Positions 1-64,000 of a DNA stretch of 64,000 bases are shown here, one piece after another; positions within the stretch are counted from its first letter, which is position 1; each line of letters begins with the position of its first letter. Under the pieces are notes generated by a model, which saw nothing but the letters and a program-made list of their open reading frames with translations, had not been told where the DNA came from and ran no database searches. The stretch is from the IMG/VR virus record IMGVR_UViG_3300045988_183115; one strand, given 5' to 3'. Position numbers and translations under genes: made by a program. The stretch is from a virus.

Positions 1-246
1 TTTGAAGTGGGTGAAGGAGACCATATTCATTGTTTTGTGTCAGCCCCACCCAAGCTGTCTGTCACAGATATTGTAAAATATTTAAAGGGAATCAGTGGCA
101 GGAAACTATTTGAAAAGTTCCCGGAAATCAGACAGAAATTATGGAAAGATCAGCTTTGGAATCATTCCTACTATGTGGGAACCATAGGTTCTGTGTCCGA
201 AGAGAACATACGGCGTTATATTGAACATCAGAGTAAATCTCATTAA
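1..246 (+). CDS. tnpA: IS200/IS605 family Y1 (HuH) transposase TnpA, C-terminal part; N-terminus lies upstream of the window
   Basis: Frame runs in from the window edge. FEVGEGDHIHCFVSAPPKLSVTDIVKYLKGISGRKLFEKFPEIRQKLWKDQLWNHSYYVGTIGSVSEENIRRYIEHQ matches the conserved C-terminal half of IS200 TnpA, including the HxH motif region. Confidence 0.85.
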   Translation, partial: FEVGEGDHIHCFVSAPPKLSVTDIVKYLKGISGRKLFEKFPEIRQKLWKDQLWNHSYYVGTIGSVSEENIRRYIEHQSKSH

Positions 247-259
247 GGAGGAAAAGAAC

Positions 260-1516
260 ATGCTGCTGTCACATAAGACAGATATTCAACTGAATACAAC
301 AGAGTCTAATATCGTAGGCCATATGTGCTATGCGGCATCTAAACTCTGGAACGTGTGCAACTATGAACGCCGTAATTTCAAGGAGCTTGGAATGGTCCAT
401 TACCCTGACTGGTATGATCAGAAAGCACGGTTAAAAGGAAATATGTGGTTCAAATCCCTGCCCTCGCAGACGGCGCAGGAAGTGTGCAAGCTGGTGGATA
501 AATCATGGAAGTCATTTTACGCACTGATAAAAAGTAAAGGCATCCAGAATCCAAAACCGCCAAGATTTAAACAAAGCGGTATGACAATTACCTATATGCA
601 GAATGCAATTGTACATGTACCTGGAAGCAAAAGGGTACGATTATCACTTTCGAAGCAGCTAAAGGAGTATCTGAAGCATACATATGACATCTGTGACAAC
701 TATCTGTATCTGGAAAATAAGATTTTCCAGAACACGGATGTCATCAAACAGATTAAGATATATCCACCGGATCAGAAAAATGTGTGTCAGGTTATCGTGA
801 TTTATGACGTAAAAGATGTGGAAAAAATGCAGGATAACGGACACTATTTATCGATTGATCTGGGTCTCCACAATCTGATGACCTGTTATGATTCTGTGGG
901 TACAAGTTTTATCCTTGGAAGAAAATATCTGGAAATCTCCCAGAAATATGATAAAGAAATCGCAAGACTTGGGCACCAATGGAACAGCTGTCAGTCAGCA
1001 GGAGGGATTAAGTATCCGAAGCCATCCAAACATATGCTTAAGGTATATAAGAAAAAGCGAAACTGTATTCACGACTATCTTCATAAAGTGACCAGAGCAG
1101 TAGTGAATTATTGTAAAGCAAATGATATCCACACGGTTATTATTGGTGATATCACAAATATTCGAAAGAATAAGAATCTGGGAAAAGTGACAAATCAAAA
1201 ACTTCATGGACTGCCTTATGCAAAAATATATGGAATGCTGGAGTATAAACTTGCAATGCATGGAATTACACTTGCGAAACAGACAGAAGAATATTCAAGC
1301 CAGTGTTCCCCACATGCACAACAAGTAACAAAAGAATATGCAAAGAAATGTAACAGAACGAACAGGGGATTGTATAAGGACAAGTTGTCAGTATATAATG
1401 CGGATGCAGTAGGGGCATATAACATTATGAAAAAATATTTTGCCAGATGCGGCAAAGAAAAAAAGATATCCGTTACCGGATTATCTTCTCCCCTGATCAT
1501 AAAAGTAGCTGTGTAA
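260..1516 (+). CDS. tnpB: TnpB (OrfB) RuvC-like RNA-guided endonuclease of IS200/IS605
   Basis: ATG at 260 follows AAGGAGG. RuvC-I is SIDLGLHNL, then a zinc-finger Cys cluster, then RuvC-III NADAVGAYNI. Length and layout are typical of TnpB. The ORF track starts earlier at 221. Confidence 0.85.
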   Translation: MLLSHKTDIQLNTTESNIVGHMCYAASKLWNVCNYERRNFKELGMVHYPDWYDQKARLKGNMWFKSLPSQTAQEVCKLVDKSWKSFYALIKSKGIQNPKPPRFKQSGMTITYMQNAIVHVPGSKRVRLSLSKQLKEYLKHTYDICDNYLYLENKIFQNTDVIKQIKIYPPDQKNVCQVIVIYDVKDVEKMQDNGHYLSIDLGLHNLMTCYDSVGTSFILGRKYLEISQKYDKEIARLGHQWNSCQSAGGIKYPKPSKHMLKVYKKKRNCIHDYLHKVTRAVVNYCKANDIHTVIIGDITNIRKNKNLGKVTNQKLHGLPYAKIYGMLEYKLAMHGITLAKQTEEYSSQCSPHAQQVTKEYAKKCNRTNRGLYKDKLSVYNADAVGAYNIMKKYFARCGKEKKISVTGLSSPLIIKVAV

Positions 1517-1622
1517 CCCCAAAAAGGTAGCAGTAAAGGTGTCATGGACGCACCCAGAATCTGTATGGCGAAGCCATATATATCTGATGCTCGGTAATTC
1601 AATTACCGATGTAGTTCACATG
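1400..1622 (+). ncRNA. putative TnpB-associated right-end RNA (omega/reRNA) overlapping tnpB 3' end and the IS right end
   Basis: By established TnpB biology the guide RNA scaffold derives from the tnpB 3' end plus RE. This stretch is GC-rich and contains the hairpin. Not verified structurally. Confidence 0.3.
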
Positions 1623-1692
1623 TTTTGTGTAATAAAAACTTCAATATTATTTTAGAAAGGAAGTTGCTAATATAGCAACAAGGTAGTAATTT

Positions 1693-2409
1693 ATGAACAA
1701 TAAAAATAACCCAATTAATTCATATAATATGTTGAGTAAACTGCCGGATATCAGACCAGTTCATTCTCTTATTATTATTTTTAATCTTGCACTTATTATA
1801 GGTGGACTTGTTTGCGAAATTATTTTTTACGGAACAGAAAATTTTGCAGGTGTAATTGCCAGCGGAATAATTGCGGGTTCAAATTTATTATGTTTTTTGA
1901 TTCTTAAAAATGTTATTAATTGGTACCCTCAGGCTAGATTTGAAATATATAATGAATATATTGATTTTAGCTATTTTGTGCCCGGAATTGACAAAATGAC
2001 AGATTATAAAGTTGAACAGATTGACCATATTAAAGAAACATTTGATGGTTTAATAGTAACAGGTATTATAAAACATAAACCTGCAGCAAAACTTAATTAT
2101 GGAGTACTTGATAAATATAAATTTCATATTGCAAATAAGGAATTAAAAAAGAAAATATTATCAGAAATGCAGGAATTCAAAAAAAGGCAATATATTAATG
2201 AGCTAAATAATTGTTTAGCTGATAAGCCAAAAGAAAAAAATAATGATTCAAATAATATAGATATAGTTACTGAATCTACTGAAATGCCTGATTTAGAACA
2301 AAATATAAAAATGGTTAAAGACGAAATGGCAAAAAAACTAAACGATTCTGATAGGATGGATATTACAATTGATAAACCAAATATAAAAGTAACAACTTCA
2401 ACAAAATAA
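1693..2409 (+). CDS. hypothetical membrane protein (2 TM helices, charged C-terminal half)
   Basis: 238-aa ORF with hydrophobic N-terminal segments. No recognizable domain. Confidence 0.55.
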   Translation: MNNKNNPINSYNMLSKLPDIRPVHSLIIIFNLALIIGGLVCEIIFYGTENFAGVIASGIIAGSNLLCFLILKNVINWYPQARFEIYNEYIDFSYFVPGIDKMTDYKVEQIDHIKETFDGLIVTGIIKHKPAAKLNYGVLDKYKFHIANKELKKKILSEMQEFKKRQYINELNNCLADKPKEKNNDSNNIDIVTESTEMPDLEQNIKMVKDEMAKKLNDSDRMDITIDKPNIKVTTSTK

Positions 2410-2427
2410 TAATTATTGCAATTAAAT

Positions 2428-2468
2428 AAGAAAATTCCATTCGACAATAGTCGATTGTGAGTAATTTA
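2428..2468 (+). repeat. degenerate partial copy of the 56-nt hairpin element family
   Basis: AAGAAAATTCCATTCGACAATAGTCGATTGTGAGTAATTTAG matches the core of the elements at 16129, 29060, 31135, 38435, 47556 and 49198. It lacks the 5' TATCGAAGAAT and 3' GTTCAT ends. Confidence 0.6.
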
Positions 2469-2476
2469 GATAGAAA

Positions 2477-2518
2477 AAGACTTAGTATGTATATAATATA
2501 TATCATACTAAGTCTTTT
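2477..2518. terminator. bidirectional rho-independent terminator between convergent genes
   Basis: Perfect inverted repeat AAGACTTAGTATG...CATACTAAGTCTT flanked by A/T runs on both strands. Confidence 0.7.
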
Positions 2519-2521
2519 TAT

Positions 2522-2920
2522 TTATTTATAAATTTTATTCCATTCTGAATTTTTACAGATTAAATCTATGTCATCATCAGACATATTCAACAACATTTTT
2601 ATTTCTTTTTTACCGTTTTCCGTAAAACACATAGCAGCTAAATATTGATCAAAAGACATCCATAATTTATGTTTCTTTAGTTTAGAAATAATAAATAATT
2701 TTGCATATAATTTATCCTTAATATTATTAGGCATTATATTAACAAATACATTGTTTTTTATTGCTAAATCGGTCATTACATTTATATTAACCACATCATT
2801 ATGAATATCTTTCCAATTAAAATGATTTTTTATATATTTAATAGACTCATTCTTTCCAACAAAAAACATTTTTTCGTTTCCAAATTCAATTGAAAAAATA
2901 TTAAGTTTGTTCATATTCAT
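2522..2920 (-). CDS. hypothetical protein (only convincing minus-strand gene in the window)
   Basis: 132-aa ORF with AAGGAGAG RBS on the minus strand upstream of its ATG (2921..2945). Convergent with 1693..2409. Confidence 0.6.
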   Translation of the reverse strand: MNMNKLNIFSIEFGNEKMFFVGKNESIKYIKNHFNWKDIHNDVVNINVMTDLAIKNNVFVNIMPNNIKDKLYAKLFIISKLKKHKLWMSFDQYLAAMCFTENGKKEIKMLLNMSDDDIDLICKNSEWNKIYK

Positions 2921-2996
2921 TTTACTCTCCTTAATTTTACAATATTTAATAATATACTATATATAAAATGAATTTACAAATTTATATCCAATTTTA

Positions 2997-3014
2997 TTTT
3001 TCTGACATATATAT
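2997..3014 (+). promoter_or_regulatory. conserved promoter-like motif, CTGACAT variant
   Basis: TTTTTCTGACATATATAT lies 45 nt upstream of the ATG at 3047. Confidence 0.45.
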
Positions 3015-3046
3015 TACATCAATTAATTAAAGGAGGCGTATTCAAA

Positions 3047-3247
3047 ATGATAGAACATATTGTTTTTAATGTGCAGGCAAATAAAACTTTATCTGATACT
3101 AATGAATCATTCTATGGATGCTGGACAAAAGGGCATACATATGAATGTATAGCATTTGGCGATTTCGTATCAGTAAGAAATGATTCTGGGATGTATACAC
3201 AATTTACAAAAGAAGCTTTCGAAAAATTTAAAGATAAAATTGCGTAA
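3047..3247 (+). CDS. hypothetical small protein
   Basis: 66-aa ORF with AAAGGAGG RBS. Confidence 0.55.
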   Translation: MIEHIVFNVQANKTLSDTNESFYGCWTKGHTYECIAFGDFVSVRNDSGMYTQFTKEAFEKFKDKIA

Positions 3248-3263
3248 TATATAAGGAGGATTT

Positions 3264-4550
3264 ATGAAACAGGCAGATATAAATACAATACCAAATCATG
3301 AATATTTGGAACTTAATTATGTTGCAGAAACAGCTACAGGTAAAGGTAATAATCAACAGATTATTATGCAGGTTAATGCCAATAATAAGAATGTTTTTGA
3401 TGTTACTGAAGGTAGAATTGGAATCAGGATAGGAAGGAACAGGCCAAGGACATATTCACTTCCTATGACTAATTGGGATTCTTTTTATTTGTCTAAGGTA
3501 AATAGAGGTTGGTTGCTTACAAAGACTCAAAAAATGGAGAAAAAAAAGATTACAAAAAAAGGTTTAAGTTTTAATGGCGGTACATATGCACAGACTGGAA
3601 TTTTCTCTGTTGATTCTATTATAACAAAACTGCTTTCATACGCTAATAAGGTTATTTCAGATAATTATTCAACTTCAGTTGAAGATATTTCAGATGAGAT
3701 GCTTGAATATGGTAATTCGATTTTGACTGAATTAGCTAAGAACCATGATTCTATGTCAATTGCAGAGTTTAATAATAAATTAAAAGTATTATATGCTGCA
3801 ATTCCTAGAAGAATGGATAATTTATCTAAACATTTGGCTAAAAGAAAGATTGAATTTGTTGATATCATTGACAAAGAGCAGGAACTGTTTGATATTGTGT
3901 ATTCTCAGGTAAGATCTAATAGTAATTTAGCTAAATATAACACTATGCCAACAGTTCTTCAGGCCTATGGACTTGAATGGAGACCTGTATCTGACGAAGA
4001 AGAGACTAAAATCAAGAAGCTTATGGGAGAAAATGCAAAGCAATATAAAAATGCTTGGAGAATCATTAATAAAAAGACCGAAAAGGCTTTCAATGAATAT
4101 TGTGCTAAAGAAAATTTAAGTGATGAAAATAATGGAATATCTCATTTATTTCATGGTTCAAGATCAGAAAACTTCTGGTCCATTATAACTAATGGTTTAA
4201 CAATAAATCCAGTTGGAGTTGTAACTAATGGAAAGATGTTTGGATTAGGTACATATTTTGCTAATAAGGCAAAAAAATCGATGGGATATACTTCAAGCTC
4301 CGGTTCTTATTGGACTCATGGTAGTGAAGCAATTGGATATTTAGGCATTTTCAAAGTGGCTACTGGTAAAACATATGATGTAACATCTGCTGAAAGTGAT
4401 TTAACTTATAATGTTTTACAACAGAGATGTCCTGGCGCTCATTGTACTTTTGCTCATGCAGGCCATAGTTTATGTAATGATGAAATTATTGTATATCAGG
4501 ATCAGCAAAGTACTATAGAATATTTTGTTGAATTTACAGCAGCTCAGTAA
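3264..4550 (+). CDS. PARP-like ADP-ribosyltransferase (WGR-like N-terminal domain + helical region + PARP catalytic domain)
   Basis: C-terminal half carries the PARP H-Y-E signature in the canonical order: HGSRSENFWSIITNGL, then GLGTYFANKAKKS, then EIIVYQ. N-terminus has a WGR-like segment (TEGRIGIRIGRN). RBS is AAGGAGGA. Confidence 0.7.
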   Translation: MKQADINTIPNHEYLELNYVAETATGKGNNQQIIMQVNANNKNVFDVTEGRIGIRIGRNRPRTYSLPMTNWDSFYLSKVNRGWLLTKTQKMEKKKITKKGLSFNGGTYAQTGIFSVDSIITKLLSYANKVISDNYSTSVEDISDEMLEYGNSILTELAKNHDSMSIAEFNNKLKVLYAAIPRRMDNLSKHLAKRKIEFVDIIDKEQELFDIVYSQVRSNSNLAKYNTMPTVLQAYGLEWRPVSDEEETKIKKLMGENAKQYKNAWRIINKKTEKAFNEYCAKENLSDENNGISHLFHGSRSENFWSIITNGLTINPVGVVTNGKMFGLGTYFANKAKKSMGYTSSSGSYWTHGSEAIGYLGIFKVATGKTYDVTSAESDLTYNVLQQRCPGAHCTFAHAGHSLCNDEIIVYQDQQSTIEYFVEFTAAQ

Positions 4551-4562
4551 GGAGGAAATTTT

Positions 4563-4706
4563 ATGAAAAAGAAAAATATATATGAATTAAAACGAGCAGG
4601 TATATGCTGCGAAGAAGAAATGAAAAAAGTATATAGATTTTCTCCATTGCCTCCTGAGGCAATCACTTTTATAAATAATTTACATCAGAAAAAAATTAAT
4701 AAATAA
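4563..4706 (+). CDS. hypothetical small protein (47 aa)
   Basis: ATG follows AAGGAGGAAATTTT. Short, so low confidence. Confidence 0.35.
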   Translation: MKKKNIYELKRAGICCEEEMKKVYRFSPLPPEAITFINNLHQKKINK

Positions 4707-4871
4707 TGATTGTGTAAAGCGTAGAATTAATTATTCTACGCTTTATTTATTTTAATTCTGTCATATTATTATTAGCTAAAAATAAAGGAGCTAATTATAT
4801 TTTTTATAAAAAGGGTTCAGCGGTAACGGTAAGCATGATCTTACTTAGTCACGTTGAACTCTTTTTTTAAT

Positions 4872-4889
4872 ATTATCTGTCATATATAT
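4872..4889 (+). promoter_or_regulatory. conserved promoter-like motif
   Basis: TTATCTGTCATATATAT lies ~42 nt upstream of the ATG at 4925. Confidence 0.55.
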
Positions 4890-4924
4890 ATTAATATAAC
4901 TTTTTTTGACTATAAGGAGGACCT

Positions 4925-6139
4925 ATGGATAGAGAACAAGAAAGATTAAATACATCACTTTTATGTGGTTGGTCAGTAATAACAATAACACTATTAGGCA
5001 TTTATTTTGGTGAAATGTTAAAACATGCTATATCACCACCATATTTTGCAATATTTGCTATATTAATTAGTATCCCGAATTTAACAGGGTGGTTGGTTTT
5101 TATTTATAATAAAAACTGGCTATTTTTAAAATATTTTGTAACATTCTCGTTTTTAATAATGTATACATTTACCTTATTTACAGGAAATACTGTTTTATGT
5201 TTTACTTATATATTCCCAATTATCCTGCTTTTAATTTTATATTATGATCCAACTTTAATTATAGTAACCGGGTTATTTTCGACAGTGTTGAATATTACAG
5301 CAATATTTATTAAGACATATAATAAAATTGATAAATCAGGTGGCAAAGACATGGAGATTCAACTTGCAATAATTATTTTATGCTTTGCAGCAGCATATAT
5401 TGTTTCAAAGTTTTATAAAAGAAATACAGACCTAAATTTGCAAAATACACAAACAATAATAAATCAAATAGAACAAATTAATAAAATGTCTCTCCAAACA
5501 GTTACAACTATAGCAAATATTATCGATGCCAGAGATAATTACACCAAAGGCCATTCAACCAGAGTAGCAGATTATACAGCCTTATTAGCATATAAATTAG
5601 GAATGAATAAAAATGAGATTGAAGATATTCATTCAATAGCACTATTGCATGATATAGGAAAACTAGGAATTCCGGATAGCATATTAAACAAACCAGGAAA
5701 ATTAACAAATGAAGAGTACCAAGTAATGAAGAACCACACAGTAATAGGCGGAAATATCTTAAAAGATATGTCAATGCTTAAGGACATTGATTTAGGAGCA
5801 AAATATCATCATGAAAGATATGACGGAAAAGGATACCCAGATGGCTTAAAGGGAGAACAAATACCTTATATTGCAAGAATTATTTCTGTAGCAGATGCCT
5901 TTGACGCAATGACAAGTGACAGAGTATATAGGAAACATTTAGATTCAATAATTGTAGTTAATGAGCTTGAAAAGGGTAAAGGTACTCAATTTGATCCTGT
6001 AATTGCAGATGCTATGTTAAGTTTAATTAAATCTGAAAAAATTAAAATGAATTATAATGCTTTACTTGAAGAAATAGATTTAGCAGAAAATTTAAACGAA
6101 TTGTATCCAGAGAAAGAATTTTATGATGCAACAGAGTAA
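4925..6139 (+). CDS. membrane-anchored HD-GYP domain phosphodiesterase (cyclic-di-GMP / cyclic dinucleotide hydrolase family)
   Basis: About 5 N-terminal TM helices. HD domain motifs are KGHSTRVADYT and IALLHDIGKLGIP. The HHERYDGKGYPDGL stretch is the HD-GYP signature. Confidence 0.85.
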   Translation: MDREQERLNTSLLCGWSVITITLLGIYFGEMLKHAISPPYFAIFAILISIPNLTGWLVFIYNKNWLFLKYFVTFSFLIMYTFTLFTGNTVLCFTYIFPIILLLILYYDPTLIIVTGLFSTVLNITAIFIKTYNKIDKSGGKDMEIQLAIIILCFAAAYIVSKFYKRNTDLNLQNTQTIINQIEQINKMSLQTVTTIANIIDARDNYTKGHSTRVADYTALLAYKLGMNKNEIEDIHSIALLHDIGKLGIPDSILNKPGKLTNEEYQVMKNHTVIGGNILKDMSMLKDIDLGAKYHHERYDGKGYPDGLKGEQIPYIARIISVADAFDAMTSDRVYRKHLDSIIVVNELEKGKGTQFDPVIADAMLSLIKSEKIKMNYNALLEEIDLAENLNELYPEKEFYDATE

Positions 6140-6279
6140 TGTTAGATTTAATAAAAAAAATGATAATAACTTTGTAAAATGCTCATATATTAGAAACAAA
6201 AAGATGCAATATGGCAGAAAGGAGAATTGCTTCTTCCCTTATCTGAAGATAAGGGATTCAGTGATTAATAAATATTATT

Positions 6280-7413
6280 ATGAAAACAATAGAAAAAATT
6301 AAAATACAAGATAATACAATAGAGCATACAGAAAAACAAACCAGTTTATACGCATATTTGTATAATAAATTTCAAAATAAAATAATGGCTATTAACCTTC
6401 TTATAATAATCACAATATTTGTTTTTGAATTATTATTTATACCAATACATATAATAATAGAAAAACAAACAATAAATATATTATCTTATATTATATTGAA
6501 TGTATTTACACCTACTACATCTAATTTAATAATATGGTTTACCGGTAGACAAATCATAAGAAAATATCAAGATAATATTATACCAGAAATATATGAAGCC
6601 ATGCCTTTGTATATTTTAACTTTAATTATAGTGGTTTCAATTATCATTCATTATAATTATCCGGTATTATATACATTAATAGCCTGCCCAATTTTTATGT
6701 GTATTGTATATGGTAGTAACAAGGTTAATTGGCAATTATTTTTGATAAGTCAATTTGAAATTATTACAATTTCATTATCATCAATCTCTGAATTAAATAA
6801 GTTACCATCAAATTATTTAATATATATGTTTTTATCATGTATCATAACAATATTTGCATATATTTATTCGAGACTTGTTATTAAATATGAGAAAGAAAAA
6901 GAACTTAAACTGGTTTTATCTGAAAATAGAAATGCGCAATTATTAAAAGAAATTTCACAAGATGGATTAACTCGATTAGATAATTATAGGTCTCTTTTTA
7001 ATACAACAAAGAAATGGATATCATATAAGAAAAAACTTTATTTTTGTATAATAGATATAGATGATTTTAAATCAGTTAACGATACATATGGACATGAATT
7101 TGGAAATACTGTTTTAATTAATTTAGCTAAGGAACTTCAAAATATTAACCAATCAAATATTTTTGTCGCCAGATATGGAGGTGAAGAATTCGGAATATTA
7201 TTTGCAGATTATGAATATACTGAGGCGTATAATATAATTAACGATATCAGAATTAAATTCAACAATATTAAATATGAGAATATTCCGCAGCAATTTACTT
7301 TCTCTGGAGGAATAACAGAATATAAAAAAAATAATACCGTTCATGATTTATTTGATGCAGCAGATAAAAATTTATATAAAGCTAAAAGAACAGGCAAAAA
7401 TAAAATTATGTAA
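6280..7413 (+). CDS. membrane-anchored GGDEF-domain diguanylate cyclase
   Basis: About 6 N-terminal TM helices. GGDEF domain is DIDDFKSVNDTYGHEFGN followed by the active-site RYGGEEFGILF (GGEEF). No promoter motif of its own, so probably co-transcribed with the HD-GYP gene. Confidence 0.85.
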   Translation: MKTIEKIKIQDNTIEHTEKQTSLYAYLYNKFQNKIMAINLLIIITIFVFELLFIPIHIIIEKQTINILSYIILNVFTPTTSNLIIWFTGRQIIRKYQDNIIPEIYEAMPLYILTLIIVVSIIIHYNYPVLYTLIACPIFMCIVYGSNKVNWQLFLISQFEIITISLSSISELNKLPSNYLIYMFLSCIITIFAYIYSRLVIKYEKEKELKLVLSENRNAQLLKEISQDGLTRLDNYRSLFNTTKKWISYKKKLYFCIIDIDDFKSVNDTYGHEFGNTVLINLAKELQNINQSNIFVARYGGEEFGILFADYEYTEAYNIINDIRIKFNNIKYENIPQQFTFSGGITEYKKNNTVHDLFDAADKNLYKAKRTGKNKIM

Positions 7414-7426
7414 AAATTTGCAGTCA

Positions 7427-7444
7427 AAAATCTGTCATATAATA
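7427..7444 (+). promoter_or_regulatory. conserved promoter-like motif with no ORF downstream
   Basis: AAATCTGTCATATAAT. The next 200 nt contain no credible ORF and end in a terminator hairpin. Confidence 0.45.
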
Positions 7445-7645
7445 ATTAAATCAATATTGTATTATAATTTACAATGTGATAAAATATTGTCGGTATATAT
7501 TAGGCATACATATATGCCTCCTCAAAGACTAGCACTTTTGTTAAAGCCGGTAATTTTGTTGTAAAAATACACTTTAATAGAATTTTACAATTCTACTAGC
7601 AACTTTGATTAAAGCTCTCACCTTAATGGTGGGAGCTTTTTGTTA
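7445..7645 (+). ncRNA. candidate small non-coding RNA (promoter-to-terminator unit without ORF)
   Basis: Bounded by the motif at 7432 and the terminator at 7617..7645. Contains the perfect palindrome GGCATACATATATGCC (7504..7519). No tRNA-like features. Confidence 0.3.
7617..7645 (+). terminator. rho-independent terminator
   Basis: GCTCTCACCTTAATGGTGGGAGC followed by TTTTTG. Confidence 0.55.
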
Positions 7646-7662
7646 TTCTCTGTCATATTTAT
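7645..7662 (+). promoter_or_regulatory. conserved promoter-like motif
   Basis: TTCTCTGTCATATTTAT lies ~36 nt upstream of the ATG at 7692. Confidence 0.55.
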
Positions 7663-7691
7663 TGTGTAAATAAATATAAAGGAGAAAAATT

Positions 7692-10025
7692 ATGAGTTCT
7701 AAAAAACAACCACTTTATAATGATGATAAAAATATTCCACTAAAAAAACAGAAAAATCATCTTTTAACCATATTTAAAATTTTTATATTGATTATTATGA
7801 TAGTCATATTATTATCTTTAATATCATTATCAGTATTTTATATTAAATTTTACAGTAAATTCAAATTGGCACAGGAAAATGCATATGAGTCATTACAAAA
7901 TATGAACCAAAATGAATTTAATAAAGAACTGAATACATATTTTTATTATGATGATGGCACATTAATGGCAGCTAATATTAACGGCTCTTATGAATATGTT
8001 AATATCAGCGATGTCAGTGATTATATAATACAAGGATATATTGCTGTGGAAGATAAGAATTTCTATATTCATAAAGGTATTGATGCTAAAGCATTGTTAC
8101 GAGCTTCTTTGGCTTATATAAAGAATAAAGGGAAAATAACTCAGGGCGGCAGTACAATCACACAACAAGTTGTAAAAAATATTGTTATAAAAAATTCAGA
8201 CAAAACAATAGATAGAAAACTTACTGAAATGATAGCATCACTTGAAATGGAAAAGTCATATTCTAAAGAACAAATACTTGAAATGTATTTAAACTCTAAT
8301 TTCTACGGCAGCAATTGTTACGGAATTCAGGCAGCTTGTAAATATTATTTTGGATGTGATGCATCTGATGTAACAATATCTCAGGCCGCAATGTTAATAG
8401 GTATTTCAAATGCCCCTACAAAATATAATCCTGAAACAAATTATGAATTAGCAATATGTAAAAGAAATCAAGTCCTTAATACAATGTATAATCAGAAAAT
8501 AATTACAGAAAAACAATACAATGAAGCATTAGAAGATCCTCTTGATTTAATTTTATATAAAGAAACATCTGATTTACCAACATCTTATGAATTTTCATAT
8601 ACACTTAAATGTTCTATTGAATATCTTATGGAAATAAATGGATTTAATTTTAAATACCTTTTTGATTCTTCAGAAGATGAGCAAGATTATATTAATCAAT
8701 ATAATAAAATATACTCTAAGTACAAAGAAGAAATATTAACTGGAGGATACAGGATATATACTTCAATAGATAAAGATAAGCAGCTTGAGCTATTACAAAT
8801 TTCAAAAAATGTTTTATCACAATATGATAACAGCTTATCCGAGGATGGGCGGCATCTTCTTCAAACATCATCCATGTGTATTGATAATGAAACTGGATAT
8901 GTTAGAGCAATTATAGGTGGACAAGAAGATAATGAATATATAAATAGAGCATATCAATCTCCTAGACAACCAGGCTCTTCCATTAAACCAATATTAGATT
9001 ATGCTCCGGCTTTTGATATTTTAGACTATCATCCATCATCTATGATTTTGGATTCTCCACTTGAGGGTAAATATCAGCCTAAAAATCATGATGGATATTA
9101 CAGAGGCAATATTTCAGTAAGAACAGCTTTATTACAATCAGTCAATACAACGGCTGTTAAAACATTAATGAATGTTGGAATAAATAATTGTTTAGAGTAT
9201 TTAAATAAAATGCACTTTTATAATATTTCATATGAAGATAATAATAATGCTGCAATTGCCATAGGTGGTTTTACAAATGGTGTAACAGTAGAAAACATGA
9301 CTAAAGCATACAATGCATTAGCTAATAATGGTAAATACAATAATAATACATGCATCAAACATATGTTGCGTCAAAATGAAGAAATATATCAAAATAAAGA
9401 AGATATTCAAGTATATAAAAAAGGCACCGCTTATATGATGACAGATTGTTTAATTTCAAATTTTACAGAAGGATACGTCAAAAATTATCAAATAGATAAT
9501 CAGATTTGTGCAGGAAAAACTGGAACAACGAATGATAACAAGGACTCTTGGCTATGTGCATATACACCATATTACACAACATGTATATGGACCGGATATG
9601 ATATTCCTAAAAATTTTGATAATGGTTCAGCAATATGTGGAGAAATATGGAAGCAGTTTAATGAATATTTGCACCAGAATTTAGATAATAAGGAATTTGA
9701 GAAACCTGAAACTATTTATGAGCATTATATTGACTGGGAAGGGAAAAAATGTAATTATAATTCTGGTAAAAAAGATTTTTTTCAAATCGATTTTCCTAAT
9801 TATGAAAAGGCCAGTTTTTGTTACAAAAAAGCATATGATGCTTTAAAAGAAGCTGAGAATACTAATATTTCAGATTATAAAACTGCTAATACTGTTATAA
9901 AAAGTCTTGATGATGTTATTATCGATAAGAACGCATTAACTGATCAACAAGAAATTGATGCTATAAATAAATACTGGGATGAAATATATAATAATATTTT
10001 AATAAAAAGACAACAGTTTGGATAA
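7692..10025 (+). CDS. bifunctional class A penicillin-binding protein (GT51 transglycosylase + transpeptidase) with N-terminal TM anchor
   Basis: GT51 motifs are [20 protein letters not shown] and [10 protein letters not shown]. Transpeptidase motifs are SSIK (SxxK), SVN (SxN) and KTGTT (KTG). Confidence 0.85.
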
Positions 10026-10043
10026 ATCTTTAACATATACTGT

Positions 10044-10061
10044 TTTTTCTGTCATATATTT
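10044..10061 (+). promoter_or_regulatory. conserved promoter-like motif
   Basis: TTTTTTCTGTCATATATT lies ~56 nt upstream of the ATG at 10111. Confidence 0.55.
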
Positions 10062-10110
10062 TTTATCAATAAATTTAATGGAGAATAACTCCAAGAAGGG
10101 AGTCTTATAT

Positions 10111-10398
10111 ATGAGACATTTTAAGAAGGCAAAAGAAGAATTAATTCCTTATATTAACAAAATTCTTGAAAAAAAGAATATTGATTATTTCTATAGAGAT
10201 AACGAAATAATTGTAGATTTATCCGGGAATCAGTTTCATAAGATTGTTACACGAGCTAAGTGCGAAATGCTTAATGAAAAGGATGGGTTGGATAACAGAC
10301 ATACATATTATGTATCCAAAGCAGAAAATATTGCCCGCTTAATGAGCGACAATCCGGAATATGAATTCTTTATAGAATATCCATATAATCCAGATTAA
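10111..10398 (+). CDS. hypothetical protein
   Basis: ATG preceded by AAGAAGGGAG. The ORF track's longer 10018 start lacks an RBS and overlaps the promoter motif. Confidence 0.55.
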   Translation: MRHFKKAKEELIPYINKILEKKNIDYFYRDNEIIVDLSGNQFHKIVTRAKCEMLNEKDGLDNRHTYYVSKAENIARLMSDNPEYEFFIEYPYNPD

Positions 10399-10506
10399 AT
10401 AATTTTGAAAATTAGAACTATTTGTTTAGCTACCTTAAAATGTCTTTATAGACTTTTTAGGGTAGCTTTTTTTGTTCGCACATTGCGAAGAAAGGAACGC
10501 TGCACT

Positions 10507-11154
10507 ATGGCAGAATTAAATGAAATTATGTCAGACAAAAAGGCTGGCACATATAAAAAGGATTTTTTTAATGTAGCATCATATATCGAAAAATTTTATG
10601 ATGCAGAAGAATATCTTTTCAATTTCGAAGCTAATGATTTGGTTGAAACCAGATCAGGAGCAAATGATTATGTTGAGGAACATACTCCTCATGTGCTACA
10701 ACATATAGCTCCAGAAATTTCATGGGCTATAAATAAAATTTCTGAAGCTACAAAAGAAAAGAAAGGAATTAAAGGCGCTAAGAATGGTACCTTCCATCCT
10801 ACATGGTTTGATTCATTAGAAAGTGCATCTGAAGCATTAGAGAGAGTTTTAATTGCTTCAAATAATACCTCTATTATTTCTAAAATTCAGAACTGGTGTG
10901 AGGATAGAGATATTTATTACAACGACAGAAGACATAATCGTTTAGTTATAGATATAGTATCTAATACGGTTATAGGAAAAGGAATTGTAAAAGGTACAAA
11001 TTATGATATTCCTTTTGACTGTCATGGACTTCATATTGTTTTAGAATATACAATTTCTAAAAAAGATGGAGAATTTGCAGTCTATGATATGTATCCATAT
11101 TTCACAGAAGAGGATTGGAGCATAATTAAAAAAGCTAAAAATAAAAAATCTTAA
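10507..11154 (+). CDS. hypothetical protein
   Basis: ATG at 10507 (MAELNEIM) preceded by AAAGGAAC. Upstream extension to 10405 is unlikely. Confidence 0.5.
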   Translation: MAELNEIMSDKKAGTYKKDFFNVASYIEKFYDAEEYLFNFEANDLVETRSGANDYVEEHTPHVLQHIAPEISWAINKISEATKEKKGIKGAKNGTFHPTWFDSLESASEALERVLIASNNTSIISKIQNWCEDRDIYYNDRRHNRLVIDIVSNTVIGKGIVKGTNYDIPFDCHGLHIVLEYTISKKDGEFAVYDMYPYFTEEDWSIIKKAKNKKS

Positions 11155-11156
11155 GC

Positions 11157-11188
11157 AAAAACAGTCATCATTTGATGGCTGTTTTTTA
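11157..11188 (+). terminator. rho-independent terminator
   Basis: AACAGTCATCATTTGATGGCTGTTTTTTAT. Confidence 0.55.
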
Positions 11189-11210
11189 TATTGTTTTTCA
11201 AAAAATATTT

Positions 11211-11228
11211 TTTAACTGTCATATATTT
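11211..11228 (+). promoter_or_regulatory. conserved promoter-like motif
   Basis: TTTAACTGTCATATATTT lies ~46 nt upstream of 11268. Confidence 0.55.
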
Positions 11229-11267
11229 ATTAATTAAGATTTTAATTTAAGGAGTTAAATAGATATT

Positions 11268-11882
11268 ATGTTTATTAATGTACCATGTATTGAAAATACC
11301 AAAAAAGAAAATGGACTGTATTCATATGAATTAAAATTCCCAGATATCATACAAGAAAACAAAAAGCATATAATACAAAATTCAAGACTTTCTGAAAATA
11401 ACAAAATTGATTTAAGTGGAACACTTGCATATAACAATAATTATTATAATTTATTTTCAGATAAAAACAGATTATTCGTTTTTAATTTTCAATCAAGTGA
11501 TTTTTATATTATTGATCAGGAAGAAAGTTATTATGAACGAAAAAAATATTTCTATAGAACAATTAGAGATGGAGAAAATGTCTATTCATTATATGAATCA
11601 AAATTATTTAATAAAAATCTTATGTGTATTAAAAAAAATAATAAAATTATTGTTGTTGTATTACAGTCAATTAATCATGAAACAAAAATATACAATAAAT
11701 TCTTTTGCTTAGAAAAGAATAAAAGAAATATATCTTATAATTGCAAAATTAATAACGATGAAAATAATTTTATTATTTATGCGCTAATCACAATAGGACA
11801 CTATGATTGCGTAAAATATTCTAGTAAATTCATAGAATTACAAGACACAAGTAAATGGATAGAATGGTTTTCTAAACACTAA
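11268..11882 (+). CDS. hypothetical protein
   Basis: 204-aa ORF with AAGGAG RBS. The overlapping ORF 11416..11712 in another frame is judged spurious. Confidence 0.55.
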   Translation: MFINVPCIENTKKENGLYSYELKFPDIIQENKKHIIQNSRLSENNKIDLSGTLAYNNNYYNLFSDKNRLFVFNFQSSDFYIIDQEESYYERKKYFYRTIRDGENVYSLYESKLFNKNLMCIKKNNKIIVVVLQSINHETKIYNKFFCLEKNKRNISYNCKINNDENNFIIYALITIGHYDCVKYSSKFIELQDTSKWIEWFSKH

Positions 11883-11948
11883 TTTAAACAATCACAGCAT
11901 TTAAGATTTTAATTTAAGAAACAGTATCATATTTTTTATCTTATTTTA

Positions 11949-11966
11949 TATTTCTGTCATTCAATA
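11949..11966 (+). promoter_or_regulatory. conserved promoter-like motif
   Basis: ATATTTCTGTCATTCAAT lies ~38 nt upstream of 11998. Confidence 0.5.
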
Positions 11967-11997
11967 TATATGATAACAAAGCCAAAGGAGAAAAATT

Positions 11998-12213
11998 ATG
12001 AAGAAGAGATATCAAAAAATGATAGGTGACAGAAAAATATTAATGCCAATTACAGATGCACAACAATTAATGGTAATAGCAGATGATTTTTGTGTATTAA
12101 ATGATAACAGAACTCAGGATTCTATTATTAATATTATTTGCGGAAGCAAAACATATAATGATGGATTGAGAAAAGTAATCGATATTATTGATGCAACTGT
12201 ATTGGCATCTTAA
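11998..12213 (+). CDS. hypothetical protein
   Basis: 71-aa ORF with AAAGGAGA RBS. First gene of a 4-gene unit without internal promoter motifs. Confidence 0.5.
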   Translation: MKKRYQKMIGDRKILMPITDAQQLMVIADDFCVLNDNRTQDSIINIICGSKTYNDGLRKVIDIIDATVLAS

Positions 12214-12225
12214 GGAGGTAATTTT

Positions 12226-12738
12226 ATGTATAAATATTATGCTTTAAAAGATACGATAGAGGAAATCCCGGATTCAATTGAGCCAATAGCTTTTCAAAAT
12301 TTTAATGAAGCTAAAGATATCATTATAAAGAAGCATGAATCTGAAAAGTCAGAAAGAATAACTGCATTTGGATTTTTATTATCCAAAACTATTATTTCTA
12401 AGGCTGATTTAGAAAAGTATAACTGGTATGATGCAGGTATAGTAGACCGTCATACATGTGTATCAGAGCTTCCAAGTATAATACAAGAAGCTTTAAGAAG
12501 AGAAATAAATCAATTTTATAAAAACTCTGATAGCAATTATAGTATGAATCGTGAGAATTTTCTGAGTTTTTACGGAAGTTTTAAACTTGAAGATTTACAT
12601 AGAATGATGCCAAGAATTGCTAATAAATATAATTTGATTTCCGATAAGGACAAATCACCAATAGAAAAATTATTTGATGATAATATAAGAATTGAAAATA
12701 TTGAACATACAATTACTTCTTCGAATTCATCAATTTAA
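12226..12738 (+). CDS. hypothetical protein
   Basis: 170-aa ORF with AAGGAGG RBS. Confidence 0.55.
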   Translation: MYKYYALKDTIEEIPDSIEPIAFQNFNEAKDIIIKKHESEKSERITAFGFLLSKTIISKADLEKYNWYDAGIVDRHTCVSELPSIIQEALRREINQFYKNSDSNYSMNRENFLSFYGSFKLEDLHRMMPRIANKYNLISDKDKSPIEKLFDDNIRIENIEHTITSSNSSI

Positions 12739-12768
12739 AAAACAACTAGAAAAAAGGAGAATACAATA

Positions 12769-13128
12769 ATGGTAACAACAGCAACAGTGTCAACAAATGC
12801 AATAAATAAAACAAATAAGGTAGGACTCAAAAGATGTCCATTTTGTAGAAAGTGGGACTCAATGAGTATTATCCCTATTAAAACTAATGGCTTTAAGATT
12901 ACTTGCGATTACGCAAAAGGAGGCTGTGGAGCCAGCGGTGGAATGGGTAAGACTAAAGATGAAGCAATAAAAATGTGGAATCTAAGAGTGCCTATTGATC
13001 ATTTACGTCATGATGTTTCTGAAAAATCATATCATAATAGTTTAATGAATTGTGAAGTAATTCCTTCTACGGAAATATATGATGCATTAAATGATGAACA
13101 AGAAAAATATTTAGAAATAAATATTTAG
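12769..13128 (+). CDS. Lar-family-like restriction alleviation protein (zinc-ribbon)
   Basis: RCPFCRKW...CDYAKGGCGASGG...KDEAIKMWNLR follows the Lar-family pattern C-P-F-C-G ... C-G-A ... E-A-I-x-x-W-N-x-R. Assignment is by motif only. Confidence 0.45.
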   Translation: MVTTATVSTNAINKTNKVGLKRCPFCRKWDSMSIIPIKTNGFKITCDYAKGGCGASGGMGKTKDEAIKMWNLRVPIDHLRHDVSEKSYHNSLMNCEVIPSTEIYDALNDEQEKYLEINI

Positions 13129-13149
13129 GATGCAAATTAATGATTTAAA

Positions 13150-13177
13150 ACAGGGTATATATTGCCCTGTTTTTTAT
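13150..13177 (+). terminator. rho-independent terminator
   Basis: AACAGGGTATATATTGCCCTGTTTTTTA. Confidence 0.7.
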
Positions 13178-13178
13178 T

Positions 13179-13196
13179 TTGTTCTGTCATATATAT
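13179..13196 (+). promoter_or_regulatory. conserved promoter-like motif
   Basis: TTTGTTCTGTCATATATATT lies ~65 nt upstream of 13255. Confidence 0.55.
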
Positions 13197-13254
13197 TATA
13201 TAGAATTAATTTTCTATCAAACAATATAAGATTAATATATTTTGGAGGATTTAT

Positions 13255-14574
13255 ATGATAACAAAAGTTGAATTTAAGGAAAATAGTAATAAAAACAATA
13301 ATGTAAAAAAAAGAGCAAATAGGAAATATCCTAAAGAAATTTTAAAAGCATTTAAATATGATTATAACAAATGTGATATTTTTTATAAAACAATGTATGG
13401 ATATATGTGCGGCAGGCATATATTAGATTTATCACCATTACATATTTATAATTTACAAAATGGATATAATGCAAAAAAGAATGCCCTCATTAATTTATTT
13501 AAATATGATGATGTTGTTAAATTAAATATTGAAAATTTACCTACACGCTCTATTATCGAATTAGCCGATTTAGCTTATGGAATGATTTATAAGGGTTTGG
13601 TATTTAAATTAAAAGGATTAGATTTAAATTATTTTATGACTCCTGACAAAATTATTAATGCCGGTAATGTCATAAAAAATCATAACGGCACTGAAATTTA
13701 TGGAGGAAATACAATAAGAGATTTCTTAGCTCATTATAGTGTTAATGAAAAAAAATCAAATCTTACAGAAGATGAATTAAATAATATAACAAATTTTTTA
13801 AATGAAAGAATAAATATATATAAAAATTACGGTTCAATAAAAAGTATCCCTTTTTCTGTGTTCAGATATTCTTTATATATAAAGACTGATGAAAACAAAA
13901 CCATTATTGTCCCTGATATAGAAGCAAAACATAATTTACAAAAAATATTAGGTGTGGAATTATATGAAAAATATCATATTAAGGAACTTAGTATGATAAA
14001 AGCGACATATTTTGAGGCAAAAATTATTAAACAGATAAAAAAAACATTAACAAAAGAAATGAATTCTGTAGCAAATAATCTTTTGATTGATATTCCAGAG
14101 GGAAAATTAAAGGAACACGCTATTTTAGCATCGTCTATTGATAATGTAACAGCAATAACTGGTAGTGGAATTATTTGTAATATTCTTGAATTTATGTCAA
14201 ATAATATTATAAATATTAAAAAATTGTATGCTGAGCCTGAAAGATTATTTACCGCTGAAGAACAGAAGTCATTATTCCAAATTGAATATACAGCTTTGCG
14301 TATGAATCAATTTGAAGCAGGACATAATGTTTTATGGATTAATGATATTTCAAAGGCTATTAAAGGTAAATATGCAAATTTAAAGTCATTGCAATTATGC
14401 ATAGAATATAATTTTGCCCCTGTTATTAATGATAAGTCAATTTTAGATTACAAAATCAGTTATGATGTACTTTATAATTTTTATGTTCAGTATATAATTG
14501 GTTTTGATAAAAACCAAATAATAGAAAATAATGAAGAAATTATGACTGCATTATCTAATATTATTACTCATTAA
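13255..14574 (+). CDS. hypothetical protein (439 aa)
   Basis: Long ORF with GGAGGA RBS. No recognizable motif. Confidence 0.6.
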   Translation: MITKVEFKENSNKNNNVKKRANRKYPKEILKAFKYDYNKCDIFYKTMYGYMCGRHILDLSPLHIYNLQNGYNAKKNALINLFKYDDVVKLNIENLPTRSIIELADLAYGMIYKGLVFKLKGLDLNYFMTPDKIINAGNVIKNHNGTEIYGGNTIRDFLAHYSVNEKKSNLTEDELNNITNFLNERINIYKNYGSIKSIPFSVFRYSLYIKTDENKTIIVPDIEAKHNLQKILGVELYEKYHIKELSMIKATYFEAKIIKQIKKTLTKEMNSVANNLLIDIPEGKLKEHAILASSIDNVTAITGSGIICNILEFMSNNIINIKKLYAEPERLFTAEEQKSLFQIEYTALRMNQFEAGHNVLWINDISKAIKGKYANLKSLQLCIEYNFAPVINDKSILDYKISYDVLYNFYVQYIIGFDKNQIIENNEEIMTALSNIITH

Positions 14575-14596
14575 AACCAATTTTTTAGGAGGCCGT

Positions 14597-15217
14597 ATGA
14601 AAATAAAATGTTATGCTAATAACTATATGAATATTCCTGAATATATGGAAATAAAACTTAAAAATAATCAATCTGTTTTAATAAATATTAGTGATTCTGA
14701 AACTCAAGATGAAGAATACTTTGAATGTTCAGAAGCTGAAATTTTAGGAGATGCAGCAGATGAATATGATAGCGACACAAGATTTTTAGATGAAGAACTG
14801 AATATTATAGTAAATGATTTTGATTGTGGATTATTTTGGGAAAAAGTAATATTTGAAGATAATGAAGGTACTGTGATCTATACAATTAATGATGATGAAA
14901 TCAATATAAGTTCACAATGGAATAATAAAATTGATTCTGAAGCTGTTAATAAAGATGATAATTTAAATAATAATAAATCTGAAATAAAACAAAATATAAA
15001 CAGTAATGTATTCGATTTATTAAAAGAGGATGAAGGATATATTGAAAAAGGAGATATTATGATAATTAACGGTCAGGAGTATTGTTCTTTTAAAAAGCTT
15101 GCTGAATTGTCACAAAGCTTGTCCCCAGATGATAGAATTAAAATTATTAAATCTATTCAAAAGACACAAAATAAACAATTAAATATAAAAAATATGGAAG
15201 AAGATATATCCAGATAA
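14597..15217 (+). CDS. hypothetical highly acidic protein
   Basis: 206-aa ORF with AGGAGG RBS. D/E-rich in its N-terminal half. Confidence 0.55.
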   Translation: MKIKCYANNYMNIPEYMEIKLKNNQSVLINISDSETQDEEYFECSEAEILGDAADEYDSDTRFLDEELNIIVNDFDCGLFWEKVIFEDNEGTVIYTINDDEINISSQWNNKIDSEAVNKDDNLNNNKSEIKQNINSNVFDLLKEDEGYIEKGDIMIINGQEYCSFKKLAELSQSLSPDDRIKIIKSIQKTQNKQLNIKNMEEDISR

Positions 15218-15242
15218 TACTTTACTTTATCAAACTATTGTA

Positions 15243-15279
15243 AAAGTCTTTATGTTTAATCGCATAAAGACTTTTTTTC
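15243..15279 (+). terminator. rho-independent terminator
   Basis: AAAGTCTTTATGTTTAATCGCATAAAGACTTTTTTT. Confidence 0.7.
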
Positions 15280-15293
15280 TCTGTCATATATAT
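15276..15293 (+). promoter_or_regulatory. conserved promoter-like motif
   Basis: TTTTCTCTGTCATATATAT lies ~36 nt upstream of 15323. Confidence 0.55.
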
Positions 15294-15322
15294 AATGAAC
15301 AATATATTAATGGAGAAACATT

Positions 15323-16066
15323 ATGAAAAAATTTTTAAAACAATTCAATGTTAATTTAAGTTTATTTTTATTTTCACTGTGTATTTGCTTATGTAATTTT
15401 AAGCCATATGTGTATGCGGCTGAAAACAAAAAATGTTCTAATTTTACAAACCATACAATAAAGCCTAATCAATCAGCTTTTTTTACAACAATTCAAAAGA
15501 AAATATCAGACAATTCATTAGATGATGATGTTAATTGTCAAACAATTGAAGAAGTTGAAGTTAATGAAGATAATTCAGATTTAGAATCCGATTCGGATAA
15601 AAACGATATTCCTAATATTTATTTATCTGAATATGAATTATATGATACTCCTGATAATTGCCATTTCAAATCCTTTATGGATTATAGAACAATTACAGAT
15701 AAAACATCTAAGCAATTTGATATGCAGAATAATGAAGCTTATACAGATGTTAATACTGGTCTTAGAATGGTAAATGATAGATATTGTATAGCAGTAGGTT
15801 CATTTTATACAAAGACTATAGGTAAAAAAATTGATGTGGTTTTAGAAAACGGAACTATTATCCCCTGTATTTTTGCTGAAGCTAAATCTGATGAACATAC
15901 AGATAAACTAACGCATAGGCAGAATCCAAATGGATCTGTAATAGAATTTATTGTAGATACTCCATTATTGGATAATAAAGTAATACATTCAGGTAATATT
16001 GAATTTGTTAATGATTATTTCAAAGGTGAAATTGTTGAAATAAGAGTTGAAAAAGAGGAGCAATAA
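15323..16066 (+). CDS. hypothetical secreted protein (signal peptide; possible 3D/MltA-like C-terminal domain)
   Basis: N-terminal signal peptide is MKKFLKQF...YAAEN. The C-terminal IAVGSFY...IDVVLENG...AEAKSDEHTD stretch weakly resembles a 3D domain. Confidence 0.5.
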   Translation: MKKFLKQFNVNLSLFLFSLCICLCNFKPYVYAAENKKCSNFTNHTIKPNQSAFFTTIQKKISDNSLDDDVNCQTIEEVEVNEDNSDLESDSDKNDIPNIYLSEYELYDTPDNCHFKSFMDYRTITDKTSKQFDMQNNEAYTDVNTGLRMVNDRYCIAVGSFYTKTIGKKIDVVLENGTIIPCIFAEAKSDEHTDKLTHRQNPNGSVIEFIVDTPLLDNKVIHSGNIEFVNDYFKGEIVEIRVEKEEQ

Positions 16067-16098
16067 GCTTCTCTTTTTTATGTAAGAAAAATCCACTA

Positions 16099-16116
16099 TA
16101 AATCTGTCATATTTTA
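16099..16116 (+). promoter_or_regulatory. conserved promoter-like motif
   Basis: ATAAATCTGTCATATTTT. The 56-nt element and then the UvrD gene follow. Confidence 0.55.
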
Positions 16117-16128
16117 AATAAAAGATTT

Positions 16129-16184
16129 TATCGAAGAATAGCAAGAAAACTACATCCGACAATAGTCAGTTGCGAGTAGTTCAT
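16129..16184 (+). repeat. 56-nt hairpin element, copy A
   Basis: TATCGAAGAATAGCAAGAAAACTACATCCGACAATAGTCAGTTGCGAGTAGTTCAT sits in the 5' UTR of the 16217 gene. Confidence 0.7.
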
Positions 16185-16216
16185 AAATTTAATAATGGAA
16201 AGGATTGTAATAATTT

Positions 16217-18142
16217 ATGATTGATTATAAAGCTGTTTTAAATGAGCAGCAATATGAAGCTGCTACAACAATTGATGGGCCATTACTTATTATTGCAGGA
16301 GCAGGTACAGGTAAAACAGCAACATTAATACATAGAGTTGCATATATGATAGAAAATGGAATTCCACCTCAGAGTATTCTGCTTTTAACATTCACTAATA
16401 AGGCAGCTAATGAAATGAGTGAAAGAGCTGCACAAATATTAGATGAAAGATGCAATAAAATTACTGCATGTACATATCATTCTTTTTGTGCCAAAATGTT
16501 AAGGATATATGGGGTTTTAGTTGGTCTAAGAAAAAACTTTACTATACTTTCTGAGAGCGATGTTGTAAATACAATTAAACTTCTTATAGCTGAAAATCCA
16601 GAAAAATATAAAATAAAAAGCGGCTTCTCTGTATCTGAAATTGCCAAAATATTTAGCATGTCAATTAATCAAGATTTACCATTAGAAACAGTTATTGGGC
16701 TTAAAGATAGTAACTTGGCATTTTTATCATATATATATACGGAGCTGTTTGAAAAATACAAAAATTATAAAAAGGAAAATAATCTGGTAGATTATGATGA
16801 TTTGTTAATATACTTTAACGAATTATTAGATAATAAAGCTGTCAGAAATCAAATTTCAAGCAGTTATAAATATATTATGGTAGATGAGTATCAAGATACC
16901 AATAATCTGCAGGAAAGAATTATATTTAAAATGGCTCAGAAATATGAGAATCTAGCAGTTGTAGGAGATGATTATCAAAGCATCTATGCTTTCAGAGGAA
17001 GCAATGTGTCTAACTTTATTAATTTCCCTAAAAAGCATAAAAATTGCAAAGTAATAAAACTTGAAAAGAATTATCGTTCCACTACAGAAATACTTAATTT
17101 AGCAAATTCAGTTATGAACCGGTATGCTAATTTTGGATATCCTAAGAATATGATAAGTAATAATAAACAAGGAACTATGCCTGAAGTCATAAGCCTTCAA
17201 AATCAGGCAGAAGAGGCAACCTGCATTTTAAATAGAATAATTAAGCTGCATAATAAAAATGTCCCATATAAGGATATAGCAGTGCTAGAGAAGTATTCCA
17301 GAGATTCAGCTATATTGGAAACATTGTTAATGAATAATAATATTCCGTACAAAAAAGTTGGAGGACCTAAATTTTTTGAAAGAGAAGCTGTCCAGGATAT
17401 CTTAGCCTATTTAAGAGTTATTGCTAATCCAATTGACACATTAGCGTGGTTTAGAATATTACAATTAATATATGGAATTGGTGATACATATGCAAGAAAT
17501 ATTGTAGAACATGTAACAGAAAAAGATTTCTTGCTGCATGAATATCCAACAAAAAAATTTCATCAAGACATGGAAAAATTGCATAATACAATTTTGAATT
17601 TTAGAATCAAGTATTATAGGAACAAGTTAAGTATCCCTGATCTTGTGCTAAAAATAAATGAATATTATATTGAACAAAGAAAAGAATTATTGGAAAATGC
17701 TAAATTAAATGAAGAGCAAAAAATAAATGAACAGGATAAATTAGATGATGATAAAAATATTTTAAAACAGTTGTATGAATTATGTACAGTGTTTAATCAT
17801 CACAAATCTTTAAACGCTTTTCTTGATAATTTAACTTTAGGGATGGATAACAAAGATGAAGAAAAGGGCTTGGTTATTTCAACAGTACATTCAGCAAAAG
17901 GTTTGGAATGGGAATATGTATTTGTACTTGATTGTGTTACAGGAGTTTACCCAGGATTTAATGCTATGAGCATGGCTGAAGAAGAAAGACAGGAAAATCT
18001 AAGAGTATTCTATGTTGCTATTACAAGAGCAAAAAAACAAATGTACTTATGTGTCCCAGAAATATATCATGAACGTAAAGTATATCTTACTCCATATTTA
18101 AAACATTTGAACAATCATATGTCGTTTTCAAATAATCGCTGA
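16217..18142 (+). CDS. UvrD/PcrA/Rep-family SF1 DNA helicase
   Basis: Walker A is AGAGTGKTATL. Motif Ia is LLLTFTNKAANEM. Motif II is VDEYQDTN. Motif III is VGDDYQSIYAFRG. Motif IV is NYRS. Motif VI is VAITRAK. Confidence 0.9.
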   Translation: MIDYKAVLNEQQYEAATTIDGPLLIIAGAGTGKTATLIHRVAYMIENGIPPQSILLLTFTNKAANEMSERAAQILDERCNKITACTYHSFCAKMLRIYGVLVGLRKNFTILSESDVVNTIKLLIAENPEKYKIKSGFSVSEIAKIFSMSINQDLPLETVIGLKDSNLAFLSYIYTELFEKYKNYKKENNLVDYDDLLIYFNELLDNKAVRNQISSSYKYIMVDEYQDTNNLQERIIFKMAQKYENLAVVGDDYQSIYAFRGSNVSNFINFPKKHKNCKVIKLEKNYRSTTEILNLANSVMNRYANFGYPKNMISNNKQGTMPEVISLQNQAEEATCILNRIIKLHNKNVPYKDIAVLEKYSRDSAILETLLMNNNIPYKKVGGPKFFEREAVQDILAYLRVIANPIDTLAWFRILQLIYGIGDTYARNIVEHVTEKDFLLHEYPTKKFHQDMEKLHNTILNFRIKYYRNKLSIPDLVLKINEYYIEQRKELLENAKLNEEQKINEQDKLDDDKNILKQLYELCTVFNHHKSLNAFLDNLTLGMDNKDEEKGLVISTVHSAKGLEWEYVFVLDCVTGVYPGFNAMSMAEEERQENLRVFYVAITRAKKQMYLCVPEIYHERKVYLTPYLKHLNNHMSFSNNR

Positions 18143-18263
18143 TATATTTAAAACTTAATAGTACCAGAAATAGCACTATGAGAGGGAAGAAAAAAACAGA
18201 AATTTGTGTCGAACAATTCAGTGATGGCAATGATATTAATAAAATATTAATCAGGAGGAATAT

Positions 18264-19073
18264 ATGACAAAGAAACCACCAATAGGGATAATACCACGCT
18301 ATATATGGGAATTAAAAAGAATAAAGGAACTTAAATCGGCGATTAGACGATTTATTGCCGCTGGAAAAGAAATTCCGATTGAATGGATAAATGAGTATAA
18401 TGATTTCTGCAAAAGATATGAATGTGCTGATAATTCTTCAAGTTCAGAATTAGAGGAAGATACTCTTTCACTTGAAGAAAAGAGTTCAATATCTATGGAT
18501 TCTGTAGCTAAAGCCATAAATGATTCCTGTTATCTTAAGTATCTCAGTATGGATATATTTAATAATGCTATGTTAAAAAATAAACAAAAGAATGACATGA
18601 TTTTGAGAAATGTAATTTTAGACAGTGAAAATGCGGATAAAAATACATTAATGCTAAAAAATCTAGCGGGTATAGCGCATAATCATGGCATAGATGTGAT
18701 TGTGTTCTGTAACGCTGAGAGACATGATTCATGGAAAAGAGAAGAAACAAAAGAGATTGATGAGATAAAAGACTATGTTTTGGCTTTTGGAAATGCTGCT
18801 AATGAATCTAATCATATAATAAATACCATGTGTATAGTTGATTTTGGAAAAGGTTCTCTTTTGGACTACGATAAGCAGATAAAAGATAGTATTTATTCTC
18901 TAACGAAGACAAGCAGAATAAATAATAACTATAATTTCATCACATGTAATGAACTTATTACCAACTTTGATAAATTTAATTCAGAGTATTATCCTATTTG
19001 CAACATGTTTAATATATATCAGTCAAAAACAGAGGAAGATTGTTATGAGCTGATAGTTATGGGCGATAATTGA
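18264..19073 (+). CDS. hypothetical protein
   Basis: 269-aa ORF with AGGAGGAA RBS. Confidence 0.55.
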   Translation: MTKKPPIGIIPRYIWELKRIKELKSAIRRFIAAGKEIPIEWINEYNDFCKRYECADNSSSSELEEDTLSLEEKSSISMDSVAKAINDSCYLKYLSMDIFNNAMLKNKQKNDMILRNVILDSENADKNTLMLKNLAGIAHNHGIDVIVFCNAERHDSWKREETKEIDEIKDYVLAFGNAANESNHIINTMCIVDFGKGSLLDYDKQIKDSIYSLTKTSRINNNYNFITCNELITNFDKFNSEYYPICNMFNIYQSKTEEDCYELIVMGDN

Positions 19074-19150
19074 TAATGCGTTAATGATAAAAATAGGAAC
19101 AAATGAGAAAAATCTGAGGTTTTTGCCTCGGATTTTGTCTACAGTCTAAT

Positions 19151-19178
19151 AGTGCCAAAAATGGCACTATTTTTTTAT
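19151..19178 (+). terminator. rho-independent terminator
   Basis: AGTGCCAAAAATGGCACTATTTTTTT. Confidence 0.7.
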
Positions 19179-19195
19179 GCAAGAAAAAATTTTTT

Positions 19196-19213
19196 TTTGT
19201 CTGTCATAAATAT
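19196..19213 (+). promoter_or_regulatory. conserved promoter-like motif
   Basis: TTTTTGTCTGTCATAAATAT lies ~37 nt upstream of 19244. Confidence 0.55.
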
Positions 19214-19243
19214 AATATAAGAATTTTCACTACGAGGTATTTT

Positions 19244-21010
19244 ATGACAAAACAGAAATTTTTAAATTGTGCAGATAAAAATGAGAAGAGGGCTATTAAA
19301 TTTATAACAGAACAAGAAAATGAGCAGTATCAATGCCATTATCAATTTGTTGCATTAAATGTTAATGATTCATCTAAGACAGCAGTTTTTAGGTCTAATG
19401 CAAAAGATGTGCTTTCTAATCTCAATAAAGATTATTTAAACGAAGAATATAATAGATATATGTGCATTAACCCATTAAAGACATCTGTTGTTTCAGATAA
19501 AGAATTCTATGACAAAATTGAAATAGGTTTTTCTACTTCAGGGTATAGTACTGGTAAAACACCACATAGTAGAATACAAAAGCGAATGGCTAGGTGTGAA
19601 AAGAACATATTCTGTCTAAAAGCTATATGTGTAAGAATAATATGGCCAGAAGAAGATTATAAAAACAATATTCAATATTTCCTCAATAACTATGATTATA
19701 TTTTAGGAGATGCCCCAAAGCCTAATATTATTAACGCTATATATAATGAAGTTGAATTAATATATGGCATTGAAGAATTATCAAAGGATCTCTTGTGGAA
19801 ATATAATCTGGTAGGAAAGGTATTATTACAGGTTATAAATAAACAAATAGACATGAATGGAATTTCATTAGGTTTCCCTGAAGTAGACAAAGAGTCAGTA
19901 AAATGTGACTCTTTAATTCGTGTACCTGGAACTTATGATGCAATAAATTTTGAGACTCCAACATTATTATTTATTAATAAGAATAAAACAACTGTACATG
20001 ATTTATATAACACATTACACCCTTTATATTTTATAAAGAATAATGACAGATTGCATGATATTGTAAACTATGAAGATTCAGACAGCAAAAGCAGCAATAA
20101 ATTAAACCTTCCTTCATATTTACAGGATAATTTAATAAACAGAATAGAATTCCTTAATAATTTTGCTAAGGATGCTGTTCCTAAGTATGTTGATAAATTA
20201 GATTTTGCATATTACGCATACAATACTTTGAGAGCAGCATATGATGATGAAACTGCAAAAAAGGAAATGCTGAAGCTGACAAAGAAAACTTCAGAGCCAT
20301 TATCAATTGATGAATTAGAACTATTTACATTCAAAGATTTTAATAATGTTAATAATGTGAATTGGTGTAAATTTAAAACAACGACCTTCATAAAAGGGTT
20401 AGGGTTGGATCCACTTACAGCAAGAAGAGAATATGGTCTTAAAAATCTTGAAGGCTATAGAATGGAAGAAAAGTTAAAGAAAAAAGAACAGGTAGAAAGA
20501 AACAAAAAACGAAGAGAATTTAAATATAATAAAATTGTAGAATTATATGCAATGGGTAAAACATATAAGGAAATAATGAAAGAATTGCATGTATCTTCAA
20601 ATGTAATTTCACGAAAGCTTACTGAAGATGCTGACAGACTTGAACAGATAAAAAATAATATCAAAGAAATTAATAAAAGAAAAATTGTTGGCGCTACACG
20701 GAGGAATCCCATAATAGACAAACAAAAGCTTGTAAAAAAATATAAAGAAAAGTTAGATACAATAAAAAAACATACAAACAAATATAGAATACTTAGAAAG
20801 AAGATAAAGGAATTTATTTTAAATTCAAGCTTTTTTAATTCATTTGAAAAAATATATTATCAGGACAAAAAATGGGGATTATGGAAAGATGATGTTGACG
20901 ATATCATCTTTAAACTTGATGCCTGCGGATTTATGGATAAACATAGCTTAAGTCATAATGACGTAAGTATTGCTCTTAATCCAAATTACAGGCTAGTATT
21001 TGATTTATAA
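19244..21010 (+). CDS. hypothetical protein (588 aa) with C-terminal HTH-like segment
   Basis: Long ORF. YAMGKTYKEIMKELHVSSNVISRKL resembles a helix-turn-helix. Function unknown. Confidence 0.6.
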   Translation: MTKQKFLNCADKNEKRAIKFITEQENEQYQCHYQFVALNVNDSSKTAVFRSNAKDVLSNLNKDYLNEEYNRYMCINPLKTSVVSDKEFYDKIEIGFSTSGYSTGKTPHSRIQKRMARCEKNIFCLKAICVRIIWPEEDYKNNIQYFLNNYDYILGDAPKPNIINAIYNEVELIYGIEELSKDLLWKYNLVGKVLLQVINKQIDMNGISLGFPEVDKESVKCDSLIRVPGTYDAINFETPTLLFINKNKTTVHDLYNTLHPLYFIKNNDRLHDIVNYEDSDSKSSNKLNLPSYLQDNLINRIEFLNNFAKDAVPKYVDKLDFAYYAYNTLRAAYDDETAKKEMLKLTKKTSEPLSIDELELFTFKDFNNVNNVNWCKFKTTTFIKGLGLDPLTARREYGLKNLEGYRMEEKLKKKEQVERNKKRREFKYNKIVELYAMGKTYKEIMKELHVSSNVISRKLTEDADRLEQIKNNIKEINKRKIVGATRRNPIIDKQKLVKKYKEKLDTIKKHTNKYRILRKKIKEFILNSSFFNSFEKIYYQDKKWGLWKDDVDDIIFKLDACGFMDKHSLSHNDVSIALNPNYRLVFDL

Positions 21011-21366
21011 AAAAATAATATCAATATTTTAGAATTTGGAATGGCGTATACACGGTATTCTTATTAAAGTTACCCTAAAATCAAATGAATCATTTCATAT
21101 ATTATTTTTATAAATTTTAAAAATATCAACAGCACCCAGAATTATATTTTTGAATATTTTTGATATATAAATTAATCTATTAATAAGCTGATTTATATTT
21201 TAGTAATTATTTGTTTTCTAAAATGTAATTTTACAAAAATTATAGTAAAACTCCATACTCTATTATTAATAAATTTGATATTTTCATATTAATTAAATTA
21301 AGTCTAAAAATTACTTTATCATTTATTGTAATAAGGGAATAAAAATTATATACATACTCCTATTAA

Positions 21367-21384
21367 TTTTTCTGTCATATATCT
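21367..21384 (+). promoter_or_regulatory. conserved promoter-like motif
   Basis: TTTTTCTGTCATATATCT lies ~39 nt upstream of 21417. A ~350-bp AT-rich gene-free stretch lies upstream. Confidence 0.55.
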
Positions 21385-21416
21385 ATCAGAATATAATTAA
21401 TAAAGGAGAAGAAATA

Positions 21417-21803
21417 ATGAATAAAAATATATTAAATCATTTTTTCTTAAAGAAATATAACTCTGTTGCTGCAGGTTATACAACTTATTGGCGTGATATT
21501 GAAAAATATACAGCTATGCAGCAGACAAAGTTATGTGTAACTTTGTTAATTTCTATTTTTACAAATTTGAATTTATTAACTACAGGTTTAATACATATTA
21601 TATTAAGTATAATAAGTATTTTGTCTTATGTTATATTCTTTACTATTCTTATAGGATTTATAAATGATGTACATTATTTTAAATCTGATGTAAGAAGAGT
21701 AAAACAATATTCTTTCTTAGTGGATGAAAGAATTATTCAAATTTGTAAAGAGATAGATAAACTTCCTAAGTATTATTATTCAGGGTTGTTTTTCTATTTA
21801 TGA
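21417..21803 (+). CDS. hypothetical membrane protein
   Basis: 128-aa ORF with AAAGGAGAAG RBS and two hydrophobic helices. Confidence 0.55.
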   Translation: MNKNILNHFFLKKYNSVAAGYTTYWRDIEKYTAMQQTKLCVTLLISIFTNLNLLTTGLIHIILSIISILSYVIFFTILIGFINDVHYFKSDVRRVKQYSFLVDERIIQICKEIDKLPKYYYSGLFFYL

Positions 21804-21858
21804 TTCAGAAGCATACATTGTATTGCATAAAACAATATAATGTATGCTTTTTATTTTA

Positions 21859-21876
21859 TTTTTCTGTCATTAATTT
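21859..21876 (+). promoter_or_regulatory. conserved promoter-like motif
   Basis: TTTTTCTGTCATTAATTT. A terminator-like hairpin (21800..21855) lies just upstream. Confidence 0.55.
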
Positions 21877-21908
21877 GTTAAATAATATTGAAAAGGAGAA
21901 CAAATTAT

Positions 21909-23660
21909 ATGTGTATAACATGGAAGAAGAAAAATACTGATGAGGTAAATTTTATTGAAAAAGCAAATAAATATTTTGCTGATTTTAATAATGGTAGAGA
22001 AACATCTGAATATTACAAAATTTCCGATTTTGACAAGGCGTTTAATTTACTTAGTTTATTTAAATATAAGCCAGTTAGAATAATAGGAGATTATGATACC
22101 GATGGAATATGTTCAACATCTGAATTAAATCTTATGTTGTTAGACCTTAAATTCTCAGATGTAAAATGGTATATACCAGATAGAGAATTAGATGGATATG
22201 GAGCTTCTGCAAATATTGTAGAATATTTATGTAATGAAATATCAATTCATGGTTTACCAGTTATAAAAAATTATGATACAGGATTGTTAATAACTGTAGA
22301 TAATGGTATCGCAGCTCTTGACGCAATAACAAAGGCAAAAGAATTAGGTTGGAGTGTTCTTATTTTAGATCATCACCTTCCAGTTACTGACGAAACCAAT
22401 AAAAAAATATTGCCACCTGCAGATGTAATTATTGATCCTCATGCAGTTGATTGTGGTGCAAAATTCTCAGATTATTGTGGTGCAGGGCTTGTATATAAAT
22501 TTGCTCAGCATATTAAGCAATTAAATTTGCCAGAATGGTATATCAAAGATGAAACAATAGATAAGATAAATGGTCTTGCTGCTATCGCAACTGTTGGTGA
22601 TAGTGTTAATTTAATTGAAAATATTAATGGAGTATATGGATATGATAATTATTTAATACTCAAGAACGGGTTATTTACATTAACACAGAATTCTGGACGT
22701 ACAACCGGAATGTTCTGCTTACTTGTAGGCCTTAAACCTGATCTTGAAACTGTTGTAACAACTGATGATTTAGCTTATTTAATAAGTCCTACCATTAACG
22801 CTATTTCAAGACTGGAAACTTTTGGTTCTAATCAGGTAGTAGACCTTTTCCTTCAGAATGACAACGACTTTGTTACAGCAATTGCAAAAGCAAAGGTTCT
22901 AGTAGAAGCAAACGAAAGAAGAAAGGCATATACTAATGACCTTTTACCTGTTTTAAAACAGCGTATAGAGGAAGCTCATATGGAAAATGACTATCCTATT
23001 GTTATATGTGGTAAGGAAGGAGAAATACATCCGGGAGTTATTGGCTTAATTGCCGGTAAGTTACAGGAAGAATACAATACTTCTGTTATTGTATTTGCTC
23101 CAATAAATAATGGTACCGCCTATAAAGGTTCTGCAAGAGCACCAGAAATTGAAGGGGCAAATGTTAATATGAAGTTATTATTAGATCAGGTTAAGCAGTA
23201 TATGGGTAATTATGGAGGACATCCGTATGCAGCAGGTATTTCAGAAGTTAAAGCTGAAAATATGGATAAGTTTATTGAAGCTATACATGAAGCTGCAGGA
23301 GAAAAGCCAAAAGAGTTCAATTACAAGTATTATGATTACGATATTACAGTAGAGCAGGTAAAGGAAGAGCAGGAAGCCTTTCATAATTATATCTTTGGCA
23401 AAGGATTTGAAGAGCCAAGATATAAAATTTCTTATATGACAGAACTAAGAAAAGGTGTATATTATCAGCTTTTGGGTGCTGAAAAAAAGGTTTTAAAACT
23501 CTTTAATAATCAGGCTAACGCAATTAATTTTGGCGGGTTAGTTGAAAAATTTGAAAAGCTTGGAGAACCAACTGTTTTAACTTTATATGGAAGATTAAGT
23601 GAAAATACATGGAATGGCGTAACAACTCCACAGATTATTTTCGATGATATTGATTATTAA
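21909..23660 (+). CDS. RecJ-like DHH-family single-strand DNA exonuclease
   Basis: DHH motifs are DYDTDGICS, LILDHHLP and the DHHA1-type GGHPYAAG. ATG at 21909 follows AAAGGAGAA; the ORF track start at 21888 is too early. Confidence 0.8.
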   Translation: MCITWKKKNTDEVNFIEKANKYFADFNNGRETSEYYKISDFDKAFNLLSLFKYKPVRIIGDYDTDGICSTSELNLMLLDLKFSDVKWYIPDRELDGYGASANIVEYLCNEISIHGLPVIKNYDTGLLITVDNGIAALDAITKAKELGWSVLILDHHLPVTDETNKKILPPADVIIDPHAVDCGAKFSDYCGAGLVYKFAQHIKQLNLPEWYIKDETIDKINGLAAIATVGDSVNLIENINGVYGYDNYLILKNGLFTLTQNSGRTTGMFCLLVGLKPDLETVVTTDDLAYLISPTINAISRLETFGSNQVVDLFLQNDNDFVTAIAKAKVLVEANERRKAYTNDLLPVLKQRIEEAHMENDYPIVICGKEGEIHPGVIGLIAGKLQEEYNTSVIVFAPINNGTAYKGSARAPEIEGANVNMKLLLDQVKQYMGNYGGHPYAAGISEVKAENMDKFIEAIHEAAGEKPKEFNYKYYDYDITVEQVKEEQEAFHNYIFGKGFEEPRYKISYMTELRKGVYYQLLGAEKKVLKLFNNQANAINFGGLVEKFEKLGEPTVLTLYGRLSENTWNGVTTPQIIFDDIDY

Positions 23661-23741
23661 TATCTGAATACACAACACAACAACTAAATATTTTAATAAA
23701 TAAGGCAATTTCATTGATTTGAGATTGTCTTATTTTTCTTT

Positions 23742-23759
23742 TTAAGCTGTCATATTTTT
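23742..23759 (+). promoter_or_regulatory. conserved promoter-like motif
   Basis: TTAAGCTGTCATATTTTT lies ~38 nt upstream of 23791. Confidence 0.55.
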
Positions 23760-23790
23760 AATATAAAGTTTTATATATTGGAGGAAAAAT

Positions 23791-24282
23791 ATGGAAAATA
23801 ATAGACAGATTATATTAGCAATAGATCCAGGAGATGTTAAATCGGCTTATTCATTATTAGATAGTAATTATCATATATTGGACAAAGGATTATTAGATAA
23901 TAATGAATTATTAAAATTAATGAATAAAATTGATTTTGATATTTTAGCAATAGAAATGATAGCTTCATATGGTATGGCAGTAGGAAAAACTGTATTTGAT
24001 ACATGTGTATGGATTGGCAGATTCATTCAAGTAACTGAAAGCAGAAATATTAAATGGACGCAAATATACAGAATAGAAGAAAAACAATTTATTTGCCATG
24101 ATTCAAGAGCAAAGGATGCGAATATAAGGCAAGCATTAATAGATAGATTTGGAATTGTAGGAACTAAAAAGAATCCGGGATGGTTTTATGGCTTTAAAAA
24201 AGATATCTGGGCTTCATATGCTGTTGGTGTAGTCTATTTAGATAAAAAGAGAGAAGAGTTGCTTAAACAAAATGTCTCTTAA
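23791..24282 (+). CDS. RuvC-like Holliday junction resolvase
   Basis: N-terminal ILAIDPGDVKSAY (RuvC-I aspartate). Mid-protein acidic residue. C-terminal SRAKDANIRQALI...DIWASYAVG resembles RuvC C-terminal motifs. 163 aa. Confidence 0.6.
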   Translation: MENNRQIILAIDPGDVKSAYSLLDSNYHILDKGLLDNNELLKLMNKIDFDILAIEMIASYGMAVGKTVFDTCVWIGRFIQVTESRNIKWTQIYRIEEKQFICHDSRAKDANIRQALIDRFGIVGTKKNPGWFYGFKKDIWASYAVGVVYLDKKREELLKQNVS

Positions 24283-24320
24283 ATATAAATTAAATTAATT
24301 TATGTAAAAAATTGTTCAAC

Positions 24321-24338
24321 AAAAACTGTCATATATAT
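24321..24338 (+). promoter_or_regulatory. conserved promoter-like motif
   Basis: AAAAACTGTCATATATATC lies ~41 nt upstream of 24373. Confidence 0.55.
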
Positions 24339-24372
24339 CAATGTATAAATTATTTTTTAGGAGGAATTAAAT

Positions 24373-25467
24373 ATGGGAAGACCACCAAAGAATATTAATA
24401 CCGAAACACAGGGTAACGAATCAATTTCAAATGACAAATTAAAAGCACTTGATGCTGCAATGTTAGAAATTGAAAAGACCTATGGCAAAGGTTCTGTCTT
24501 TAAATTAGGTGATACAAAGAAATTAAATGTTGAAACATTTTCATCAGGTTCCTTAGCACTGGATCAGGCTTTAGGCGGAGGAATTCCAAAAGGAAGAATT
24601 ATAGAAGTATTTGGCCCGGAATCAAGTGGTAAAACAACTTTAACCTTGCATATGATTGCAGAAATACAAAAAAATGGTGGAATTGCCGGGTTTATTGATG
24701 CTGAACATGCATTAGACCCTGTTTATGCTTCTAATTTAGGTGTGGATATAAATAATTTATATATTTCACAGCCAGACAGCGGAGAACAGGCTTTAGAAAT
24801 AGCAGAAACAATGGTAAGATCCGGAGCTTTAGATTTGGTTGTAATAGATTCTGTAGCAGCTCTTGTACCTAAGGCAGAAATTGATGGAGAAATGGGGGAT
24901 TCACATGTTGGATTACAAGCAAGACTTATGTCGCAGGCTTTAAGGAAACTGACTCCCGTTGTAAGTAAAAGTAATTGTTCAGTTATTTTTATTAATCAGT
25001 TAAGAGAAAAGGTTGGAATTATGTTTGGCAACCCAGAAACAACAACTGGGGGACGAGCATTAAAGTTTTACTCTTCTGTAAGAATTGATGTACGAAGAAT
25101 TGAGTCAATTAAGGAAGGCGGAGCTATTGTTGCTAACAGAACAAAAGCAAAGGTAGTTAAAAATAAAATAGCTCCTCCATTTAAGGAGGCAACATTTGAA
25201 ATTTCATTTGGTAAAGGTATAGACAAGAATGGTGAAATAATTGATTTAGCTGTTGAACATGGATTTATCAATAAAACTGGAGCTTGGTTTACAGATGCAG
25301 AAGATTCTAGTTTAAGATGGCAGGGCAGAGCAAATGCTAAATTATATATAGAAGAGCACTCGGAATATAAAGATAAATTAGAAACTTTAATCAGAAAAAG
25401 ACTTAAGGGAGAAGACGACATTTCACCCTTTATTGAAAAAAATATAAAAAATGTAATTGATGAGTAA
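24373..25467 (+). CDS. recA: RecA recombinase
   Basis: Walker A is [18 protein letters not shown] is present. L1/L2 region [15 protein letters not shown]. Length 364 aa. Colinear with bacterial RecA. Confidence 0.95.
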
Positions 25468-25486
25468 AAATCATCATATTATTTTT

Positions 25487-25504
25487 TATTTCTGTCATAT
25501 TATA
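25487..25504 (+). promoter_or_regulatory. conserved promoter-like motif with no ORF downstream
   Basis: TTATTTCTGTCATATTAT. No ORF follows until 25953; a strong terminator lies at 25872. Confidence 0.5.
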
Positions 25505-25908
25505 TATGCTTTCAAATTAATGGAGTATTTTGAGTATTATTTACAACATCCTACTTTTTAAAATAAAAAACAATTTGGTTATTATATTTGTTGTAAGCTG
25601 ACTCAGATTTATATTTTAAGGCATAATATATATAGCATCCTACTTTTTAATACTCAAATAGTAAGTATGATTATATCAGGTTTTCTTTTGAGATATCCTG
25701 CGGGATTAAATAAAGAATAAACTTGTTATAATCATAAATCCTTTTGCTATATGCTGATGTATTAAAATATAAAAAAATATATAATAATATTTATGCTAAA
25801 CATCCTACTTTTATTCTAAATTATGAAAAATTATTTTTTTTGTTTAACGCTGATTATTATATTATTTGAGTCTTAATGTCATAGTAAATAAACTATGATA
25901 TTAAGACT
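25505..25908 (+). ncRNA. candidate non-coding transcript / iteron-bearing region between recA and the 844-aa gene
   Basis: Promoter-to-terminator unit without an ORF. Three direct copies of (A/G)CATCCTACTTTT(T)A at 25546, 25635 and 25799. Internal inverted repeat TATGATTATA/TATAATCATA. Confidence 0.35.
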
Positions 25909-25912
25909 TTTT
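25872..25912 (+). terminator. rho-independent terminator
   Basis: AGTCTTAATGTCATAGTAAATAAACTATGATATTAAGACTTTTTTTG. Confidence 0.7.
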
Positions 25913-25952
25913 TTGTAAGAACTATTGTGTTTATTTTTTTGGAGGTTATATT

Positions 25953-28487
25953 ATGAACAAATCTATTAATTCTATTTTATTTAACAATCTATCTAAGTTT
26001 TCAATCCCACAAAATCCCATTGATATTGAATATGAAAACATTAATATGGCTTTATCAGTCAATAGAAATTTGGAAAGTTATGGTTATACATTAAGCACGG
26101 ATGCTATATCTGCATTAGCTAAATTGCCTGCACAGGAAATATGTGAGGTATATAATGATTTGACAGATATTATTAAAGAATATAAAGGGATTGATGAATT
26201 TAATTCTGTTGAGTTATTCTATCCTAATTTCCCGGAAGAAGTCATGGATAAATCTGAGGAAGCATTATATATTAATTCGTTATTATATTATACATTTTCC
26301 CAGACAGATGATGAAAGATGTAAAACGATAGCACAAATGATAAGAGATTCTGTAACTGAGGAAAAAGTTGACAGGCTCCCATTATTGGAAAACTTCCCTG
26401 ACAAATTAAAGGTAATTAATAATACAAATATAAAAGAATTAGATGAATTAATGATAAACAGAATTCATGCGCCAAAAGGTATGAATGAAGAAAACTTGAA
26501 AGATGTTGAAACATATTTTCGTGAATATCCATTTAAAATTGACCAAATTGTTTCAACCGAGATACCTTATCAGAGTAAAGAAAATTTAGTTAAAACAGCT
26601 AGTCTATTATATAAACTGGGTGCAAGAAATTCAGCAGTTAATATGATAAAGGATTCTAAAGATGTATTAAGATTTGCAGCAGAACTTTCAAATCAGAATT
26701 TTGGAAACAAAGTTAATGATATATCATTAAATACTAAGAAAACAGTTTCAAATAAGAACGGCAAAGTTAAATATAAGTTAACCAATTCAGACAAAAGGTT
26801 AATAAAGGATATGTTAAATAACTGTCCAAATCTTTACTATGATATCTGGAAGGATGAAGGATTATATAAGAGATTAATGAATAGAATTGATTCACATACT
26901 GGTCCTGAAAGAGTAGTAAAGGCATTTGATAATCTTGCTAATAAAATAAAAAAGGATGAAAATGGTAAGGATATTATTCCAGTCCCAAGACAGTTTGAAA
27001 AAGCGATAGATAATCTTATTAAAGTTTCATCATTTGAAAATGTACAAAAATTTAATAAGCTTGCGGATAATTTCCCTGGGTATTTTGTTCAGCATTATAT
27101 TCAGTATGTTGATGAAGCAGCAAAAGAAGGCAATGGTTTAGCTTTAACTTCAATTGCAAACAAAATTATGTATTGTAATGTTCCTGTGCAGTCAATGCTT
27201 ACTATGTATAATTCGTTTGAATTAAGAAATAAAGAACATGAGAATAGAATTTATAAGAATAAAAATGGAAAATTATTAGTTTCAGACAATAAACCGTTAC
27301 ATCTTTCAGATGCTCAAATGAATAATATAAGAAATATTATTAGACAGACTATTGTTCATAACATTTCAGATACAAAACAGTTGGGTAAAGTATATATTGA
27401 CCCTAAATTAGAAGATATTAAAATTCCTTTAAGAGATATGAGAGATTGTTCTGCAGGTAATATTATTCCTCCATATAGTAGATTATCAGGTGATCAGAAT
27501 AAAAACTTATTAGCTTATGGAATATACTGGAAAAATTATAAGGATAATAATGGACATGAAGTAAGAGGGGACATTGATTTAAGTGTTAAGTTTTATAATG
27601 ATAAAAACATAACAGTTGATACCCTGTATTATTATAATTTAAAATCCGGAAAATTTGGTGTACATAGTGGCGATTACACAGATGCCCCAAATGGTGCTAC
27701 TGAAATGGTTTTATTAGATAAAAAAGCTATGAAAGATGCCGGTATTAAATATGCTGTTGTAGAAATTCATGGATTCTCAGTGCCATTTAATAAAGCTGAA
27801 GGACTTAAATTTATTGAAATGGAAAAAGAGGGTTCTTTAGGTGAGTATATGGATACAAGAAAAGCATGTCATAGGGATCATGATGCTGAATATGATGATT
27901 ATGATGAGGTTATTGATTTTACTAAAGATGAACGATCTGTTATTTTCCTTGGAAAACAGTTCGAAATATCACAGATTGAGCATCCAATTAAAATAAATGC
28001 AGCATCAACCATGGCAACTCCATGTGTTTATGATGTAGAAAACGATGCGACATATTGGATTGATCATGTAGGCAGTTTAAATTTAGGGCAGAATGTTGTT
28101 TCAAATGATTTAAATAAACAGACATCAGTTGAATTAGGATATATATTAAATAACGCTATTCCAGATATGAAACAATTATTTGATTTATATGCCGAAGGCT
28201 GCGGAGAGCTTACAACTGATATAAAAGAGGCTGATACAGTGTTCTCATTATATCCACTAGATGTTCAAAAAGAAGGTCTAAAAGAGAATGCAAAGGTAGT
28301 ATCATCGTATGACCTTGATTATATTTCTAATGAATTTTGCGGTAAATCTGAAAAATTAGATAATCCTGTTGCAAATAAGCAATTAGAAAAAGTAACAGTA
28401 AAGGCAGCAGATGAATTAGATTTAAAGAATTTATCTAAAGTAGAACATAAGGAAAATAGAATATTTGATGACGAATTAGAATTATAG
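25953..28487 (+). CDS. hypothetical large protein (844 aa); possible TerD-like segment
   Basis: Long ORF with GGAGG RBS. GDIDLSVKFYND...GVHSGDYTDAPNGATEMVLLD weakly resembles TerD-family motifs (GDIDL...HSGDN...GDDE). Confidence 0.6.
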   Translation: MNKSINSILFNNLSKFSIPQNPIDIEYENINMALSVNRNLESYGYTLSTDAISALAKLPAQEICEVYNDLTDIIKEYKGIDEFNSVELFYPNFPEEVMDKSEEALYINSLLYYTFSQTDDERCKTIAQMIRDSVTEEKVDRLPLLENFPDKLKVINNTNIKELDELMINRIHAPKGMNEENLKDVETYFREYPFKIDQIVSTEIPYQSKENLVKTASLLYKLGARNSAVNMIKDSKDVLRFAAELSNQNFGNKVNDISLNTKKTVSNKNGKVKYKLTNSDKRLIKDMLNNCPNLYYDIWKDEGLYKRLMNRIDSHTGPERVVKAFDNLANKIKKDENGKDIIPVPRQFEKAIDNLIKVSSFENVQKFNKLADNFPGYFVQHYIQYVDEAAKEGNGLALTSIANKIMYCNVPVQSMLTMYNSFELRNKEHENRIYKNKNGKLLVSDNKPLHLSDAQMNNIRNIIRQTIVHNISDTKQLGKVYIDPKLEDIKIPLRDMRDCSAGNIIPPYSRLSGDQNKNLLAYGIYWKNYKDNNGHEVRGDIDLSVKFYNDKNITVDTLYYYNLKSGKFGVHSGDYTDAPNGATEMVLLDKKAMKDAGIKYAVVEIHGFSVPFNKAEGLKFIEMEKEGSLGEYMDTRKACHRDHDAEYDDYDEVIDFTKDERSVIFLGKQFEISQIEHPIKINAASTMATPCVYDVENDATYWIDHVGSLNLGQNVVSNDLNKQTSVELGYILNNAIPDMKQLFDLYAEGCGELTTDIKEADTVFSLYPLDVQKEGLKENAKVVSSYDLDYISNEFCGKSEKLDNPVANKQLEKVTVKAADELDLKNLSKVEHKENRIFDDELEL

Positions 28488-28504
28488 TTTATTATTTTAT
28501 AATT

Positions 28505-28537
28505 AAACTGTCAGGACGATTCCTGACAGTTTTTTTA
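28505..28537 (+). terminator. rho-independent terminator
   Basis: AACTGTCAGGACGATTCCTGACAGTTTTTTT, perfect 9-bp stem. Confidence 0.8.
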
Positions 28538-28538
28538 T

Positions 28539-28556
28539 TTCCTCTGTCATATTAAA
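28539..28556 (+). promoter_or_regulatory. conserved promoter-like motif
   Basis: TTCCTCTGTCATATTAAA lies ~40 nt upstream of 28590. Confidence 0.55.
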
Positions 28557-28589
28557 AATATAATATATTTTTTAATTATGGAGGACTTT

Positions 28590-29012
28590 ATGTTTAAAAT
28601 TATGAGAAAAACAAAACAAAAACAAGTGTCAAGACAAAAAATTAGATATGAATTAAACCAGATAATCAATAATTTCATTTCAGAAATTAATTACGAATAT
28701 ATTTTTAGTTATAATTTTAATATATACAATGGAATTTCTGCATTTACAATTTCGGAAGACAGAATAAGATTTAATGCTAAAGATAAGAAGGTTCATATTA
28801 TTCAAAATGATCACAAAGATAAATTCATAATGAATTATGATAAGTTAAGAAATTTACTAATTAAATATTATGATCTGGATAAATCAGTATTAGAAAATCC
28901 AGTATTAACATATACATTCGTGGATAACAAAAGCAACATTATAAAAATAGTTTTAATAGAAAATTTTGTAGCAGATGCAGATTCTAATTTGATTAGAATT
29001 TTGATTAAATGA
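28590..29012 (+). CDS. hypothetical protein
   Basis: ATG at 28590 (MFKIMRK) follows GGAGGA. The ORF track start at 28578 overlaps the RBS. Confidence 0.55.
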   Translation: MFKIMRKTKQKQVSRQKIRYELNQIINNFISEINYEYIFSYNFNIYNGISAFTISEDRIRFNAKDKKVHIIQNDHKDKFIMNYDKLRNLLIKYYDLDKSVLENPVLTYTFVDNKSNIIKIVLIENFVADADSNLIRILIK

Positions 29013-29013
29013 T

Positions 29014-29031
29014 ATTTTATGTCATATATAA
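29014..29031 (+). promoter_or_regulatory. promoter-like motif, ATGTCAT variant
   Basis: TTTTATGTCATATATAAA precedes hairpin element copy B and a terminator. Confidence 0.35.
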
Positions 29032-29059
29032 AACATTCAATTAAAAAGGAAAAATCAAT

Positions 29060-29115
29060 TATCGAAGAATAGCAGGAAAACTCTATTCGACAATAGTCAA
29101 TTGTGAATAGTTCAT
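29060..29115 (+). repeat. 56-nt hairpin element, copy B
   Basis: TATCGAAGAATAGCAGGAAAACTCTATTCGACAATAGTCAATTGTGAATAGTTCAT. Here a terminator follows rather than a gene. Confidence 0.7.
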
Positions 29116-29140
29116 AAAATAATTTAGAAATTAATATTTT

Positions 29141-29172
29141 AGCAGGAGATAAGCAAGCATCTCCTGCTTTTG
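29141..29172 (+). terminator. rho-independent terminator
   Basis: AGCAGGAGATAAGCAAGCATCTCCTGCTTTTG. Confidence 0.75.
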
Positions 29173-29214
29173 TTATATCATCATGAATTTAGAATCTCCT
29201 TTCATTAATGATTT

Positions 29215-29232
29215 TTTTTCTGTCATATCCTT
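29215..29232 (+). promoter_or_regulatory. conserved promoter-like motif (extended subclass)
   Basis: TTTTTTCTGTCATATCCTTTATATCAAAAA shares the extended TCATATYYTTTATMTCAAA with the copies at 32983 and 36966. Confidence 0.55.
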
Positions 29233-29262
29233 TATATCAAAAATTTAAAGGAGGAATTTGTT

Positions 29263-29535
29263 ATGAATAAATTCGATTTTACGCCATGGAGAAAGGCTTT
29301 AGCAGTAGAAGTTAACAAAAATAAGGAGGATAATTATCCATATGTATGCAAAAATGTTTCTTCATCAGAAGGCATTGAATTAATAAACAGTGAAGAAAAT
29401 GTTTTTTATTTAGCTCCTGGAGATCATTTATATGCTACAAAGGATCTGGTTGTCGAATCCCTTAAAGCAATTGGCGGATATTGCAGCAATGCGCATATTG
29501 AAGGTAATGAAGTTGTTGTGGAGGCAGTTGCATGA
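29263..29535 (+). CDS. hypothetical protein
   Basis: 90-aa ORF with AAGGAGGAA RBS. Overlaps the next gene by 4 nt (ATGA). Confidence 0.55.
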   Translation: MNKFDFTPWRKALAVEVNKNKEDNYPYVCKNVSSSEGIELINSEENVFYLAPGDHLYATKDLVVESLKAIGGYCSNAHIEGNEVVVEAVA

Positions 29536-30470
29536 GATATGATAGACAAGCTATTGTAGATAGCATTAATATGCTAGATGTTATAAACAAGCTTAATATT
29601 AAAATTTCAAATGCTACTGCAGGAACGGATATAGTTACTGGGAATAAACGAGAAATTTTATGTCCGTTTCATAATGATAAACATTTTGGTTCAGCAAGTA
29701 TATATGTGGATTCAAAAAAGCATTTTAAGGGAATCCATTGCTTTGCTTGTGGAGAAAGTTGGAATGTAATTAAACTGGTCCAATTAAAAACAGGGCTAAA
29801 TTATGGACAGACATTAAATTGGCTTGCTGAGTTATGTCCTGGAGATAAGTCAAACTACGCATTAGAAGAAGCAGATAATAAATCATCTTGGGGTATTGTT
29901 TCTATAGATTCTTCAGGAAAGTTATCTGTTAAAAATAATAATTCTAATGAAGAAAAATCTAAAGCCATTGACAATCCTATCAAAAATATATTTACATCTG
30001 AAGACTTAAAATTAATAGGAATTCAGGATTATCCATTAAATATATTTGATAAAAATGGTTCTATAATAGATTGTTTGCAATATGAACCGTCTATAATTGA
30101 TATACCGGATAATTGTGTTGCAGAAAAGGATTATGTTTATAGTACAGATAAGAAAGCTTTAAATGTAAAATTTGATGAAACTCTTGAAGCCGTTTGGTTA
30201 ATTAAAAAAAATGGCATTAACTCAAGATTTACATTCAATGATTTGATTCAGGAAAATCCAGATTGTGCAGTAAATTTGGCTTGTACACGAATTGTTTATC
30301 TAATTAAAGATAAACAGGTTATCTTGAATAAATTAGCAGGTTCTTCAAATAAAATGTTAGTTAATGTTGTTCATTTAACGAAAAAAGAAATAAAGAGACT
30401 TAAAGAATTATATAACAAAATCATGAATGCATGGCTCAAAACTGAAGAATTAAAAATTGAATATATTTAA
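29532..30470 (+). CDS. primase-type CHC2 zinc-finger protein (DnaG zinc-binding-domain-like; no TOPRIM recognizable)
   Basis: ILCPFHNDKHFGSASIYVDSKKHFKGIHCFACGESWNVIKLV matches the CHC2 zinc finger of DnaG-type primases (CPFH...HCFGCG). Confidence 0.7.
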   Translation: MRYDRQAIVDSINMLDVINKLNIKISNATAGTDIVTGNKREILCPFHNDKHFGSASIYVDSKKHFKGIHCFACGESWNVIKLVQLKTGLNYGQTLNWLAELCPGDKSNYALEEADNKSSWGIVSIDSSGKLSVKNNNSNEEKSKAIDNPIKNIFTSEDLKLIGIQDYPLNIFDKNGSIIDCLQYEPSIIDIPDNCVAEKDYVYSTDKKALNVKFDETLEAVWLIKKNGINSRFTFNDLIQENPDCAVNLACTRIVYLIKDKQVILNKLAGSSNKMLVNVVHLTKKEIKRLKELYNKIMNAWLKTEELKIEYI

Positions 30471-30477
30471 TTGTGTT

Positions 30478-30518
30478 AAATGCATTTCTATATTAATAAA
30501 TAGAAATGCATTTTTTGT
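30478..30518 (+). terminator. rho-independent terminator
   Basis: AATGCATTTCTATATTAATAAATAGAAATGCATTTTTTG. Confidence 0.8.
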
Positions 30519-30531
30519 TTATCTTATTTTA

Positions 30532-30549
30532 TTTTTCAGTCATATATAA
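30532..30549 (+). promoter_or_regulatory. promoter-like motif, CAGTCAT variant
   Basis: TTTTTCAGTCATATATAAG lies ~38 nt upstream of 30581. Confidence 0.45.
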
Positions 30550-30580
30550 GATAAATCAATTTAAAAGGAGGACATACAGT

Positions 30581-31006
30581 ATGTTAGATTTATTTGATAT
30601 AAAAGAAGAAGACATTGATATATTTGAAAATAATATGTTTGATGAATCAATTGGAGAAACAGAGGTCTATATAGATGAAGATGAATCTTACATTTATATG
30701 GATAAAAAATTAGTGTTTGGTGAAGGTAAATATGTGCTTTTTATGGGTAGCGATTGCTATTATACAGATGACGGAATGCCTGAACCAGATTGCAATGTTG
30801 TTAGTATTTTTATTAATTCTGATAATATTGACATGAAAAATGACTGCGTATATTCAGAATTGCAGTCATCAATTGAAAGCTGTTTACATAATTTCCAGAA
30901 TATTGTTAAGTCTTACGAAAAAAGAATTAACAAAGAATTTATTCAAAGAGATATTGCGGCAGCAAAAAGTTTGACTCATAAGCATACGTTTGCACTGTAT
31001 GCTTGA
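30581..31006 (+). CDS. hypothetical acidic protein
   Basis: ATG at 30581 follows AAAAGGAGGA. D/E-rich. The ORF track start at 30506 is too early (it overlaps the promoter motif). Confidence 0.55.
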   Translation: MLDLFDIKEEDIDIFENNMFDESIGETEVYIDEDESYIYMDKKLVFGEGKYVLFMGSDCYYTDDGMPEPDCNVVSIFINSDNIDMKNDCVYSELQSSIESCLHNFQNIVKSYEKRINKEFIQRDIAAAKSLTHKHTFALYA

Positions 31007-31031
31007 CAATAAATTTTAAACCTCCCTCCTG

Positions 31032-31062
31032 AATGGCTATGTGAAAACATAGCCATTTTTTA
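31032..31062 (+). terminator. rho-independent terminator
   Basis: AATGGCTATGTGAAAACATAGCCATTTTTTAT. Confidence 0.8.
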
Positions 31063-31080
31063 TGTAAAAAAAATAAATTA

Positions 31081-31098
31081 AATATCTGTCATATTACT
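31081..31098 (+). promoter_or_regulatory. conserved promoter-like motif
   Basis: AATATCTGTCATATTACT is followed by hairpin element copy C and the flotillin gene. Confidence 0.55.
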
Positions 31099-31134
31099 AA
31101 TGACTGGCGTAAACAAAATAATTTAAAAGATGTT

Positions 31135-31190
31135 TATCGCAATCAAGCAAGAAAGCTCCATCCGACTAATGTCGTTTGTGAGTAGTTCAT
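31135..31190 (+). repeat. 56-nt hairpin element, copy C (diverged)
   Basis: TATCGCAATCAAGCAAGAAAGCTCCATCCGACTAATGTCGTTTGTGAGTAGTTCAT. The palindrome is changed to CGACTAATGTCG but still pairs. Confidence 0.65.
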
Positions 31191-31223
31191 GCTTATTTTT
31201 ACTAAAAGAAAGGAATAAAATTT

Positions 31224-32798
31224 ATGGGAATTGAAGTAACGATTGGAATTGTAGTAGCGGTGGTTGTAGTATTAATTGCATTATTATTTGCAAGTTATAT
31301 TAAGGCTCCGACAGACAAGGCACTTATTGTATCAGGACTTAGAAAGACACCTAAGTATGTTATCGGAAGGTCATCACTTAAGATACCATTTTTACAGAGA
31401 GTAGATAAGCTTGATTTAAAGATGATTTCTGTTGATGTAAAGACAAAGGAATCAGTACCAACAAATGAGTATATTAATGTTAATATTGATTCTGCTGTAA
31501 AGATTAAGATTGGTTCATCACCTGAAATGCTTGGAAAGGCTGCAAGTAACTTCCTTAATAAAAATTCAGATTATATCAGAGAATCAGTTGTAGATGTACT
31601 TGAAGGTAATGTCCGTGAAATTATAGGACAGATGAAGCTTGAGGATATTGTACAGGACAGAAAGTTATTTGCTGAAAAGGTACAGGAGAATGCTGCTCCT
31701 GATATGGAAAGAATGGGTCTTGAAATTGTAAGCTTTAATGTTCAGAATGTTACAGATGAAGGTAATGTTATTGAAAACCTTGGTATTGACAGGGTTGTAA
31801 GTATCAGTAAGTCAGCACAGATATCAAGAGCAGAATCAGAAAGAGATATTGCAGTTGCAAAGGCTAATGCTGAAAAGCAGGCTAATGATGCAAGAATTGA
31901 AGCTGAGACAGCTATTGCAGAAAGAAATAATGAACTTGAGATTAAGAAGCAGGAATTAAAGAGAGCAGCAGATGTTAAGAAGGCTGAAGCTGATGCGGCA
32001 TATGAAATCCAGCAGCAGGAACAGAGAAAGACAATTGAAATCACTACTGCCAATGCTAATATTGCAAAGCAGGAAAAGGAAATTGAATTAAGAGAAAAGG
32101 AAATCACTGTTAAGGAAAAAACACTTGATGCTGATATCCGTAAGCAGGCCGAAGCTGAAAAGTATGCAGCACAGCAAAAGGCAGATGCAGAACTTTATCA
32201 GAGACAGAAGGAAGCAGAAGCAAAGCAGTTTGAAATTCAGAAGCAGGCTGAAGCTAAGAAATCACAGGCAGAAGCAGACAGATTTGCTAAGGAACAGGAA
32301 GCTGAAGCAGTAAAGGCACAGGGCTTTGCAGAAGCAGAGAGTATTAAGGCAAAAGGTGTTGCTGATGCTGAAAGTATTAAGGCAAAAGGATTAGCTGAAG
32401 CTGAAGCTATGGAGAAGAAAGCAGATGCAATGGCTAAGTATGGTAAGGCTGCCATGACTGAAATGATTATCAAAGTACTTCCAGAGATGGCAGGAGCTAT
32501 TGCAAAGCCATTAGAAGCCATTGATAAGGTAACTATTATTGACAGTGGTAATGGTGAAACCGGAGTAGGTTCATTTAGCAGTAATGTACCATCAGTACTT
32601 GCAAAGACAATTGAATCTGTTAAGGAAACAACTGGTTTTGACCTTACAGAAGTAATGAAGGCTAATACATATGATGCCAAGACAACAAAGAATGTGAACT
32701 TTACAGGCATTCCAGAAGATGTTGACCCGGAGATTAAGGTAACTGTAAAGAATGTTCCTGAGAAAGTGTCTAAGTCAGAAAAGAATTCTACTAAGTAA
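31224..32798 (+). CDS. flotillin-like SPFH/band-7 protein with long EA-repeat coiled coil
   Basis: N-terminal TM segment. SPFH domain is YIKAPTDKALIVSGLRK...GLEIVSFNVQNV. A long AEAEA/KAKG repeat coiled coil follows, as in FloT/YuaG-type flotillins. Confidence 0.8.
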   Translation: MGIEVTIGIVVAVVVVLIALLFASYIKAPTDKALIVSGLRKTPKYVIGRSSLKIPFLQRVDKLDLKMISVDVKTKESVPTNEYINVNIDSAVKIKIGSSPEMLGKAASNFLNKNSDYIRESVVDVLEGNVREIIGQMKLEDIVQDRKLFAEKVQENAAPDMERMGLEIVSFNVQNVTDEGNVIENLGIDRVVSISKSAQISRAESERDIAVAKANAEKQANDARIEAETAIAERNNELEIKKQELKRAADVKKAEADAAYEIQQQEQRKTIEITTANANIAKQEKEIELREKEITVKEKTLDADIRKQAEAEKYAAQQKADAELYQRQKEAEAKQFEIQKQAEAKKSQAEADRFAKEQEAEAVKAQGFAEAESIKAKGVADAESIKAKGLAEAEAMEKKADAMAKYGKAAMTEMIIKVLPEMAGAIAKPLEAIDKVTIIDSGNGETGVGSFSSNVPSVLAKTIESVKETTGFDLTEVMKANTYDAKTTKNVNFTGIPEDVDPEIKVTVKNVPEKVSKSEKNSTK

Positions 32799-32812
32799 AA
32801 ATATATAATTTT

Positions 32813-32850
32813 AAGGACAGGTTGAAGTATAATCAGCCTGTCCTTTTTAT
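32813..32850 (+). terminator. rho-independent terminator
   Basis: AAGGACAGGTTGAAGTATAATCAGCCTGTCCTTTTTAT. Confidence 0.8.
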
Positions 32851-32977
32851 AATAAAGGCCTTGAAAATAAAGCAATATCGCATAAAGAAACTAATTTAAA
32901 GCTAAGTTAATTAAATAAGAAGCGCTGTGAATATTGATATTAAATTCCAAGATGGAATTATTGTTACTCTTGAATAT

Positions 32978-32995
32978 TTTTTCTGTCATATTTTC
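32978..32995 (+). promoter_or_regulatory. conserved promoter-like motif (extended subclass)
   Basis: TTTTTTCTGTCATATTTTCTTTATCAAAATAATAAAGGAG is near-identical over ~45 nt to the copy at 36962. Confidence 0.55.
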
Positions 32996-33023
32996 TTTAT
33001 CAAAATAATAAAGGAGATATTTT

Positions 33024-35945
33024 ATGAAAGTATTAAAATCAGAAGAGTTAAGAGGCAAATATCATTGTCGTCTTATGAAGAACTTAAAAAAGGAAATTGA
33101 AGTTACTACAAAGAAAAATGACAATTATGATAATGCTATTATTATTAAGCAGATTATTATGGGTTATTTAAAAGGTGAGTTTCAGATTAATGAATTTCAT
33201 GATTTAGTGTCTGAAGGTGTTGAAGAGAATAATTTACCTGCGGAAACTAATGAAGGAAGAATTAAGCGTCTTACAGAAATTCTTACAAGATATGCGTCTT
33301 GCGAAAAAAGAAAACTTGAAGTTGAAGTTGATGCTAAGGATATTCCTGTAAGTCAGGATTACGCAATTCATATTAGACCTGATGCTGTTTCTGTTAATAA
33401 AAATGAAATTGAAGCAATCAAGTTTTTTGCTTCAAAGCCCGTGGTAACTGTCTCAGGCAAGAAACAGGATTTATCTGTTTTAAAGTGTCCGGAAATATAT
33501 GCATTATATTTATATGCAAAATCATTACTTAAACCAGGTGAAAAAAAGATTATTAAAGGATCTTATTATTACTTAAGAAAAAGCACAGATACTTCTAAAA
33601 GTATGACTGATGCTGATTTCTTTTCAGGCTACGGCGGTAATGTTGTTTCATTTGAAAAAGAAGTTGAATGGGGTAAAGATAGTCTTTGTGGAGAAGAATT
33701 AGATTATATTAAGCAGATCAATTTATCTGAGCAGGGGCATATTCAGTGTACAGAAGATGATTGTAAAACATGTTCTTATAATATGCTTTGCCATTATACA
33801 AAAACTCCTGCACATTTCGAAAAGAAAACGCTTAAGAAGAGAGACAAAATTATTTTATCAGACGAACAGCAGCAGATAGTTGATTTTAGAAAAGGAATTG
33901 CAAGGGTAATTGCTACAGCCGGTGCAGGTAAAACAGAATGTGTTACTGAAAGAGGAGCACAAATGTTTGTTGAAGGTGTCAAGCCGGAAGAAATGTTATT
34001 TATAACATTTACAGACGCAGGTGCAGCAGAAATGAAAACAAGGATCGCAAGTAAGTGTTTAACTTATGGACTTTCTGTAAGTCCTGACGATATTCAGGCA
34101 ATGACTTTTAATAGTTTTGCTTATAATATTGTTAAATTTGAGTATAAGGAATTGGGATTTACAAATCCTCCTGTTGTAATTGATGATGTAAGAAATCGTA
34201 AGATTATTACTCAATTATTAACTGATAATCATATTAACGGAATCGATTACTTGAACTTTATGACAGATACACCGAACTTAAGAGGTGCATTAGCTTGTGC
34301 TGAAAAATGCTTTGAGTTGATTAAAACTGAACATGTTGATATTACACTTCCAGATGCAAATAATCAGCTTACAGAACTTTTAAGAGATAAAGGTTATTCA
34401 AGATTTATGGGCACTGGTATTGCTGTTACACAGTTAATAGATTTATATTCTGAATACCAGAAACAGCTACTTGAAGATTCACTTATTACATTTGCTGATC
34501 AGGAACCAATGATGTTTAACATTATCAATGCGCATCCGGGTTATTTAGAAAGATTAGGTTTTAAGCATATTATAGTAGATGAGTTTCAGGATTCTAATGA
34601 TATTCAGATGGATACAATAAAGGAGCTATGTAATTGTAAATGTTTTGAGTCTTTAATGGTTGTAGGTGATGATTCTCAGAGTATTTATGGGTTCAGACAT
34701 ACATCTCCGGAAAACATGATTCATTTCTTCGATAAGTTAGGCATAAAAGGTATAGATATTAATTTATCAGTTAATAGAAGAAGTACTCCTGAAATACTTA
34801 AGGTTGCAACTGATATAGAAGCACTTAATAAGGAAAGACTTATTAAAGCTATGAATCCATGTAAGGATCATGGTGCACCTGTAACAGTAAAGGGCTTTTA
34901 TAGCAAAGATGAAGAAATTGAGTATATTGTAGATACAATTAAAGAGATGTTGGATTTAAACGAACATATTCCAGAAGACATTGCAGTGCTTACATATACA
35001 AAGGCTGAACTTGTTTCTATTGGGGCCGCATTATCAAAAGCAAATATTCCTTGGGTTATGATGAATCCAATGCCATTAGCTGAAAACGGAAAGGTTAAAG
35101 CTGCATTATCTTTAGCTGATGCATTTTATCAGCCTGAAGCAGATAAGCTTTATTTAGATTATCTGGCTGCGAAATATAATGGAGAAATATTAAATCTTTT
35201 ATCATTTAATGATATTAATGATGAAATCTCTAAACTAAAGCAGCAGTTTATGAATATGGATATGATAGCGATTCCGTCTCAGAGACAAATTTTCCATAAT
35301 ATGCTTGACGCACTTAAGGGAGATGAAGGAGATGAAATCTATGAATATTTCTTAGATTTGGTATATGCAAATGAGGATTTACAGTCTGAGTTAGAGTATA
35401 TTCAGGATTTTAAAGTATTTGGAACTAATTGCTGCAAGAAAATGGAACAGACTTACGAAGGTGTTGTACTTACAACAGCTCACTCATCAAAAGGACTTGA
35501 ATGGCCGGTTATATTTAACAGTGTTACAAAGTATGATAGCAAGCATTTGCATAGCATCCGTAATAAAGTTAATCATGAAAAAGAAATTGAGGAAATGAGA
35601 AGATTATTGTTTGTTTCTTTAACCAGAGCAAAGGATGAATTATTTATAACAGGTCAATATGTTTGTTATTCAGATAAGGAACATGGAGAAATATATAACA
35701 CATTCCTTAAGGAAGTATTTGATGTAACTAATACTAATTATGTTCCTATTGATCCAAACAAGGCATTAAAGGAAGCAGCTAAGTTAAGAGAACAGGATGC
35801 TAAGATTAAAAAGGTAAGAGCTAATTCTCATACATCTTCTCCTGCCAAAGCTAAGAAGAATTCATCAGCACTTGCAAAAATTGATACAAAAAAAATTGCT
35901 GCTGCATATAGTACTAAGCCTAAAAATAAGAAGTCAGTATCTTAA
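33024..35945 (+). CDS. fusion of Cas4/RecB-like PD-(D/E)xK nuclease (with 4-Cys cluster) and UvrD-family SF1 helicase
   Basis: N-terminal ~270 aa carry the nuclease motifs: the aspartate in IRPDAV and the E-x-K in EIEAIKF. The Cys pattern is C15 ... C-x5-C-x2-C-x5-C (QCTEDDCKTCSYNMLC), as in Cas4/AddB Fe-S nucleases. Helicase motifs follow: ATAGAGKTE, VDEFQDSN, VGDDSQSIYGFR, NRRS and VSLTRAK. Confidence 0.75.
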   Translation: MKVLKSEELRGKYHCRLMKNLKKEIEVTTKKNDNYDNAIIIKQIIMGYLKGEFQINEFHDLVSEGVEENNLPAETNEGRIKRLTEILTRYASCEKRKLEVEVDAKDIPVSQDYAIHIRPDAVSVNKNEIEAIKFFASKPVVTVSGKKQDLSVLKCPEIYALYLYAKSLLKPGEKKIIKGSYYYLRKSTDTSKSMTDADFFSGYGGNVVSFEKEVEWGKDSLCGEELDYIKQINLSEQGHIQCTEDDCKTCSYNMLCHYTKTPAHFEKKTLKKRDKIILSDEQQQIVDFRKGIARVIATAGAGKTECVTERGAQMFVEGVKPEEMLFITFTDAGAAEMKTRIASKCLTYGLSVSPDDIQAMTFNSFAYNIVKFEYKELGFTNPPVVIDDVRNRKIITQLLTDNHINGIDYLNFMTDTPNLRGALACAEKCFELIKTEHVDITLPDANNQLTELLRDKGYSRFMGTGIAVTQLIDLYSEYQKQLLEDSLITFADQEPMMFNIINAHPGYLERLGFKHIIVDEFQDSNDIQMDTIKELCNCKCFESLMVVGDDSQSIYGFRHTSPENMIHFFDKLGIKGIDINLSVNRRSTPEILKVATDIEALNKERLIKAMNPCKDHGAPVTVKGFYSKDEEIEYIVDTIKEMLDLNEHIPEDIAVLTYTKAELVSIGAALSKANIPWVMMNPMPLAENGKVKAALSLADAFYQPEADKLYLDYLAAKYNGEILNLLSFNDINDEISKLKQQFMNMDMIAIPSQRQIFHNMLDALKGDEGDEIYEYFLDLVYANEDLQSELEYIQDFKVFGTNCCKKMEQTYEGVVLTTAHSSKGLEWPVIFNSVTKYDSKHLHSIRNKVNHEKEIEEMRRLLFVSLTRAKDELFITGQYVCYSDKEHGEIYNTFLKEVFDVTNTNYVPIDPNKALKEAAKLREQDAKIKKVRANSHTSSPAKAKKNSSALAKIDTKKIAAAYSTKPKNKKSVS

Positions 35946-35980
35946 TCAATATTTAATACAATTGAATATAATAAAAAATA

Positions 35981-36007
35981 GCAGGTTAATTCCTGCTATT
36001 TTTTTTG
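35981..36007 (+). terminator. rho-independent terminator
   Basis: AGCAGGTTAATTCCTGCTATTTTTTTTG. Confidence 0.75.
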
Positions 36008-36009
36008 TT

Positions 36010-36027
36010 TCACTCTGTCATATTAAT
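36010..36027 (+). promoter_or_regulatory. conserved promoter-like motif
   Basis: TTCACTCTGTCATATTAAT. The CPBP gene lies ~108 nt downstream. Confidence 0.5.
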
Positions 36028-36128
36028 ACATATAAACTTTTTTAGGAAAGAATTATAATAATGGACTTAATAAAAATTAAAAAATCATATCAAAATAAAA
36101 ACAAAGCAATTTGGAGGTCAACAAAATA

Positions 36129-36995
36129 ATGATTAAACAAATTACAAAGATTATTGGAATAGTATTTGCCTTTCTTATTACTCAAATTGTATGTACATTG
36201 GGCGTATTTATTTTTAAATTGTTTTCTGATTCACAATGGTATGATAATTTATATGTATGTATAGAAACAGGTAATTTACTTTCATATAGTTATCTTAGTA
36301 TGCTCAGTGAATTAATTATGCCTGCATTATTTGTTTCCGATATTATAATACTTGGGTTTGTTATGCTTAAAGAATATAAAGTTAATAAATCAATCATATT
36401 TATTTCAAAATTATCATTAAAAGATGTCAAGACATTTATTTTAACAGGCATTATTATGAATTTTTTAGCTTCTGTGGTAATAGATTCCTTACCTAATAAT
36501 TTGGTTTCTAATTCATATAATTCTTTGATGAATGTTGCTGTAACCGGAAATTGGCTTCAAGTACTCTTAATAACAGGTGTTATTACGCCAGTTGTTGAAG
36601 AATTAATATTTAGATACGGTATTACAAAAATAATAAAGCAAAACAAATTCTTTAAGAAACCAGATGTAAGCTCAATTTATATATCAGCTTTCGTTTTTGG
36701 ATTAGTACATTTTAATATTATTCAAAGCACTTATGCATTTATTTTCGGTATTATATTAGCCTATGTATATATAAAAACAGATAATTTATTGTCCTCTATT
36801 TTAATTCATATTGGAGTTAATGCAAGTAGTGTATTGTACTCTTTTATGCCTGTTATGTTACAAAATATTTGTCTAATCGTAATGAGTATTATATTTTTCA
36901 TAATTGTTATCAGAAATATTTTAGTAATAAGAAATAACAGTTCACATTCTAATGTAAATAATTTTCTGTCATATCTTCTTTATCAAACAAAATAA
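36129..36995 (+). CDS. CPBP (CAAX protease / Abi) family intramembrane metalloprotease
   Basis: Multi-TM protein. The conserved motifs are EELIFRYGI (EExxxR) and FGLVHFN (HxxxN/H). ATG at 36129 follows GGAGG. Confidence 0.75.
   Translation: MIKQITKIIGIVFAFLITQIVCTLGVFIFKLFSDSQWYDNLYVCIETGNLLSYSYLSMLSELIMPALFVSDIIILGFVMLKEYKVNKSIIFISKLSLKDVKTFILTGIIMNFLASVVIDSLPNNLVSNSYNSLMNVAVTGNWLQVLLITGVITPVVEELIFRYGITKIIKQNKFFKKPDVSSIYISAFVFGLVHFNIIQSTYAFIFGIILAYVYIKTDNLLSSILIHIGVNASSVLYSFMPVMLQNICLIVMSIIFFIIVIRNILVIRNNSSHSNVNNFLSYLLYQTK
36961..36978 (+). promoter_or_regulatory. conserved promoter-like motif (extended subclass) overlapping the 3' end of the CPBP gene
   Basis: AATTTTCTGTCATATCTTCTTTATCAAACAAAATAAAGGAG; the motif lies inside the last codons of 36129..36995. 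Confidence 0.55.
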
Positions 36996-37008
36996 AGGAG
37001 AATATATT

Positions 37009-37905
37009 ATGAGTGTTTTATCAAATCTGTTAGCGGCTTTTAAACCAGGAAAGCAGTTTACACTAAAAGAAGCATATGCTGTTAATCCCTCATATCCAAA
37101 AGAGTCAGTCAGAGCAAGAATTTATGAAAATTTAGGTAAAGAATTTAAGAAACTATCAAAAGGACTATATGTAACAGATGATGTAGTTCTTATTGAAGGC
37201 GATGGAAGAGATTTATCTGTTTTTGAAAGTGAATCTATGGATTGCATAATTACTGATCATCCATGGGATGATAAGAAATCTAATAATGGTGGTACAAGAC
37301 ATTTAGCCCAGTATGATTGTTTTAAGTATACCTTATCAGATTTTATGGAAAAAGCTAGGGTATTAAAGGAAGGTAGTTTCTTAGTAGAAATTTTACCTGC
37401 AGAAAATGAAAATAATTTTGATTATTTGTATGAGATTAAGAAGATGGCAGAACAGGCAGGATTTAAGTATTATGCAAAAGTTGCATGGAAAAAAGGTACA
37501 TTTGTAAGTAATACAGGCAGAAAAGCTAAAAATACAGAAGACATAATGATTTTTAGTAAAGGTAAGCCAAGAGCATTAAGACCAGATAAGCAAAGAGGCG
37601 TTATAAATGGAGTACCTACCAGATTTATGAGTGGAGCTAATGGAATGCTGCCTACTGAATTTAATGTGCAGGCCATTCCTAATAAATTAAAGAATGTTCA
37701 GACAGAAAAACCAGTTGCTTTATTTGAACAGTTGTTAGAATATTTTACTTTACCTGGTGAATTAGTTTTAGATCAATTTGCGGGTAGTGGCGTTACAGGA
37801 GAAGCATGTCTTAATAAAAAAAGGAAATGTATTTTAATTGAAAAATGTAAGGAGCATGTAGTAAGTATAATAAACCGGTTAAATTTGCAATGTGCAGTAA
37901 TTTAG
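37009..37905 (+). CDS. beta-class N6-adenine/N4-cytosine DNA methyltransferase with atypical DHPW catalytic motif
   Basis: Motif IV-like ITDHPW precedes motif I FAGSGVTGEAC, which is the beta-class order. Size (298 aa) fits the PF01555-type methylases. H replaces the usual P at motif IV position 2. Confidence 0.6.
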   Translation: MSVLSNLLAAFKPGKQFTLKEAYAVNPSYPKESVRARIYENLGKEFKKLSKGLYVTDDVVLIEGDGRDLSVFESESMDCIITDHPWDDKKSNNGGTRHLAQYDCFKYTLSDFMEKARVLKEGSFLVEILPAENENNFDYLYEIKKMAEQAGFKYYAKVAWKKGTFVSNTGRKAKNTEDIMIFSKGKPRALRPDKQRGVINGVPTRFMSGANGMLPTEFNVQAIPNKLKNVQTEKPVALFEQLLEYFTLPGELVLDQFAGSGVTGEACLNKKRKCILIEKCKEHVVSIINRLNLQCAVI

Positions 37906-37931
37906 TATGGAAAGAAAAAAAGGAGAACATC

Positions 37932-38186
37932 ATGGATAAATATATAGTAGGCATAAGAAAAGGAATAGATAGTGTAATATTTTCTTGTATAATTGAAGCT
38001 TTTATGTTCATTCCTGATATTGCTTTTGATGTTATTAAGCACTTTGATAACATAATCCCAGGAGTTATTTTAATTGTAGTTAATGCTTTATTTATTGCAA
38101 AAATAATATCATCTTATATAATAATAGCTGATAAAAATGATGTCATTAATATTGATAATATTAATGAAAATATGGATGATAAATAG
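37932..38186 (+). CDS. hypothetical small membrane protein
   Basis: ATG at 37932 follows AAGGAGAA. Two hydrophobic helices. Confidence 0.5.
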   Translation: MDKYIVGIRKGIDSVIFSCIIEAFMFIPDIAFDVIKHFDNIIPGVILIVVNALFIAKIISSYIIIADKNDVINIDNINENMDDK

Positions 38187-38210
38187 CATTAATTCATAAA
38201 AATAATTTTT

Positions 38211-38240
38211 AGTCCCATTTAATTAAATGGGACTTTTTTT
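38211..38240 (+). terminator. rho-independent terminator
   Basis: AGTCCCATTTAATTAAATGGGACTTTTTTT, perfect 10-bp stem. Confidence 0.85.
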
Positions 38241-38253
38241 CTGTCATATATTT
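38236..38253 (+). promoter_or_regulatory. conserved promoter-like motif
   Basis: TTTTTCTGTCATATATTT lies ~36 nt upstream of 38284. Confidence 0.55.
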
Positions 38254-38283
38254 AATAAATTTTAAGATAAAAGGAGTTAATAT

Positions 38284-38433
38284 ATGAAAGAAAATGGTAA
38301 ATATACAAGAATAAAAAAAGAAATTCAAAATTGGGAAATTAAAAGGGACCAGTATTCGGAATCCGGTAATGAATTAGAAGCTGACAGATGCCAGAATCGC
38401 ATTGATGAATTATATAATTGCTTATGGCATTAG
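38284..38433 (+). CDS. hypothetical small protein (49 aa)
   Basis: ATG follows AAAGGAGTTAA. The ORF ends immediately before hairpin element copy D. Confidence 0.4.
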   Translation: MKENGKYTRIKKEIQNWEIKRDQYSESGNELEADRCQNRIDELYNCLWH

Positions 38434-38434
38434 T

Positions 38435-38490
38435 TATCGAAGAATTGTAAGAAAATTCCATCCGACAATAGTCGGTTGTGAGTAGTTCAT
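38435..38490 (+). repeat. 56-nt hairpin element, copy D (consensus-like)
   Basis: TATCGAAGAATTGTAAGAAAATTCCATCCGACAATAGTCGGTTGTGAGTAGTTCAT. The perfect palindrome CCGACAATAGTCGG lies at 38462..38475. The Gmk-like gene starts 16 nt downstream. Confidence 0.75.
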
Positions 38491-38505
38491 TAGGAGATTT
38501 TTAAT

Positions 38506-39069
38506 ATGGATAAAAAGACAATAATTGCAGTTATAGGAAAGACATCAAGTGGCAAAGATACAGTCGCAAAAGTATTAAATGAAAAATATGGAATTCCTTC
38601 AGTTGTTTCAATGACAACCAGACCAAAAAGAGAATATGAGACAAATGGTGTAGAACATATATTTATTTCAAAGGAAGAAATGAGCAATATTTTAAAAGAA
38701 AAAACAATCATTGCTTATACAAAAAATGATAAAACTGGAATAGAATATTGTGCTGCATTAGAAGCTTTGCCATCAAATACATGTGTATACATTATAAATC
38801 CAGATGGCGTTAAATGGTTAAAAGAGCATAATAAGCATAATTTGTTTAATTTAATTTGCGTATATGTTGATTTGGCTGAGGATAAAATAATTAAAAGAGG
38901 ACTTCTAAGAGGAGATAATCCTGATACTTTGCGAATACGCTTGGAGAGTGAAAGAGAGGAATTTGATGCATATAAAAATTCAAAGGAATATGATTTCTTA
39001 ATAACTAATGATAAGGATTTGCAATATTTGTATCATCAGGTTGATTTATTTTATTCGAAATATTTTTAA
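38506..39069 (+). CDS. guanylate kinase-like nucleoside monophosphate kinase
   Basis: P-loop is VIGKTSSGKDT. SMTTRPKREYETNGVEHIFISKEEM matches the guanylate kinase signature TTRPxRxxExxGxxYxFxSxEEF. Confidence 0.65.
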   Translation: MDKKTIIAVIGKTSSGKDTVAKVLNEKYGIPSVVSMTTRPKREYETNGVEHIFISKEEMSNILKEKTIIAYTKNDKTGIEYCAALEALPSNTCVYIINPDGVKWLKEHNKHNLFNLICVYVDLAEDKIIKRGLLRGDNPDTLRIRLESEREEFDAYKNSKEYDFLITNDKDLQYLYHQVDLFYSKYF

Positions 39070-39082
39070 ATTATTTTAAAAA

Positions 39083-39112
39083 AGAGGTGGCAAAAAACAC
39101 CTCTTTTTTTTA
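39083..39112 (+). terminator. rho-independent terminator
   Basis: AGAGGTGGCAAAAAACACCTCTTTTTTTT. Confidence 0.85.
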
Positions 39113-39130
39113 TGTAAAAAAATGAGTAAT

Positions 39131-39148
39131 TAAATCTGTCATATATTA
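39131..39148 (+). promoter_or_regulatory. conserved promoter-like motif
   Basis: TTAAATCTGTCATATATTA lies ~50 nt upstream of the small ORF at 39191. Confidence 0.5.
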
Positions 39149-39190
39149 AATGTCTTTAAAAAATATTTTAATTAAGAAAGGATTTAACAA

Positions 39191-39304
39191 ATGGGAATTA
39201 CAGCAAAGCCTTTTGGCAAGAAGAAATCAATTTTTGTAAAGATGGAGAATAGTCTTTTAAAGGAAAAGGAAGAAAACAAGAAGAAAAATAATAAGGCAGA
39301 ATAA
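39191..39304 (+). CDS. hypothetical small basic protein (37 aa)
   Basis: ATG follows AAGAAAGGA. Lys-rich. Short, so low confidence. Confidence 0.3.
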   Translation: MGITAKPFGKKKSIFVKMENSLLKEKEENKKKNNKAE

Positions 39305-39451
39305 TTTATTATTCAGCTTTAACATTTTCCTTTATTGTTTTTCAATAAAAGTAAATAGTGAAACTCAACCTAAGCATATTGCTTACCTGTAAAAGGCAGG
39401 ATTTTAATAATAAAGATTAGAGAAAAAGAAATAAAATAAGAGGGACAGTTT

Positions 39452-39619
39452 ATGTTAGATTTTTTGCATGATTATGGCATTTATATTGTTATTATAGCTG
39501 TTATTTGGATTAGTACAATAATGTTTGTGGTAGGCTATAGTGTTATAAATACAGCTAAGAATACGAATGTTGAAACACAGCAGACAGAAGTTGCAGTAGA
39601 GAACTATGCAAATGAATAA
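39452..39619 (+). CDS. hypothetical small membrane protein (55 aa)
   Basis: ATG follows AAGAGGGA. Single TM helix (IVIIAVIWISTIMFVVGYSVI). Confidence 0.35.
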   Translation: MLDFLHDYGIYIVIIAVIWISTIMFVVGYSVINTAKNTNVETQQTEVAVENYANE

Positions 39620-39879
39620 TAATTGATGTGTAATGTGTTTGGGATAGTGTTGATTGATAATAAAGGCATATTATAGCTGGTATTTTGAGTAATAAAATGA
39701 AGTAAATAAGACGCTCATCGATGGAATACATGCCGTTGCCAGTGAAATATCTGAAGATGGGATTTCAGTCGATATTTATTTGTATATGATGATATTGAAG
39801 TATTAAAAATGCTATTTTAAAACTCTAAGTTAATTTTTAAATTATAGTTTTAGAGTATATTTAAATGTAAGGAGTTTTT

Positions 39880-40497
39880 ATGTTAAATGTAATAAGCACA
39901 TGTTTAGGCTGCTTAGGGGTTATCATTGTTGCTACAGGTTTTTCTAATATACTTAAATCGGTTTTAAATGATGATGAGTCAGGAGTATCTAGTGGAGTTG
40001 GTAATTGTATAGTGGGGACAATCTTGATTTTTTCAAGATTTATATTTTCTATTTTAATTTCAATTTTAAGAACCGAATATAATACTTCACAAACAGATTC
40101 GGAAAGTACTACAGAAGCTACAGAAAATATTGGAAATAGCGTATCAGATGTTTTAACTAATATTCCGATTAAGGGTATATTAATTGGTTTAGGTATTTTT
40201 ATAGCTGTTGTTATTGCGATAATAGTTATTGGTAATATAATTCGTAAGAATAATGAAAAAAGAAAAACTGAAAAGGAAAAAATGGAGCATGTTCTTAAGA
40301 CATCACTATCAGATCTTGTAAATGAAGAATTAGAAAAAGCTGATTATGTTAATAATAATTCTCAGAATTTAAGAACTGATTTTGATGAATATGTAGATTC
40401 TTTGGCAAAAAAGTATGATACAGAAAAGCAAAAATCATATAAAATAAATGATAAAAGAAGTAAATATCAGCAATCAATTAATTTAAATAAATTTTAA
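39880..40497 (+). CDS. hypothetical membrane protein
   Basis: 205-aa ORF with AAGGAG RBS. Two hydrophobic segments, charged C-terminus. No promoter motif upstream; a 260-nt GC-richer non-coding stretch lies at 39620..39880. Confidence 0.55.
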   Translation: MLNVISTCLGCLGVIIVATGFSNILKSVLNDDESGVSSGVGNCIVGTILIFSRFIFSILISILRTEYNTSQTDSESTTEATENIGNSVSDVLTNIPIKGILIGLGIFIAVVIAIIVIGNIIRKNNEKRKTEKEKMEHVLKTSLSDLVNEELEKADYVNNNSQNLRTDFDEYVDSLAKKYDTEKQKSYKINDKRSKYQQSINLNKF

Positions 40498-40554
40498 TAA
40501 TTAATAAAAATAGGATTTACAAAAAAACAAGTCCTATATTTTTATTTGTTTTTA

Positions 40555-40572
40555 TTTTTCTGTCATATGTAA
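40555..40572 (+). promoter_or_regulatory. conserved promoter-like motif
   Basis: TTTTTCTGTCATATGTAAT lies ~43 nt upstream of 40609. Confidence 0.55.
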
Positions 40573-40608
40573 TTTGTATTAAATAAAAAATAAAAGGAGG
40601 ACTTAATC

Positions 40609-41658
40609 ATGAGAATAAACAAGATTAAGACTAATGTAACAGTATTAAACAAGGTAGACCGTAAGAATTACCAGGTAATTAATGTTGATGGTTCAGGTGA
40701 TTCCATTAAAGGAACAGCCAAGTTAATCAAGGAGGATGGTTCACTTGATGATTCGGTTACTGCAGTAATTACAGCTAATAATGCAATAGCTTACAAGCTG
40801 ATTGATGATCCTAATATTCCAGATGTTCCAACTGGATATACTGTAAAAAACGGAATTTTGCTTAAGAATGGAGTCCCTGCTACAGAACAGGGTTCACTTG
40901 TAATTAATAGTATTATTGCAGGTGTTGCAGGAAGACTTATTTTATCTGTCGAACCAAGAGAACCAAGAGAAGGTTATTTCGATATTATGTCATATACAGT
41001 TGAGTCAGATAAGTTTAATAAGCTTATCAGAAGATCTATTCCAGAAGTTACAATCATTGCTTCTTCTGAGAATAAGATGCAGTTATATATGACATATTCA
41101 AGAACTTATACTAAGGATAAGAAGCTTGAAGATGGAACTATTGAAACAGATAATATCTTTGATGCTGCAGCAATCATGTTATATGATGTAATGTCTGATG
41201 CAGTTGTTGATCATGTTTCTTTTGCGGAGCCAATTAAGGCTGTAGATTCTGTTAAGGCACCTAATGAAACAATTTTCGCAATTGAAGCAGATACAGTAGT
41301 CGATTCTGACGGAGTTATCAAGGAAGATGATTATATTACATTAAGATTTGTTGCTTCTGAAGGTCATTCATTAAGTCTTTATAAGACAACAGCAATTGAC
41401 AGTGTTCCAGAATCAATTTCAAAGGGATATAATGCAAGCCTGATTAAAGCTTCTTCAGGCAAGTGGTATATTAATGATATCACATATAAGATCCCAGATA
41501 AGATAGTTGCTGAGCTTGCAGGTTATAATGTAATTGTGGATATTACATCTAAGGATCATGTTACAAGAATTTCTCTTGCTAATACAAATACTATGGAGAT
41601 AAAGACTCTTGTTATTTCTGAAACAAGAGATAGAGGAGACATTATAACCATAGAGTAA
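40609..41658 (+). CDS. hypothetical protein, paralogue 1 of a tandem pair
   Basis: 349 aa. N-terminus (NVTVLNKVDRKNYQVINV...IPDVPTGYTVKNGILLKNGVPATEQGSLVINSI) and C-terminus (DHVTRISLANTNTMEIKTLVISETRDRGDIITIE) are clearly homologous to 41791..42942. Confidence 0.65.
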   Translation: MRINKIKTNVTVLNKVDRKNYQVINVDGSGDSIKGTAKLIKEDGSLDDSVTAVITANNAIAYKLIDDPNIPDVPTGYTVKNGILLKNGVPATEQGSLVINSIIAGVAGRLILSVEPREPREGYFDIMSYTVESDKFNKLIRRSIPEVTIIASSENKMQLYMTYSRTYTKDKKLEDGTIETDNIFDAAAIMLYDVMSDAVVDHVSFAEPIKAVDSVKAPNETIFAIEADTVVDSDGVIKEDDYITLRFVASEGHSLSLYKTTAIDSVPESISKGYNASLIKASSGKWYINDITYKIPDKIVAELAGYNVIVDITSKDHVTRISLANTNTMEIKTLVISETRDRGDIITIE

Positions 41659-41739
41659 TTGATATTAACGGAATTCTCTATAATTAATTTAAAAAGTAGG
41701 GTTAAGGCATGTATATGCTTTAATCCTATTTTGTTTTAA

Positions 41740-41757
41740 TTTTTCTGTCATATTTTA
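41740..41757 (+). promoter_or_regulatory. conserved promoter-like motif
   Basis: TTTTTCTGTCATATTTTAT lies ~40 nt upstream of 41791. Confidence 0.55.
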
Positions 41758-41790
41758 TTTGAATAAAATAAAAAAAGGAGATTTTTCATT

Positions 41791-42942
41791 ATGAGAGAAA
41801 ACAAAATTTTAGAAAATGTAACAGTATTAAACAAGGTTGACAACAGACAGTATTTAATTACATCTGTTACCGATGGCGTAGGAACGGCTTGTCTTTTAGA
41901 AAATGGTGAAGTAAACGAGGATATATCTGTTATGATATCATCATCTAACGCAATTGCTTTTAGACTTATCAGCAATCCTAATATTCCAGATATTCCAGAT
42001 GGATATTCAGTAGAAGACGGAATTTTACTTAAGGATGGTGTTGCTGCTACACAGCAGGGTTCACTGGTAATTAAGAGTATCGTTACATCTGTTCCAGGTA
42101 AGCTTTTATTATCTGTATTACCTAGAGAAAACACAACAGAACATGATGATTATATTGATTTATTTGCTTATAAGCCGGATGAGGATAAGTTTAAGAAACT
42201 TATTCCAGTTTCAATTCCAATGCCGGAAGTTATAGGTGTATGTGACAAATATGTGATACTAAAGACTTCCTATACACACTTTGAAACAAAGAAGGATTTT
42301 AATGGAAAAGATATTTTCGCTGAATATTTTGATAATGCTGAAATTATCGTTTATGATGGTGCAAAGAATTATATTTCAAGTTATTTAATGCTTGATGCAC
42401 CAATAAATAATGTCATTACTGTAAGAAATTCAATGAATGTACCTACATGGGTCATTGAATATACAGAGCAGGTATGTGATAATAATTATTATAATCCTGA
42501 TTGTGATTGTGGTTATGACTGCGAAAATGATTGTGGAGATTATGATGAATGCAATAATTGTGATTATCATTTAGATACAATTACTAATACTAAGGAATTA
42601 ATCGAAATGGATCATATTAAAGCAGAAATGATTGCTCTTAATGGTGGTACATTAATGAGGCTCAATAGTATTAATATCCCTTCACATATTAAATCTGTTT
42701 CAATTGGTTGGAATAGTGCTGATTTTATCAGACTTGAAGACAGAATTATGATTGGAGAGTATGTTGATAAAATCATTACTGATTCAAAGATAATGTCTGC
42801 AGTTGAAGGATATGATTGGATTGTCGATACAAGTAAGGAAGATAATGTAACAAGAATTGCTCTTGCAAACGACAATATGGAAATCAAGTATATTGTTATT
42901 ACTGAAACATCAGATAGAGGAGACGTTGTTAAGGTAGAATAA
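41791..42942 (+). CDS. hypothetical protein, paralogue 2 with Cys/Asp-rich insertion
   Basis: 383 aa, homologous to 40609..41658 at both ends. Contains the extra segment CDNNYYNPDCDCGYDCENDCGDYDECNNCDYHLD. Confidence 0.65.
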   Translation: MRENKILENVTVLNKVDNRQYLITSVTDGVGTACLLENGEVNEDISVMISSSNAIAFRLISNPNIPDIPDGYSVEDGILLKDGVAATQQGSLVIKSIVTSVPGKLLLSVLPRENTTEHDDYIDLFAYKPDEDKFKKLIPVSIPMPEVIGVCDKYVILKTSYTHFETKKDFNGKDIFAEYFDNAEIIVYDGAKNYISSYLMLDAPINNVITVRNSMNVPTWVIEYTEQVCDNNYYNPDCDCGYDCENDCGDYDECNNCDYHLDTITNTKELIEMDHIKAEMIALNGGTLMRLNSINIPSHIKSVSIGWNSADFIRLEDRIMIGEYVDKIITDSKIMSAVEGYDWIVDTSKEDNVTRIALANDNMEIKYIVITETSDRGDVVKVE

Positions 42943-42975
42943 TAAAATAATTAACAATTAAATAATGTGTATTTA

Positions 42976-43011
42976 TACACCAGTTGAGATTAGTCAACTG
43001 GTGTATTTTTT
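42976..43011 (+). terminator. rho-independent terminator
   Basis: TACACCAGTTGAGATTAGTCAACTGGTGTATTTTTTC. Confidence 0.85.
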
Positions 43012-43024
43012 CTGTCATGTATTA
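43007..43024 (+). promoter_or_regulatory. conserved promoter-like motif
   Basis: TTTTTTCTGTCATGTATT lies ~36 nt upstream of 43054. Confidence 0.55.
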
Positions 43025-43053
43025 ATTATAAAATTTATAAAGGAGGAAATTTA

Positions 43054-44847
43054 ATGTCAATGTTTGAACATGTAAAAATTGGAGAATTAACAAAAAAGGT
43101 TATTGAGTCAGGAGTTACAGTGTGTGAACATAACCATCCAGGAGGCTCTTTGTTTGATGCCGTAGATGAACCTAAAAGTTATTTAGATGCTGCATTTAAT
43201 GCAGGATATACTAAATTTGCTGTTACGGACCATGCATCATTTTCAGCAATGCAAACATGTATTGATTACGCTAAGAAAATAAGTACTGAGGAACATCCTT
43301 TTAATATCATTTATGGCGTAGAGGCTTATATTGAAGTGCCACCATTTAAGATAAATGAGCAGATTGGCCATATGATTATGTTAGCCACTTCAGAAAGAGG
43401 CAAACATATTATTGATAAGTTAAATTCTAAGGCTTCTGAAAAAAGAATGGGAAAGCCTGTTATTACAATATCAGATTTAAAGAAATATAACTTTAACGGT
43501 GATATAATAGCAACTTCTGCTTGCGTTTCGGGTGCACCAGCTCTGCAATTATTATCAGATGATGTTTTGGATAAAATGATTAACAGAGAAAGAAAAGCAC
43601 AGCAGCATACTACTGAAAAAGACGAGCTAGTTATACGTGATTGTATAAGTCCTGATGATAAAGAATATCTTTCAGCTAAAGATGAATTTGAAAGGGTATC
43701 GGCAGATTTAGATGAATTGATTAATATTCGTGATTCCAAGGAACTTAAATCAGAAAGAACACAGATTTCAAGAAAATTAAGAGATGCAAGAAAGTGTTTA
43801 AATGATGATGATCCAGAGCTTATTAAACTGATTAACGAATATGAGGAGATAAATAATAAAATTCTGGAAGCTAAAGATAAAATTCCTAATGTCAGAAAAT
43901 TAGTTAATGCTAAGAAAGCCGAGTTAAAGGATATAAGTCTTAAAGTAGAGGAATATATTAATCATGAAAATAAGATACAGCATTATGAATCATTAAAGAA
44001 AAGCCCAATAGAATTAATGTCTGAAGCAGAAAAGACAATGCTTTTTTATCAGGAAATTTTTGGAGCAGGTAATTATTACATTGAAGTTCAGAATCATGGG
44101 CTTGAAATGGAAAGCAGAACATATCCTGTGTTAGCTCAGTTAGCAAGGAAGCATAATATCCCATTAGTTGCTGCTAATGATGCACATATGGCAGATAATT
44201 CTGATAGAAGTATTGATATGCGTAATGTAGCTAAATTTTTAAGATTTATTAAGATAAGTGAGTCGGAATCAGATAAAGAGTTATATGTAAAAACACCTTA
44301 CGAACTTGCTCAGGCCTTATCAGCTATATTAACAGATGATCAGGTTGCAGAAGCACTCAATAACTTAAATGTAATTGGAAAAAGATGTGCTTATATTCCA
44401 GAAAAATCTAATCATTATCCAGTATTTGATAAGAACAAGGACTCAAACGAATTATTAAGATCTGAAGCAATTAAGGGAATTAATTGGAGATATCCTAACG
44501 GGAAAGGATGGGATGAAGAACATCAGAAACGAATGGAATACGAACTTAATATTATCATTCAGATGGGCTTTGCCGATTATCATTTAATTGTAAAGGACTT
44601 CCTGGAATATGGAAGAATTTGTGGATTAGTACCTATGGATAAACTATCAGAAGTACCTTTAACAATTGAAGGTGCAAAAGAGTATGTTAAGGCTCACAAT
44701 TATAATACCGGAATTGGAATAGGCATTGGAAGAGGTTCAGGTGCCGGTTCATTGGTTACATATTTACTTGGTATTACCGGAATTGATCCATTTAAGTATA
44801 ATCTGATTTTTGAACGATTCTTAAATCCAGAAAGAGTAAGTATGCCT
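43054..44847 (+). CDS. dnaE: DNA polymerase III alpha (DnaE-type), exon 1: PHP domain + coiled-coil insert + palm N-part, up to the SMP of the SMPDxDxD motif
   Basis: PHP-like N-terminus. [15 protein letters not shown] and [15 protein letters not shown] match Dna[41 protein letters not shown] matches the DnaE palm. The ORF reads through into the intron to 44895. Confidence 0.8.
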
Positions 44848-45787
44848 AAATATATTGGGCGTTCAGCGTGGACTCTAACTCAGAGGTGTGCTTAATATTT
44901 TATTATTAAGTGCTAACGGTAGAAGTTGAATAAGACTGCTATATAAAGTGTCACAACAGGATATATAGCTTAACCCATAGACGAAGCAGCTTCGTAAGAG
45001 AACCTACGGTCCTAATATTTTTATATAAAAGATATTGAAGGATAGCAGGCGATACCGTGCTAAGATTATAAATAATATTATATAAATAAGGAGGTGTATA
45101 TTTATGATAGATTATATCAATTTTACATCATTCCTTGAAAAAGGTGAAAAAATAGTAGAAATTAAAAATCACCACGAATATTACATAACTTCATATGGAA
45201 AGATTTTTAGTATAAAACAAGGGAAAATTCGACAACTTAAACCTTTTTTAGATAGTAAAAAGAATTACAGGATGATAAGATTAGATAATAAAAAATATTT
45301 ATTGCATCGATTAGTTGCGATGAATTTTATTCCTAATCCTTATAATCTACCAGAAGTTAATCATAAAGACAAAAATAAACAAAATTGTAAGGTGAATAAT
45401 TTAGAATGGTGTACTAGAAAAGACAATTTATATGATAGTTATAAAACTATGTCTCCTGTAAGAAATTATAAGTGTTGTAAATTATATAAAGGAGATATAT
45501 TAATTGATAGATTTGAAAGCATATTAGCAGCAGCTCGATATGCTAAAGAAAAATATAACGCAAGTTATTCCTCAATGCATAAATATTTAAAATGGAATGA
45601 CTTAAAAATTGTTCGTATATAATATTATTTATTTTAAAGTGTAACGACTATCCTTTTTAAGGAGTACAACTGAGAATGGTTACAGTTGGAAGTGCGTTGA
45701 AATATAATATTAACAATATTATATTGAGATATAGTCTAATCCCACTTATACAAGTGTTAAAGTACTACGAAAGTAGGGGTATATTTG
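44848..45787 (+). mobile_element. group I-like self-splicing intron interrupting dnaE, carrying an HNH homing endonuclease ORF
   Basis: Protein homology places the junction at SMP|DIDSD. The 5' exon ends in U (44847) and the intron ends in G (45787), as group I splicing requires. The flanks of the endonuclease ORF are GC-richer and look structured. Confidence 0.6.
45104..45622 (+). CDS. HNH homing endonuclease (intron-encoded)
   Basis: YRMIRLDNKKYLLHRLVAMNFIPNP...EVNHKDKNKQNCKVNNLEWCTRKDN is a classic HNH_3-type phage homing endonuclease signature. RBS is AAGGAGG. Confidence 0.8.
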   Translation: MIDYINFTSFLEKGEKIVEIKNHHEYYITSYGKIFSIKQGKIRQLKPFLDSKKNYRMIRLDNKKYLLHRLVAMNFIPNPYNLPEVNHKDKNKQNCKVNNLEWCTRKDNLYDSYKTMSPVRNYKCCKLYKGDILIDRFESILAAARYAKEKYNASYSSMHKYLKWNDLKIVRI

Positions 45788-46543
45788 GATATCGATAGTG
45801 ATCTTGCTCTTGGAGTAAGAGAAAAGACAATTGAGTATGTAAGAGCTAAATATGGTAGTGAAGCTGTTGTTGGAATTATTACAGAATCAAGACAGCAGGC
45901 TAAAGGTGCTATCAGAGATGCTGCAAGATATTATGGAAAGAAAGCTTATGATGATGAAAAGAAATTCTTATCTTTAGGAGATCAGATTCGTAAGAAAGTG
46001 CCTGCTAAAGCAACTAATTTTGAAGATATTGTTGGCATGAAAGATACTAATAAGGTTGATGAATTAGGCATTAATATTCAGGACAGCATTTCTTTGTTAG
46101 ATTTCTTAAAGGATGAATATAATAGTAATCCAGATGCTATTTCTATTCTTAATATTGCAGCTCATTGTGAAGGTATGCTTACGACATACGCACAACATGC
46201 CGCAGGTGTTATTATTTATGATAGTAATGATGTTACTGATTATATTCCTATTAGAGATGGAAAAAAGGGAATTAAAACTACAGAAATGGACATGATTCAG
46301 TGCGAAGCTAATGGATTATTAAAAATGGATTTTCTTGGATTAAAAACTCTTACAATTATTACTGACACACTCAGAATGATTCAGAGAGATACAGGAGAAG
46401 TAATTGATGTAATGAATATTCCATTAGAGGGTCCTAAAGCTGATAAGGTATACAAAGAAGTATATGCAAAAGGAAGAACTAAGAATGTTTTCCAGTTTGA
46501 GTCAGCCGGTATGAGAAATAACCTTAAGAAGTTATGCTCATAG
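45788..46543 (+). CDS. dnaE: DNA polymerase III alpha (DnaE-type), exon 2 (palm/thumb segment), ends with its own stop codon
   Basis: DIDSDLALGVREKTIEYVRAKYGSEAVVGIITESRQQAKGAIRDAARYYG and VFQFESAGMRNNLKKL are colinear with the E. coli DnaE region after SMPDFDVDF through GVFQLESRGM. Confidence 0.8.
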   Translation, partial: DIDSDLALGVREKTIEYVRAKYGSEAVVGIITESRQQAKGAIRDAARYYGKKAYDDEKKFLSLGDQIRKKVPAKATNFEDIVGMKDTNKVDELGINIQDSISLLDFLKDEYNSNPDAISILNIAAHCEGMLTTYAQHAAGVIIYDSNDVTDYIPIRDGKKGIKTTEMDMIQCEANGLLKMDFLGLKTLTIITDTLRMIQRDTGEVIDVMNIPLEGPKADKVYKEVYAKGRTKNVFQFESAGMRNNLKKLCS

Positions 46544-46570
46544 TGAATAGTTAATTGAATATTTTGTATT

Positions 46571-46601
46571 AAAACGCATGTCATTATGATGTGCGTTTTT
46601 T
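46571..46601 (+). terminator. rho-independent terminator after dnaE exon 2
   Basis: AACGCATGTCATTATGATGTGCGTTTTTT. Confidence 0.6.
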
Positions 46602-46614
46602 CTGTCATATTTCT
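46597..46614 (+). promoter_or_regulatory. conserved promoter-like motif
   Basis: TTTTTTCTGTCATATTTCT lies ~40 nt upstream of 46648. Confidence 0.55.
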
Positions 46615-46647
46615 TTTAAATTATAATAAATAAAGGAGAACAATATT

Positions 46648-46884
46648 ATGGAGAAAAATAATAAAACTCTTATGCAACGATTCATTGAGGTTGGATATTC
46701 TGAAAAAGATATGTTTCACCATGAATCAGATTTATATGTATTTGTCACACCAATTACTACTAGAGTTATTAATGAATGGTGTAAGGAAACAGGATTTAAT
46801 AAGGATTGGCATTGCCCTATATTCACAGATCAGATAACTGGGAAACAAATGTATGATTGTGCATTCCAATACTATACTGAATAA
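46648..46884 (+). CDS. hypothetical protein
   Basis: 78-aa ORF with AAAGGAGAA RBS. Confidence 0.5.
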   Translation: MEKNNKTLMQRFIEVGYSEKDMFHHESDLYVFVTPITTRVINEWCKETGFNKDWHCPIFTDQITGKQMYDCAFQYYTE

Positions 46885-46911
46885 AAATAAATAAAGTTTA
46901 AGGAGAAAAAT

Positions 46912-47544
46912 ATGGCAATATTTCATGAACATTTACAATACCATCCAGACACAGTAGAGAAACATAAAATTACAGATAAAGAAATCAAATTTTTGTCTGA
47001 TTTGCAGCATGAATTAAATACACAGGACCATGTAGGACAAGCTGATCCTCGATTTTGGGTTATTATGGGGAAAGAAAAGTGTATTGTTCCAGAAGGATAT
47101 GAAGACGGTGTAACATTAATAGATAATGAGGCAGTCGAAGAAGTTGCTGATAATATTGATGATGCAATTGTATTTTTTAATAAGGAATTTGAAGAAAACG
47201 GTGATTCTTGGGTTATTTCAAAAGAATATGATGGATATTATGTTACATCAAAAGAAGATAATGATTATGAGGAATGTTTAGCTGATCTTGATGATTTAAA
47301 GACTTGGTTGAATGAGCATAATTATGGCAGATATACTTTCACCTGTTATGCATATAGAGATAAAATTTATGAAAACACAATGTTTTTAACAGAAAAGGCA
47401 GCCGCTGAACATCTAAAGGCAAATCATTATCATTACGATGAGTACGCTCATACCTATGCTATGACTGCATGGAGAAGTCCTGAAGTAGAAGATATCATTA
47501 AGATTTTACAGTCAGTAGATTTTTCTGCTATTGTTAGAAAATAA
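46912..47544 (+). CDS. hypothetical protein
   Basis: 210-aa ORF with AAGGAGAAAAA RBS. Confidence 0.55.
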   Translation: MAIFHEHLQYHPDTVEKHKITDKEIKFLSDLQHELNTQDHVGQADPRFWVIMGKEKCIVPEGYEDGVTLIDNEAVEEVADNIDDAIVFFNKEFEENGDSWVISKEYDGYYVTSKEDNDYEECLADLDDLKTWLNEHNYGRYTFTCYAYRDKIYENTMFLTEKAAAEHLKANHYHYDEYAHTYAMTAWRSPEVEDIIKILQSVDFSAIVRK

Positions 47545-47555
47545 AAGAATGATAT

Positions 47556-47611
47556 TATCGCAATTAAGCAAAAAACCCCAACCGACAATAGCCGGTTGTG
47601 GGTAGTTTAAT
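47556..47611 (+). repeat. 56-nt hairpin element, copy E (diverged)
   Basis: TATCGCAATTAAGCAAAAAACCCCAACCGACAATAGCCGGTTGTGGGTAGTTTAAT. The palindrome is CCGGCTATTGTCGG-type with compensatory changes. Confidence 0.65.
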
Positions 47612-47632
47612 TACAAGGATAGGGAAGAGAAT

Positions 47633-48622
47633 ATGATAAATAAAAATATATTAAATATGCCTGAGTATTCATTTTTAAAGGAAAATCAAAATTTAGATAA
47701 GAATATTTGTATACTTGGATTAGGTGGTAGCAGAGCATATGGGACAAATCTTCCAGAAAGCGATATTGATATAAGAGGAGTTGCTGTTAGAAGAAAAGAA
47801 GATATCTTGTTAGGTAATGATTTTGAAAATTTTGTAGATGTTAATACAGATACAACTATTTATAGTTTTGACAAAATTATTGATTTATTAGCTAAATGCA
47901 ATCCAAACACTATTGAACTTTTAGGATTAGATACAGATGATTATATTTATAAAAATGAATTTGGGGAGCTTTTATTAAAAAATAAAGATATTTTTTTATC
48001 GAATAGATGTATTAATACATTTAGTGAATATGCATTACAACAGTTATACCGTATGCAGCAGAAGACCAACGCTGCTTTAACGGAAGAAGAATTAAATAGA
48101 CACATTTCTGGAGTGCTTAATAATATGTCCAAGAAAATGAACGATAAGTACAATTTAGATGAAAATAATGTGTCTTTTTATTTGGTTGACGGCAAAATCA
48201 AATGCAATATTATTGCAACACAGTGTTCAATGGAAGATTTGTCAGGAATGCTTTCAGAATTTAATAACACTTTAAGAGATTACCGGAAAACAAGTAAAAG
48301 GAATGAACATGCATTAAATCATGGTAAAATAGCAAAACATAGTATGCATTTACTTAGATTGTATATGATGGGAATTGATTTAGTTTCTGAAGGGAAAATT
48401 CAAACGAAAAGAATTAAAGAACATGATTTGTTGATGGATATTAGAAATGGTGTATATCTTGATGAAAATGGAATCCCTAATAAACATTTCTTTGAAATAG
48501 TAGATGAATACAAGAATAAGTTTGAAAATGCATGTAAAAACTCTGTATTGCCAGATGAGCCGGATATAGACAAAATCAATACATTTAGAATGGAAGTTAA
48601 TGAGAAAATTGTAAAGTTATAA
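47633..48622 (+). CDS. Pol-beta-superfamily nucleotidyltransferase (minimal NTase fold + C-terminal helical domain)
   Basis: ILGLGGSRAYGTNLPESDIDIRGVAV matches the G[SG]-x9-13-DhD nucleotidyltransferase motif, with a further acidic residue downstream. Length 329 aa. Confidence 0.55.
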   Translation: MINKNILNMPEYSFLKENQNLDKNICILGLGGSRAYGTNLPESDIDIRGVAVRRKEDILLGNDFENFVDVNTDTTIYSFDKIIDLLAKCNPNTIELLGLDTDDYIYKNEFGELLLKNKDIFLSNRCINTFSEYALQQLYRMQQKTNAALTEEELNRHISGVLNNMSKKMNDKYNLDENNVSFYLVDGKIKCNIIATQCSMEDLSGMLSEFNNTLRDYRKTSKRNEHALNHGKIAKHSMHLLRLYMMGIDLVSEGKIQTKRIKEHDLLMDIRNGVYLDENGIPNKHFFEIVDEYKNKFENACKNSVLPDEPDIDKINTFRMEVNEKIVKL

Positions 48623-48627
48623 AATTA

Positions 48628-48660
48628 AACTGGTTACTATTAGTAGCCAGTTTTTTTATT
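48628..48660 (+). terminator. rho-independent terminator
   Basis: AACTGGTTACTATTAGTAGCCAGTTTTTTTAT. Confidence 0.75.
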
Positions 48661-48676
48661 TTTCTGTCATTGTATT
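48659..48676 (+). promoter_or_regulatory. conserved promoter-like motif
   Basis: TTTTTCTGTCATTGTATT lies ~37 nt upstream of 48707. Confidence 0.55.
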
Positions 48677-48706
48677 ATTATAAAATTTAAAAAGGAGAAT
48701 AAAATT

Positions 48707-49165
48707 ATGAAAACTAATGCATTTGAAATTAAGGAAAATAACTTAGAAACAGTAAATGATATGATAGGAGCATTATTGGAAGTGCCTAAGAATTATTTAC
48801 TGCATCCATTAGGACAGAAATGCGCAATTGCAGTTGATAATTACCATAAATGTGTATATTTAGACGATCCTAATATGATGAGCGAGTTTAAATATGAATT
48901 AGAAGAAGATATAAAAGAAAATGATGATTGGAACGGAGCAATCCCTGACGACAGTGATAACCTTGAAAGATTTTCATTTTATTATGTTTGGATAGGATAT
49001 GAGTCAGATTGCGGAGACAATTCAGGAGAATATTCATATTTTTCAAATGAGGATATGGCAAATGATTTCTTTGAATCTTCTAAAAATACTGATAAAACAT
49101 TAGGAACTGCTTCATTTATAAACGGCAGATTAGAACCTGTTAAGGTTATAAAAAGTACATTGTAA
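48707..49165 (+). CDS. hypothetical acidic protein
   Basis: 152-aa ORF with AAAGGAGAATAA RBS. Confidence 0.55.
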   Translation: MKTNAFEIKENNLETVNDMIGALLEVPKNYLLHPLGQKCAIAVDNYHKCVYLDDPNMMSEFKYELEEDIKENDDWNGAIPDDSDNLERFSFYYVWIGYESDCGDNSGEYSYFSNEDMANDFFESSKNTDKTLGTASFINGRLEPVKVIKSTL

Positions 49166-49197
49166 AAAGAAAGGAATTTTATGAAAACTTTAAATAT

Positions 49198-49253
49198 TAT
49201 CGAAGAATTGTAAGAAAACTCCATCCGACAATAGTCGGTTGTGAGTAGTTCAT
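49198..49253 (+). repeat. 56-nt hairpin element, copy F (consensus-like)
   Basis: TATCGAAGAATTGTAAGAAAACTCCATCCGACAATAGTCGGTTGTGAGTAGTTCAT is near-identical to copy D. Confidence 0.75.
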
Positions 49254-49276
49254 GCAAATACAGCAATTAATATAAT

Positions 49277-49294
49277 TGAAAGTGTCATATATGA
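49277..49294 (+). promoter_or_regulatory. promoter-like motif, GTGTCAT variant
   Basis: GAAAGTGTCATATATGAT lies ~48 nt upstream of 49336. Confidence 0.35.
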
Positions 49295-49335
49295 TAATTC
49301 TGATGAAAATAATAACAACTAAAGGAGAATAAGAC

Positions 49336-49593
49336 ATGACAATAATAAGAAATGGTAAGGAAATAAAATTAACATATGACGAAATTTATGCTGCTCATAA
49401 GGAATTTGTTTCAACATGGATGATTAATACAGCTAAAGAGATTATTCAGTCTCAATATCATTCTGATATTACTGAGAATGATTATATTGATATTGGTGAA
49501 GCAGCTTATGATACTTACGCAGAAGGTAACGGTCTTACTGAATATGAAGCTGTTGAAGATGCTGTGGAAAAATTCTTAAGTGAAAGAAATTGA
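49336..49593 (+). CDS. hypothetical protein
   Basis: 85-aa ORF with AAAGGAGAATAA RBS. Confidence 0.5.
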   Translation: MTIIRNGKEIKLTYDEIYAAHKEFVSTWMINTAKEIIQSQYHSDITENDYIDIGEAAYDTYAEGNGLTEYEAVEDAVEKFLSERN

Positions 49594-49630
49594 ATATTTT
49601 GATTTTTCATAACTAAATAAGATTTTTTGA

Positions 49631-49660
49631 AAGCGGGAGACTTATGTTTCCTGCTTTTTT
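49631..49660 (+). terminator. rho-independent terminator
   Basis: AAGCGGGAGACTTATGTTTCCTGCTTTTTTT. Confidence 0.6.
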
Positions 49661-49674
49661 TCTGTCATAAATAT
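49657..49674 (+). promoter_or_regulatory. conserved promoter-like motif
   Basis: TTTTTTCTGTCATAAATAT lies ~34 nt upstream of 49702. Confidence 0.55.
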
Positions 49675-49701
49675 ATTAAAAATTATAAAGGAGAAAAATT
49701 A

Positions 49702-50583
49702 ATGAAAAATATTATGATTTTTGATGGGAATTACATTCTCAGAAGATCTTTTTATGGTGTTCCAGAATTAAAAACCTCAAAGGGATTTCCGACTAATGCA
49801 ATTAAAGGAGCTTTAAATACAATTCTATATATGAAAGAAAAGTATAGTCCTGATGAATTAATTGTTGCGTTTGATACTGCAAAGCCAACTTTCAGGCATT
49901 TAATGTATAACGGGTATAAGGCAACTAGAGATCCTGCACCGGAAGAATTTAAGATTCAGAGACAGGCTATTGTTCCTATTCTTAAAACAATGAATATATG
50001 TGTTATTGAAAAAGAAGGATATGAAGCAGATGATATTATAGGAACAATTTCAACTATTGAAAGTAAAGCCGGAAATAAGGTTAATATTATATCTGCAGAT
50101 CATGATTTGTTACAATTATGTAATGATTTAGTATCATTAGTTGTTCCAAACAACCCGGAAGATATTTGGACTCCGGTAGAAATTATGAATGAGTATTTCG
50201 TTACTCCTAAACAGTTTATTGATGTAAAAACATTAATGGGAGATAAATCGGATAATATTCCTGGAGCTGCAGGTATTGGTCCTAAAACTGCAAGTAAACT
50301 AATACATAAGTATGGAAATTTGTTTAACATATATATGAATATTTCAGATATTGAATCTAATATGTCTAAAGGAAAAAGTATTTCAACTTGTTTAATAAAT
50401 AGTGAAGATAATATTTTGTTGTCAAAAATTTTAGCAACAATAAAAACAGATGTAGAACTTGATGCTTATAACGCTAATGTATCAGATAATATGTTAAATG
50501 AAATTAGTGAGCAGATATTAGGTTTGTATGAACTTAACAGTATTATAAGTATACTTAAAAATGGCAACATTGTTTGCTTATAA
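49702..50583 (+). CDS. 5'-3' exonuclease / flap endonuclease (Pol I 5'-nuclease-like)
   Basis: IFDGNYILRRSFY, YKATRDPAPEEF, EADDIIGTI and the H3TH segment LMGDKSDNIPGAAGIGPKTASKLI are all conserved 53EXO/FEN motifs. ATG at 49702 follows AAAGGAGAAAAA. Confidence 0.85.
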   Translation: MKNIMIFDGNYILRRSFYGVPELKTSKGFPTNAIKGALNTILYMKEKYSPDELIVAFDTAKPTFRHLMYNGYKATRDPAPEEFKIQRQAIVPILKTMNICVIEKEGYEADDIIGTISTIESKAGNKVNIISADHDLLQLCNDLVSLVVPNNPEDIWTPVEIMNEYFVTPKQFIDVKTLMGDKSDNIPGAAGIGPKTASKLIHKYGNLFNIYMNISDIESNMSKGKSISTCLINSEDNILLSKILATIKTDVELDAYNANVSDNMLNEISEQILGLYELNSIISILKNGNIVCL

Positions 50584-50603
50584 TTATATTTAAGGAGAAA
50601 ATC

Positions 50604-51020
50604 ATGATAATTGAAATTTTAACAAATGGTTGGTGTAATATTAAATTCGAAAAGACAAATTGTAGAGTGAACGCTTCATATTTAACTGATGTCCCAAATG
50701 ACTTATTAGATATGTGCATTAATTATTATAACAATAATACGGCATCCTGTTATTTTGATTCTGAAGGCTCTACAGCAACGCTAGTTTTGACACCAGATAC
50801 AGCTTTCATAATTCATGAAGGGGAGCATTTAGGCCTAATTAAACTATTGGAATCACCAAAGGAAATCATTGATTGTATAGTAAAGGAAATTGTAAAACAG
50901 ATTGATTCTGCTGCAAGTTTTTTATCATGTGAATGTAATGATTTATTTCAGTATGAAAAAAGAAAATCTGAATTAATACAAAAATTATATTTTGTACATG
51001 ATAAGAGTGATTCAAATTAA
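50604..51020 (+). CDS. hypothetical protein
   Basis: ATG at 50604 follows TAAGGAGAAAA; the ORF track start at 50574 overlaps the upstream stop. Confidence 0.5.
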   Translation: MIIEILTNGWCNIKFEKTNCRVNASYLTDVPNDLLDMCINYYNNNTASCYFDSEGSTATLVLTPDTAFIIHEGEHLGLIKLLESPKEIIDCIVKEIVKQIDSAASFLSCECNDLFQYEKRKSELIQKLYFVHDKSDSN

Positions 51021-51032
51021 AACAAATGCTTA

Positions 51033-51070
51033 ATAACAAGTACCTATTAATGGGTACTTGTTATTTTATT
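51033..51070 (+). terminator. rho-independent terminator
   Basis: AACAAGTACCTATTAATGGGTACTTGTTATTTTATTTTT. Confidence 0.8.
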
Positions 51071-51086
51071 TTTCTGTCATTTATTT
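51069..51086 (+). promoter_or_regulatory. conserved promoter-like motif
   Basis: TTTTTCTGTCATTTATTT lies ~40 nt upstream of 51120. Confidence 0.55.
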
Positions 51087-51119
51087 ATTATAACAATAAA
51101 TGGAAGGAGAGTAAAAAAT

Positions 51120-51701
51120 ATGATTAAAGAATTTAAGGAATTAGTAAATGCAATAAATTCGCCAGATAATGAATATAGAGAGAATGATTTAGATATGTTA
51201 AATTACAATATGGCCGCATTTGGAGAATATGTACAGATTGTTTATCATCAAAACTATTCAACTCCAATTAAATATGCTACACTTGAGGGAGAAGAATTAC
51301 GAGAAGCTATTCAGTCTATGGATAAAAATCGGAGAATTAAACATGAAGCTGCAATAGCTGCGTGTTCCCAAATCAATAGAGATTGTGAATATTATAATGT
51401 TCCTAAGTTTTGCCCTGAAACAACTGATAGACATATAATCGCAGATTTTTGCGCCCAGATAACGGCTGCTTTTTATCTTGACGGAATCGGTAGAGATGCT
51501 AAAACTATAGATGATGTTATAAAGGCAATGACTCAAAATTGTAAAAGTGTTAATATTAGTAATATAACAAACAATATTGACACAAATGAACTATCAGATA
51601 TTGATTTAGATTTAGGCGGAGAAGATGATGAAGATAAAATTATGCCAGATGTAATTCATACTGAAATTAATAAAGATAACAGAGAGGAAGAAGTAAGATA
51701 A
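51120..51701 (+). CDS. hypothetical protein
   Basis: 193-aa ORF with GGAAGGAGAG RBS. Confidence 0.55.
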   Translation: MIKEFKELVNAINSPDNEYRENDLDMLNYNMAAFGEYVQIVYHQNYSTPIKYATLEGEELREAIQSMDKNRRIKHEAAIAACSQINRDCEYYNVPKFCPETTDRHIIADFCAQITAAFYLDGIGRDAKTIDDVIKAMTQNCKSVNISNITNNIDTNELSDIDLDLGGEDDEDKIMPDVIHTEINKDNREEEVR

Positions 51702-52006
51702 TGGTAACTTTTATTAGAACATATGAATCCGGTCCATGGATAATAGATGAATACGATAATAAAACATATAAAATTCTATTAAGAAGAGATTCAAGAACAG
51801 GTAAAGTCATAAGATTCTTTTTTACTCCAAAGATTCCATATTATGATATTGAAATTAAAACCATAAAAGATGATTTTTATATTAGTATTACTGGTAATGT
51901 TTCATATGATATCAATGATATCGATAAATTAAAAGACAGAATAGATTATGCTAAAAATTTGATCACTTATATAAAAGAAAATATATGTAACAAGTATTCT
52001 TTTTAA
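51701..52006 (+). CDS. hypothetical protein
   Basis: 101-aa ORF. ATGG overlaps the upstream stop (translational coupling). Confidence 0.5.
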   Translation: MVTFIRTYESGPWIIDEYDNKTYKILLRRDSRTGKVIRFFFTPKIPYYDIEIKTIKDDFYISITGNVSYDINDIDKLKDRIDYAKNLITYIKENICNKYSF

Positions 52007-52013
52007 TATTCAT

Positions 52014-52043
52014 GCAAGCGTCCAAAATTGGACGCTTTTTTTA
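52014..52043 (+). terminator. rho-independent terminator
   Basis: AAGCGTCCAAAATTGGACGCTTTTTTTAA, perfect 7-bp stem. Confidence 0.8.
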
Positions 52044-52061
52044 ATTTTCTGTCATAAATTA
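52044..52061 (+). promoter_or_regulatory. conserved promoter-like motif
   Basis: TTTTCTGTCATAAATTAT lies ~38 nt upstream of 52093. Confidence 0.55.
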
Positions 52062-52092
52062 TATAGTTATGAATTGAAAGGAGAAATTTAAA

Positions 52093-53778
52093 ATGAATAA
52101 AACAGGTATTGAAGATTTAATAGCAATGAATGCTTTATATCGTCCTGGCCCTGAAAAGTTTATACCTGATTTCATAGAAGGTAAAAAGGATGCATCTAAG
52201 ATTAAATATTTATGTCCTCAATTAGAGCCAATTCTGTCAACTACTTATGGACAGATAGTTTATCAGGAACAGGTAATGCAGATTGTTCGTGATTTAGCAG
52301 GATATACATGGGGGCGTTCTGATTTAGTCCGTAGAGCTATGTCAAAAAAACATCAGGATGAAATTGATGCTGAAAGACACACTTTTGTATATGGTAATGC
52401 TGATACTAAAAAAGAAAATGAAGCATTAGTACCAGGATGTATTGCAAATGGAATACCAGAAGAAATTGCTCATAAAATCTGGGATGCGATGGTTGACTTT
52501 GCTAAGTATGCGTTTAATAAGTCACATGCCACTGCTTATGCTGTTACATCATATTGGACAGCTTTTCTTAAGTATTATTATCCGGCTTATTATCTTACAA
52601 ATGTAATAAATCATACTGATAAGATTGATGAAGTCGCTGATGATATTAGTGATGCCCTTGATTTTGGAGTAAAGGTATTGCCTCCGGACATTAATGCTTC
52701 AAATTTACATTGTGATGTTGTAGATGGGAACATTTTGTATGGTCTGAGTAATATTAAGAATGTTGGATCAGAAGCAGCTAAAATTATTGAAGATAGAAAT
52801 GTTAATGGAGAATATTCTGATATTAAGGATTTTATCAAACGAACAAATATTAATGCAGAAGCATTAAGTTCCTTAATTAAAGCAGGTGCTTTCGATTGCC
52901 TTGGTTATACAAGAACAATGATATCATTAGATATGATTTGTATGAAAGAAATTCAGGATACAATTAAGAAAATCAGAGAGAAGAGTAAGTTTATTGAAAA
53001 CGCAAGTAAAGTTATTGAATTTGTGGAAGATTATATTGATCTTGATGAGTTTAAGGAAAGAATTTCAGAAGAAAATATTTCCTTTCAAGTTACTTCAAAA
53101 AAGATGCCAACTAAGGATTCCATAATTAAACGTATCAATTCAGCTAAGACAGTTATAGAAAGCTTAGAAGATGATCTTGAAAATATAGATATTGATTATG
53201 TAGAAGATGATTTAGGTCAGATTCTAAATGATGAAAAAGAAGTGTTAGGTGTTTATATTACAGGGCATCCAATTGATGAGTATAATATTTATACAGATCC
53301 CATTTCTGATATTTCAACAGAAGTTAACGATGTATCTGGTATAATTAAAAATCTTGTTGTAAGAAAGGATAGAAATGGATACGAATGGGTAACTTTTGAG
53401 GTAGAAGATAAAACAGGTTCTATTAATGGTGTATGTTTTTCTAAAGATTATGCAAATATTAGAGACTTACTTGTTAATGATGCTAAATTATGTTTATCAG
53501 GAAAAATTCAAGTAGATGATTTTAGATCTTCAGATGACGAAACTGTATATCAGATTATTGTTAAGTCTGTTAAACCTTTAAAGAAAAATAAGTCTTCATA
53601 CAGATTTATATGTACTGTTTCCGAAGTAAACGATGTTCTTGATTCTATTAATGAATATCTGGTAGATAATGACGGGGATTATTTATATTGGCTTGATTCA
53701 ACAACCGGAATTGAACATTTATGCAAGAAATTCATTAACCCTGATATGTCAGCACCTTCAATAGTACGCAAATGCTAA
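52093..53778 (+). CDS. dnaE: DNA polymerase III alpha (DnaE-type), C-terminal piece (fingers, beta-clamp-binding, OB-fold region), separately expressed
   Basis: EDLIAMNALYRPGPEKFIPDFIEGKKD continues E. coli DnaE (FEDMIALVALFRPGPLQ) directly after the end of exon 2. Further matches include YQEQVMQIVRDLAGYTWGRSDLVRRAMSKK. The C-terminal OB-like part includes VVRKDRNGYEWVTFEVED. Confidence 0.8.
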   Translation: MNKTGIEDLIAMNALYRPGPEKFIPDFIEGKKDASKIKYLCPQLEPILSTTYGQIVYQEQVMQIVRDLAGYTWGRSDLVRRAMSKKHQDEIDAERHTFVYGNADTKKENEALVPGCIANGIPEEIAHKIWDAMVDFAKYAFNKSHATAYAVTSYWTAFLKYYYPAYYLTNVINHTDKIDEVADDISDALDFGVKVLPPDINASNLHCDVVDGNILYGLSNIKNVGSEAAKIIEDRNVNGEYSDIKDFIKRTNINAEALSSLIKAGAFDCLGYTRTMISLDMICMKEIQDTIKKIREKSKFIENASKVIEFVEDYIDLDEFKERISEENISFQVTSKKMPTKDSIIKRINSAKTVIESLEDDLENIDIDYVEDDLGQILNDEKEVLGVYITGHPIDEYNIYTDPISDISTEVNDVSGIIKNLVVRKDRNGYEWVTFEVEDKTGSINGVCFSKDYANIRDLLVNDAKLCLSGKIQVDDFRSSDDETVYQIIVKSVKPLKKNKSSYRFICTVSEVNDVLDSINEYLVDNDGDYLYWLDSTTGIEHLCKKFINPDMSAPSIVRKC

Positions 53779-53800
53779 TTTAATATTTATTTTATGTTTT

Positions 53801-53829
53801 ACCGCTGTTTATTGCAGCGGTATTTTTTT
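53801..53829 (+). terminator. rho-independent terminator
   Basis: ACCGCTGTTTATTGCAGCGGTATTTTTTT. Confidence 0.85.
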
Positions 53830-53848
53830 ATGTAAAGATTTTTAAAAT

Positions 53849-53866
53849 TGTATCTGTCATATATAT
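53849..53866 (+). promoter_or_regulatory. conserved promoter-like motif heading the CPBP-unknown-sigma operon
   Basis: ATTGTATCTGTCATATATAT lies ~30 nt upstream of 53891. Confidence 0.55.
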
Positions 53867-53890
53867 ATTAGAAAGGTTGGAGGAAAATAT

Positions 53891-54802
53891 ATGATACTTA
53901 GTAACAATAACAGTAATATTAAGGAATTAAGAAATAAAAAAAATAAGCATGATTTAAATTCTTATATGGATTTTATGGTGAAAAACAAAATGAAAAGTAA
54001 TTCTTTCTTTTCAAAATCAAAACAGTATATAAAGATTTTTATTCCATTTATTATTTCTGTTTTTATAATTTTATTTTCAATGTTTATTGCAACATTTATA
54101 GACAGTCTATTAAATATGTATATGAATGATGCAGGAGGAATTTCAACTAAAATAGATTATGAAGGATTTCGATTAATTTACACAATATCAACATATACAT
54201 TAATGTTTGTTATGTGCCTTATTTGTATAAAAAGCTCATTTTACAATTATAAAAAAGATTTGTTTATGAAAAATAAATTAGTAGTAAATTGGAATTTTGC
54301 ATTTTGTTTCATATTAATTTCTGTAATATTGCAGCTTATTTCAGGAATTCAAATGCATTTTGTAAATGTATCAGATATTGATTATGGAAGTTTAGGAATA
54401 AAAACAATTATATCTACAATAATAGCAACTTTTGTGGCACCTATTATTGAGGAATTGACTTTTAGATATATAATTTATGGCTATGCATATAAAGCAAGCA
54501 ACAATAAATTATGTGCAAATATAATCCAAGCAGTTTTATTTGGAATAATTCATTTTAATTTTATTTTATTCCCTATATATGCTTTTGGCGGATATTTGTT
54601 AGGTGCTGTAAGAGATAAATATGGTATTAAACTTAGCAGCTTATATCATATTCTAATAAACTGTGTGGCATTAATACCATTTACGTTTTTTATAACAAAT
54701 ATATATTTACAGGTATGCATTTTAATAGTCTGCATAATGAGTTTAATTTATTTTGTAATTAAGTGTTTTGAAAATATCAATATAGAAATTAAGGAGCAAT
54801 AA
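53891..54802 (+). CDS. CPBP (CAAX protease / Abi) family intramembrane metalloprotease, second copy
   Basis: Multi-TM protein with IIEELTFRYIIYG (EExxxR) and FGIIHFN (HxxxN). Paralogous to 36129..36995. Confidence 0.75.
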   Translation: MILSNNNSNIKELRNKKNKHDLNSYMDFMVKNKMKSNSFFSKSKQYIKIFIPFIISVFIILFSMFIATFIDSLLNMYMNDAGGISTKIDYEGFRLIYTISTYTLMFVMCLICIKSSFYNYKKDLFMKNKLVVNWNFAFCFILISVILQLISGIQMHFVNVSDIDYGSLGIKTIISTIIATFVAPIIEELTFRYIIYGYAYKASNNKLCANIIQAVLFGIIHFNFILFPIYAFGGYLLGAVRDKYGIKLSSLYHILINCVALIPFTFFITNIYLQVCILIVCIMSLIYFVIKCFENINIEIKEQ

Positions 54803-54805
54803 TTT

Positions 54806-55201
54806 ATGGAAACAAATATGAATAATGAATTAAAAAATAAGTCTATAAGTGATATCCTTGAAGCTTCTTCAACGGATTTATATGAATGGTATTTAATTAA
54901 TTTTAAGAAAGAAATTCCTAGATCAGATGAAATAGATTTATTGGAAATAGGAAATTTATTGAGTGAAGTAGGAAATTATTTTACCTATTTTTCCTCAATG
55001 CATTCTATTTTAGATTCAATGGTAAAAGAAATGAAATTACACAAAGAGTCTTCAGATAAATGTAAAGAGCTTATGATTAAACGAGATATATTAGGAACCT
55101 TTGAAGAGCAATCTAAATTTACATATAATGCAATTAGTAGAATATGTACAATGAAAATAGAAGCAAATAATGAATTAAAAATGCTAGGACATCAATGTTA
55201 A
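54806..55201 (+). CDS. hypothetical protein between CPBP protease and sigma factor
   Basis: 131-aa ORF starting 4 nt after the upstream stop. No recognizable motif. Confidence 0.55.
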   Translation: METNMNNELKNKSISDILEASSTDLYEWYLINFKKEIPRSDEIDLLEIGNLLSEVGNYFTYFSSMHSILDSMVKEMKLHKESSDKCKELMIKRDILGTFEEQSKFTYNAISRICTMKIEANNELKMLGHQC

Positions 55202-55213
55202 GAGGAGATTTTT

Positions 55214-56242
55214 ATGGCAGATAAGAATTTATTATTAAATAAAAAAAACAATAAAGATGAATATATTGATGAATTATTTGATACAAATAAACCAATAGAA
55301 AACATAAATATTTTATCAGAGGATAATTATACCGATATTTTAAATGATAAAGAGATTTTAAATGAAAAAGAGAAACTATTATTAGAAAATAATATAACTT
55401 ATTATATTAAATCATTCGCTGATTATCCGGTTTTATCCAAAGATGAAACTCTTAAATTATTTGAAGAGATAAAAAAACATCCTAAAAAGAAAAAAGAAAT
55501 AACCGAAAAATTGATTTTATCTAATATGCGTTTAGTCATCAGTATTGCTAAAGCTGTTACAGCTAAAACGCAAAGTTTTGAAATGGATGATTTATGTCAG
55601 GCCGGTATTTTCGGGTTATACAGAGCTATACAAATGTTTGATTATAAATTAGGATATGCATTTTCAACTTATGCAACTCATTGGATTAGACAGAGTATAT
55701 ATAGAGAATTAGCCAATTATGATTTATTAGTTAGATTCCCTGTACATGTAAGAGAACAGGATTCTTTTGTTAAGACTACATTTGTGGATTTAACTAATAA
55801 ACTTCAAAGAAAACCTACAATTGATGAATTATATGATGTAGTAAAACAAAGATATCCTCTTTTAACTAAAGAAATGCTTGTGCATATTCAGAGTTTTAAT
55901 GAATTGGTTTCATTAGATGCACCTATTCAAAGTGATGAAGGCCATGACGATTCATGTTTGGCTGATTATATAGAAGCTCCTGAACCTAAAGTTGAAGATA
56001 CGATTATTCAAAAAGAAATGAAAGAACTGCTTTGGAAAGAAGTTGAAGATTGTCTCACTCCTAGAGAATTATATGTAATTAAGGGTAGAATGGGATATGG
56101 CTCAAAAGTTAAAACTTTACAAGATATAGGTACTGAATGGAATGTATCCAGAGAACGAATCAGACAGATTGAATCAAAAGCAATAAAAAAGATTAGAGTT
56201 CGTTTCAGACGGAAAGGATATAGTATACAATCTTTTATGTAA
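55214..56242 (+). CDS. sigma-70 family RNA polymerase sigma factor
   Basis: Region 2 is NMRLVISIAKAV...DLCQAGIFGLYRAIQMFDYKLGYAFSTYATHWIRQSIYREL. Region 4 HTH is LQDIGTEWNVSRERIRQIESKAIKKIR. Confidence 0.85.
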   Translation: MADKNLLLNKKNNKDEYIDELFDTNKPIENINILSEDNYTDILNDKEILNEKEKLLLENNITYYIKSFADYPVLSKDETLKLFEEIKKHPKKKKEITEKLILSNMRLVISIAKAVTAKTQSFEMDDLCQAGIFGLYRAIQMFDYKLGYAFSTYATHWIRQSIYRELANYDLLVRFPVHVREQDSFVKTTFVDLTNKLQRKPTIDELYDVVKQRYPLLTKEMLVHIQSFNELVSLDAPIQSDEGHDDSCLADYIEAPEPKVEDTIIQKEMKELLWKEVEDCLTPRELYVIKGRMGYGSKVKTLQDIGTEWNVSRERIRQIESKAIKKIRVRFRRKGYSIQSFM

Positions 56243-57071
56243 TATATAAATAAAATGCAGTTATCAATAGGTAGCTGTATTTTTTTTATGATTACACTTC
56301 CTTTAAGTGTAATATGTCATACACCTTTTTTAGAACCTTTTTATTATTTTCTTTTCCATTGATACGCTTTTTATTATTAAAATATAAAAATTAGAGCCTT
56401 ATATAATACATTTGATTATTCCTTAATAGCGTTTTAAGACTTAATATAATAACCGCCAGAATATTATTAAGGATTAAAAGCGTATAACTATTATTGTCAT
56501 ATCCTTATACAATATCATTTATCAGCTTAATACATTTTGTGTTTATTTCCCTGGTAATTCCTTACCTGTCTCTAGCAAGCACTTCATTTATCCCAATTAA
56601 TGCCTTTAATACACTAATAAATAATATAATTCCCTCATATATAATATATGATAATTACAAAAATTATGATTACTAGATTCCTGTAAATCTATTCTTCGCC
56701 CTGCAAATGCCTTAGTAAGCCCAATAATCCCATTTCTATCTCCAATAGCTGCATTCTTATACACTAATTCTTTCTTATTTGCTCTTAGATCTATTTCCTT
56801 TACTCTATCATTCCTATATATGTTTCCAGTAATTCCATTAATTAACTTTAGTAAATAATAATTATATCCCATTAATCAGTTATATTTATTTTTCTCACTG
56901 ATCATACAGTCTATTGTACCCAATTAATCCATATATAATTGCTAATATTACCAATTATATGTTATCAAATTAACATTTTTTATCTCTTAAATCAGCATAT
57001 GATAACTACATCATGGTATTATTCTGACACATATAAGGCATTTTATTGGCTATGCAACGGATAATACATTA

Positions 57072-57328
57072 CTATATATTGTTATCATTATTACATTTAT
57101 GTATCAAATATTTAGCTATATATTGTTAATTTTATTACACAAATTTTTCTATTCTATAACATAATGTTGTTATTTTTAATGTATATTAAATCATATTTTA
57201 TATCTATATATTGTTATTATTTTTGTATCTTAGCTATATTTTAATAAATCTTAAATAACTATATATTGTTAATAAAGTTAACATATTAAACTAATATATA
57301 ACAATAAACGTACAATATATTGTTATTA
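57072..57328 (+). repeat. iteron-like direct repeats (5 copies of CTATATATTGTTAWT) within a 1.3-kb gene-free AT-rich region
   Basis: Copies at 57072, 57116, 57204, 57259 and 57316, plus a partial inverted copy near 57291. Spacing 44-88 bp. No ORF with an RBS in 56243..57523. Confidence 0.6.
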
Positions 57329-57474
57329 TTTTTTACAAGTGAAGGCATAGTATACCCAATAAAGTGCTTAGAAAAACACAAAAACGGGATATTTTAATAA
57401 ATAAAAGGCATTTACATTTAGTTGCTGTCTTATTTTAACACACATCAATTATTTTATGTAAAATAATAATTCAT

Positions 57475-57492
57475 TTTTTCTGTCATATTAAA
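57475..57492 (+). promoter_or_regulatory. conserved promoter-like motif
   Basis: TTTTTTCTGTCATATTAAA lies ~38 nt upstream of 57524. Confidence 0.55.
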
Positions 57493-57523
57493 AATATAAC
57501 TAAATAAAAGGAGAATTAATTAT

Positions 57524-58465
57524 ATGCAAAAAATGAATTACGAAAATTTTCTTAAACATCTTAAATTCGAATTACTTCAAAATATTGAAGATATTACACC
57601 AACAGATATAGTTTGCACATCAGATAAGCTTATTTTTCATTCTAAAAATCAGTTTATGTGTCCCTTAGAATTTAAATTAAATCAATTATATAAACAATAT
57701 TTAAATAATTCGTCAATAGAAGAAATTGCATTGTCAATATCTGAAGCATTTTATAGAAACAAAAATTCTAATGGTAGTGAATATAAACTTAATAATTTAG
57801 CTCCAGAAATTAATTTAAATGATATAAAACACTATATTATACCTCAATTAATACAAAAGCCGGACAATATGGAAGATTTAAGCGGTATTCCTCATAGGCC
57901 ATTTTATGAGTTCGAAATAATTTATAATGTGATCATACCTAAAGAAAATTCAGAAGGTACAATGTTTGTAATTGATAATAACTATATGAGAGACATACTG
58001 AAAATTGATGAAAACGAATTGTACAATCTTGCAATTCATTCAATATATTCCAACAAATATTTTATCAGTGTATTAGGTGATTATTTTTTGACGCAACTGG
58101 CAGATGATGATAATTATGAAAAAACAAAGAAAGAATTATTTTCTCTAAGTAATTCTGATGGGTTTGAGAGCAAATGTATTAAAGGAATATATGCAATTCA
58201 AAATATAATTGACTTTTATAACACAAGTGCAATTCTGAATAATAATTTGCTTAAGAATATTTCAGAGAAACTGAAAACAAATTTATACATTGTTCCTGTT
58301 ACAGCACATATTCTGTTGATATGTAAATACAATGAATTTACTCCTGAAGAAATTCAAATGGCATTAAAGATATTTGGTATTCAGGAAGAAGAAGATTATC
58401 TGAGTTCAGATATATTTATATTTAACAAAGAATCAGGTGAATTAAGTGAACTACCCACCACCTAA
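57524..58465 (+). CDS. hypothetical protein; stop codon overlaps the left-end hairpin of the IscB element
   Basis: 313-aa ORF with AAAGGAGAATTAA RBS. C-terminal codons ...ELPTT-stop lie within CCCACCACCTAAAGGTAGTGGG. Confidence 0.6.
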   Translation: MQKMNYENFLKHLKFELLQNIEDITPTDIVCTSDKLIFHSKNQFMCPLEFKLNQLYKQYLNNSSIEEIALSISEAFYRNKNSNGSEYKLNNLAPEINLNDIKHYIIPQLIQKPDNMEDLSGIPHRPFYEFEIIYNVIIPKENSEGTMFVIDNNYMRDILKIDENELYNLAIHSIYSNKYFISVLGDYFLTQLADDDNYEKTKKELFSLSNSDGFESKCIKGIYAIQNIIDFYNTSAILNNNLLKNISEKLKTNLYIVPVTAHILLICKYNEFTPEEIQMALKIFGIQEEEDYLSSDIFIFNKESGELSELPTT

Positions 58466-58737
58466 AGGTAGTGGGCTTCTGTTAAATGGTTCACCAGACT
58501 AAGTATTCAGAAATGGATACTACGATATTTAGGTTATGATACCTTCGGTTGACGCAACAGACCGTTGCTCTATCGTACATATTTAAGTTAGGTCAGAGTA
58601 AGAACAGCCTTGTGATATGTACATAAAAGCCTTTATATCATTGTCGAGTTGAAGTCGGAACAATCGTATGGTAAACAGTACGACAAAGTACGCATCACCT
58701 ACTATTAAGTAGAGTATTTATAAGGAGGAACTTATTT
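58466..58737 (+). ncRNA. putative IscB omega RNA scaffold (IS left-end region upstream of iscB)
   Basis: A 270-nt GC-enriched, ORF-free stretch lies immediately 5' of iscB and begins with an imperfect hairpin. This is the position where IscB omega RNAs are known to be encoded. No tRNA features. Confidence 0.5.
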
Positions 58738-59997
58738 ATGGTTTATGTGATTTCACAAGATGGTAAACCACTAATGCCCTGTAGTAACTCTATAGCAAGA
58801 TTGTTACTTAAACAAAGCAAAGCAAAAGTTAAGAAACGTGAGCCATTTACAATTAAATTGACTTATGAAACAACAAATTACACTCAAGACTTAACTCTTG
58901 GTGTAGATACCGGAAGCGGAACTATTGGCACTTCTGTAAGCAAAGACAATGGAGATATTATCTATATGTCGGAAGTTGTTATAAGAAACGACATTACCGG
59001 CAAAATGACACAAAGAGCAAAGTATCGTAGAAACAGACGAAATCGTAAAGCTCGTTATAGAAAAGCAAGATGGTTAAATCGTGCTAATTCTATTAAGAAT
59101 GATAGATTTAGCCCTACGATGCAGAGTAAGCTTCATAGTCATGTTAAAGAGATAAAATATATTAAATTTATTCTTCCGATTACAGAAATGGTATTTGAGA
59201 CAGGTCAGTTTGATACTCACCTTATGAAAAATCCAAATCTTGCTAATCCTAAAATTAAACATTGGGGTTATCAGAAAGGTATTAATTATGGGTTTGAGAA
59301 TACCAAAGCGATGGTTCTTAATCGAGATAATTATACTTGTCAATATTGTAAAGGCAAACATAAGGATAGTAAGTTAGAAGTTCATCATATTTTATTTCGT
59401 AGTCAGGGGGGTTCTGATGAAGAAAGTAATCTAATTACTCTGTGTCATACCTGTCATAAAGATTTACATAGTGGAAAAATTAACCCCAAATTGAGTGGTA
59501 AAGTTAAAGGTAATCTTAAATATGCCACACAGATGAACTCTATTCGTAAACAGCTTTTTAAATTATATCCAGATGCAGTTGAGACCTTCGGATATGTGAC
59601 AAAAGCTAACCGTTTGCTTCTTGGCATTGACAAAGAACATTATTATGATGCCTGTACGATTGCAACACAAGGCAATATATTTACTGTAAAATCCAACCTT
59701 TACAAAAAGAAATGCATTTCAGATGGTGATTTTCAAAAAACAAAAGGGATTCGTTCAGAACAGCCTATTATCACTGATAAGATTTGTGGCTTTAGAAAAT
59801 TTGACAAAGTTCGATACTTTGGAAACAAATATTTTATCAAGGGTAGAATGTCCACTGGATATGCAGTTCTCATGGATATAGATGGTAACAAGGTTGATTT
59901 TTCGGCAATGCCAAAAGGATACAAGACACCTAAATTGAGTAATTGTAAACGCATAATGGCAAGGTCAACTGAAATGATACAGACCTTGGTAATTTAA
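58738..59997 (+). CDS. iscB: IscB RNA-guided endonuclease (PLMP domain, split RuvC with inserted HNH)
   Basis: PLMP motif is QDGKPLMPC. RuvC-I is LTLGVDTGSGTIGTSV. Arg-rich bridge helix is RAKYRRNRRNRKARYRKARW. RuvC-II glutamate is in ITEMVFETGQFD. HNH is CQYCKGK...HHILFRSQGG...NLITLCHTCH. RuvC-III is EHYYDACTIA. Length 419 aa. Confidence 0.8.
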   Translation: MVYVISQDGKPLMPCSNSIARLLLKQSKAKVKKREPFTIKLTYETTNYTQDLTLGVDTGSGTIGTSVSKDNGDIIYMSEVVIRNDITGKMTQRAKYRRNRRNRKARYRKARWLNRANSIKNDRFSPTMQSKLHSHVKEIKYIKFILPITEMVFETGQFDTHLMKNPNLANPKIKHWGYQKGINYGFENTKAMVLNRDNYTCQYCKGKHKDSKLEVHHILFRSQGGSDEESNLITLCHTCHKDLHSGKINPKLSGKVKGNLKYATQMNSIRKQLFKLYPDAVETFGYVTKANRLLLGIDKEHYYDACTIATQGNIFTVKSNLYKKKCISDGDFQKTKGIRSEQPIITDKICGFRKFDKVRYFGNKYFIKGRMSTGYAVLMDIDGNKVDFSAMPKGYKTPKLSNCKRIMARSTEMIQTLVI

Positions 59998-60100
59998 CGC
60001 CATTCATTCCACGGTCTAAAGACCATGGGTTTTCTGGCTAAAACATTATAAAATAGAATAAACAATACAATATATATTAAAACAGAAAGGAAAGAGAAAG

Positions 60101-60622
60101 ATGATTATAACTATATTAGTAAATGTAGTCTTTGTTGTTTCATTGATTATGCTTAGTTTTTATTTTGTGACTGCAAACATATACGATATGACTCTTATAG
60201 ATAAGGCATTTATGTCTTTACTTATGGGAGCATTGCCAGCGCTTGTTAATATAAGCTTTAAAAATTTTATAGCTATTGTGATAGCCTTATTAATCAGTGT
60301 AATGGCTCTTGTATGGATAGCTTTTACAAAATTTTTTGAAAAAGAACATGAAAAAGAACTTCTTTATGATTGTTTGCTTGATGATATATCACAGGATGAT
60401 TTAAAGAAATTCAGACATATGAGCCGTAATGAACAGATTGCTTTTCTAAAGGCTGTTATTACAACTGTAGAATCAACGGAAAAGGAAGAGTCCACTGATG
60501 GGAACGGTAATAAGGTTATTACAACCAAGACAGTAATACAGCGAATACCTTTAATTGAGAATGATGAAGAATTAGCAGAGTATGAACCAATCCTTAGAAA
60601 GGAGAGAAATAATGACATTTAA
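60101..60622 (+). CDS. hypothetical membrane protein
   Basis: 173-aa ORF with GGAAAGAGAAAG RBS. Three N-terminal TM helices. Confidence 0.55.
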   Translation: MIITILVNVVFVVSLIMLSFYFVTANIYDMTLIDKAFMSLLMGALPALVNISFKNFIAIVIALLISVMALVWIAFTKFFEKEHEKELLYDCLLDDISQDDLKKFRHMSRNEQIAFLKAVITTVESTEKEESTDGNGNKVITTKTVIQRIPLIENDEELAEYEPILRKERNNDI

Positions 60623-60887
60623 AGAAGCAAGGAAAGAGGCAAGAGAAATAGCACAGCGAACCGGATATTGGGGATATATTTTTAAAGATAAATCCGGGGA
60701 ATGGTTTACATCAGACTGTAATAATTTTACTTCTGATAATTCATTCTATGTAAATAAGGCCGGTAAGATCCTTAACATGCAAAAATATGAGAAGATAAAA
60801 AAGAAGTTTGATAAGCAGGGGATAAGAGGACTGTGTTTATTTTCGCCCGAATTAATGAAATATATTGAACAGCATGGCGGTTATTAA
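60612..60887 (+). CDS. hypothetical protein
   Basis: ATG at 60612 follows AAGGAGAGAAA and overlaps the upstream gene end. Confidence 0.5.
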   Translation: MTFKEARKEAREIAQRTGYWGYIFKDKSGEWFTSDCNNFTSDNSFYVNKAGKILNMQKYEKIKKKFDKQGIRGLCLFSPELMKYIEQHGGY

Positions 60888-61017
60888 AAATATGATAAAA
60901 AAATTATAATATATAATGATTTTTCTTTAATTTAAGTTAATACATTTACACTACTTAAATATAAAATAGTGTGGATTTTACACTATTTAGATAGAAGATA
61001 ATAAATGGGGGCTATTT

Positions 61018-61308
61018 ATGAAGATTATTATACTTTCGTTTATTGTAACTTTTATGGTAATAATGCTATTTAAATCAACTATTGATTTAATTGACAGAGT
61101 AAAAGAGAAGTCATTTCTATATAGTCTTATTGAGCAATGCACTGATTGCAGCCATGATGAGATTATTACCTTTAAGAAGCAGTTATCAAGGGAAGAACAG
61201 ATAACATTTTTAAAGTCACTTAAGTATAAGAAATCTTATAAGGATGGATTTCTTATTACAGAAGAGACAGATTTTAAGGTATATAAACCAATACTAAAAA
61301 GGAGATAA
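61018..61308 (+). CDS. hypothetical membrane-anchored protein
   Basis: 96-aa ORF with GGGGG RBS and an N-terminal TM helix. Shares the theme ...HMSRNEQIAFLKAV / ...QLSREEQITFLKSL with the C-terminus of 60101..60622. Confidence 0.5.
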   Translation: MKIIILSFIVTFMVIMLFKSTIDLIDRVKEKSFLYSLIEQCTDCSHDEIITFKKQLSREEQITFLKSLKYKKSYKDGFLITEETDFKVYKPILKRR

Positions 61309-61311
61309 ATT

Positions 61312-61986
61312 ATGAAATTTGAGAAAAAGAAATCATTTTGGAAAGTTTTTTTAGATGAGTGTGCAGGAGTAATATTAGCTGGGGCAATTATGATATACAT
61401 TGCCTTATCTGCCATTATAGGAAATTTGATATTGCCATACATAAATAATGGGAAAGAAATAAATCCGTATATAGAAGATGTAAGCAGTAAGTTTACAATA
61501 TTTTTGATAAAAACAGCCATAGGTGCTATATGGCTATTTGGCGTAATTTTCATGCTGTTAATTGCTTTTGCTATTATAAGCTTAATTGTAATAGCAATAA
61601 TAACCGGAATAACACATATAATAGCCGTAAAACGATACACATATTTACCTCTTACAGCAGATGAAGTAAGAGAAGCTATAAATGCAGGATTATTTAAAGA
61701 TACTCCTGAAAGCTATATAGATTATCTTACAAAACAGATGAAGTATTTTGATGGCAGTATAACCTTTTCAATAAATGATATGAAAATGATAATAAAAACA
61801 GTAAAGGAAATATGGGATAAGCCATTTAAGCTTAATAAAGATTATCTTATCAGGAATGAAATAGAAAGTTATGATTATTTCCCATTTAGATTTAGGGATG
61901 ACAGAGATGATTTATTTCAGTTAAAGAAAGGCAAAACAGTAACTTTTGATATGGATGAAGGTTCTTTGATTCAGGATATCAAATAA
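61312..61986 (+). CDS. hypothetical membrane protein
   Basis: 224-aa ORF with AAAGGAGATAAATT RBS and three TM helices. Its 3' end is duplicated as a fragment at 62425..62524. Confidence 0.55.
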   Translation: MKFEKKKSFWKVFLDECAGVILAGAIMIYIALSAIIGNLILPYINNGKEINPYIEDVSSKFTIFLIKTAIGAIWLFGVIFMLLIAFAIISLIVIAIITGITHIIAVKRYTYLPLTADEVREAINAGLFKDTPESYIDYLTKQMKYFDGSITFSINDMKMIIKTVKEIWDKPFKLNKDYLIRNEIESYDYFPFRFRDDRDDLFQLKKGKTVTFDMDEGSLIQDIK

Positions 61987-62001
61987 AAAGGAGCATATAA
62001 G

Positions 62002-62415
62002 ATGAATAGAGATAAAATTTTTAATTTAGTTATATGTTTAACATTTAGTATTACACTTATTTTGATTATAACAGCATTGCAGCTTGGACTTAGATATGAA
62101 ATTAAGGAGTTTTCAAAAGAAACCACAGAAGAAGCCCAGCTTTACAGTATCAGTACAGATAAGGAATATGAAGGCTCATTTGTATTAGGTTCAGGAAGTA
62201 TTGGTTCACAAGAATATATAACTGCTTACCAGATTACAGAAGACGGTGGTAAGAAGTATTTCAAGATGAACAGAGATAAAGTAACAATCTATGATACATT
62301 AAACAATGATGAACAGGCTTATGCAGAGATAAAGAAGACTTCATTAGGAATTAAAGAAATTAAGCTGTACGTTCCTAAAAATACAATAGAAAAGGAAATT
62401 AATCTTAATTTATAG
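62002..62415 (+). CDS. hypothetical membrane-anchored protein
   Basis: 137-aa ORF with AAAGGAGCAT RBS and an N-terminal TM helix. Confidence 0.55.
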   Translation: MNRDKIFNLVICLTFSITLILIITALQLGLRYEIKEFSKETTEEAQLYSISTDKEYEGSFVLGSGSIGSQEYITAYQITEDGGKKYFKMNRDKVTIYDTLNNDEQAYAEIKKTSLGIKEIKLYVPKNTIEKEINLNL

Positions 62416-62424
62416 TAGGGATAA

Positions 62425-62524
62425 ATTTGGGATTGACAGATATGATTTATTTTGCCAGTTAGAGAGAAACAAAACAGTTGCTTTTGATATTGATGGTTGT
62501 TCTTTAATTCAAAATGTCAAATAA
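62425..62524 (+). pseudogene. truncated duplicate of the 3' end of gene 61312..61986
   Basis: About 100 nt align with 61883..61984 at ~80% identity. The final 16 codons (TVAFDIDGCSLIQNVK-stop) are preserved against TVTFDMDEGSLIQDIK-stop. No start codon or upstream ORF. Confidence 0.6.
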
Positions 62525-62620
62525 AGAAAAAGGAAAAATTTTGATACATTTGATGATACTGATATAAAAAATCAAAAAGACAAAATTAATAAAGAATCAT
62601 TAATAGTAGGAGAATAAGGT

Positions 62621-63142
62621 ATGAATTTAAAATTAAAAACACATAACGAATATTTGAATATTAATTTTGATAATGCGACTGATGAAAATATCAATAAATC
62701 TTTATTAAAAAAACGAATAACTAAAATTGTTTTAGCAGGTATTCTTATATGTTTTATTTTAAGTATTATAAGTTTGATTATAAAACTTACATTTATTTCA
62801 ATAATTACATTAATAGGTTTTAGTGTTTTTATATATTTAAGCTTATTTATATTTATCAGTAAAGACATTGATTCTACAGTTATAGGTATTAAAAATTCAG
62901 AATATTGGGATAAAATAATAGCTTTTAAAAAGGTTATTCAAGAAATAGACATGAATAAAGAAGTATATTTTCAAACAGATTTTACAGAACTTGTTTATTT
63001 TAAAAAAAATAGCAGCATATGTTCTGAATATAAGTTACCTTTAAGTGAAATAAAATATTCTGAATCAGATAACTTTGATTTAACTTATGACAAAAATACA
63101 TTAAATATAATTTTGTATGTTCCTATAAAATACATGTATTGA
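62621..63142 (+). CDS. hypothetical membrane protein
   Basis: 173-aa ORF with GGAGAATAAGGT RBS and two TM helices. Confidence 0.55.
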   Translation: MNLKLKTHNEYLNINFDNATDENINKSLLKKRITKIVLAGILICFILSIISLIIKLTFISIITLIGFSVFIYLSLFIFISKDIDSTVIGIKNSEYWDKIIAFKKVIQEIDMNKEVYFQTDFTELVYFKKNSSICSEYKLPLSEIKYSESDNFDLTYDKNTLNIILYVPIKYMY

Positions 63143-63192
63143 AAAAGCAACAAATGATTTTATTCTTAATTCTAAAAGAAAGGATGATAGTT

Positions 63193-63483
63193 ATGACAGA
63201 TAAAGAATTTCATGATTTGAATATTTATAAAAAAGAAATAGAAAAAATGAGTGTTGAAATGGCAAATGCAAAATTTCATAAAGGATATTCTGATGATTCT
63301 GATGGATATAGCTTTGAAGATTCAATAGCTGATTTAGAATTTAAGCGAGATATATTAAGAGGAGTTGATCCTATTGACGCATTATGTGACCTACAAGAGA
63401 AAACGCTTATATATCAATTATTAAATCCTAATTCAAATATTTATGAGCAGGAAGAAATTTTTGATTACAATGAGGATTATTAA
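63193..63483 (+). CDS. hypothetical acidic protein
   Basis: ATG at 63193 follows AAAGGATGA. The ORF track start at 63139 is less likely. Confidence 0.5.
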   Translation: MTDKEFHDLNIYKKEIEKMSVEMANAKFHKGYSDDSDGYSFEDSIADLEFKRDILRGVDPIDALCDLQEKTLIYQLLNPNSNIYEQEEIFDYNEDY

Positions 63484-64000
63484 TTATAGTAAAATAAAAT
63501 CTACAATAGGAGCAAGAACGAATTTCTTCTCAAAGAAAGCAAGAAAAGAACAATCGAAAATATTGAAACTAATGGCTTTGAAGAATATGACATTGAAACT
63601 GAAGAAGAATGGGAAGTTATTAAAAATGAAATTTTAGATATTTATATTGAATGTATTAAGAAGCTAAACCTTTGGAGATCCACTTATACCTTGTACTTAG
63701 CATAATTTTATCAGCTATCCAATATAGTATTAAATTTGCACTTTAGAATTTATATACTGACATACCACATTAAAACTAAATACAATCTGATTCTTGTATA
63801 GAAGATGACGGAATCCATACCCTGTTACATTAAACTGCTAAACACATGTATAGCTCTTAATGTTAACAGGGTATTTTATGTTTTTCTCTGACATTCAGAT
63901 ACTTCTGTTTGGATATCAGATCATATGCTTATTTTTTTACATATGGATTTCCCATCAAACCATAGATTAGTAACTTAAAGCTTCGGCAAGATTACTGATA

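Follow-up and report, generated by a model that had tools for sequence, protein, structure and literature searches.

A single motif, a T-run followed by CTGTCAT and ATAT, sits before almost every transcription unit of the window (the whole stretch of DNA analyzed, 64,000 nucleotides), and it probably acts as core promoter for a giant plasmid-like element of low GC content. It would be of the extended -10 type and be read by a sigma factor that the element itself encodes. What was observed is how often and where the motif occurs, its fixed orientation relative to the genes, its presence in relatives, the sequence features of the sigma factor, and the co-occurrence of the sigma family with the motif; from these we infer both that transcription starts at the motif and that the element's sigma factor, not that of the host, reads it.

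Frequency and placement of the motif

CTGTCAT matched 43 times in the window (36 on the + strand and 7 on the - strand), against an expectation of 6.83 +/- 2.49, and none of 100 shuffles reached 43; a 16-mer allowed up to three mismatches was found 52 times where 10.6 were expected. It is the top intergenic 7-mer, ranking above Shine-Dalgarno words, and 33 of the 36 + strand copies are intergenic, although intergenic DNA amounts to only 10.3 kb (16% of the window). A sequence-only reading had held that equal frequency in coding DNA and on the - strand would count against a promoter; instead, the + strand intergenic density is 51-fold that of coding DNA, and each of the seven - strand copies falls within a coding region and is without the flanks. 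Scanning with a position weight matrix and requiring >=14 bits gave 35 sites on the + strand and 1 on the - strand, whereas Markov shuffles, scored at a laxer threshold of 10 bits, gave 0 to 4 per strand.

Adding four one-base variants, CTGACAT (3002), ATGTCAT (29019), CAGTCAT (30537), and GTGTCAT (49282), brings the total to 38 sites, compared with the approximately 37 copies first claimed. Over these sites, G2, C4, A5, and T6 occur in all 38, T1 in 37, A7 in 33, T8 in 32, T15 in 32, and A16 in 28, and there is a purine at +16 (the predicted start) in 35. A TTGACA-like -35 element is absent, with four or more of six matches at 5 of the 38 sites versus 16% of controls.

The start codon lies 37 to 55 nt downstream at 29 of the 34 sites with an assigned start (30 to 65 nt had been proposed) and 62 to 138 nt downstream at the others; four of the 38 sites have no obvious ORF. 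A strict terminator (a stem of at least 5 pairs, at least 3 of them GC, with a T-tail) precedes 19 of the 38 sites, versus 1.8% of random positions, and imperfect hairpins precede several more, so that the claim of a terminator in most cases is strictly true of half. A second box, ATGTAA at N18, is found upstream of some sites.

The motif had been described as confined to the + strand, which proved to be an effect of gene orientation. Its orientation follows that of the genes, and sites continue past both ends of the window: a - strand motif (L131 -7037) lies 44 nt before the ATG of a - strand Mob_Pre relaxase gene, and a VirD4-like gene, also outside the window, has the motif ahead of it on the + strand. 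Likewise, the motif's disappearance after 57.5 kb holds only inside the window, since the next site (L128 11504) is ~124 nt beyond the window end and more follow for at least 30 kb. Taken together, the intergenic location, the locked orientation, the fixed distance upstream of the Shine-Dalgarno sequence and ATG, and the position after terminators make the promoter reading of the motif well supported.

Sites and the genes they precede

All sites below are on the + strand, and the bits given are leave-one-out scores. The site at 2997..3018 (tttttCTGACATatatattaca, variant CTGACAT, with A at the predicted +1; 19.2 bits) lies 45 nt before the ATG (3047) of a 66-aa ORF, which is followed by a PARP-like gene (3264). 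Two tandem sites follow, one at 4753..4774 (22.5 bits) behind a terminator (4714-4746) and without an assigned ORF and the other at 4872..4893 (25.2 bits), 48 nt before an HD-GYP gene (4925) that precedes a GGDEF gene (6280). Motif-less genes had been read as operon members immediately following motif-bearing ones, which suits 11998/12226/12769, but 6280 is preceded by a gap of 140 nt, with neither a motif nor a T-tailed terminator. The site at 7427..7448 (17.7 bits) has an ATGTAA box upstream at N18 and lies 260 nt before the gene for a bifunctional PBP (7692); that at 7645..7666 (18.7 bits), behind a terminator (7611-7639), lies 42 nt before the same gene. ATG codons follow 10044..10065 (30.1 bits) at 62 nt (10111), 11211..11232 (24.0 bits; terminator 11157-11186) at 52 nt (11268), 11949..11970 (14.4 bits) at 44 nt (11998, first gene of the operon above), 13179..13200 (23.0 bits; terminator 13147-13173) at 71 nt (13255, then 14597), and 15276..15297 (26.6 bits; terminator 15242-15275) at 42 nt (15323).

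The site at 16099..16120 (21.3 bits), with an ATGTAA box, heads a 113-nt leader that carries a 57-nt repeated hairpin element and leads to a UvrD gene (16217), and that at 19196..19217 (20.2 bits), with an ATGCAA box and a terminator (19148-19171) upstream, has its ATG (19244) at 43 nt. Next come 21367..21388 (24.2 bits; ATG 21417 at 45 nt), 21859..21880 (19.2 bits), which has a terminator upstream and a RecJ-like gene (ATG 21909) at 45 nt, and 23742..23763 (19.5 bits), with a terminator upstream and an ATG (23791) at 44 nt. The recA gene (24373) is preceded at 47 nt by 24321..24342, which has an ATGTAA box and a perfect core, CTGTCATATAT, and scores -2.6 bits because its flank is A-rich rather than T-rich. 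The site at 25487..25508 (17.7 bits) is 461 nt from the 844-aa gene (25953), with no ORF assigned between them. Behind a terminator, 28539..28560 (18.5 bits) has its ATG (28590) at 46 nt; 29014..29035 (ATGTCAT; 15.9 bits) has a copy of the 57-nt hairpin element downstream; and 29215..29236 (21.1 bits) lies 43 nt before an ATG (29263) that is followed by a DnaG-type primase gene (29532). Both 30532..30553 (CAGTCAT; 17.2 bits; ATG 30581 at 44 nt) and 31081..31102 (17.6 bits) have a terminator upstream, and the latter has an ATGTAA box and a 138-nt leader, again with the 57-nt element, before a flotillin-like gene (31224).

A UvrD-like gene (33024) follows 32978..32999 (26.8 bits) at 41 nt, and a CAAX-protease gene (ATG 36129) follows 36010..36031 at 114 nt, this site having a terminator upstream and weak flanks (3.7 bits). 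The site at 36961..36982 (21.5 bits) falls within the last 30 nt of the upstream coding sequence, 43 nt before a DNA methylase gene (37009). Then come 38236..38257 (29.5 bits; terminator upstream; ATG 38284 at 43 nt, then a guanylate-kinase-like gene at 38506), 39131..39152 (22.7 bits; ATGTAA box; small ORF 39191 at 55 nt), 40555..40576 (20.8 bits; ATG 40609 at 49 nt), and 41740..41761 (25.8 bits; terminator upstream; ATG 41791 at 46 nt). Terminators also precede the sites of two pieces of DNA polymerase III alpha: 43007..43028 (23.1 bits), 42 nt before piece 1 (43054), and 52044..52065 (21.1 bits), 44 nt before piece 3 (52093). Each has an orthologous site in a relative (L123 2561 and 6822, respectively), and at the former the motif is kept with different flanks. 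Between them lie 46597..46618 (27.1 bits; ATG 46648 at 46 nt), 48659..48680 (17.3 bits; terminator upstream; ATG 48707 at 43 nt), 49657..49678 (25.5 bits), 40 nt before a 5'-3' exonuclease gene (ATG 49702), and 51069..51090 (26.4 bits; terminator upstream; ATG 51120 at 46 nt), as well as the weakest candidate, 49277..49298 (GTGTCAT, without a T-run; -3.5 bits; ATG 49336 at 54 nt), whose membership is doubtful. The site at 53849..53870 (23.6 bits; ATGTAA box; terminator upstream) is 37 nt from the operon that encodes the sigma factor, and the last, 57475..57496 (26.3 bits), has an ATGTAA box, an iteron-like array upstream, and a DUF5688 gene (57524) at 44 nt.

Register of the putative promoter

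The motif can be read as T(-17) C(-16) T(-15) G(-14) T(-13) C(-12) A(-11) T(-10) A(-9) T(-8) a/t(-7) T(-6), and a conserved purine, 16 nt past the C of CTGTCAT, is the predicted transcription start. It would thus belong to the extended -10 class of sigma-70-family promoters, which need no -35 hexamer, and the 5' leaders would be ~26 to 32 nt long, with a strong AAGGAG ribosome-binding site. Often the upstream T-run also belongs, as U-tail, to the intrinsic terminator before it, and most genes would thus be units of their own that run from one terminator to the next. Sibling promoters of relatives support the register: those of L225 read TCTGTTATATAT, a canonical TGn-TATATA, and those of L226/L228 read TTTTTCTTATATATT, in which a canonical TATATT falls exactly on the CATATa positions when the common TTTTTCT prefix is aligned.

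T at -7 is normally required by sigma70-type factors. At the 38 sites, A is commoner than T at this position (22 versus 13), a counterpoint to a sigma70-type reading.

A divergent sigma factor as the candidate reader

The window encodes a divergent RpoD-like sigma-70 family factor of 342 aa (55214..56242, + strand), in a putative operon with genes for an Rce1-like (CAAX/CPBP) membrane protease (53891-54802, + strand) and for a soluble protein of 131 aa that is conserved (54806-55201, + strand); a role for these two in controlling the sigma factor is speculative. The sigma factor has Pfam r2 and r4 matches, its best relatives are Clostridia RpoD proteins (36 to 40% identity), and its best solved relatives are SigA/RpoD. 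Its FSTYATHWIRQSIYR...PVHVRE aligns with FSTYATWWIRQAITR...PVHMVE of RpoD, and in Escherichia coli sigma70 numbering it has H433, S438, and Y440 and keeps Q437, R441, R451, H455, and E458. The region 4.2 recognition helix, RERIRQ, is unchanged, although the sites lack a -35 element. In sigma70, H455/E458 read the -14 G:C, and Q437H and T440I suppress a -12 T:A-to-C:G change (PMC2613000). The element's factor keeps the TG-reading residues and the A-11 pocket but is altered at the -12-facing residues (W433H, T440Y), which fits the C fixed at -12. Such changes are uncommon but do occur elsewhere: of the 256 closest RpoD-like sigmas, 9% have a residue other than W at 433 and 28% one other than T at 440.

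A sigma of this family, and the motif itself or a sibling of it, also occur in four syntenic relatives. The five lineages share a DnaE C-terminal piece, a CAAX protease, an ~130-aa protein, and the sigma factor in synteny; none of the five sigmas has T at 440, and all have H455 and E458. TCTGTCATAT promoters occur in every sigma lineage with usable flanking DNA, and the sigma operon is preceded by a motif in all lineages examined. The P0003 sigma, 51% identical to that of the window and with exactly the suppressor residue, I, at 440, comes from an element with only CTGTCAT across the 21 kb seen, while P0242 (H433, R440) and P0241 (W433, I440) each go with both -12C and -12T sites, so the covariation of sigma and motif, which comes from few promoters, is imperfect. 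Other large elements that share a cytidylyltransferase-like gene do not use the motif in the regions seen, where no such sigma was noted. The sigma-motif link that had been proposed is thus inferred from sequence and comparison, and the encoded factor is a credible reader, one that would direct host core RNA polymerase to the motif sites. With the motif ahead of its own operon, its expression would be self-reinforcing, and if the operon needs its own product, a bootstrap is required.

Other possible readers

The element's own RpoD-like sigma is most likely the reader, and the chief competitor, the host housekeeping SigA holoenzyme tolerating C at -12, with the element's sigma serving a smaller regulon or being redundant, seems to us unlikely, if worth keeping in mind. 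SigA could use the main extended -10 determinants, which are kept (TG at -15/-14, A-11, and T-10), or alternative TATATT-like hexamers in the AT-rich downstream sequence; it could plausibly read the canonical siblings (TCTGTTATATAT in L225 and TCTTATATATT in L226), and the first transcription of the sigma operon needs some reader. However, C at -12 in 38 of 38 sites and at -16 in 36 of 38 is unexpected under a canonical SigA in a genome of 28% GC, because the -12 T-to-C change needs suppressor changes in sigma70 (PMC2613000). CTGTTAT and TTTCTTATATAT variants have no occurrence in promoter context in the window, and the element's sigma is altered exactly at the -12-facing position.

It is improbable that CTGTCA is instead bound by an activator, or recognized by a non-sigma RNA polymerase, that the element encodes, with TATAT as a plain -10 in a register shifted by 2. 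Positions 6 to 11 do read as a -10-like TATaTw, and the ATGTAA box at N18 points to a possible role of further factors at part of these promoters. The part viewed is ~110 kb of an element of at least 218 to 463 kb, about a quarter to half, so the rest could hold a further sigma or a polymerase, a counterpoint to the main reading as well. However, the motif is not palindromic and lacks the symmetry typical of sites bound by dimeric regulators; the shift would turn the TG into TC and put the conserved purine at -2 instead of +1; and in the L226 siblings TATATT falls in register 1 instead of register 2. The analysis turned up no candidate polymerase, the 844-aa protein having neither a DFDGD-type motif nor a Pfam match, and the ~11 bp conserved here fall far below what T7-type promoters conserve.

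Still less probable is a host mother-cell sporulation sigma of the SigE/SigK type. The inferred -10, CATATa/T, resembles the CATATAAT box of Clostridioides difficile SigK (PMC3789822), and a TnpB encoded by an IS suggests that the host belongs to the Lachnospiraceae/Clostridia, which include many spore formers, but the AC or ATA -35 elements that such sigmas require are not conserved at the sites, the invariant TCTG extension is foreign to their consensus, mother-cell-only expression of replication, repair, and conjugation genes is biologically implausible, and a matching sigma is encoded by the element itself. Finally, the tight Shine-Dalgarno/ATG spacing and the adjoining terminator U-tails might suggest a motif that works in RNA (a processing site, terminator-associated element, or leader signal), but this is very improbable, as transcripts ending at terminators just upstream need re-initiation for the downstream genes, half of the sites keep motif and spacing without a strict terminator, leaders of 113 to 138 nt untie the motif from the Shine-Dalgarno sequence, and the base pattern fits DNA-level sigma contacts at each position in turn.

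Nature of the element and comparison with host promoters

The idea of a single phage-specific regulon finds no support in the surrounding DNA. The element is very large, low in GC, and from the human gut, with contigs of 218 to 463 kb; its neighboring genes for a VirD4-type coupling protein and a MobV-type relaxase both bear the motif, and no phage structural gene was noted in the ~110 kb seen. The whole looks like a giant plasmid-like mobile element, with the motif apparently serving as a promoter for its genes in general and not for a single temporal class. If the element's own sigma does read the motif, a private transcription programme may run inside the host.

The motif had also been thought not to resemble host-type promoters. 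On the contrary, it is a recognizable extended -10 element, with TG at -15/-14 and A at -11 and without a -35 hexamer, and it differs from a host-type promoter mainly by a C at -12, in place of T, and a C at -16.

CTGTCAT recurs between genes, upstream of start codons

The window has a GC content of ~28%, with nearly all of its genes on the + strand and strong AAGGAG ribosome-binding sites. The heptamer CTGTCAT, flanked by a T-run upstream and ATAT downstream, has 43 matches in it, against 6.8 ± 2.5 expected, and none of 100 shuffles reached that number. Of the 36 copies on the + strand, 33 are intergenic (intergenic DNA amounts to 10.3 kb, 16% of the window), and all seven minus-strand copies fall within coding regions. 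CTGTCAT was the top-enriched intergenic 7-mer, above Shine-Dalgarno words. Together with four one-base variants, the CTGTCAT sites make up a set of 38, from which we built a weight matrix; it gave 35 matches on the + strand and 1 on the minus strand, and Markov shuffles gave 0 to 4 per strand at a laxer 10-bit threshold. A KOPS- or Chi-like skewed oligomer was dropped because the motif is almost exclusively intergenic. A start codon could be assigned to 34 sites, and in 29 of these it lies 37 to 55 nt downstream. A strict GC-stem hairpin with a T-tail lies within 70 nt upstream of 19 of the 38 sites, compared with 1.8% of random positions, and terminators as such are enriched (17 versus 4.7 expected in the first 20 kb of the window). 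The stem usually ends 5 to 12 nt before the motif, so that the T-tail of the terminator doubles as the T-run of the motif.

Sites continue beyond the window, with at least 14 in the flanking loci and ~52 in ~110 kb altogether; the next one lies ~124 nt past the downstream end, and others follow for at least 30 kb. A sequence-only reading of this DNA had described a motif recurring upstream of genes, and the substance of that description is correct, the motif being far from equally frequent in coding DNA or on the minus strand. Its statement that a terminator precedes the motif in most cases holds strictly for half of the sites, and its statement that the motif is not seen after 57.5 kb holds only inside the window. 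Restriction to the + strand is likewise no property of the motif: a minus-strand relaxase gene upstream of the window has its copy on the minus strand, 44 nt before the ATG, and the bias within the window follows from gene orientation alone. An exact scan of IMG/VR for TTTTTCTGTCATAT returned single chance matches only, and the searchable literature does not describe the motif, the matches being unrelated primers or eukaryotic sequence.

The motif reads as a putative extended -10 promoter

Across the 38 sites C-T-G-T-C-A-T is essentially invariant, preceded by T in 34 and followed by A in 33 and T in 32; counting onward, the +10 column is T in 28, and the +15 and +16 columns are T in 32 and A in 28. 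We read this as a sigma-70-type promoter, with TG at -15/-14 (T in 37/38, G in 38/38), one spacer base, and CATATa from -12 to -7, in which the A of C-A-T-A-T is present in 38/38, -12 is C in 38/38, and A outnumbers T at -7 (22 versus 13 sites). Position -16 is C in 36/38. Position +16, a purine in 35 sites, would then be +1, with T at -1 in 32, which is consistent with a start ~7 nt 3' of the hexamer; transcription would begin on the conserved purine exactly 7 nt after it. Taking CTGTCA itself as the -10 hexamer was rejected, since it would place T at -11, yet the A-11 pocket residues of the element's sigma are conserved. TTGACA-like hexamers at 16- to 18-bp spacing are not enriched in either register (5/38 sites versus 16% of controls), so a canonical -35 was dropped, and the would-be -35 position is filled by terminator stems or hairpins of unrelated sequence.

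As in extended -10 (TGn) promoters, TG lies one base 5' of the hexamer, A is at -11, T is at -10 and -17, the -35 hexamer is dispensable, and the TG-reading sigma residues H455 and E458 are conserved. The Gram-positive "-16 region" form of such promoters is TRTGnTATAAT. Unlike these, the sites here have C for the canonical T at -12, C for a purine at -16, T for A at -8, and a weak T at -7. On this register the motif is an extended -10 promoter with C for T at -12 and C at -16. The claim that it does not resemble the host-type consensus thus holds for the -35 but not for the -10 region, which is a recognizable derivative of the standard.

The encoded sigma factor is changed at a residue predicted to face -12

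The candidate reader of the motif is the 342-aa sigma-70 family protein encoded at 55214-56242 (+). Sigma regions 2 and 4 are present (PF04542, 53.7 bits, cut-off 24; PF04545, 41.6 bits, cut-off 24.1), the protein matches phrog_351, "RNA polymerase sigma factor" (7.8e-54), its nearest named relatives are RpoD proteins of Clostridia (36-40% identity), and the nearest solved structures are SigA/RpoD. With the NCBIfam RpoD models, it scores 172 to 180 bits against cut-offs of 354 to 572, below the primary-sigma threshold. Pfam found none of PF03979, PF00140, and PF04539, which are present in nearly all RpoD matches, and regions 1.1, 1.2, and 3 were not detectable. By these profiles, the protein is a diverged RpoD derivative and not a housekeeping sigma.

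The primary-sigma region 2.3/2.4 motif TYATWWIRQAITR is absent, the window sigma having TYATHWIRQSIYR, and in the alignment primary-sigma FSTYATWWIRQAITR...IRIPVHMVE stands opposite FSTYATHWIRQSIYR...VRFPVHVRE. The pattern R436, Q437, R441, R451, H455, E458 fixed the Escherichia coli sigma70 numbering, in which the protein carries the changes W433H, A438S, and T440Y and keeps Q437, H455, E458, and the region 4.2 helix. Of the 256 RpoD-like sigmas closest to it, 91% have W433 and 72% have T440, so the changes at 433 and 440 are unusual but not unique. In sigma70, Q437 and T440 face the -12 major groove, Q437H and T440I are the sole suppressors of a -12 T:A-to-C:G change, and H455 and E458 read the -14 G:C pair of the TG motif (PMC2613000). 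Thus, the TG readers are kept where TG is kept, and a -12 reader is changed where -12 is changed, which is the main sequence-level argument for a link between sigma and motif. We infer that the window sigma reads the motif. The sigma gene lies on the element itself, and a distinct consensus stands before the element's genes, as in a private regulon.

Related sigmas and their promoters

A profile search of 1.84 billion representatives found four more members of the family above the general RpoD plateau (P0003, P0241, P0242, and P0243). Wherever enough DNA was available, they share a gene order consisting of a C-terminal piece of DNA polymerase III alpha, a CAAX-type protease, a ~130-aa protein, and the sigma. 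None of the five sigmas has T at 440 (Y, I, I, R, and Q), and all five keep H455 and E458. The P0003 sigma is 51% identical to that of the window and has N433 and I440, the latter the classical suppressor residue. On the P0003-type element, T-run CTGTCAT AT precedes orthologous genes, with A at +16 in 6/7 sites, and the flanks are completely diverged; conservation of the motif alone amounts to a phylogenetic footprint. The P0241-type contig (W433, I440) has two sites of each of two forms, TCTGTCATAT and TCTGTTAT, the second of which is canonical TGn-TATATA. The P0242-type contigs (H433, R440) have TCTGTCATAT sites and four TTTTTCTTATATATT sites; aligned on the shared TTTTTCT prefix, canonical TATATT falls exactly on the CATATa positions, which independently supports the proposed register. 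Neither sibling form, TCTGTTAT or TTTTTCTTATATATT, occurs in promoter context within the window. Covariation between the sigma residue and the -12 base, drawn from few promoters and not clean, is suggestive. The motif precedes the sigma operon in every lineage, implying positive autoregulation.

The CAAX/CPBP membrane protease and the conserved soluble ~130-aa protein always precede the sigma in the operon (window 53891-55201; also loci L123, L225, and L226), and the two may form a module for regulated proteolysis or anti-sigma control.

No close relative of the sigma was found in GenBank phages, PLSDB plasmids, or GTDB species genomes, JGI metagenomes gave only identical copies or unrelated sigmas, and alignment-based IMG/VR scans gave only the known contigs and unrelated canonical sigmas (e.g., those of L127 and L234). 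A further 75 IMG/VR contigs (L150-L224) share one gene with the element, for a cytidylyltransferase-like protein, and no such sigma was seen in the regions compared; they do not use the motif and so are of no help as relatives, but they provide a negative control. These contigs are 80 to 245 kb long with a GC content of 32-35%. The 205-aa cytidylyltransferase-like protein encoded downstream of the window is 65-88% identical to theirs, which suggests that the gene is exchanged among large gut elements.

Other possible readers of the motif

Host SigA could read the sites as slightly off-consensus extended -10 promoters, a reading in keeping with their TG and A at -11. Against it, the two non-consensus C's are absolutely conserved in a 28% GC genome, and the element's own sigma has changed to match. 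A host factor of the SigE/SigK type is a minor rival; it draws on the -10 box of clostridial SigK, CATATAAT (PMC3789822), but the sites have no AC or ATA -35 and the gene set is unrelated to sporulation. We regard it as unlikely that the motif is an activator site or the promoter of a polymerase encoded outside the ~110 kb seen. As for a YonO-like single-subunit polymerase, the 844-aa protein considered lacks a DFDGD-type motif and has no Pfam match, and it was rejected. An RNA-level role is unlikely because terminators end transcripts just upstream of the motif.

Additional elements near the promoters

Eight of the 38 promoters have an upstream box, a T-run plus ATGTAA (ATGCAA in one of them), at a distance of exactly 18 nt from CTGTCAT (window 7405-7415, 16077-16087, 19174-19184, 24299-24309, 31059-31069, 39109-39119, 53827-53837, and 57453-57463). 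Each of the four exact TTTATGTAAAA copies in the window is one of these boxes, and the sigma-operon promoter has a T-run plus RTG box 17 to 18 nt upstream in all lineages. At about -40 to -35 the box is too far upstream for a normal -35, and it was rejected as one since it would leave 22 bp, too long a spacer, before the -10 hexamer.

A repeated ~57-nt element, TTATCGAAGAATAGCAAGAAAACTCCATCCGACAATAGTCGGTTGTGAGTAGTTCAT, always on the + strand, occurs in 5' leaders or between genes (window ~2420-2480, 16130-16190, 29060-29120, 31130-31190, 38430-38490, 47550-47610, and 49195-49255; flanking locus L128, ~17029-17093), preceding UvrD, the primase operon, flotillin, a guanylate-kinase-like gene, RlaP, and others. 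Its fold is an extended 14-pair hairpin in which 3 pairs show compensatory changes, and it may be a cis-regulatory or processing RNA; Rfam has no family matching it or the intron-like region described below. A second recurrent motif, (G)TAGTAATTnTACACTATTTAaRTATAAA (window 60947-60989; locus L149, 8767, 14059, and 16443), sits in a small-gene block poor in CTGTCAT sites and may be a second promoter class, perhaps read by a host sigma. On the minus strand of locus L131 (~8323), a perfect CTGTCAT motif precedes AAAGGAGG and ATG-TAG, in which the stop codon comes right after the start; this may be the promoter of an antisense or noncoding transcript, or a remnant.

The carrier resembles a giant plasmid

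IMG/VR fragments of 95 to 103 kb, listed as viral, are 97-98% identical over the sigma, and the same proteins are found on faecal metagenome contigs of 218, 322, 327, and 463 kb. Directly upstream of the window lies the gene for a 982-aa VirD4/TraG-type coupling protein (PF02534, 1.8e-62), with the motif 33 nt before its ATG, and genes for a NERD protein and the minus-strand Mob_Pre relaxase are directly upstream as well; the relative L226 encodes a T2SSE/VirB11-like ATPase. The element also encodes a bifunctional PBP, RecA, RecJ, two UvrD-like helicases, a DnaG-type primase, a split DNA polymerase III alpha, and the sigma, as well as GGDEF and HD-GYP proteins. Among the Pfam- and PHROG-annotated proteins of ~110 kb, in which many small ORFs are unannotated, there are no capsid, portal, terminase, or tail genes. 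Coupling protein, relaxase, iteron-like repeats, and large contigs are together what a conjugative or mobilizable plasmid-like element would have. The single phage-specific regulon of the sequence-only reading is not supported by these observations, and the motif fits better as the element-wide promoter of a giant plasmid-like element.

The iteron-like array consists of five direct repeats, CTATATATTGTTA, at 57072, 57116, 57204, 57259, and 57313 (window 57072-57325), spaced 44, 88, 55, and 54 nt apart (about multiples of 11), within a 1.28-kb gene-poor noncoding gap (56243-57523) with inverted GC skew; it may serve as an origin of replication, a partition site, or an operator. A signaling and envelope cluster unusual for a mobile element occupies 3264-10025 (PARP-like, 3264; HD-GYP phosphodiesterase, 4925; GGDEF cyclase, 6280; bifunctional class A PBP, 7692). 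DNA polymerase III alpha is in three pieces (43054-44895, 45785-46543, and 52093-53778), of which the first and third are each preceded by a motif promoter. Between pieces 1 and 2 lies an HNH/NUMOD4 homing-endonuclease ORF (45104-45622) within a structured intron-like spacer, and between pieces 2 and 3 lie ~5.5 kb with some nine genes, a gap of only ~750 nt in the relative L123. At 58446-59997, a HEARO/omega RNA (RF02033, 109.8 bits) lies directly upstream of an RRXRR + HNH (IscB-type) gene; the two make up an IscB element, whose insertion separates the DUF5688 gene from the small-gene block.

An IS200/IS605-type insertion (window 1-1600; TnpB, 260-1516; GC ~37%) is present in the window and in L133 (6409) and absent from L131 (8340); the insertion point is directly 3' of the CTGTCAT promoter that drives a 238-aa gene (window 1693) in the uninterrupted copy. 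Among named relatives, the TnpB of this recently inserted element is closest to Hespellia and Lachnospiraceae proteins, a hint at the possible host.

Implications and comparison with known systems

Taken together, these results lead us to propose, tentatively and at somewhat less than an even chance, that a natural orthogonal transcription system has arisen in one lineage of giant extrachromosomal elements of the gut. In this system, an RpoD-derived sigma would have been re-specified at its -12 contact, the matching -35-independent promoter TCTGTCATAT would stand before most transcription units, and each unit would be insulated by its own terminator. The re-specified contact would be position 440, with W433 also replaced. 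If so, the element's expression would depend little on promoter recognition by the host and could be carried from one host to another, and the sibling lineages with canonical or intermediate promoters (TCTGTTATAT and TCTTATATATT) would record drift of specificity. Confirmation would provide a clear natural case of a mobile element larger than most phages that encodes a housekeeping-type sigma and has rewritten the best-conserved promoter position to match, tie the classical T440I/-12C genetics to natural evolution, give a testable rule for host-independent control of ~50 or more transcription units, and offer a ready-made orthogonal sigma/promoter pair for Firmicutes. The motif is also a cheap signature by which metagenome fragments of this element family, now filed as viral, could be recognized, and can be used for annotating the family's transcription units.

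Among giant elements, the Inocles of oral Streptococcus are plasmid-like, 245 to 395 kb long, and low in GC (24-32%), and encode a conserved bifunctional transglycosylase/transpeptidase, an RpoS-annotated sigma, DNA polymerase III alpha, and RecJ, most of their genes being of unknown function; the paper describing them mentions promoters 0 times (PMC12340149). The likeness is one of gene content, size, and GC, and the present element comes from faecal metagenomes, with an IS pointing to Lachnospiraceae. Identity with the Hodor megaplasmids is excluded by their GC content of 44.6-47.1% (PMC12934698).

The E. coli Q437H and T440I mutants have a natural parallel here: position 440 is changed, to Y in the window sigma and to I, I, R, and Q in its relatives, and C stands at -12 in the promoters that go with these sigmas. 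The former are laboratory point mutants of a housekeeping sigma, whereas this is a diverged natural family in which the change at 440 is accompanied by W433H/N/S and others, Q437 is kept, and the specificity is predicted from sequence.

Mobile-element sigmas with private promoters are already known, from phages and from plasmid pBS32 (SigN). The novelty here lies in four features found together: an RpoD-derived sigma, a -35-independent promoter altered at the base pair that the changed residue would contact, its presence at most of the transcription units seen, and a giant plasmid-like carrier. Phage sigmas such as SPO1 gp28/gp34 and T4 gp55 redirect the host core polymerase to a distinct consensus; they set up the temporal classes of lytic phages and have diverged very far from RpoD. 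The present system shares with them a mobile-element sigma and a distinct consensus before many element genes, but nothing annotated in the ~110 kb covered here points to a phage, and the motif is found at conjugation genes. SigN (ZpdN) of Bacillus subtilis pBS32 activates its own promoter and drives a regulon on its own plasmid that includes replication and nucleotide-metabolism genes (PMC6751061). Here, too, the sigma is element-encoded, with a predicted regulon on its own replicon and the motif at its own operon, but SigN is weakly ECF-like and uses a bipartite -35/-10 promoter (TTTACG ... GATATA type), whereas the sigma described here is RpoD-like and its promoter -10-only. The SigN regulon takes in only part of its 84-kb plasmid and responds to DNA damage via LexA, whereas here the motif stands before most of the transcription units seen.

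Follow-up and report, generated by a model that had tools for sequence, protein, structure and literature searches.

The analyzed stretch of DNA (hereafter the window; 64,000 nucleotides) contains, at 3264..4550 on the + strand, a gene for a PARP-like ADP-ribosyltransferase of 428 amino acids. The open reading frame begins with ATG and is preceded, 4 nt on its 5' side, by an AAGGAGG ribosome-binding site. A 66-aa ORF with a strong ribosome-binding site of its own (AAAGGAGG) lies at 3047..3247 on the same strand, ends 16 nt upstream of the PARP gene and is probably co-transcribed with it. This small ORF was also found in 98%-identical contigs, and searches of Pfam, PHROG and PADLOC returned no match for it. 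Further upstream, a consensus scan yielded a weak candidate for a sigma-70-like promoter (TTTACA-16-TATTTT; 2973..3000, + strand; 9 of 12 consensus positions), and promoter-like sites 5' of the PARP gene were no commoner than in shuffled sequence. Between the PARP gene and the terminator described next lies a 47-aa ORF (4563..4706, + strand), which is called as a gene in related contigs and may not be a real one. The 66-aa and 47-aa ORFs were considered as conserved partners of PARP and rejected, neither being kept beside it in other clade members. The unit is closed by an intrinsic-terminator-like hairpin (4714..4746, + strand) consisting of a 14-bp stem followed by a T-rich tail; terminator-like sites numbered 2, against 0.7 expected from shuffles. 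Beyond the hairpin follow an HD-GYP phosphodiesterase gene (4925-6139) and a GGDEF cyclase gene (6280-7413). The initial annotation had placed the PARP gene beside second-messenger genes, and these two genes do adjoin it; however, the strong terminator-like hairpin stands in between. The PARP gene is a stand-alone accessory gene in its own small, terminator-closed unit.

The C-terminal part of the protein is an ART catalytic domain (aa 237-425; 3972..4538, + strand). The Pfam profile PF00644 matched aa 249-380 with 68 bits, far above the cutoff of 26.7 (E = 1e-18), and phmmer against the PDB returned PARP1 catalytic fragments at E = 4e-8. The H-Y-E triad was located in the strings HLFHGSRSENFW (H297), GLGTYFANKA (Y331) and NDEIIVYQ (E407). 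In the phmmer alignment to the PDB, H297, Y331, K338, S339 and Y342 correspond to PARP1 H862, Y896, K903, S904 and Y907, and G298 was aligned too, with G863; these PARP1 residue numbers follow from the numbering offset of chain 1uk0. The NDEIIVY stretch around E407, the counterpart of PARP1 E988, resembles the PARP1 motif YNEYIVY. For the conservation analysis, 188 distinct sequences were compared, comprising 124 from the clade of the window PARP and 64 from a sister clade. H297, Y331 and Y342 were invariant (188/188), and E407 was kept in all but two sequences, both of which have a gap at that column. The full set of catalytic and NAD-site residues (H, G, S, Y, K, S, Y and E, thus also including G298, S299, K338 and S339) was retained in at least 121 of the 124 window-clade sequences, and the NAD+-site and H-Y-E residues were conserved in 64/64 sister-clade sequences. 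The structure model of the window PARP (pLDDT 84.9, pTM 0.79) contains the ART fold, and NCBIfam gave one weak match only, which is meaningless. The intact triad of PARP type that had been read from the letters alone was thus borne out by the Pfam match, by the alignment to PARP1 and by conservation across the family. Judged by profile, alignment and model, the gene product is a PARP-family ADP-ribosyltransferase, with predicted enzymatic activity. That it could instead be a PARP-like protein that has lost catalysis or has a structural role only is extremely improbable, as pseudo-enzymes show the opposite pattern to the near-complete retention of the tested catalytic and NAD residues.

Upstream of the catalytic domain, the structure model places a helical domain (aa 114-222; 3603..3929, + strand) equivalent to the regulatory/autoinhibitory domain (HD) of PARPs. 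Pfam PARP_reg (PF02877) did not match the window PARP, and many bacterial PARPs likewise have no PARP_reg match (PMC5966428). Approximately 280 residues of the model align to the HD+ART chains 8sx1_A, 3c49_A and 3kcz_A, and approximately 200 to ART-only chains. As modelled, this HD-like helical domain lies between the N-terminal WGR-type domain and the ART domain, and is packed on the latter as in PARP1-4.

The N-terminus contains a divergent WGR-type domain (aa 13-92; 3300..3539, + strand), predicted to consist of a beta-sheet and one helix, in which the motif T-E-G-R-I-G takes the place of (Y/W)-G-R-(V/I)-G (string VTEGRIGIRIG; E49-G53). The window protein itself stays below the threshold of the Pfam WGR profile (PF05406; no match even at E <= 10). 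Because its N-terminal profile also matched no PDB sequence, and hence no WGR chain, the WGR homology was established via intermediate sequences. Relatives at 34-39% identity scored 24.1-31.5 bits on PF05406 (cutoff 22) at the same N-terminal position, and hhalign between the window-clade and WGR-positive N-terminal profiles gave 96.7% probability (E = 3.3e-10, 71 columns). The profile of the WGR-positive relatives in turn matched PARP2 WGR structures (E = 2e-3) and 2ra8_A (E = 4e-4), and the N-terminal model matches 2ra8_A and the PARP1 and PARP3 WGR structures. By these comparisons, the N-terminus of the window PARP is a divergent WGR homologue. The WGR-like N-terminus proposed initially is therefore right as to ancestry, although the protein fails the Pfam profile and the aromatic residue of its motif is replaced.

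This replacement characterizes the whole window clade. The W position of W-G-R was found to be occupied by E in 93 and by D in 20 of the 124 sequences, and by Y, W or F in none; the Gly position is G in 66, S in 49 and A in 8, and the Arg is retained in 117/124. The sister clade (n = 64) has Y in 61 and W in 2 sequences at the first position, followed by G in 63 and R in 63. In addition, the N-K-Y-Y motif is lost across the window clade, and N-K-Y/F-Y is kept in the phage sister clade. Since the aromatic residue is replaced, mostly by Glu or Asp, WGR-like DNA-end sensing cannot be assumed, and its loss together with that of N-K-Y-Y argues against classical DNA-end recognition.

How widespread is this family, and which genes accompany it? 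With E <= 1e-30 and clustering at 50% identity, the PARP family was found to comprise 705 clusters, and descriptions of PARPs from bacteria and phages date back to 2014 (PMC4245714, PMC5966428); the earlier remark that PARP homologues are uncommon is true only as a fraction of all proteins. A reference-genome scan for the family returned only 6 loci. Approximately 80 large IMG/VR viral contigs encode homologues of the window PARP, the viral-clade homologues being 32-42% identical to it. On the IMG/VR contigs of the sister clade, a gene for a TARG1/OARD1-like macrodomain, matching PDB 4j5r at E = 3e-36, lies directly upstream of the PARP gene and overlaps it at 72 of the 95 loci analyzed, and 2 further cases are fusions. 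Genes for DnaB, primase, PolIII-alpha, NAD-dependent ligase, RecJ, ThyX and NrdD are found in the neighbourhood; the sister clade thus pairs PARP with a macrodomain inside a replication and repair module. Neither a TARG1-like macrodomain nor a PARG was found in a six-frame translation of the 64 kb window, and the window ORFs gave no match to the Macro or PARG profiles of Pfam. Because such an eraser is missing from the 64 kb, a reversible PAR cycle is not evident. One window-clade member (L015) has a PARG 5.6 kb downstream of its PARP gene.

The upstream, overlapping macrodomain gene of the sister clade, in an order that recalls DarG-DarT, bears on one possible function, namely a defence or abortive-infection effector that, triggered by foreign or damaged DNA, would stop a competing phage by using up NAD+ or modifying targets, with the macrodomain acting as an antitoxin-like partner. 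The location of the PARP gene on mobile elements amid toxin-antitoxin pairs is consistent with such a role, as is a sensor-gate-ART architecture, which suits a trigger-dependent NAD+ consumer. However, a defence effector is very unlikely here: PADLOC returned no match to the window PARP, the window clade is without an antitoxin-like partner, yet its gene is widespread and conserved, and the sister clade is found within replication modules of phages, not in defence islands.

The nature of the carrier is indicated by three contigs (L001, L002 and L016) that are 98.3% identical to positions 1620-14539 of the window. Upstream of PARP, these contigs encode a VirD4/TraG coupling protein, a NERD protein and a Mob_Pre relaxase. 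In L001 and L002, the relaxase scored 105.5 bits (Pfam) and the coupling protein was found to contain T4SS-DNA_transf, TrwB and TraG-D_C domains. The genes for the coupling protein and the relaxase lie 3-9 kb upstream of PARP, that for the relaxase at approximately 3 kb. In the window, they fall just past the left edge, where an IS insertion is present instead; the TnpB protein of the window, sought as a route to the sequence upstream, gave no record. Of the records matched by the coupling protein, 1846 are plasmids (1193 typed as conjugative) and 37 are phages, 32 of which are named 'Bacteriophage sp.'; its best match is on a 353 kb Ruminococcus albus megaplasmid, and its plasmid relatives are annotated as VirD4 CD1115 family. 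The same element recurs on contigs of 302, 327 and 351 kb. Capsid, terminase, portal and tail genes were not recognized in the window or its flanks (approximately 85 kb of an element of approximately 330 kb), as scanned with Pfam on all window ORFs of 55 aa or longer apart from the IS genes and three short ORFs, with PHROGs on ten ORFs, and through the Pfam-annotated 10 kb flanks of related contigs. Within the same approximately 85 kb, genes for a replication initiator, for partition or for the T4SS channel were not observed directly either. A megablast search of phage genomes with 9.6 kb of the window gave no match. From its relaxase and coupling protein genes, the carrier looks like a plasmid-like conjugative element of approximately 300-350 kb and low GC content. 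It comes from metagenomes, whose contig labels suggest human gut studies, and its host probably belongs to Lachnospiraceae-like Clostridia. The GC content of the window is 23-37%, mostly 25-31%; identity with the 'Hodor' megaplasmids was considered and rejected on this ground, as these have 45-47% GC (PMC12934698). A DnaE encoded in the window is split, and neither Rfam nor ARAGORN revealed an intron or tRNA accounting for the split.

These findings bear directly on the original proposal that the PARP is phage-encoded and serves in host takeover or counter-defence through ADP-ribosylation of proteins or nucleic acids of the host; such an enzyme would act early in infection. A 95 kb fragment of the element is filed as viral in IMG/VR and encodes an identical PARP protein; however, viral databases are known to hold gut megaplasmids of more than 300 kb that were earlier misfiled as huge phages (PMC12934698). 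Several observations point towards phages: PHROG 23333 covers aa 20-424, isolated phages such as Cellulophaga phage phi4:1 have a homologue with a WGR domain, the top BFVD match is a phage ART (TM-score 0.79-0.82), and the window has distantly related replication genes (DnaE, RecJ, RlaP) in common with the large viral contigs that encode homologues. But the viral-clade homologues stand apart in identity, in their WGR motif and in their macrodomain partner, the coupling protein is overwhelmingly one of plasmids, near-identical contigs encode that protein and a relaxase, and no virion or packaging gene was recognized in the window or its flanks. The phage assignment was accordingly not upheld, and no direct evidence, host target or PADLOC match spoke for host takeover or counter-defence; we consider this explanation quite unlikely.

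Given a conjugative carrier, the PARP gene might belong to a leading region, expressed on entry into the recipient, its product protecting incoming DNA or disarming defence by ADP-ribosylation. In L001, PARP is about the fifth or sixth ORF past the relaxase-proximal intergenic region, and the first approximately 30 ORFs of the leading regions of conjugative elements are enriched for anti-defence genes (PMC11541004). The same-strand block to which PARP belongs also includes an orphan methylase and a gene weakly resembling Lar-like restriction alleviation (12769-13128). However, only AT-rich imperfect inverted repeats were found, with no oriT or nick site identified, and the PARP block and the relaxase gene point in divergent directions. 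Were oriT situated between the two, with the relaxase gene the last to enter, the recipient would receive the sense strand of the block, so the genes would be misoriented for transcription from incoming single-stranded DNA, following the logic of PMC11541004, the main text of which makes no mention of PARP or ADP-ribosylation. Other clade members were not beside relaxases within the 20 kb examined. Because of this orientation, the leading-region explanation was downgraded and now also appears improbable.

Overall, the locus probably encodes an NAD+-dependent PARP of bacterial/MGE type with three domains, carried on a conjugative element and most likely serving the element's own DNA transactions. 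By analogy with characterized PARPs, the N-terminal WGR-type domain would act as a sensor that binds a ligand, and the helical domain would most likely keep the active site closed until this binding occurs, as in PARP1-3 and the Herpetosiphon and C. difficile enzymes. Once opened, the enzyme would ADP-ribosylate itself or targets close by, be they proteins or nucleic acids. Relatives have broken DNA as their ligand; for the window clade the trigger may differ, because the aromatic residue that stacks on DNA ends is replaced mostly by Glu/Asp, with the Arg retained. The likeliest role would be to sense or mark DNA ends or intermediates that arise while the element replicates, is repaired or becomes established. 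The gene neighbourhoods are of this kind: among 8 distinct clade contexts, 5 have SF1/UvrD-like helicases no more than 5 kb away from PARP, a topoisomerase and a DNA methylase flank it in L005, and an NAD-dependent ligase occurs in the context of L102.

A bolder version of this explanation, which we regard as rather unlikely, holds that the window PARP has been re-wired. With the aromatic W-G-R residue replaced mostly by an acidic one and the eraser lost, ordinary DNA breaks would no longer activate it; a cue specific to giant conjugative elements, for which a protein partner, a single-stranded intermediate or an adduct of relaxase and DNA are candidates, would instead convert it into a one-way ADP-ribosylating effector in element establishment or inter-element conflict. 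The phage sister clade would represent the ancestral writer-eraser module, in which PARP and the TARG1-like macrodomain signal breaks alongside the NAD+-dependent ligase. If so, mobile elements of prokaryotes would have, in that clade, an equivalent of the PARP-dependent repair of strand breaks in eukaryotes.

For no bacterial or phage PARP is a biological function or target known (PMC8120803). The present analysis sets apart a large subfamily, not separated before, of at least 124 distinct sequences with the WGR motif (E/D)-(G/S)-R, which constitutes a natural experiment on the gating of a PARP by its sensor domain. The evidence places this subfamily on conjugative elements of gut Clostridia that are very large and plasmid-like, and not on phages. 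In the sister clade of large phages, PARP and a TARG1-type hydrolase are coupled in translation, near ligase, polymerase and RecJ genes, an arrangement that suggests a writer-eraser system tied to DNA breaks. As the basic classification is unchanged, a specialist will find the result useful and unsurprising.

What relates the window PARP to known PARPs? Like described bacterial PARPs, it has a length of about 400-450 aa, the combination of WGR, helical domain and PARP_cat, the H-Y-E triad, a helical domain of the sort often missed by Pfam PARP_reg (in the 'Clostridiales' clade; PMC5966428) and a sporadic, horizontally transferred distribution. Bacterial PARPs have Y, W or F at the first W-G-R residue (PMC5966428), whereas in the window clade this residue is never aromatic and the Gly is often Ser. 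The activity precedent comes from only two bacterial enzymes, CdPARP from C. difficile and HaPARP from Herpetosiphon, which catalyze DNA-dependent auto-PARylation (PMC5966428, PMC8120803). A PARP is also encoded by the megaplasmid pCY360 of B. proteoclasticus (Lachnospiraceae), which carries T4SS genes; however, this BpPARP is only approximately 31% identical to the window PARP over aa 140-425. The WGR-HD-ART module of human PARP1/2/3 (PDB 4dqy, 3kcz, 3c49) shares the catalytic and NAD-site residues, although the window PARP is 17-20% identical to these proteins, is without zinc fingers or BRCT, shows no sign of an HPF1-like cofactor, and has lost the WGR aromatic. The macrodomain-coupled phage PARPs (Cellulophaga phage phi4:1 gp031, PHROG 23333, UniProt A0A8D9PE85) are related over the full length at 28-42% identity. 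Unlike the window PARP, they retain Y/W-G-R and pass the Pfam WGR threshold, and none of their partners (macrodomain and replication genes) adjoins the window PARP, but they have the same H-Y-E triad and the same fold (TM-score 0.79-0.82). The window PARP belongs to an already described kind of bacterial/phage PARP.

The gene at 3264-4550 on the + strand of the window, a 428-aa ORF in the ORF listing with an AAGGAGG ribosome-binding site immediately 5', encodes a PARP-like ADP-ribosyltransferase. The strings on which the initial annotation was based (HGSRSENFW, GLGTYFANKA, EIIVYQ and EGRIG) were all found in this ORF, and its assignment to the PARP catalytic family was borne out by the Pfam profile PF00644 (68 bits versus a gathering score of 26.7, E 1e-18). 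A phmmer search of all PDB sequences returned human PARP1 catalytic fragments as the top matches (E 4e-8). In the phmmer alignment, H297, G298, Y331, K338, S339 and Y342 pair with residues that we take to be PARP1 H862, G863, Y896, K903, S904 and Y907, assuming the numbering offset of chain 1uk0. The third residue of the H-Y-E triad, E407, lies within NDEIIVY, presumably the counterpart of YNEYIVY in PARP1. When 26 family members are aligned, triad and NAD-site positions are invariant, and H, Y and E are conserved across 188 distinct sequences, save two gaps in the E column; this conservation contradicts the idea of a pseudo-enzyme. An AlphaFold2 model built from the family alignment was confident (pLDDT 84.9, pTM 0.79); in it, residues 14-87 form a beta-sheet plus a single helix, residues 114-222 a domain made up of helices only, and residues 237-425 the catalytic ADP-ribosyltransferase (ART) domain. 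Overall, the protein has a PARP fold with the three-domain order, an intact NAD+ site and a strongly conserved triad.

The PARP unit begins with a weak promoter-like site (2973-3000) and a 66-aa ORF (3047-3247) having its own strong ribosome-binding site, and continues after the PARP gene with a 47-aa ORF (4563-4706) and a terminator with a 14-bp stem (4714-4746). The c-di-GMP genes lie next to this unit, 3' of the terminator, and are not obviously co-transcribed with it. The stretch 4925-10025 encodes membrane-anchored HD-GYP and GGDEF proteins, for c-di-GMP breakdown and synthesis, and then a 777-aa class A penicillin-binding protein (PBP1A), an unusual cargo for a plasmid or phage.

The N-terminus had been described as WGR-like, which is correct as a statement of descent but not as a description of a typical WGR domain. 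The Pfam WGR profile gave no match to the window protein even at E<=10, and a profile of clade N-termini found nothing relevant among PDB sequences. The link is provided by intermediates: full-length homologues with 34-39% identity exceed the Pfam WGR threshold (22 bits) at the same N-terminal position, with 31.5 bits in Paenibacillus, 26.2 both in Cellulophaga phage phi4:1 and on a Chondrinema plasmid, and 25.2 and 24.1 on two viral contigs. A profile built from their WGR-positive N-termini matches PARP2 WGR structures and 2ra8_A, and was aligned by hhalign with the window-clade N-terminal profile (96.7% probability, E 3.3e-10), pairing TEGRVG with EYGRVG and RGY with KGY. In the WGR domains of PARP1 and PARP2, the aromatic residue contacts the terminal nucleotide at a break, and coupling to the helical domain runs through the Arg. 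Among 124 distinct window-clade sequences (>=45% identity to the window protein), the first motif residue is Glu in 93 and Asp in 20 and is never Y, W or F; the second can be G, S or A, 117 sequences keep the Arg, and of N-K-Y/F-Y a lone invariant Asn remains. In contrast, 64 more distant relatives have Y/W-G-R and conserve N-K-Y/F-Y, and in bacterial PARPs already described the first position is Y, W or F (PMC5966428). The replacement of the aromatic, mostly by an acidic residue, together with the Arg kept in most sequences, suggests that the window clade may have retained the allosteric link, with end recognition altered or lost.

An indexed search yielded 1629 relatives at E<=1e-3, the best 120 being ~360-430 aa long, with PF00644 as their only domain in precomputed Pfam annotation. 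Exhaustive HMMER searching of 1.84 billion representatives gave 4418 at E<=1e-3, 1937 at E<=1e-10 and 705 at E<=1e-30; nearly all of the top 150 are ~390-450 aa long and matched end to end. A viral sister clade (~80 IMG/VR contigs of 5-206 kb, 32-42% identity) carries a ~145-aa gene directly 5' of the PARP gene on the same strand in 72 of 95 loci, with two further fusions and a median overlap of 13 nt; in one such locus, L017, the two genes lie at 9518-9955 and 9968-11188. The small gene encodes a TARG1/OARD1-type macrodomain (profile match to human OARD1 structure 4j5r, E 3e-36). Around the pair lie genes for DnaB, Toprim primase, PolIII-alpha, NAD+-dependent ligase, a RecJ-like DHH protein, an AAA_33-HD kinase-like protein, ThyX and NrdD, making it a compact writer-eraser pair inside a replication/repair module.

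The window group includes Blautia and Lachnospiraceae MAGs and many metagenome contigs, and neither a macrodomain partner nor a conserved small ORF flanking the PARP gene was found in it. Here the PARP gene sits in long runs of genes on the same strand, most of them without annotation, and SF1/UvrD-like helicases lie no more than 5 kb from it in five of eight distinct contexts; other recurrent neighbours are orphan methylases, topoisomerase, NAD-dependent ligase, DUF5688, DUF3990 and toxin-antitoxin pairs. A UvrD-like helicase of ~920-1000 aa with a long N-terminal extension recurs (L005 2489-5488, L096 13035-15809, L102 6096-9005), in several of these contexts no more than 5 kb away. It directly adjoins the PARP gene on the B. 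proteoclasticus megaplasmid pCY360 and is 28 kb distant in the window (33024-35945); identity to the window copy is 50% in L005 and 36% on pCY360, and the L102 copy was assigned by Pfam domains alone. Two adjacent paralogous genes (40609-41658 and 41791-42942), the second with a Cys- and Asp-rich insertion, have BLAST homologues in L005 (26% and 36% identity). A 326-aa ORF directly 5' of the PARP gene in L103 (8685-9665) has an N-terminus that by eye resembles them and may be a homologue.

The gene had been regarded as phage-encoded, a candidate for host takeover or counter-defence. Three contigs match window 1620-14539 at 98.3% identity, and left of the homologous part they encode a 982-aa VirD4/TraG-type coupling protein, a NERD protein and a divergent Mob_Pre relaxase (105.5 bits) starting ~3 kb before the PARP gene. 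At the corresponding relaxase-side position, the window has an IS200/IS605 unit (1-1516; TnpA fragment 7-246, TnpB 221-1516); in L001 and L016, two of these contigs, other sequence leads to the relaxase, and homology begins at window 1620. The coupling protein has 1846 plasmid relatives, annotated 'VirD4-like, CD1115 family' and 1193 of them typed conjugative, the best being on a 353 kb Ruminococcus albus megaplasmid. It has 37 matches in the phage collection, 32 of them 'Bacteriophage sp.' records; the eight listed, 4-30 kb long, are from human faeces and lack annotation. In the window, Pfam and PHROGs recognised no capsid, portal, terminase or tail genes, nor were virion genes found in the 10 kb past its right edge. 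Because of the conjugation genes, with their plasmid-type coupling protein, and the lack of recognised virion genes, the carrier is read, from about a quarter of the element, as plasmid-like and conjugative. The annotation of the enzyme is solid, its provenance was partly wrong, and a role in phage takeover or counter-defence is weakened.

Contigs 302 kb and 351 kb long encode the identical PARP protein, and a 327 kb contig contains the far end of the window; their labels point to studies of human gut metagenomes. IMG/VR files a 95 kb piece of the element as viral. Gut conjugative megaplasmids >300 kb have been found within huge-phage collections (2026 preprint, PMC12934698). Those 'Hodors' have 45-47% GC (PMC12934698) whereas the window is mostly 25-31%, so the element is not a Hodor, although the misfiling precedent still applies. 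The Lachnospiraceae megaplasmid pCY360 (B. proteoclasticus, 361 kb, typed MPF_T) carries a PARP already listed in PMC8120803.

The window further encodes a full bacterial-type RecA (24373-25467; Pfam RecA 455 bits), its own sigma-70 family factor (55214-56242), primase zinc ribbon, FEN, RecJ, two UvrD-like helicases, N6/N4 methylase, guanylate kinase, flotillin and CAAX proteases. Its DnaE, DNA polymerase III alpha, is in three separate ORFs (43054-44895, 45785-46543 and 52093-53778) and could be either a working enzyme made in pieces or a gene in decay. An HNH_3 endonuclease ORF (45104-45622) sits in the first gap, and the second, of ~5.5 kb, is filled by unrelated genes (RlaP nucleotidyltransferase, FEN, DUF3232); Rfam found no intron at the split. 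A HEARO RNA (Rfam RF02033, 109.8 bits; 58446-58659, +) lies directly 5' of a 419-aa RRXRR+HNH ORF (58738-59997, +), an arrangement that we take to be an IscB-type OMEGA nuclease with guide RNA. The ORF at 10405-11154 has a weak, sub-cutoff match of 24.7 bits to a bacterial CdiA-CT RNase A-like toxin domain, and the L001 counterpart of a small zinc-ribbon protein (12769-13128) was flagged as a weak Lar restriction-alleviation match.

By analogy with PARP1-3 and two bacterial enzymes, HaPARP and CdPARP, that auto-PARylate in a DNA-dependent way (PMC5966428, PMC8120803), the window protein is probably an active ADP-ribosyltransferase whose helical domain would gate the active site and whose N-terminal domain would receive the activating signal. 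Leading regions are enriched in anti-defence genes (PMC11541004), and it is tempting to count the gene among these, since it is the fifth or sixth ORF when one starts from the intergenic region next to the relaxase. However, oriT was sought and none identified, other clade members are not near relaxases in the 20 kb examined, and the genes point away from the relaxase; by geometry the transferred strand would then be the sense strand, and the orientation for early transcription from single-stranded DNA (PMC11541004) would be lacking. An abortive-infection or NAD+-depletion effector is a less likely reading and has no positive support, PADLOC giving no match. The mobile-element context is rich in DNA-repair genes. 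The favoured role lies in DNA transactions of the element itself, possibly sensing ends or intermediates in replication, repair or establishment, because clade genes recur beside SF1 helicases, topoisomerase, ligase and methylases, and because the sister clade is embedded in a replication/repair module with a dedicated eraser.

What distinguishes this PARP from those already described? The gene belongs to an established kind of bacterial and phage PARPs with WGR, helical and ART domains and H-Y-E (PMC4245714, PMC5966428, PMC8120803), whose known members include the Lachnospiraceae megaplasmid example and that of Cellulophaga phage phi4:1. To this kind are added 1) a large (E/D)-(G/S)-R subfamily with no eraser partner recognised, 2) its carriage on giant conjugative-type elements, and 3) the PARP and TARG1-like pair of the phage sister clade.

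Follow-up and report, generated by a model that had tools for sequence, protein, structure and literature searches.

Why would a giant phage-like DNA element carry, side by side, the genes for two membrane-anchored proteins, one of a family that degrades cyclic dinucleotides and one of a family that makes them? To our knowledge, few viruses or giant mobile elements with their own enzymes for a bacterial second messenger are known, and among gut Firmicutes no such case has been put to the test. We analysed such a pair of genes in a 64,000-nt stretch of DNA, here called the window. The reading that we favour, at a probability of roughly 55%, is that the two genes form a cyclic-di-GMP (c-di-GMP) turnover module with which an element of gut Clostridia resets the c-di-GMP level of its host; we infer the activities, the product, the host and the effect from sequence comparison and structure prediction. 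The module itself is real and selected; phages and mobile elements with GGDEF or HD-GYP genes have been described before.

The first gene (4925..6139, + strand) encodes a 404-aa protein of the membrane-anchored HD-GYP phosphodiesterase type. Six transmembrane (TM) helices at residues ~2–165 and a long linker helix to ~190 lead into an HD-GYP domain at residues 196–359 (nt 5510–6001; Pfam HD_5, 5.5e-39, over the same residues; Pfam HD, 2.2e-20). The HD pair lies at residues 242–243 and HHERYDGKGYP, an instance of the HHExh(D/N)GxGYP motif (bioRxiv 10.1101/2021.11.05.467447), at 295–305. An earlier note on this DNA, made from the letters alone, had described exactly this multi-TM plus HD-GYP protein, and exact coordinates, Pfam and motif positions all agree. 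For the metal centre, we took as reference the ligands of PmGH from Persephonella marina (E185, H189, H221, D222, H250, H276, H277 and D305; catalytic residues defined in PMC4159591). Seven of the eight are kept, as H210, H242, D243, H271, H295, H296 and D324, and Y206 replaces E185, the one ligand known to vary, at which Tyr or Phe marks the Y/F subfamily (Bellini et al.). The HD metal ligands, which the earlier note had left to careful alignment, thus hold up, the single substitution being that of a described subfamily. The equivalents of PmGH D183 and K225 (D204 and K246) are kept as well, and the catalytic residues are invariant in 31 homologs, as is the guanine-recognition motif RxxR (R333-V-Y-R336). 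HD-GYPs specific for cGAMP, of the PmxA type, carry Rxx(Q/N) instead of Rxx(K/R) (bioRxiv 10.1101/600031), a pattern from which RVYR departs.

The HD-GYP domain therefore shares with PmGH and the Y/F HD-GYPs the HD and HHExxDGxGYP motifs, seven of eight ligands, the D183/K225 equivalents, RxY[K/R] and the Tyr at the E185 position. Unlike PmGH, it is fused directly to a 6-TM domain without a Pfam family, lies on a giant phage-like element and has a predicted activity. Its best solved matches are V-cGAP3, a 3′3′-cGAMP phosphodiesterase (5.9e-41), and the c-di-GMP-specific PmGH (1.9e-40). In a 463-kb scaffold the gene appears split, which is due to an assembly gap of Ns and to no mutation.

The second gene (6280..7413, + strand) encodes a 377-aa membrane-anchored protein of the GGDEF cyclase type, with six TM helices at residues ~36–200 and a GGDEF domain at residues 227–375 (nt 6958–7404; Pfam GGDEF, 6.8e-33); Pfam, hydropathy and AlphaFold again place the multi-TM and GGDEF parts at the coordinates first proposed. 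The claim of an intact GGEEF active site fares less evenly. GGEEF, with both glutamates, is present at 300–304, and the metal-binding D259 (PleD D327), K264, N267, R298 and K369 are kept, but the guanine-binding and cross-dimer positions have changed. Asn276 occupies the position of the guanine-binding Asp (PleD D344), where it aligns with IsPadC D581 and the corresponding Asp of DgcR; this Asp is reported to be essential (PMC7288161) and is conserved in strict c-di-GMP producers (PMC7288161, PMC9140294). Tyr236 (DGLTRLDN-Y-R) aligns with the cross-dimer Arg, R537 of IsPadC, which is found in 94% of predicted cyclases (PMC6456294). Because Asn276 and Tyr236 replace these two residues, the product of the cyclase is uncertain: against our main reading, it may make something else, or nothing. 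The same Asn/Tyr pairing is common to a large bacterial clade. The RxxD I-site is also absent, with QSNI five residues upstream of GGEEF, and is missing across the whole clade. Such inhibitory sites are common in GGDEF cyclases, although not obligatory.

Six hydrophobic helices precede each catalytic domain, both by hydropathy and in the AlphaFold models (pLDDT 82.5 for the HD-GYP protein and 89.7 for the GGDEF protein). The earlier note recognised nothing in these TM domains, and Pfam likewise finds no family for either in isolation at E ≤ 10; the models qualify this, as for both domains they predict the 6-TM fold seen in membrane adenylyl cyclases and in Pseudomonas aeruginosa ImcA. In both predictions the six-helix bundle is followed by a long cytoplasmic helix running into the catalytic domain, the arrangement that characterizes class III adenylyl cyclases and ImcA. 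ImcA (6-TM plus GGDEF, PDB 8wcn) uses its 6-TM domain to dimerise, requires it for activity and binds membrane partners through it (PMC10904736). The likeness is at the level of the fold only, TM sequence identity being 8–12%, and ImcA differs in being part of a chromosomal iron-responsive module; Asn/Tyr at the specificity positions also sets the window cyclase apart. Because both proteins share the adenylyl-cyclase-type fold, they might, by analogy with the mammalian cyclase, whose two halves pair, associate through their TM domains as a single synthase/hydrolase switch. One feature of the HD-GYP TM domain sits less easily with the main reading: its near-invariant KGxR[ST] loop is lost in the lineage of the element.

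From the arrangement of transcription signals we infer that the two genes are probably one unit behind a promoter motif specific to the element. The motif, CTGTCATAT, has 27 copies in the window, where 0.81 would be expected, and shuffles never exceed 4; 26 of the 27 are on the + strand, 17 of these 26 lie 34–52 nt upstream of a start codon, and copies often stand directly 3′ of a hairpin and T-run. Copies of the motif usually follow a T-rich run. One promoter-like copy (4877..4885, + strand), the presumed promoter of the two-gene unit, stands 48 nt ahead of the start codon of the HD-GYP gene and is followed by a Shine–Dalgarno sequence, AAGGAGG (4914..4920, + strand), read from the sequence 4 nt before the ATG. 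Directly upstream of this copy, and downstream of another at 4758, a hairpin with a T-run (4804..4870, + strand) forms a terminator-like boundary (fold of 4767–4872, −29.8 kcal/mol, z −5.07, 0/200 shuffles as good) that would isolate the two-gene unit from upstream transcription. The 140-nt spacer between the genes (6140..6279, + strand) contains neither the motif nor a terminator-like site. Within it lie a hairpin without a T-run, CCCTTATC-TGAA-GATAAGGG, at 6236–6255, and an AAAGGAG followed by a TTG-initiated mini-ORF of 14 codons, which stops 10 nt short of the GGDEF ATG. That ATG has no Shine–Dalgarno sequence of its own, which counts against the main reading. The spacer was ruled out as a structured RNA (fold z −1.85, not significant).

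Past the GGDEF gene, the next motif copies are at 7432 and at 7650, the latter preceding a gene for a penicillin-binding protein (PBP). Between them lies the first terminator-like hairpin and T-run (7611..7639, + strand; 12-bp stem with 6 GC pairs; fold of 7500–7648, z −5.22), the probable 3′ end of read-through transcripts. Of the earlier proposal that both genes share one promoter motif at 4877, the motif is real, far above chance and missing from the spacer; a single promoter for both is only plausible. A scan for sigma-70 consensus promoters found fewer sites than in shuffles and is therefore uninformative in DNA this rich in AT.

Several comparisons bear on the origin and maintenance of the pair. 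Both genes were probably captured from ordinary signalling proteins of Lachnospiraceae hosts. The resemblance to bacterial proteins extends through the TM domains: the HD-GYP protein has full-length homologs in Roseburia, Lachnospiraceae and Eubacterium, at 45–51% identity over >90% of the length, and the GGDEF protein has homologs at 35–37% over 93% of the length. Gut Lachnospiraceae and other Clostridia commonly carry such homologs, and those with TM domains that reach E ≤ 1e-30 form 95 clusters at 50% identity. A Roseburia sp. protein (MAG JBNMKU010000006, 51% identity) has the same 6-TM plus HD-GYP architecture end to end. Among the best 120 bacterial hits to the HD-GYP protein, 22 are GGDEF fusions of 560–707 aa, and at two bacterial genome loci a separate GGDEF gene directly follows the HD-GYP gene. 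In many Lachnospiraceae proteins a soluble GGDEF domain is attached at the C-terminus or encoded next door; the element's HD-GYP lacks one, and the gene after it encodes instead a 6-TM GGDEF protein from a different family. No HD-GYP or GGDEF protein in deposited phage records covers ≥80% of either protein. GC content is 23–29% in the module, like the element, and 44–49% in the Lachnospiraceae and Ruminococcus loci with the closest homologs; the capture is therefore old.

Related elements and strain variants show how the genes have been kept. In L003/L004, the HD-GYP, GGDEF and PBP genes stand in the same order at 59, 56 and 62% aa identity, with the HD-GYP and GGDEF genes overlapping by 11 nt in L003. 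L011 keeps the HD-GYP and PBP genes without the GGDEF gene, and contig L033 has the HD-GYP gene only as a remnant; both cases count against the main reading. Against a 98.4%-identical strain variant, the HD-GYP gene shows 28 synonymous and 3 non-synonymous codon differences and the GGDEF gene 8 and 3, an excess that points to purifying selection on both.

The carrier is probably a giant phage-like element of gut Clostridia, with a host among the Lachnospiraceae. It matches an IMG/VR viral contig at 99% and the 463-kb gut scaffold at 99.3%; its RecA, 73–75% identical to Lachnospiraceae RecA, is present in hundreds of human gut assemblies, on scaffolds of up to 667 kb. Membership in IMG/VR, PHROG replication families, a DnaE interrupted by an HNH endonuclease, arrays of genes on one strand and the repeated promoter motif are phage-like. 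No capsid, terminase, portal or tail gene was found among ~50 window ORFs and 10 further ORFs from the adjoining 10 kb of the IMG/VR contig; the label ‘phage’ therefore rests on the IMG/VR classification and the phage-like gene organization. The mobile or phage region of the earlier note is upheld as a giant mobile phage-like element. Megablast of 3000–12000 found nothing similar among deposited phages and plasmids. The Lachnospiraceae-like RecA and the very long scaffolds also prompted us to consider a small-genome bacterium, which we judge less likely: most ORFs have no family, a homing endonuclease splits DnaE, tRNA and ribosomal genes are missing from the 64 kb, and the same promoter motif and terminator recur at nearly every gene.

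Downstream of the module, the PBP gene (7692..10025, + strand) encodes an intact class A protein of 777 aa with transglycosylase and transpeptidase domains (Transgly, 1.2e-56; Transpeptidase, 1.8e-22; phrog_33002, 2.6e-46). It has its own promoter motif at 7650, and three diverged lineages of these elements keep it in synteny with the HD-GYP gene. Upstream lies a gene for a 428-aa protein with a PARP catalytic domain (3264..4550, + strand; Pfam PARP, 1e-18; phrog_23333, 6e-31), which in L003 is found downstream of the PBP gene (78% aa identity). Lar and DNA methylase genes are also near the module, IS605 TnpA/TnpB occupy 7–1516, Mob_Pre and NERD genes lie upstream, and a sister scaffold has an IS3-type insertion. 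PADLOC, run on both module proteins, seven nearby ORFs and one ORF elsewhere in the window, found no match.

The description of the module as self-contained is not fully supported by a search for effectors: no PilZ domain was found among the ~50 window ORFs scanned, and an Rfam scan (gathering and E ≤ 1) found no riboswitch in the window, its sole real match being a HEARO RNA at 58446. Any output must act through host effectors. On the c-di-GMP reading, the two genes, descended from a host 6-TM HD-GYP phosphodiesterase and a host 6-TM GGDEF cyclase, would be expressed from one element promoter, probably on one transcript, and the 6-TM domains of adenylyl-cyclase/ImcA fold would insert each protein in the host membrane. 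The cytoplasmic HD-GYP domain, with a two-metal centre of the Y/F type, would hydrolyse c-di-GMP, and dimerised GGDEF domains would condense two nucleotide triphosphates. The element would thereby supply a regulated source and sink, resetting the c-di-GMP level of the host during infection or carriage and altering host outputs, among them motility by flagella, adhesion and properties of the envelope. The class A PBP, a conserved neighbour, points to the cell envelope. The net effect of an opposing synthase and hydrolase is not predictable without their regulator.

The changed specificity positions suggest a different signal. The Asn276/Tyr236 GGDEF might represent a specificity class of its own, taking ATP, or ATP and GTP, to make 3′3′-cGAMP, c-di-AMP or another dinucleotide that the HD-GYP protein then removes. 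We think this rather unlikely, although both known determinants deviate together: Tyr236 is the same residue as Y304 of GacA, and Asn276 stands at the position of GacA S348 (PMC6456294). The two positions also co-vary. Among the 120 GGDEF matches listed, Arg occurs at the cross-dimer position in none of 33 Asn-type proteins and in 46 of 81 Asp-type proteins, and among 145 representatives of 50% clusters in 1 of 55 Asn-type proteins against 26 among the Asp-type. Asn, with the length of Asp, would fit GGEEF under the ‘Goldilocks’ model, its amide potentially pairing with either purine, and the best solved match of the HD-GYP domain is V-cGAP3. However, proteins of the Asp and Asn types are intermixed among the close full-length homologs, as is also expected from a neutral, function-preserving swap, and Asp-type relatives in Firmicutes commonly have His instead of Arg at the cross-dimer position. 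The Hypr GGDEFs that make 3′3′-cGAMP (GacA and Bd0367) share the fold, a deviation at the same specificity position and, in GacA, the cross-dimer Tyr, but they are defined by Ser or Thr together with strictly GGDE[F/Y] (PMC6456294), whereas the window protein, with Asn276 and GGEEF, falls outside that definition and has neither Rec/GAF input nor I-site. The partner HD-GYP retains the guanine-type RxxR, and we found no assay or other biochemical datum for Asn at this position in the accessible literature. It is similarly doubtful that the element draws on an Asn276/Tyr236 class widespread in gut Clostridia, with the HD-GYP and PBP genes, to impose a foreign second messenger on the envelope programme of the host.

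Two further readings give the HD-GYP gene another role or none. It could serve to break down the cyclic oligonucleotides of host immunity, whether signals of CBASS or of type III CRISPR, the GGDEF gene being incidental or a decoy; the earlier note raised such interference with cGAMP-type immune signalling as its alternative. HD-GYP enzymes across jumbo-phage groups have a predicted role of this kind (Iyer et al. 2021, PMC7824862), for which a homolog in the Microcystis jumbo phage MaAM05 is annotated; the best solved match is V-cGAP3, V-cGAPs also carry the canonical motif, and Lar, DNA methylase and PARP make up a conflict-related gene set. We do not favour it, and consider it decidedly improbable: the motif is not the RxxQ/N of cGAMP-selective enzymes (bioRxiv 10.1101/600031), the match to PmGH is equally good, the protein reproduces over its full length a common Lachnospiraceae sensor architecture with conserved 6-TM domain, and no deposited phage HD-GYP covers 80% of it, and the gene is conserved beside the cyclase and PBP genes rather than anti-defence genes, in a neighbourhood without PADLOC matches. 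Least probable, in our estimate, is that both genes are passengers, recently captured by an IS-rich variable region and with no specific role for the element, or encode non-catalytic sensors or scaffolds. The insertion sequences with Mob_Pre and NERD, the losses in L011 and L033, the missing TM-loop motif and the missing Asp of the cyclase would fit, but the strong synonymous excess, synteny kept at ~60% aa identity, element-like GC content, an element-type promoter and retention of all other catalytic residues speak for old, maintained genes.

If the two proteins are plain c-di-GMP enzymes, the module is a routine host-derived accessory. Because the element is very common in human gut metagenomes, resetting motility, adhesion or envelope in Lachnospiraceae could matter ecologically, and a GGDEF clade with both substrate-specificity positions changed together offers a lead on whether GGDEF enzymes beyond the Hypr group make other dinucleotides. 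Known enzymes of phages and mobile elements include the jumbo-phage HD-GYPs (Iyer et al. 2021), a ‘diguanylate cyclase’ of the Bacillus jumbo phage SP-15 and DgcK/DgcL of SXT/R391 ICEs. These share with the window a GGDEF or HD-GYP gene presumably acting on host nucleotide signalling; here, by contrast, both opposing enzymes are adjacent and 6-TM anchored, and the HD-GYP gene is syntenic with the PBP gene. IMG/VR holds at least 24 HD-GYP loci and at least 362 GGDEF stretches, and one bacterial homolog of the GGDEF protein adjoins flagellin.

Two adjacent plus-strand genes make up the module, at the positions and with the identities proposed in the earlier note: an HD-GYP protein of 404 aa (4925–6139; Pfam HD_5 5.5e-39 over residues 196–359, and HD 2.2e-20) and a GGDEF protein of 377 aa (6280–7413; Pfam GGDEF 6.8e-33 over residues 227–375). 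Each has six hydrophobic helices at its N terminus, both in the sequence and in AlphaFold models. The motifs quoted in that note are present, namely HD (242–243) and HHERYDGKGYP (295–305) in the HD-GYP protein and GGEEF (300–304) in the GGDEF protein. Judged from sequence, the module is real and under selection, and we favour, at a probability of about 0.55, its being a host-derived, membrane-anchored c-di-GMP source and sink that is expressed from the element's own promoter and would reset signalling in the host, probably acting on motility, adhesion or the envelope.

We aligned the HD-GYP protein to PmGH, the Persephonella marina c-di-GMP HD-GYP whose structure defines the residue roles (PMC4159591). 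Seven of the eight metal ligands are kept (H210, H242, D243, H271, H295, H296 and D324), as are D204 and K246, the equivalents of PmGH D183 and K225, along with G303-Y304-P305 and R333-x-x-R336. The eighth ligand position (PmGH E185), the only one known to vary, holds Tyr206; it defines a 'Y/F' subfamily for which Bellini et al. expect no tri-iron centre (PMC4159591). The residues listed are invariant in 31 homologs.

The claim of an intact cyclase site stands in part: GGEEF is kept, together with D259 (metal-binding, PleD D327), K264, N267 (N335), R298 and K369, but the guanine-binding Asp is Asn276 and the cross-dimer Arg is Tyr236. The protein lacks an RxxD inhibitory site. Asn276 occupies the position of PleD D344 and IsPadC D581, an Asp that binds the guanine Watson–Crick face, is reported to be essential (PMC7288161) and is conserved in strict c-di-GMP producers (PMC9140294); Tyr236 aligns with IsPadC R537, which stacks on guanine and is found in 94% of predicted cyclases (PMC6456294). 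That such an Asn/Tyr cyclase makes a non-canonical dinucleotide is possible, if unlikely. GacA, a Hypr GGDEF enzyme making 3′3′-cGAMP, likewise has Tyr at the cross-dimer position, and cGAMP-making Hypr enzymes carry Ser or Thr at the D344 position (PMC6456294); the module protein, however, falls outside the Hypr definition, because this calls for Ser/Thr with GGDEF and the protein has Asn with GGEEF. The two changes are not decay, because a large natural clade has the same state. Among the 120 best homolog matches, 33 combine Asn with GGEEF, none of them with the cross-dimer Arg, which is present in 46 of the 81 Asp-type matches; a set of 145 representatives, one per 50%-identity cluster, contains 55 Asn-type sequences (Arg in one). 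Close full-length relatives include both Asp- and Asn-types, interspersed with one another, and the swap may be either neutral for GTP use or a repeated switching of specificity. We found no assay of an Asn-type GGDEF enzyme in the accessible papers. The Asn-type clade is a large one of ~360-aa 6-TM GGDEF proteins of Clostridia, always with GGEEF-type motifs.

Hydrolysis of immune nucleotides as a counter-defence, the alternative raised in the earlier note, seems more doubtful still. Iyer et al. (2021) predicted that HD-GYP enzymes across jumbo-phage groups degrade immune nucleotides (PMC7824862), and the 3′3′-cGAMP phosphodiesterase V-cGAP3 is a top solved match of the HD-GYP protein (5.9e-41), but it is essentially tied with PmGH (1.9e-40), so these matches do not discriminate substrate type. 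Further, cGAMP-preferring HD-GYPs have RxxQ/N in place of Rxx(K/R) (bioRxiv 10.1101/600031), whereas the module protein has RxxR. A PADLOC search with the two proteins and eight other window ORFs gave no match. We give least credence to the pair being passenger or non-catalytic cargo. The 103-kb IMG/VR viral contig L033 (IMGVR_UViG_3300045988_182851) retains only the last 85 residues of a related HD-GYP protein (7977–8252, 73% identity) among unrelated neighbours, in what looks like a decayed copy; against the cargo reading, codon differences from a 98.4% identical strain variant are mostly synonymous in HD-GYP (28 synonymous to 3 non-synonymous) and GGDEF (8:3), as they are in the neighbouring class A penicillin-binding protein (PBP; 16:6), an excess that argues for purifying selection on all three genes.

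Gut Clostridia are rich in full-length HD-GYP homologs (45–51% identity, >90% coverage), the nearest genome match being a Roseburia MAG and others coming from Lachnospiraceae, Acetatifactor, Ruminococcus and Eubacterium. In the homolog genomes (GC 44–49%), a soluble GGDEF domain is fused to the HD-GYP or directly follows it. Full-length GGDEF homologs, at 35–37% identity, come from Lachnospiraceae and Clostridium, and the gene of one adjoins a flagellin gene. The order in the window is PARP, HD-GYP, GGDEF, PBP; in the diverged related elements L003/L004 it is HD-GYP, GGDEF, PBP and, further on, PARP (59, 56, 62 and 78% aa identity), and in L011/L012 it is HD-GYP (68%), a 69-aa ORF, a zinc phospholipase C and PBP (67%), with no GGDEF. 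The PBP gene (7692–10025 in the window, 3939–6461 in L003, 2470–5148 in L011) neighbours HD-GYP in three diverged lineages; its product is intact, with EDxxFxxHxG, GGSTITQQ, SxxK, SxN and KTG all present, and matches PHROG 33002, which has no known function. The PARP-catalytic-domain protein (3264–4550; Pfam 1e-18, phrog_23333 6e-31) sits elsewhere in the L003 locus.

Neither TM domain matched a Pfam family, even at E ≤ 10, and both are conserved across homologs. Invariant polar residues of the HD-GYP TM domain include N9, W16, E30, Y40, N123, E144 and Q146. The TM1–TM2 loop motif E-x-x-K-G-x-R-[ST] is near-invariant in the 31 HD-GYP homologs, other element-borne copies included; in this lineage, KGxR[ST] has become KHAIS (GEMLKHAIS, residues 29–37, window 5009–5035), with loss of the loop Gly and Arg. 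AlphaFold predicted both isolated domains with confidence (pLDDT 82.5, pTM 0.72; pLDDT 89.7, pTM 0.83), each with six helices of which the sixth continues as a long linker helix. Structural comparison gave paired values of 14.3 and 10.5 for adenylyl cyclase 9, 13.2 and 10.1 for adenylyl cyclase 5, 13.2 and 12.3 for Pseudomonas aeruginosa ImcA, and 10.8 and 7.9 for Mycobacterium tuberculosis Rv1625c; profile–profile comparison between the two domains was weakly positive (67%, E 5e-5). The 6-TM domain of ImcA forms the dimer interface, is needed for cyclase activity and touches a membrane partner (PMC10904736). ImcA offers the best model at hand for the action of the two module domains, by resemblance of fold and not by demonstrated family membership.

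The promoter motif proposed at 4877 exists: the window has 27 copies of CTGTCATAT where 0.81 would be expected (at most 4 in any shuffle), 26 of them on the plus strand (sites include 4758, 4877, 7432, 7650, 10049 and, further on, 57480). Seventeen of the 26 lie 34–52 nt 5′ of a start codon, commonly directly after a hairpin with a T-run, so most genes appear to be one-gene units running from promoter to terminator; TTATGTAAA stands ~20 nt 5′ of seven copies, suggesting that there are two classes of promoter. A sigma-70-type factor is encoded in the window itself (55214–56242). The HD-GYP ATG, preceded by a strong ribosome-binding site (AAGGAGG), lies 48 nt downstream of the 4877 copy, which in turn stands 3′ of a very stable terminator-like hairpin (4804–4870; z −5.07); the 140-nt spacer between the two genes contains neither CTGTCATAT nor a terminator-like site. 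On these grounds, a single transcript for both would be the simplest reading, and an 11-nt overlap of the two genes in L003 supports their coupling. The GGDEF ATG has no Shine–Dalgarno sequence; a 14-codon mini-ORF behind AAAGGAG stops 10 nt 5′ of it. After the module, a strong terminator (7611–7639) separates the copies at 7432 and 7650. Two short promoter-motif-to-terminator units without a convincing ORF, 4758–4870 and 7432–7639, flank the module, and their folds are far more stable than those of shuffled sequences (z −5.1 and −5.2); the former contains AAAGGAG with no standard start codon 3′ of it. Both units may encode small RNAs or be what is left of former genes. As for c-di-GMP effectors, the window yielded no riboswitch, and none of the scanned ORFs has a PilZ domain.

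Phages and mobile elements were already known to carry GGDEF and HD-GYP genes: HD-GYP matches occur in 30 deposited phage records and GGDEF matches in 87, jumbo phages MaAM05 and SP-15 included, and IMG/VR contains no fewer than 24 loci for HD-GYP and no fewer than 362 stretches for GGDEF. By contrast, the module is an adjacent opposing pair, both 6-TM anchored, with a conserved class A PBP neighbourhood and an Asn/Tyr cyclase variant; none of the deposited phage records covers ≥80% of either protein.

The window (GC 23–37%) has nearly all genes on one strand, many ORFs lack any family match, and megablast against deposited phages and plasmids gave no match. A 95-kb IMG/VR viral contig shares 98.4% identity with the window, whose first 13 kb are 99.3% identical to a human-gut scaffold of 463,335 bp. 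Variants of the window's RecA (24373–25467; 98–100% identity, 73–75% to Lachnospiraceae RecA; loci L198–L207) are indexed in hundreds of gut-metagenome assemblies, on scaffolds of 349–667 kb that are often the longest in their sample, so the element is very prevalent and very large. We call it a giant phage-like element, because no capsid, terminase or tail gene was seen in the window and the next 10 kb; formally, it could also be a giant element of plasmid type or a bacterial genome of very small size. The main added value is this tie to a very prevalent giant gut element, together with a testable lead on the Asn-type GGDEF clade.

Besides RecA, the window encodes two UvrD-type helicases, RecJ, a 5′–3′ exonuclease and a DnaG-type zinc ribbon for replication and repair. 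Genes of bacterial type also include those for the sigma-70 factor, a guanylate kinase (38506–39069), a DNA methylase and Lar; the membrane-associated products are an SPFH/flotillin protein (31224–32798) and two CAAX (Rce1-like) membrane proteases (36111–36995 and 53891–54802). A further protein (10405–11154) shows a weak, sub-threshold Pfam match (4.6e-05) to the bacterial CdiA-CT RNase A domain. DnaE (DNA polymerase III alpha) is split into three ORFs (43054–44895, 45785–46543 and 52093–53778) that jointly span the PHP, NTPase, finger, HhH and OB domains; the first gap is occupied by the gene of an HNH/NUMOD4 homing endonuclease (45104–45622), and the second, of ~5.5 kb, holds seven genes, among them an RlaP-like nucleotidyltransferase and a 5′–3′ exonuclease. 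An IS605 TnpA fragment with TnpB opens the window (7–1516), and one more insertion, of IS3 type, is present in the sister scaffold L001 at the site corresponding to window ~13160. Finally, a HEARO RNA (58446–58659) scores 110 bits, where the gathering score is 83, and precedes an IscB-like ORF with RRXRR and HNH domains (58738–59997).
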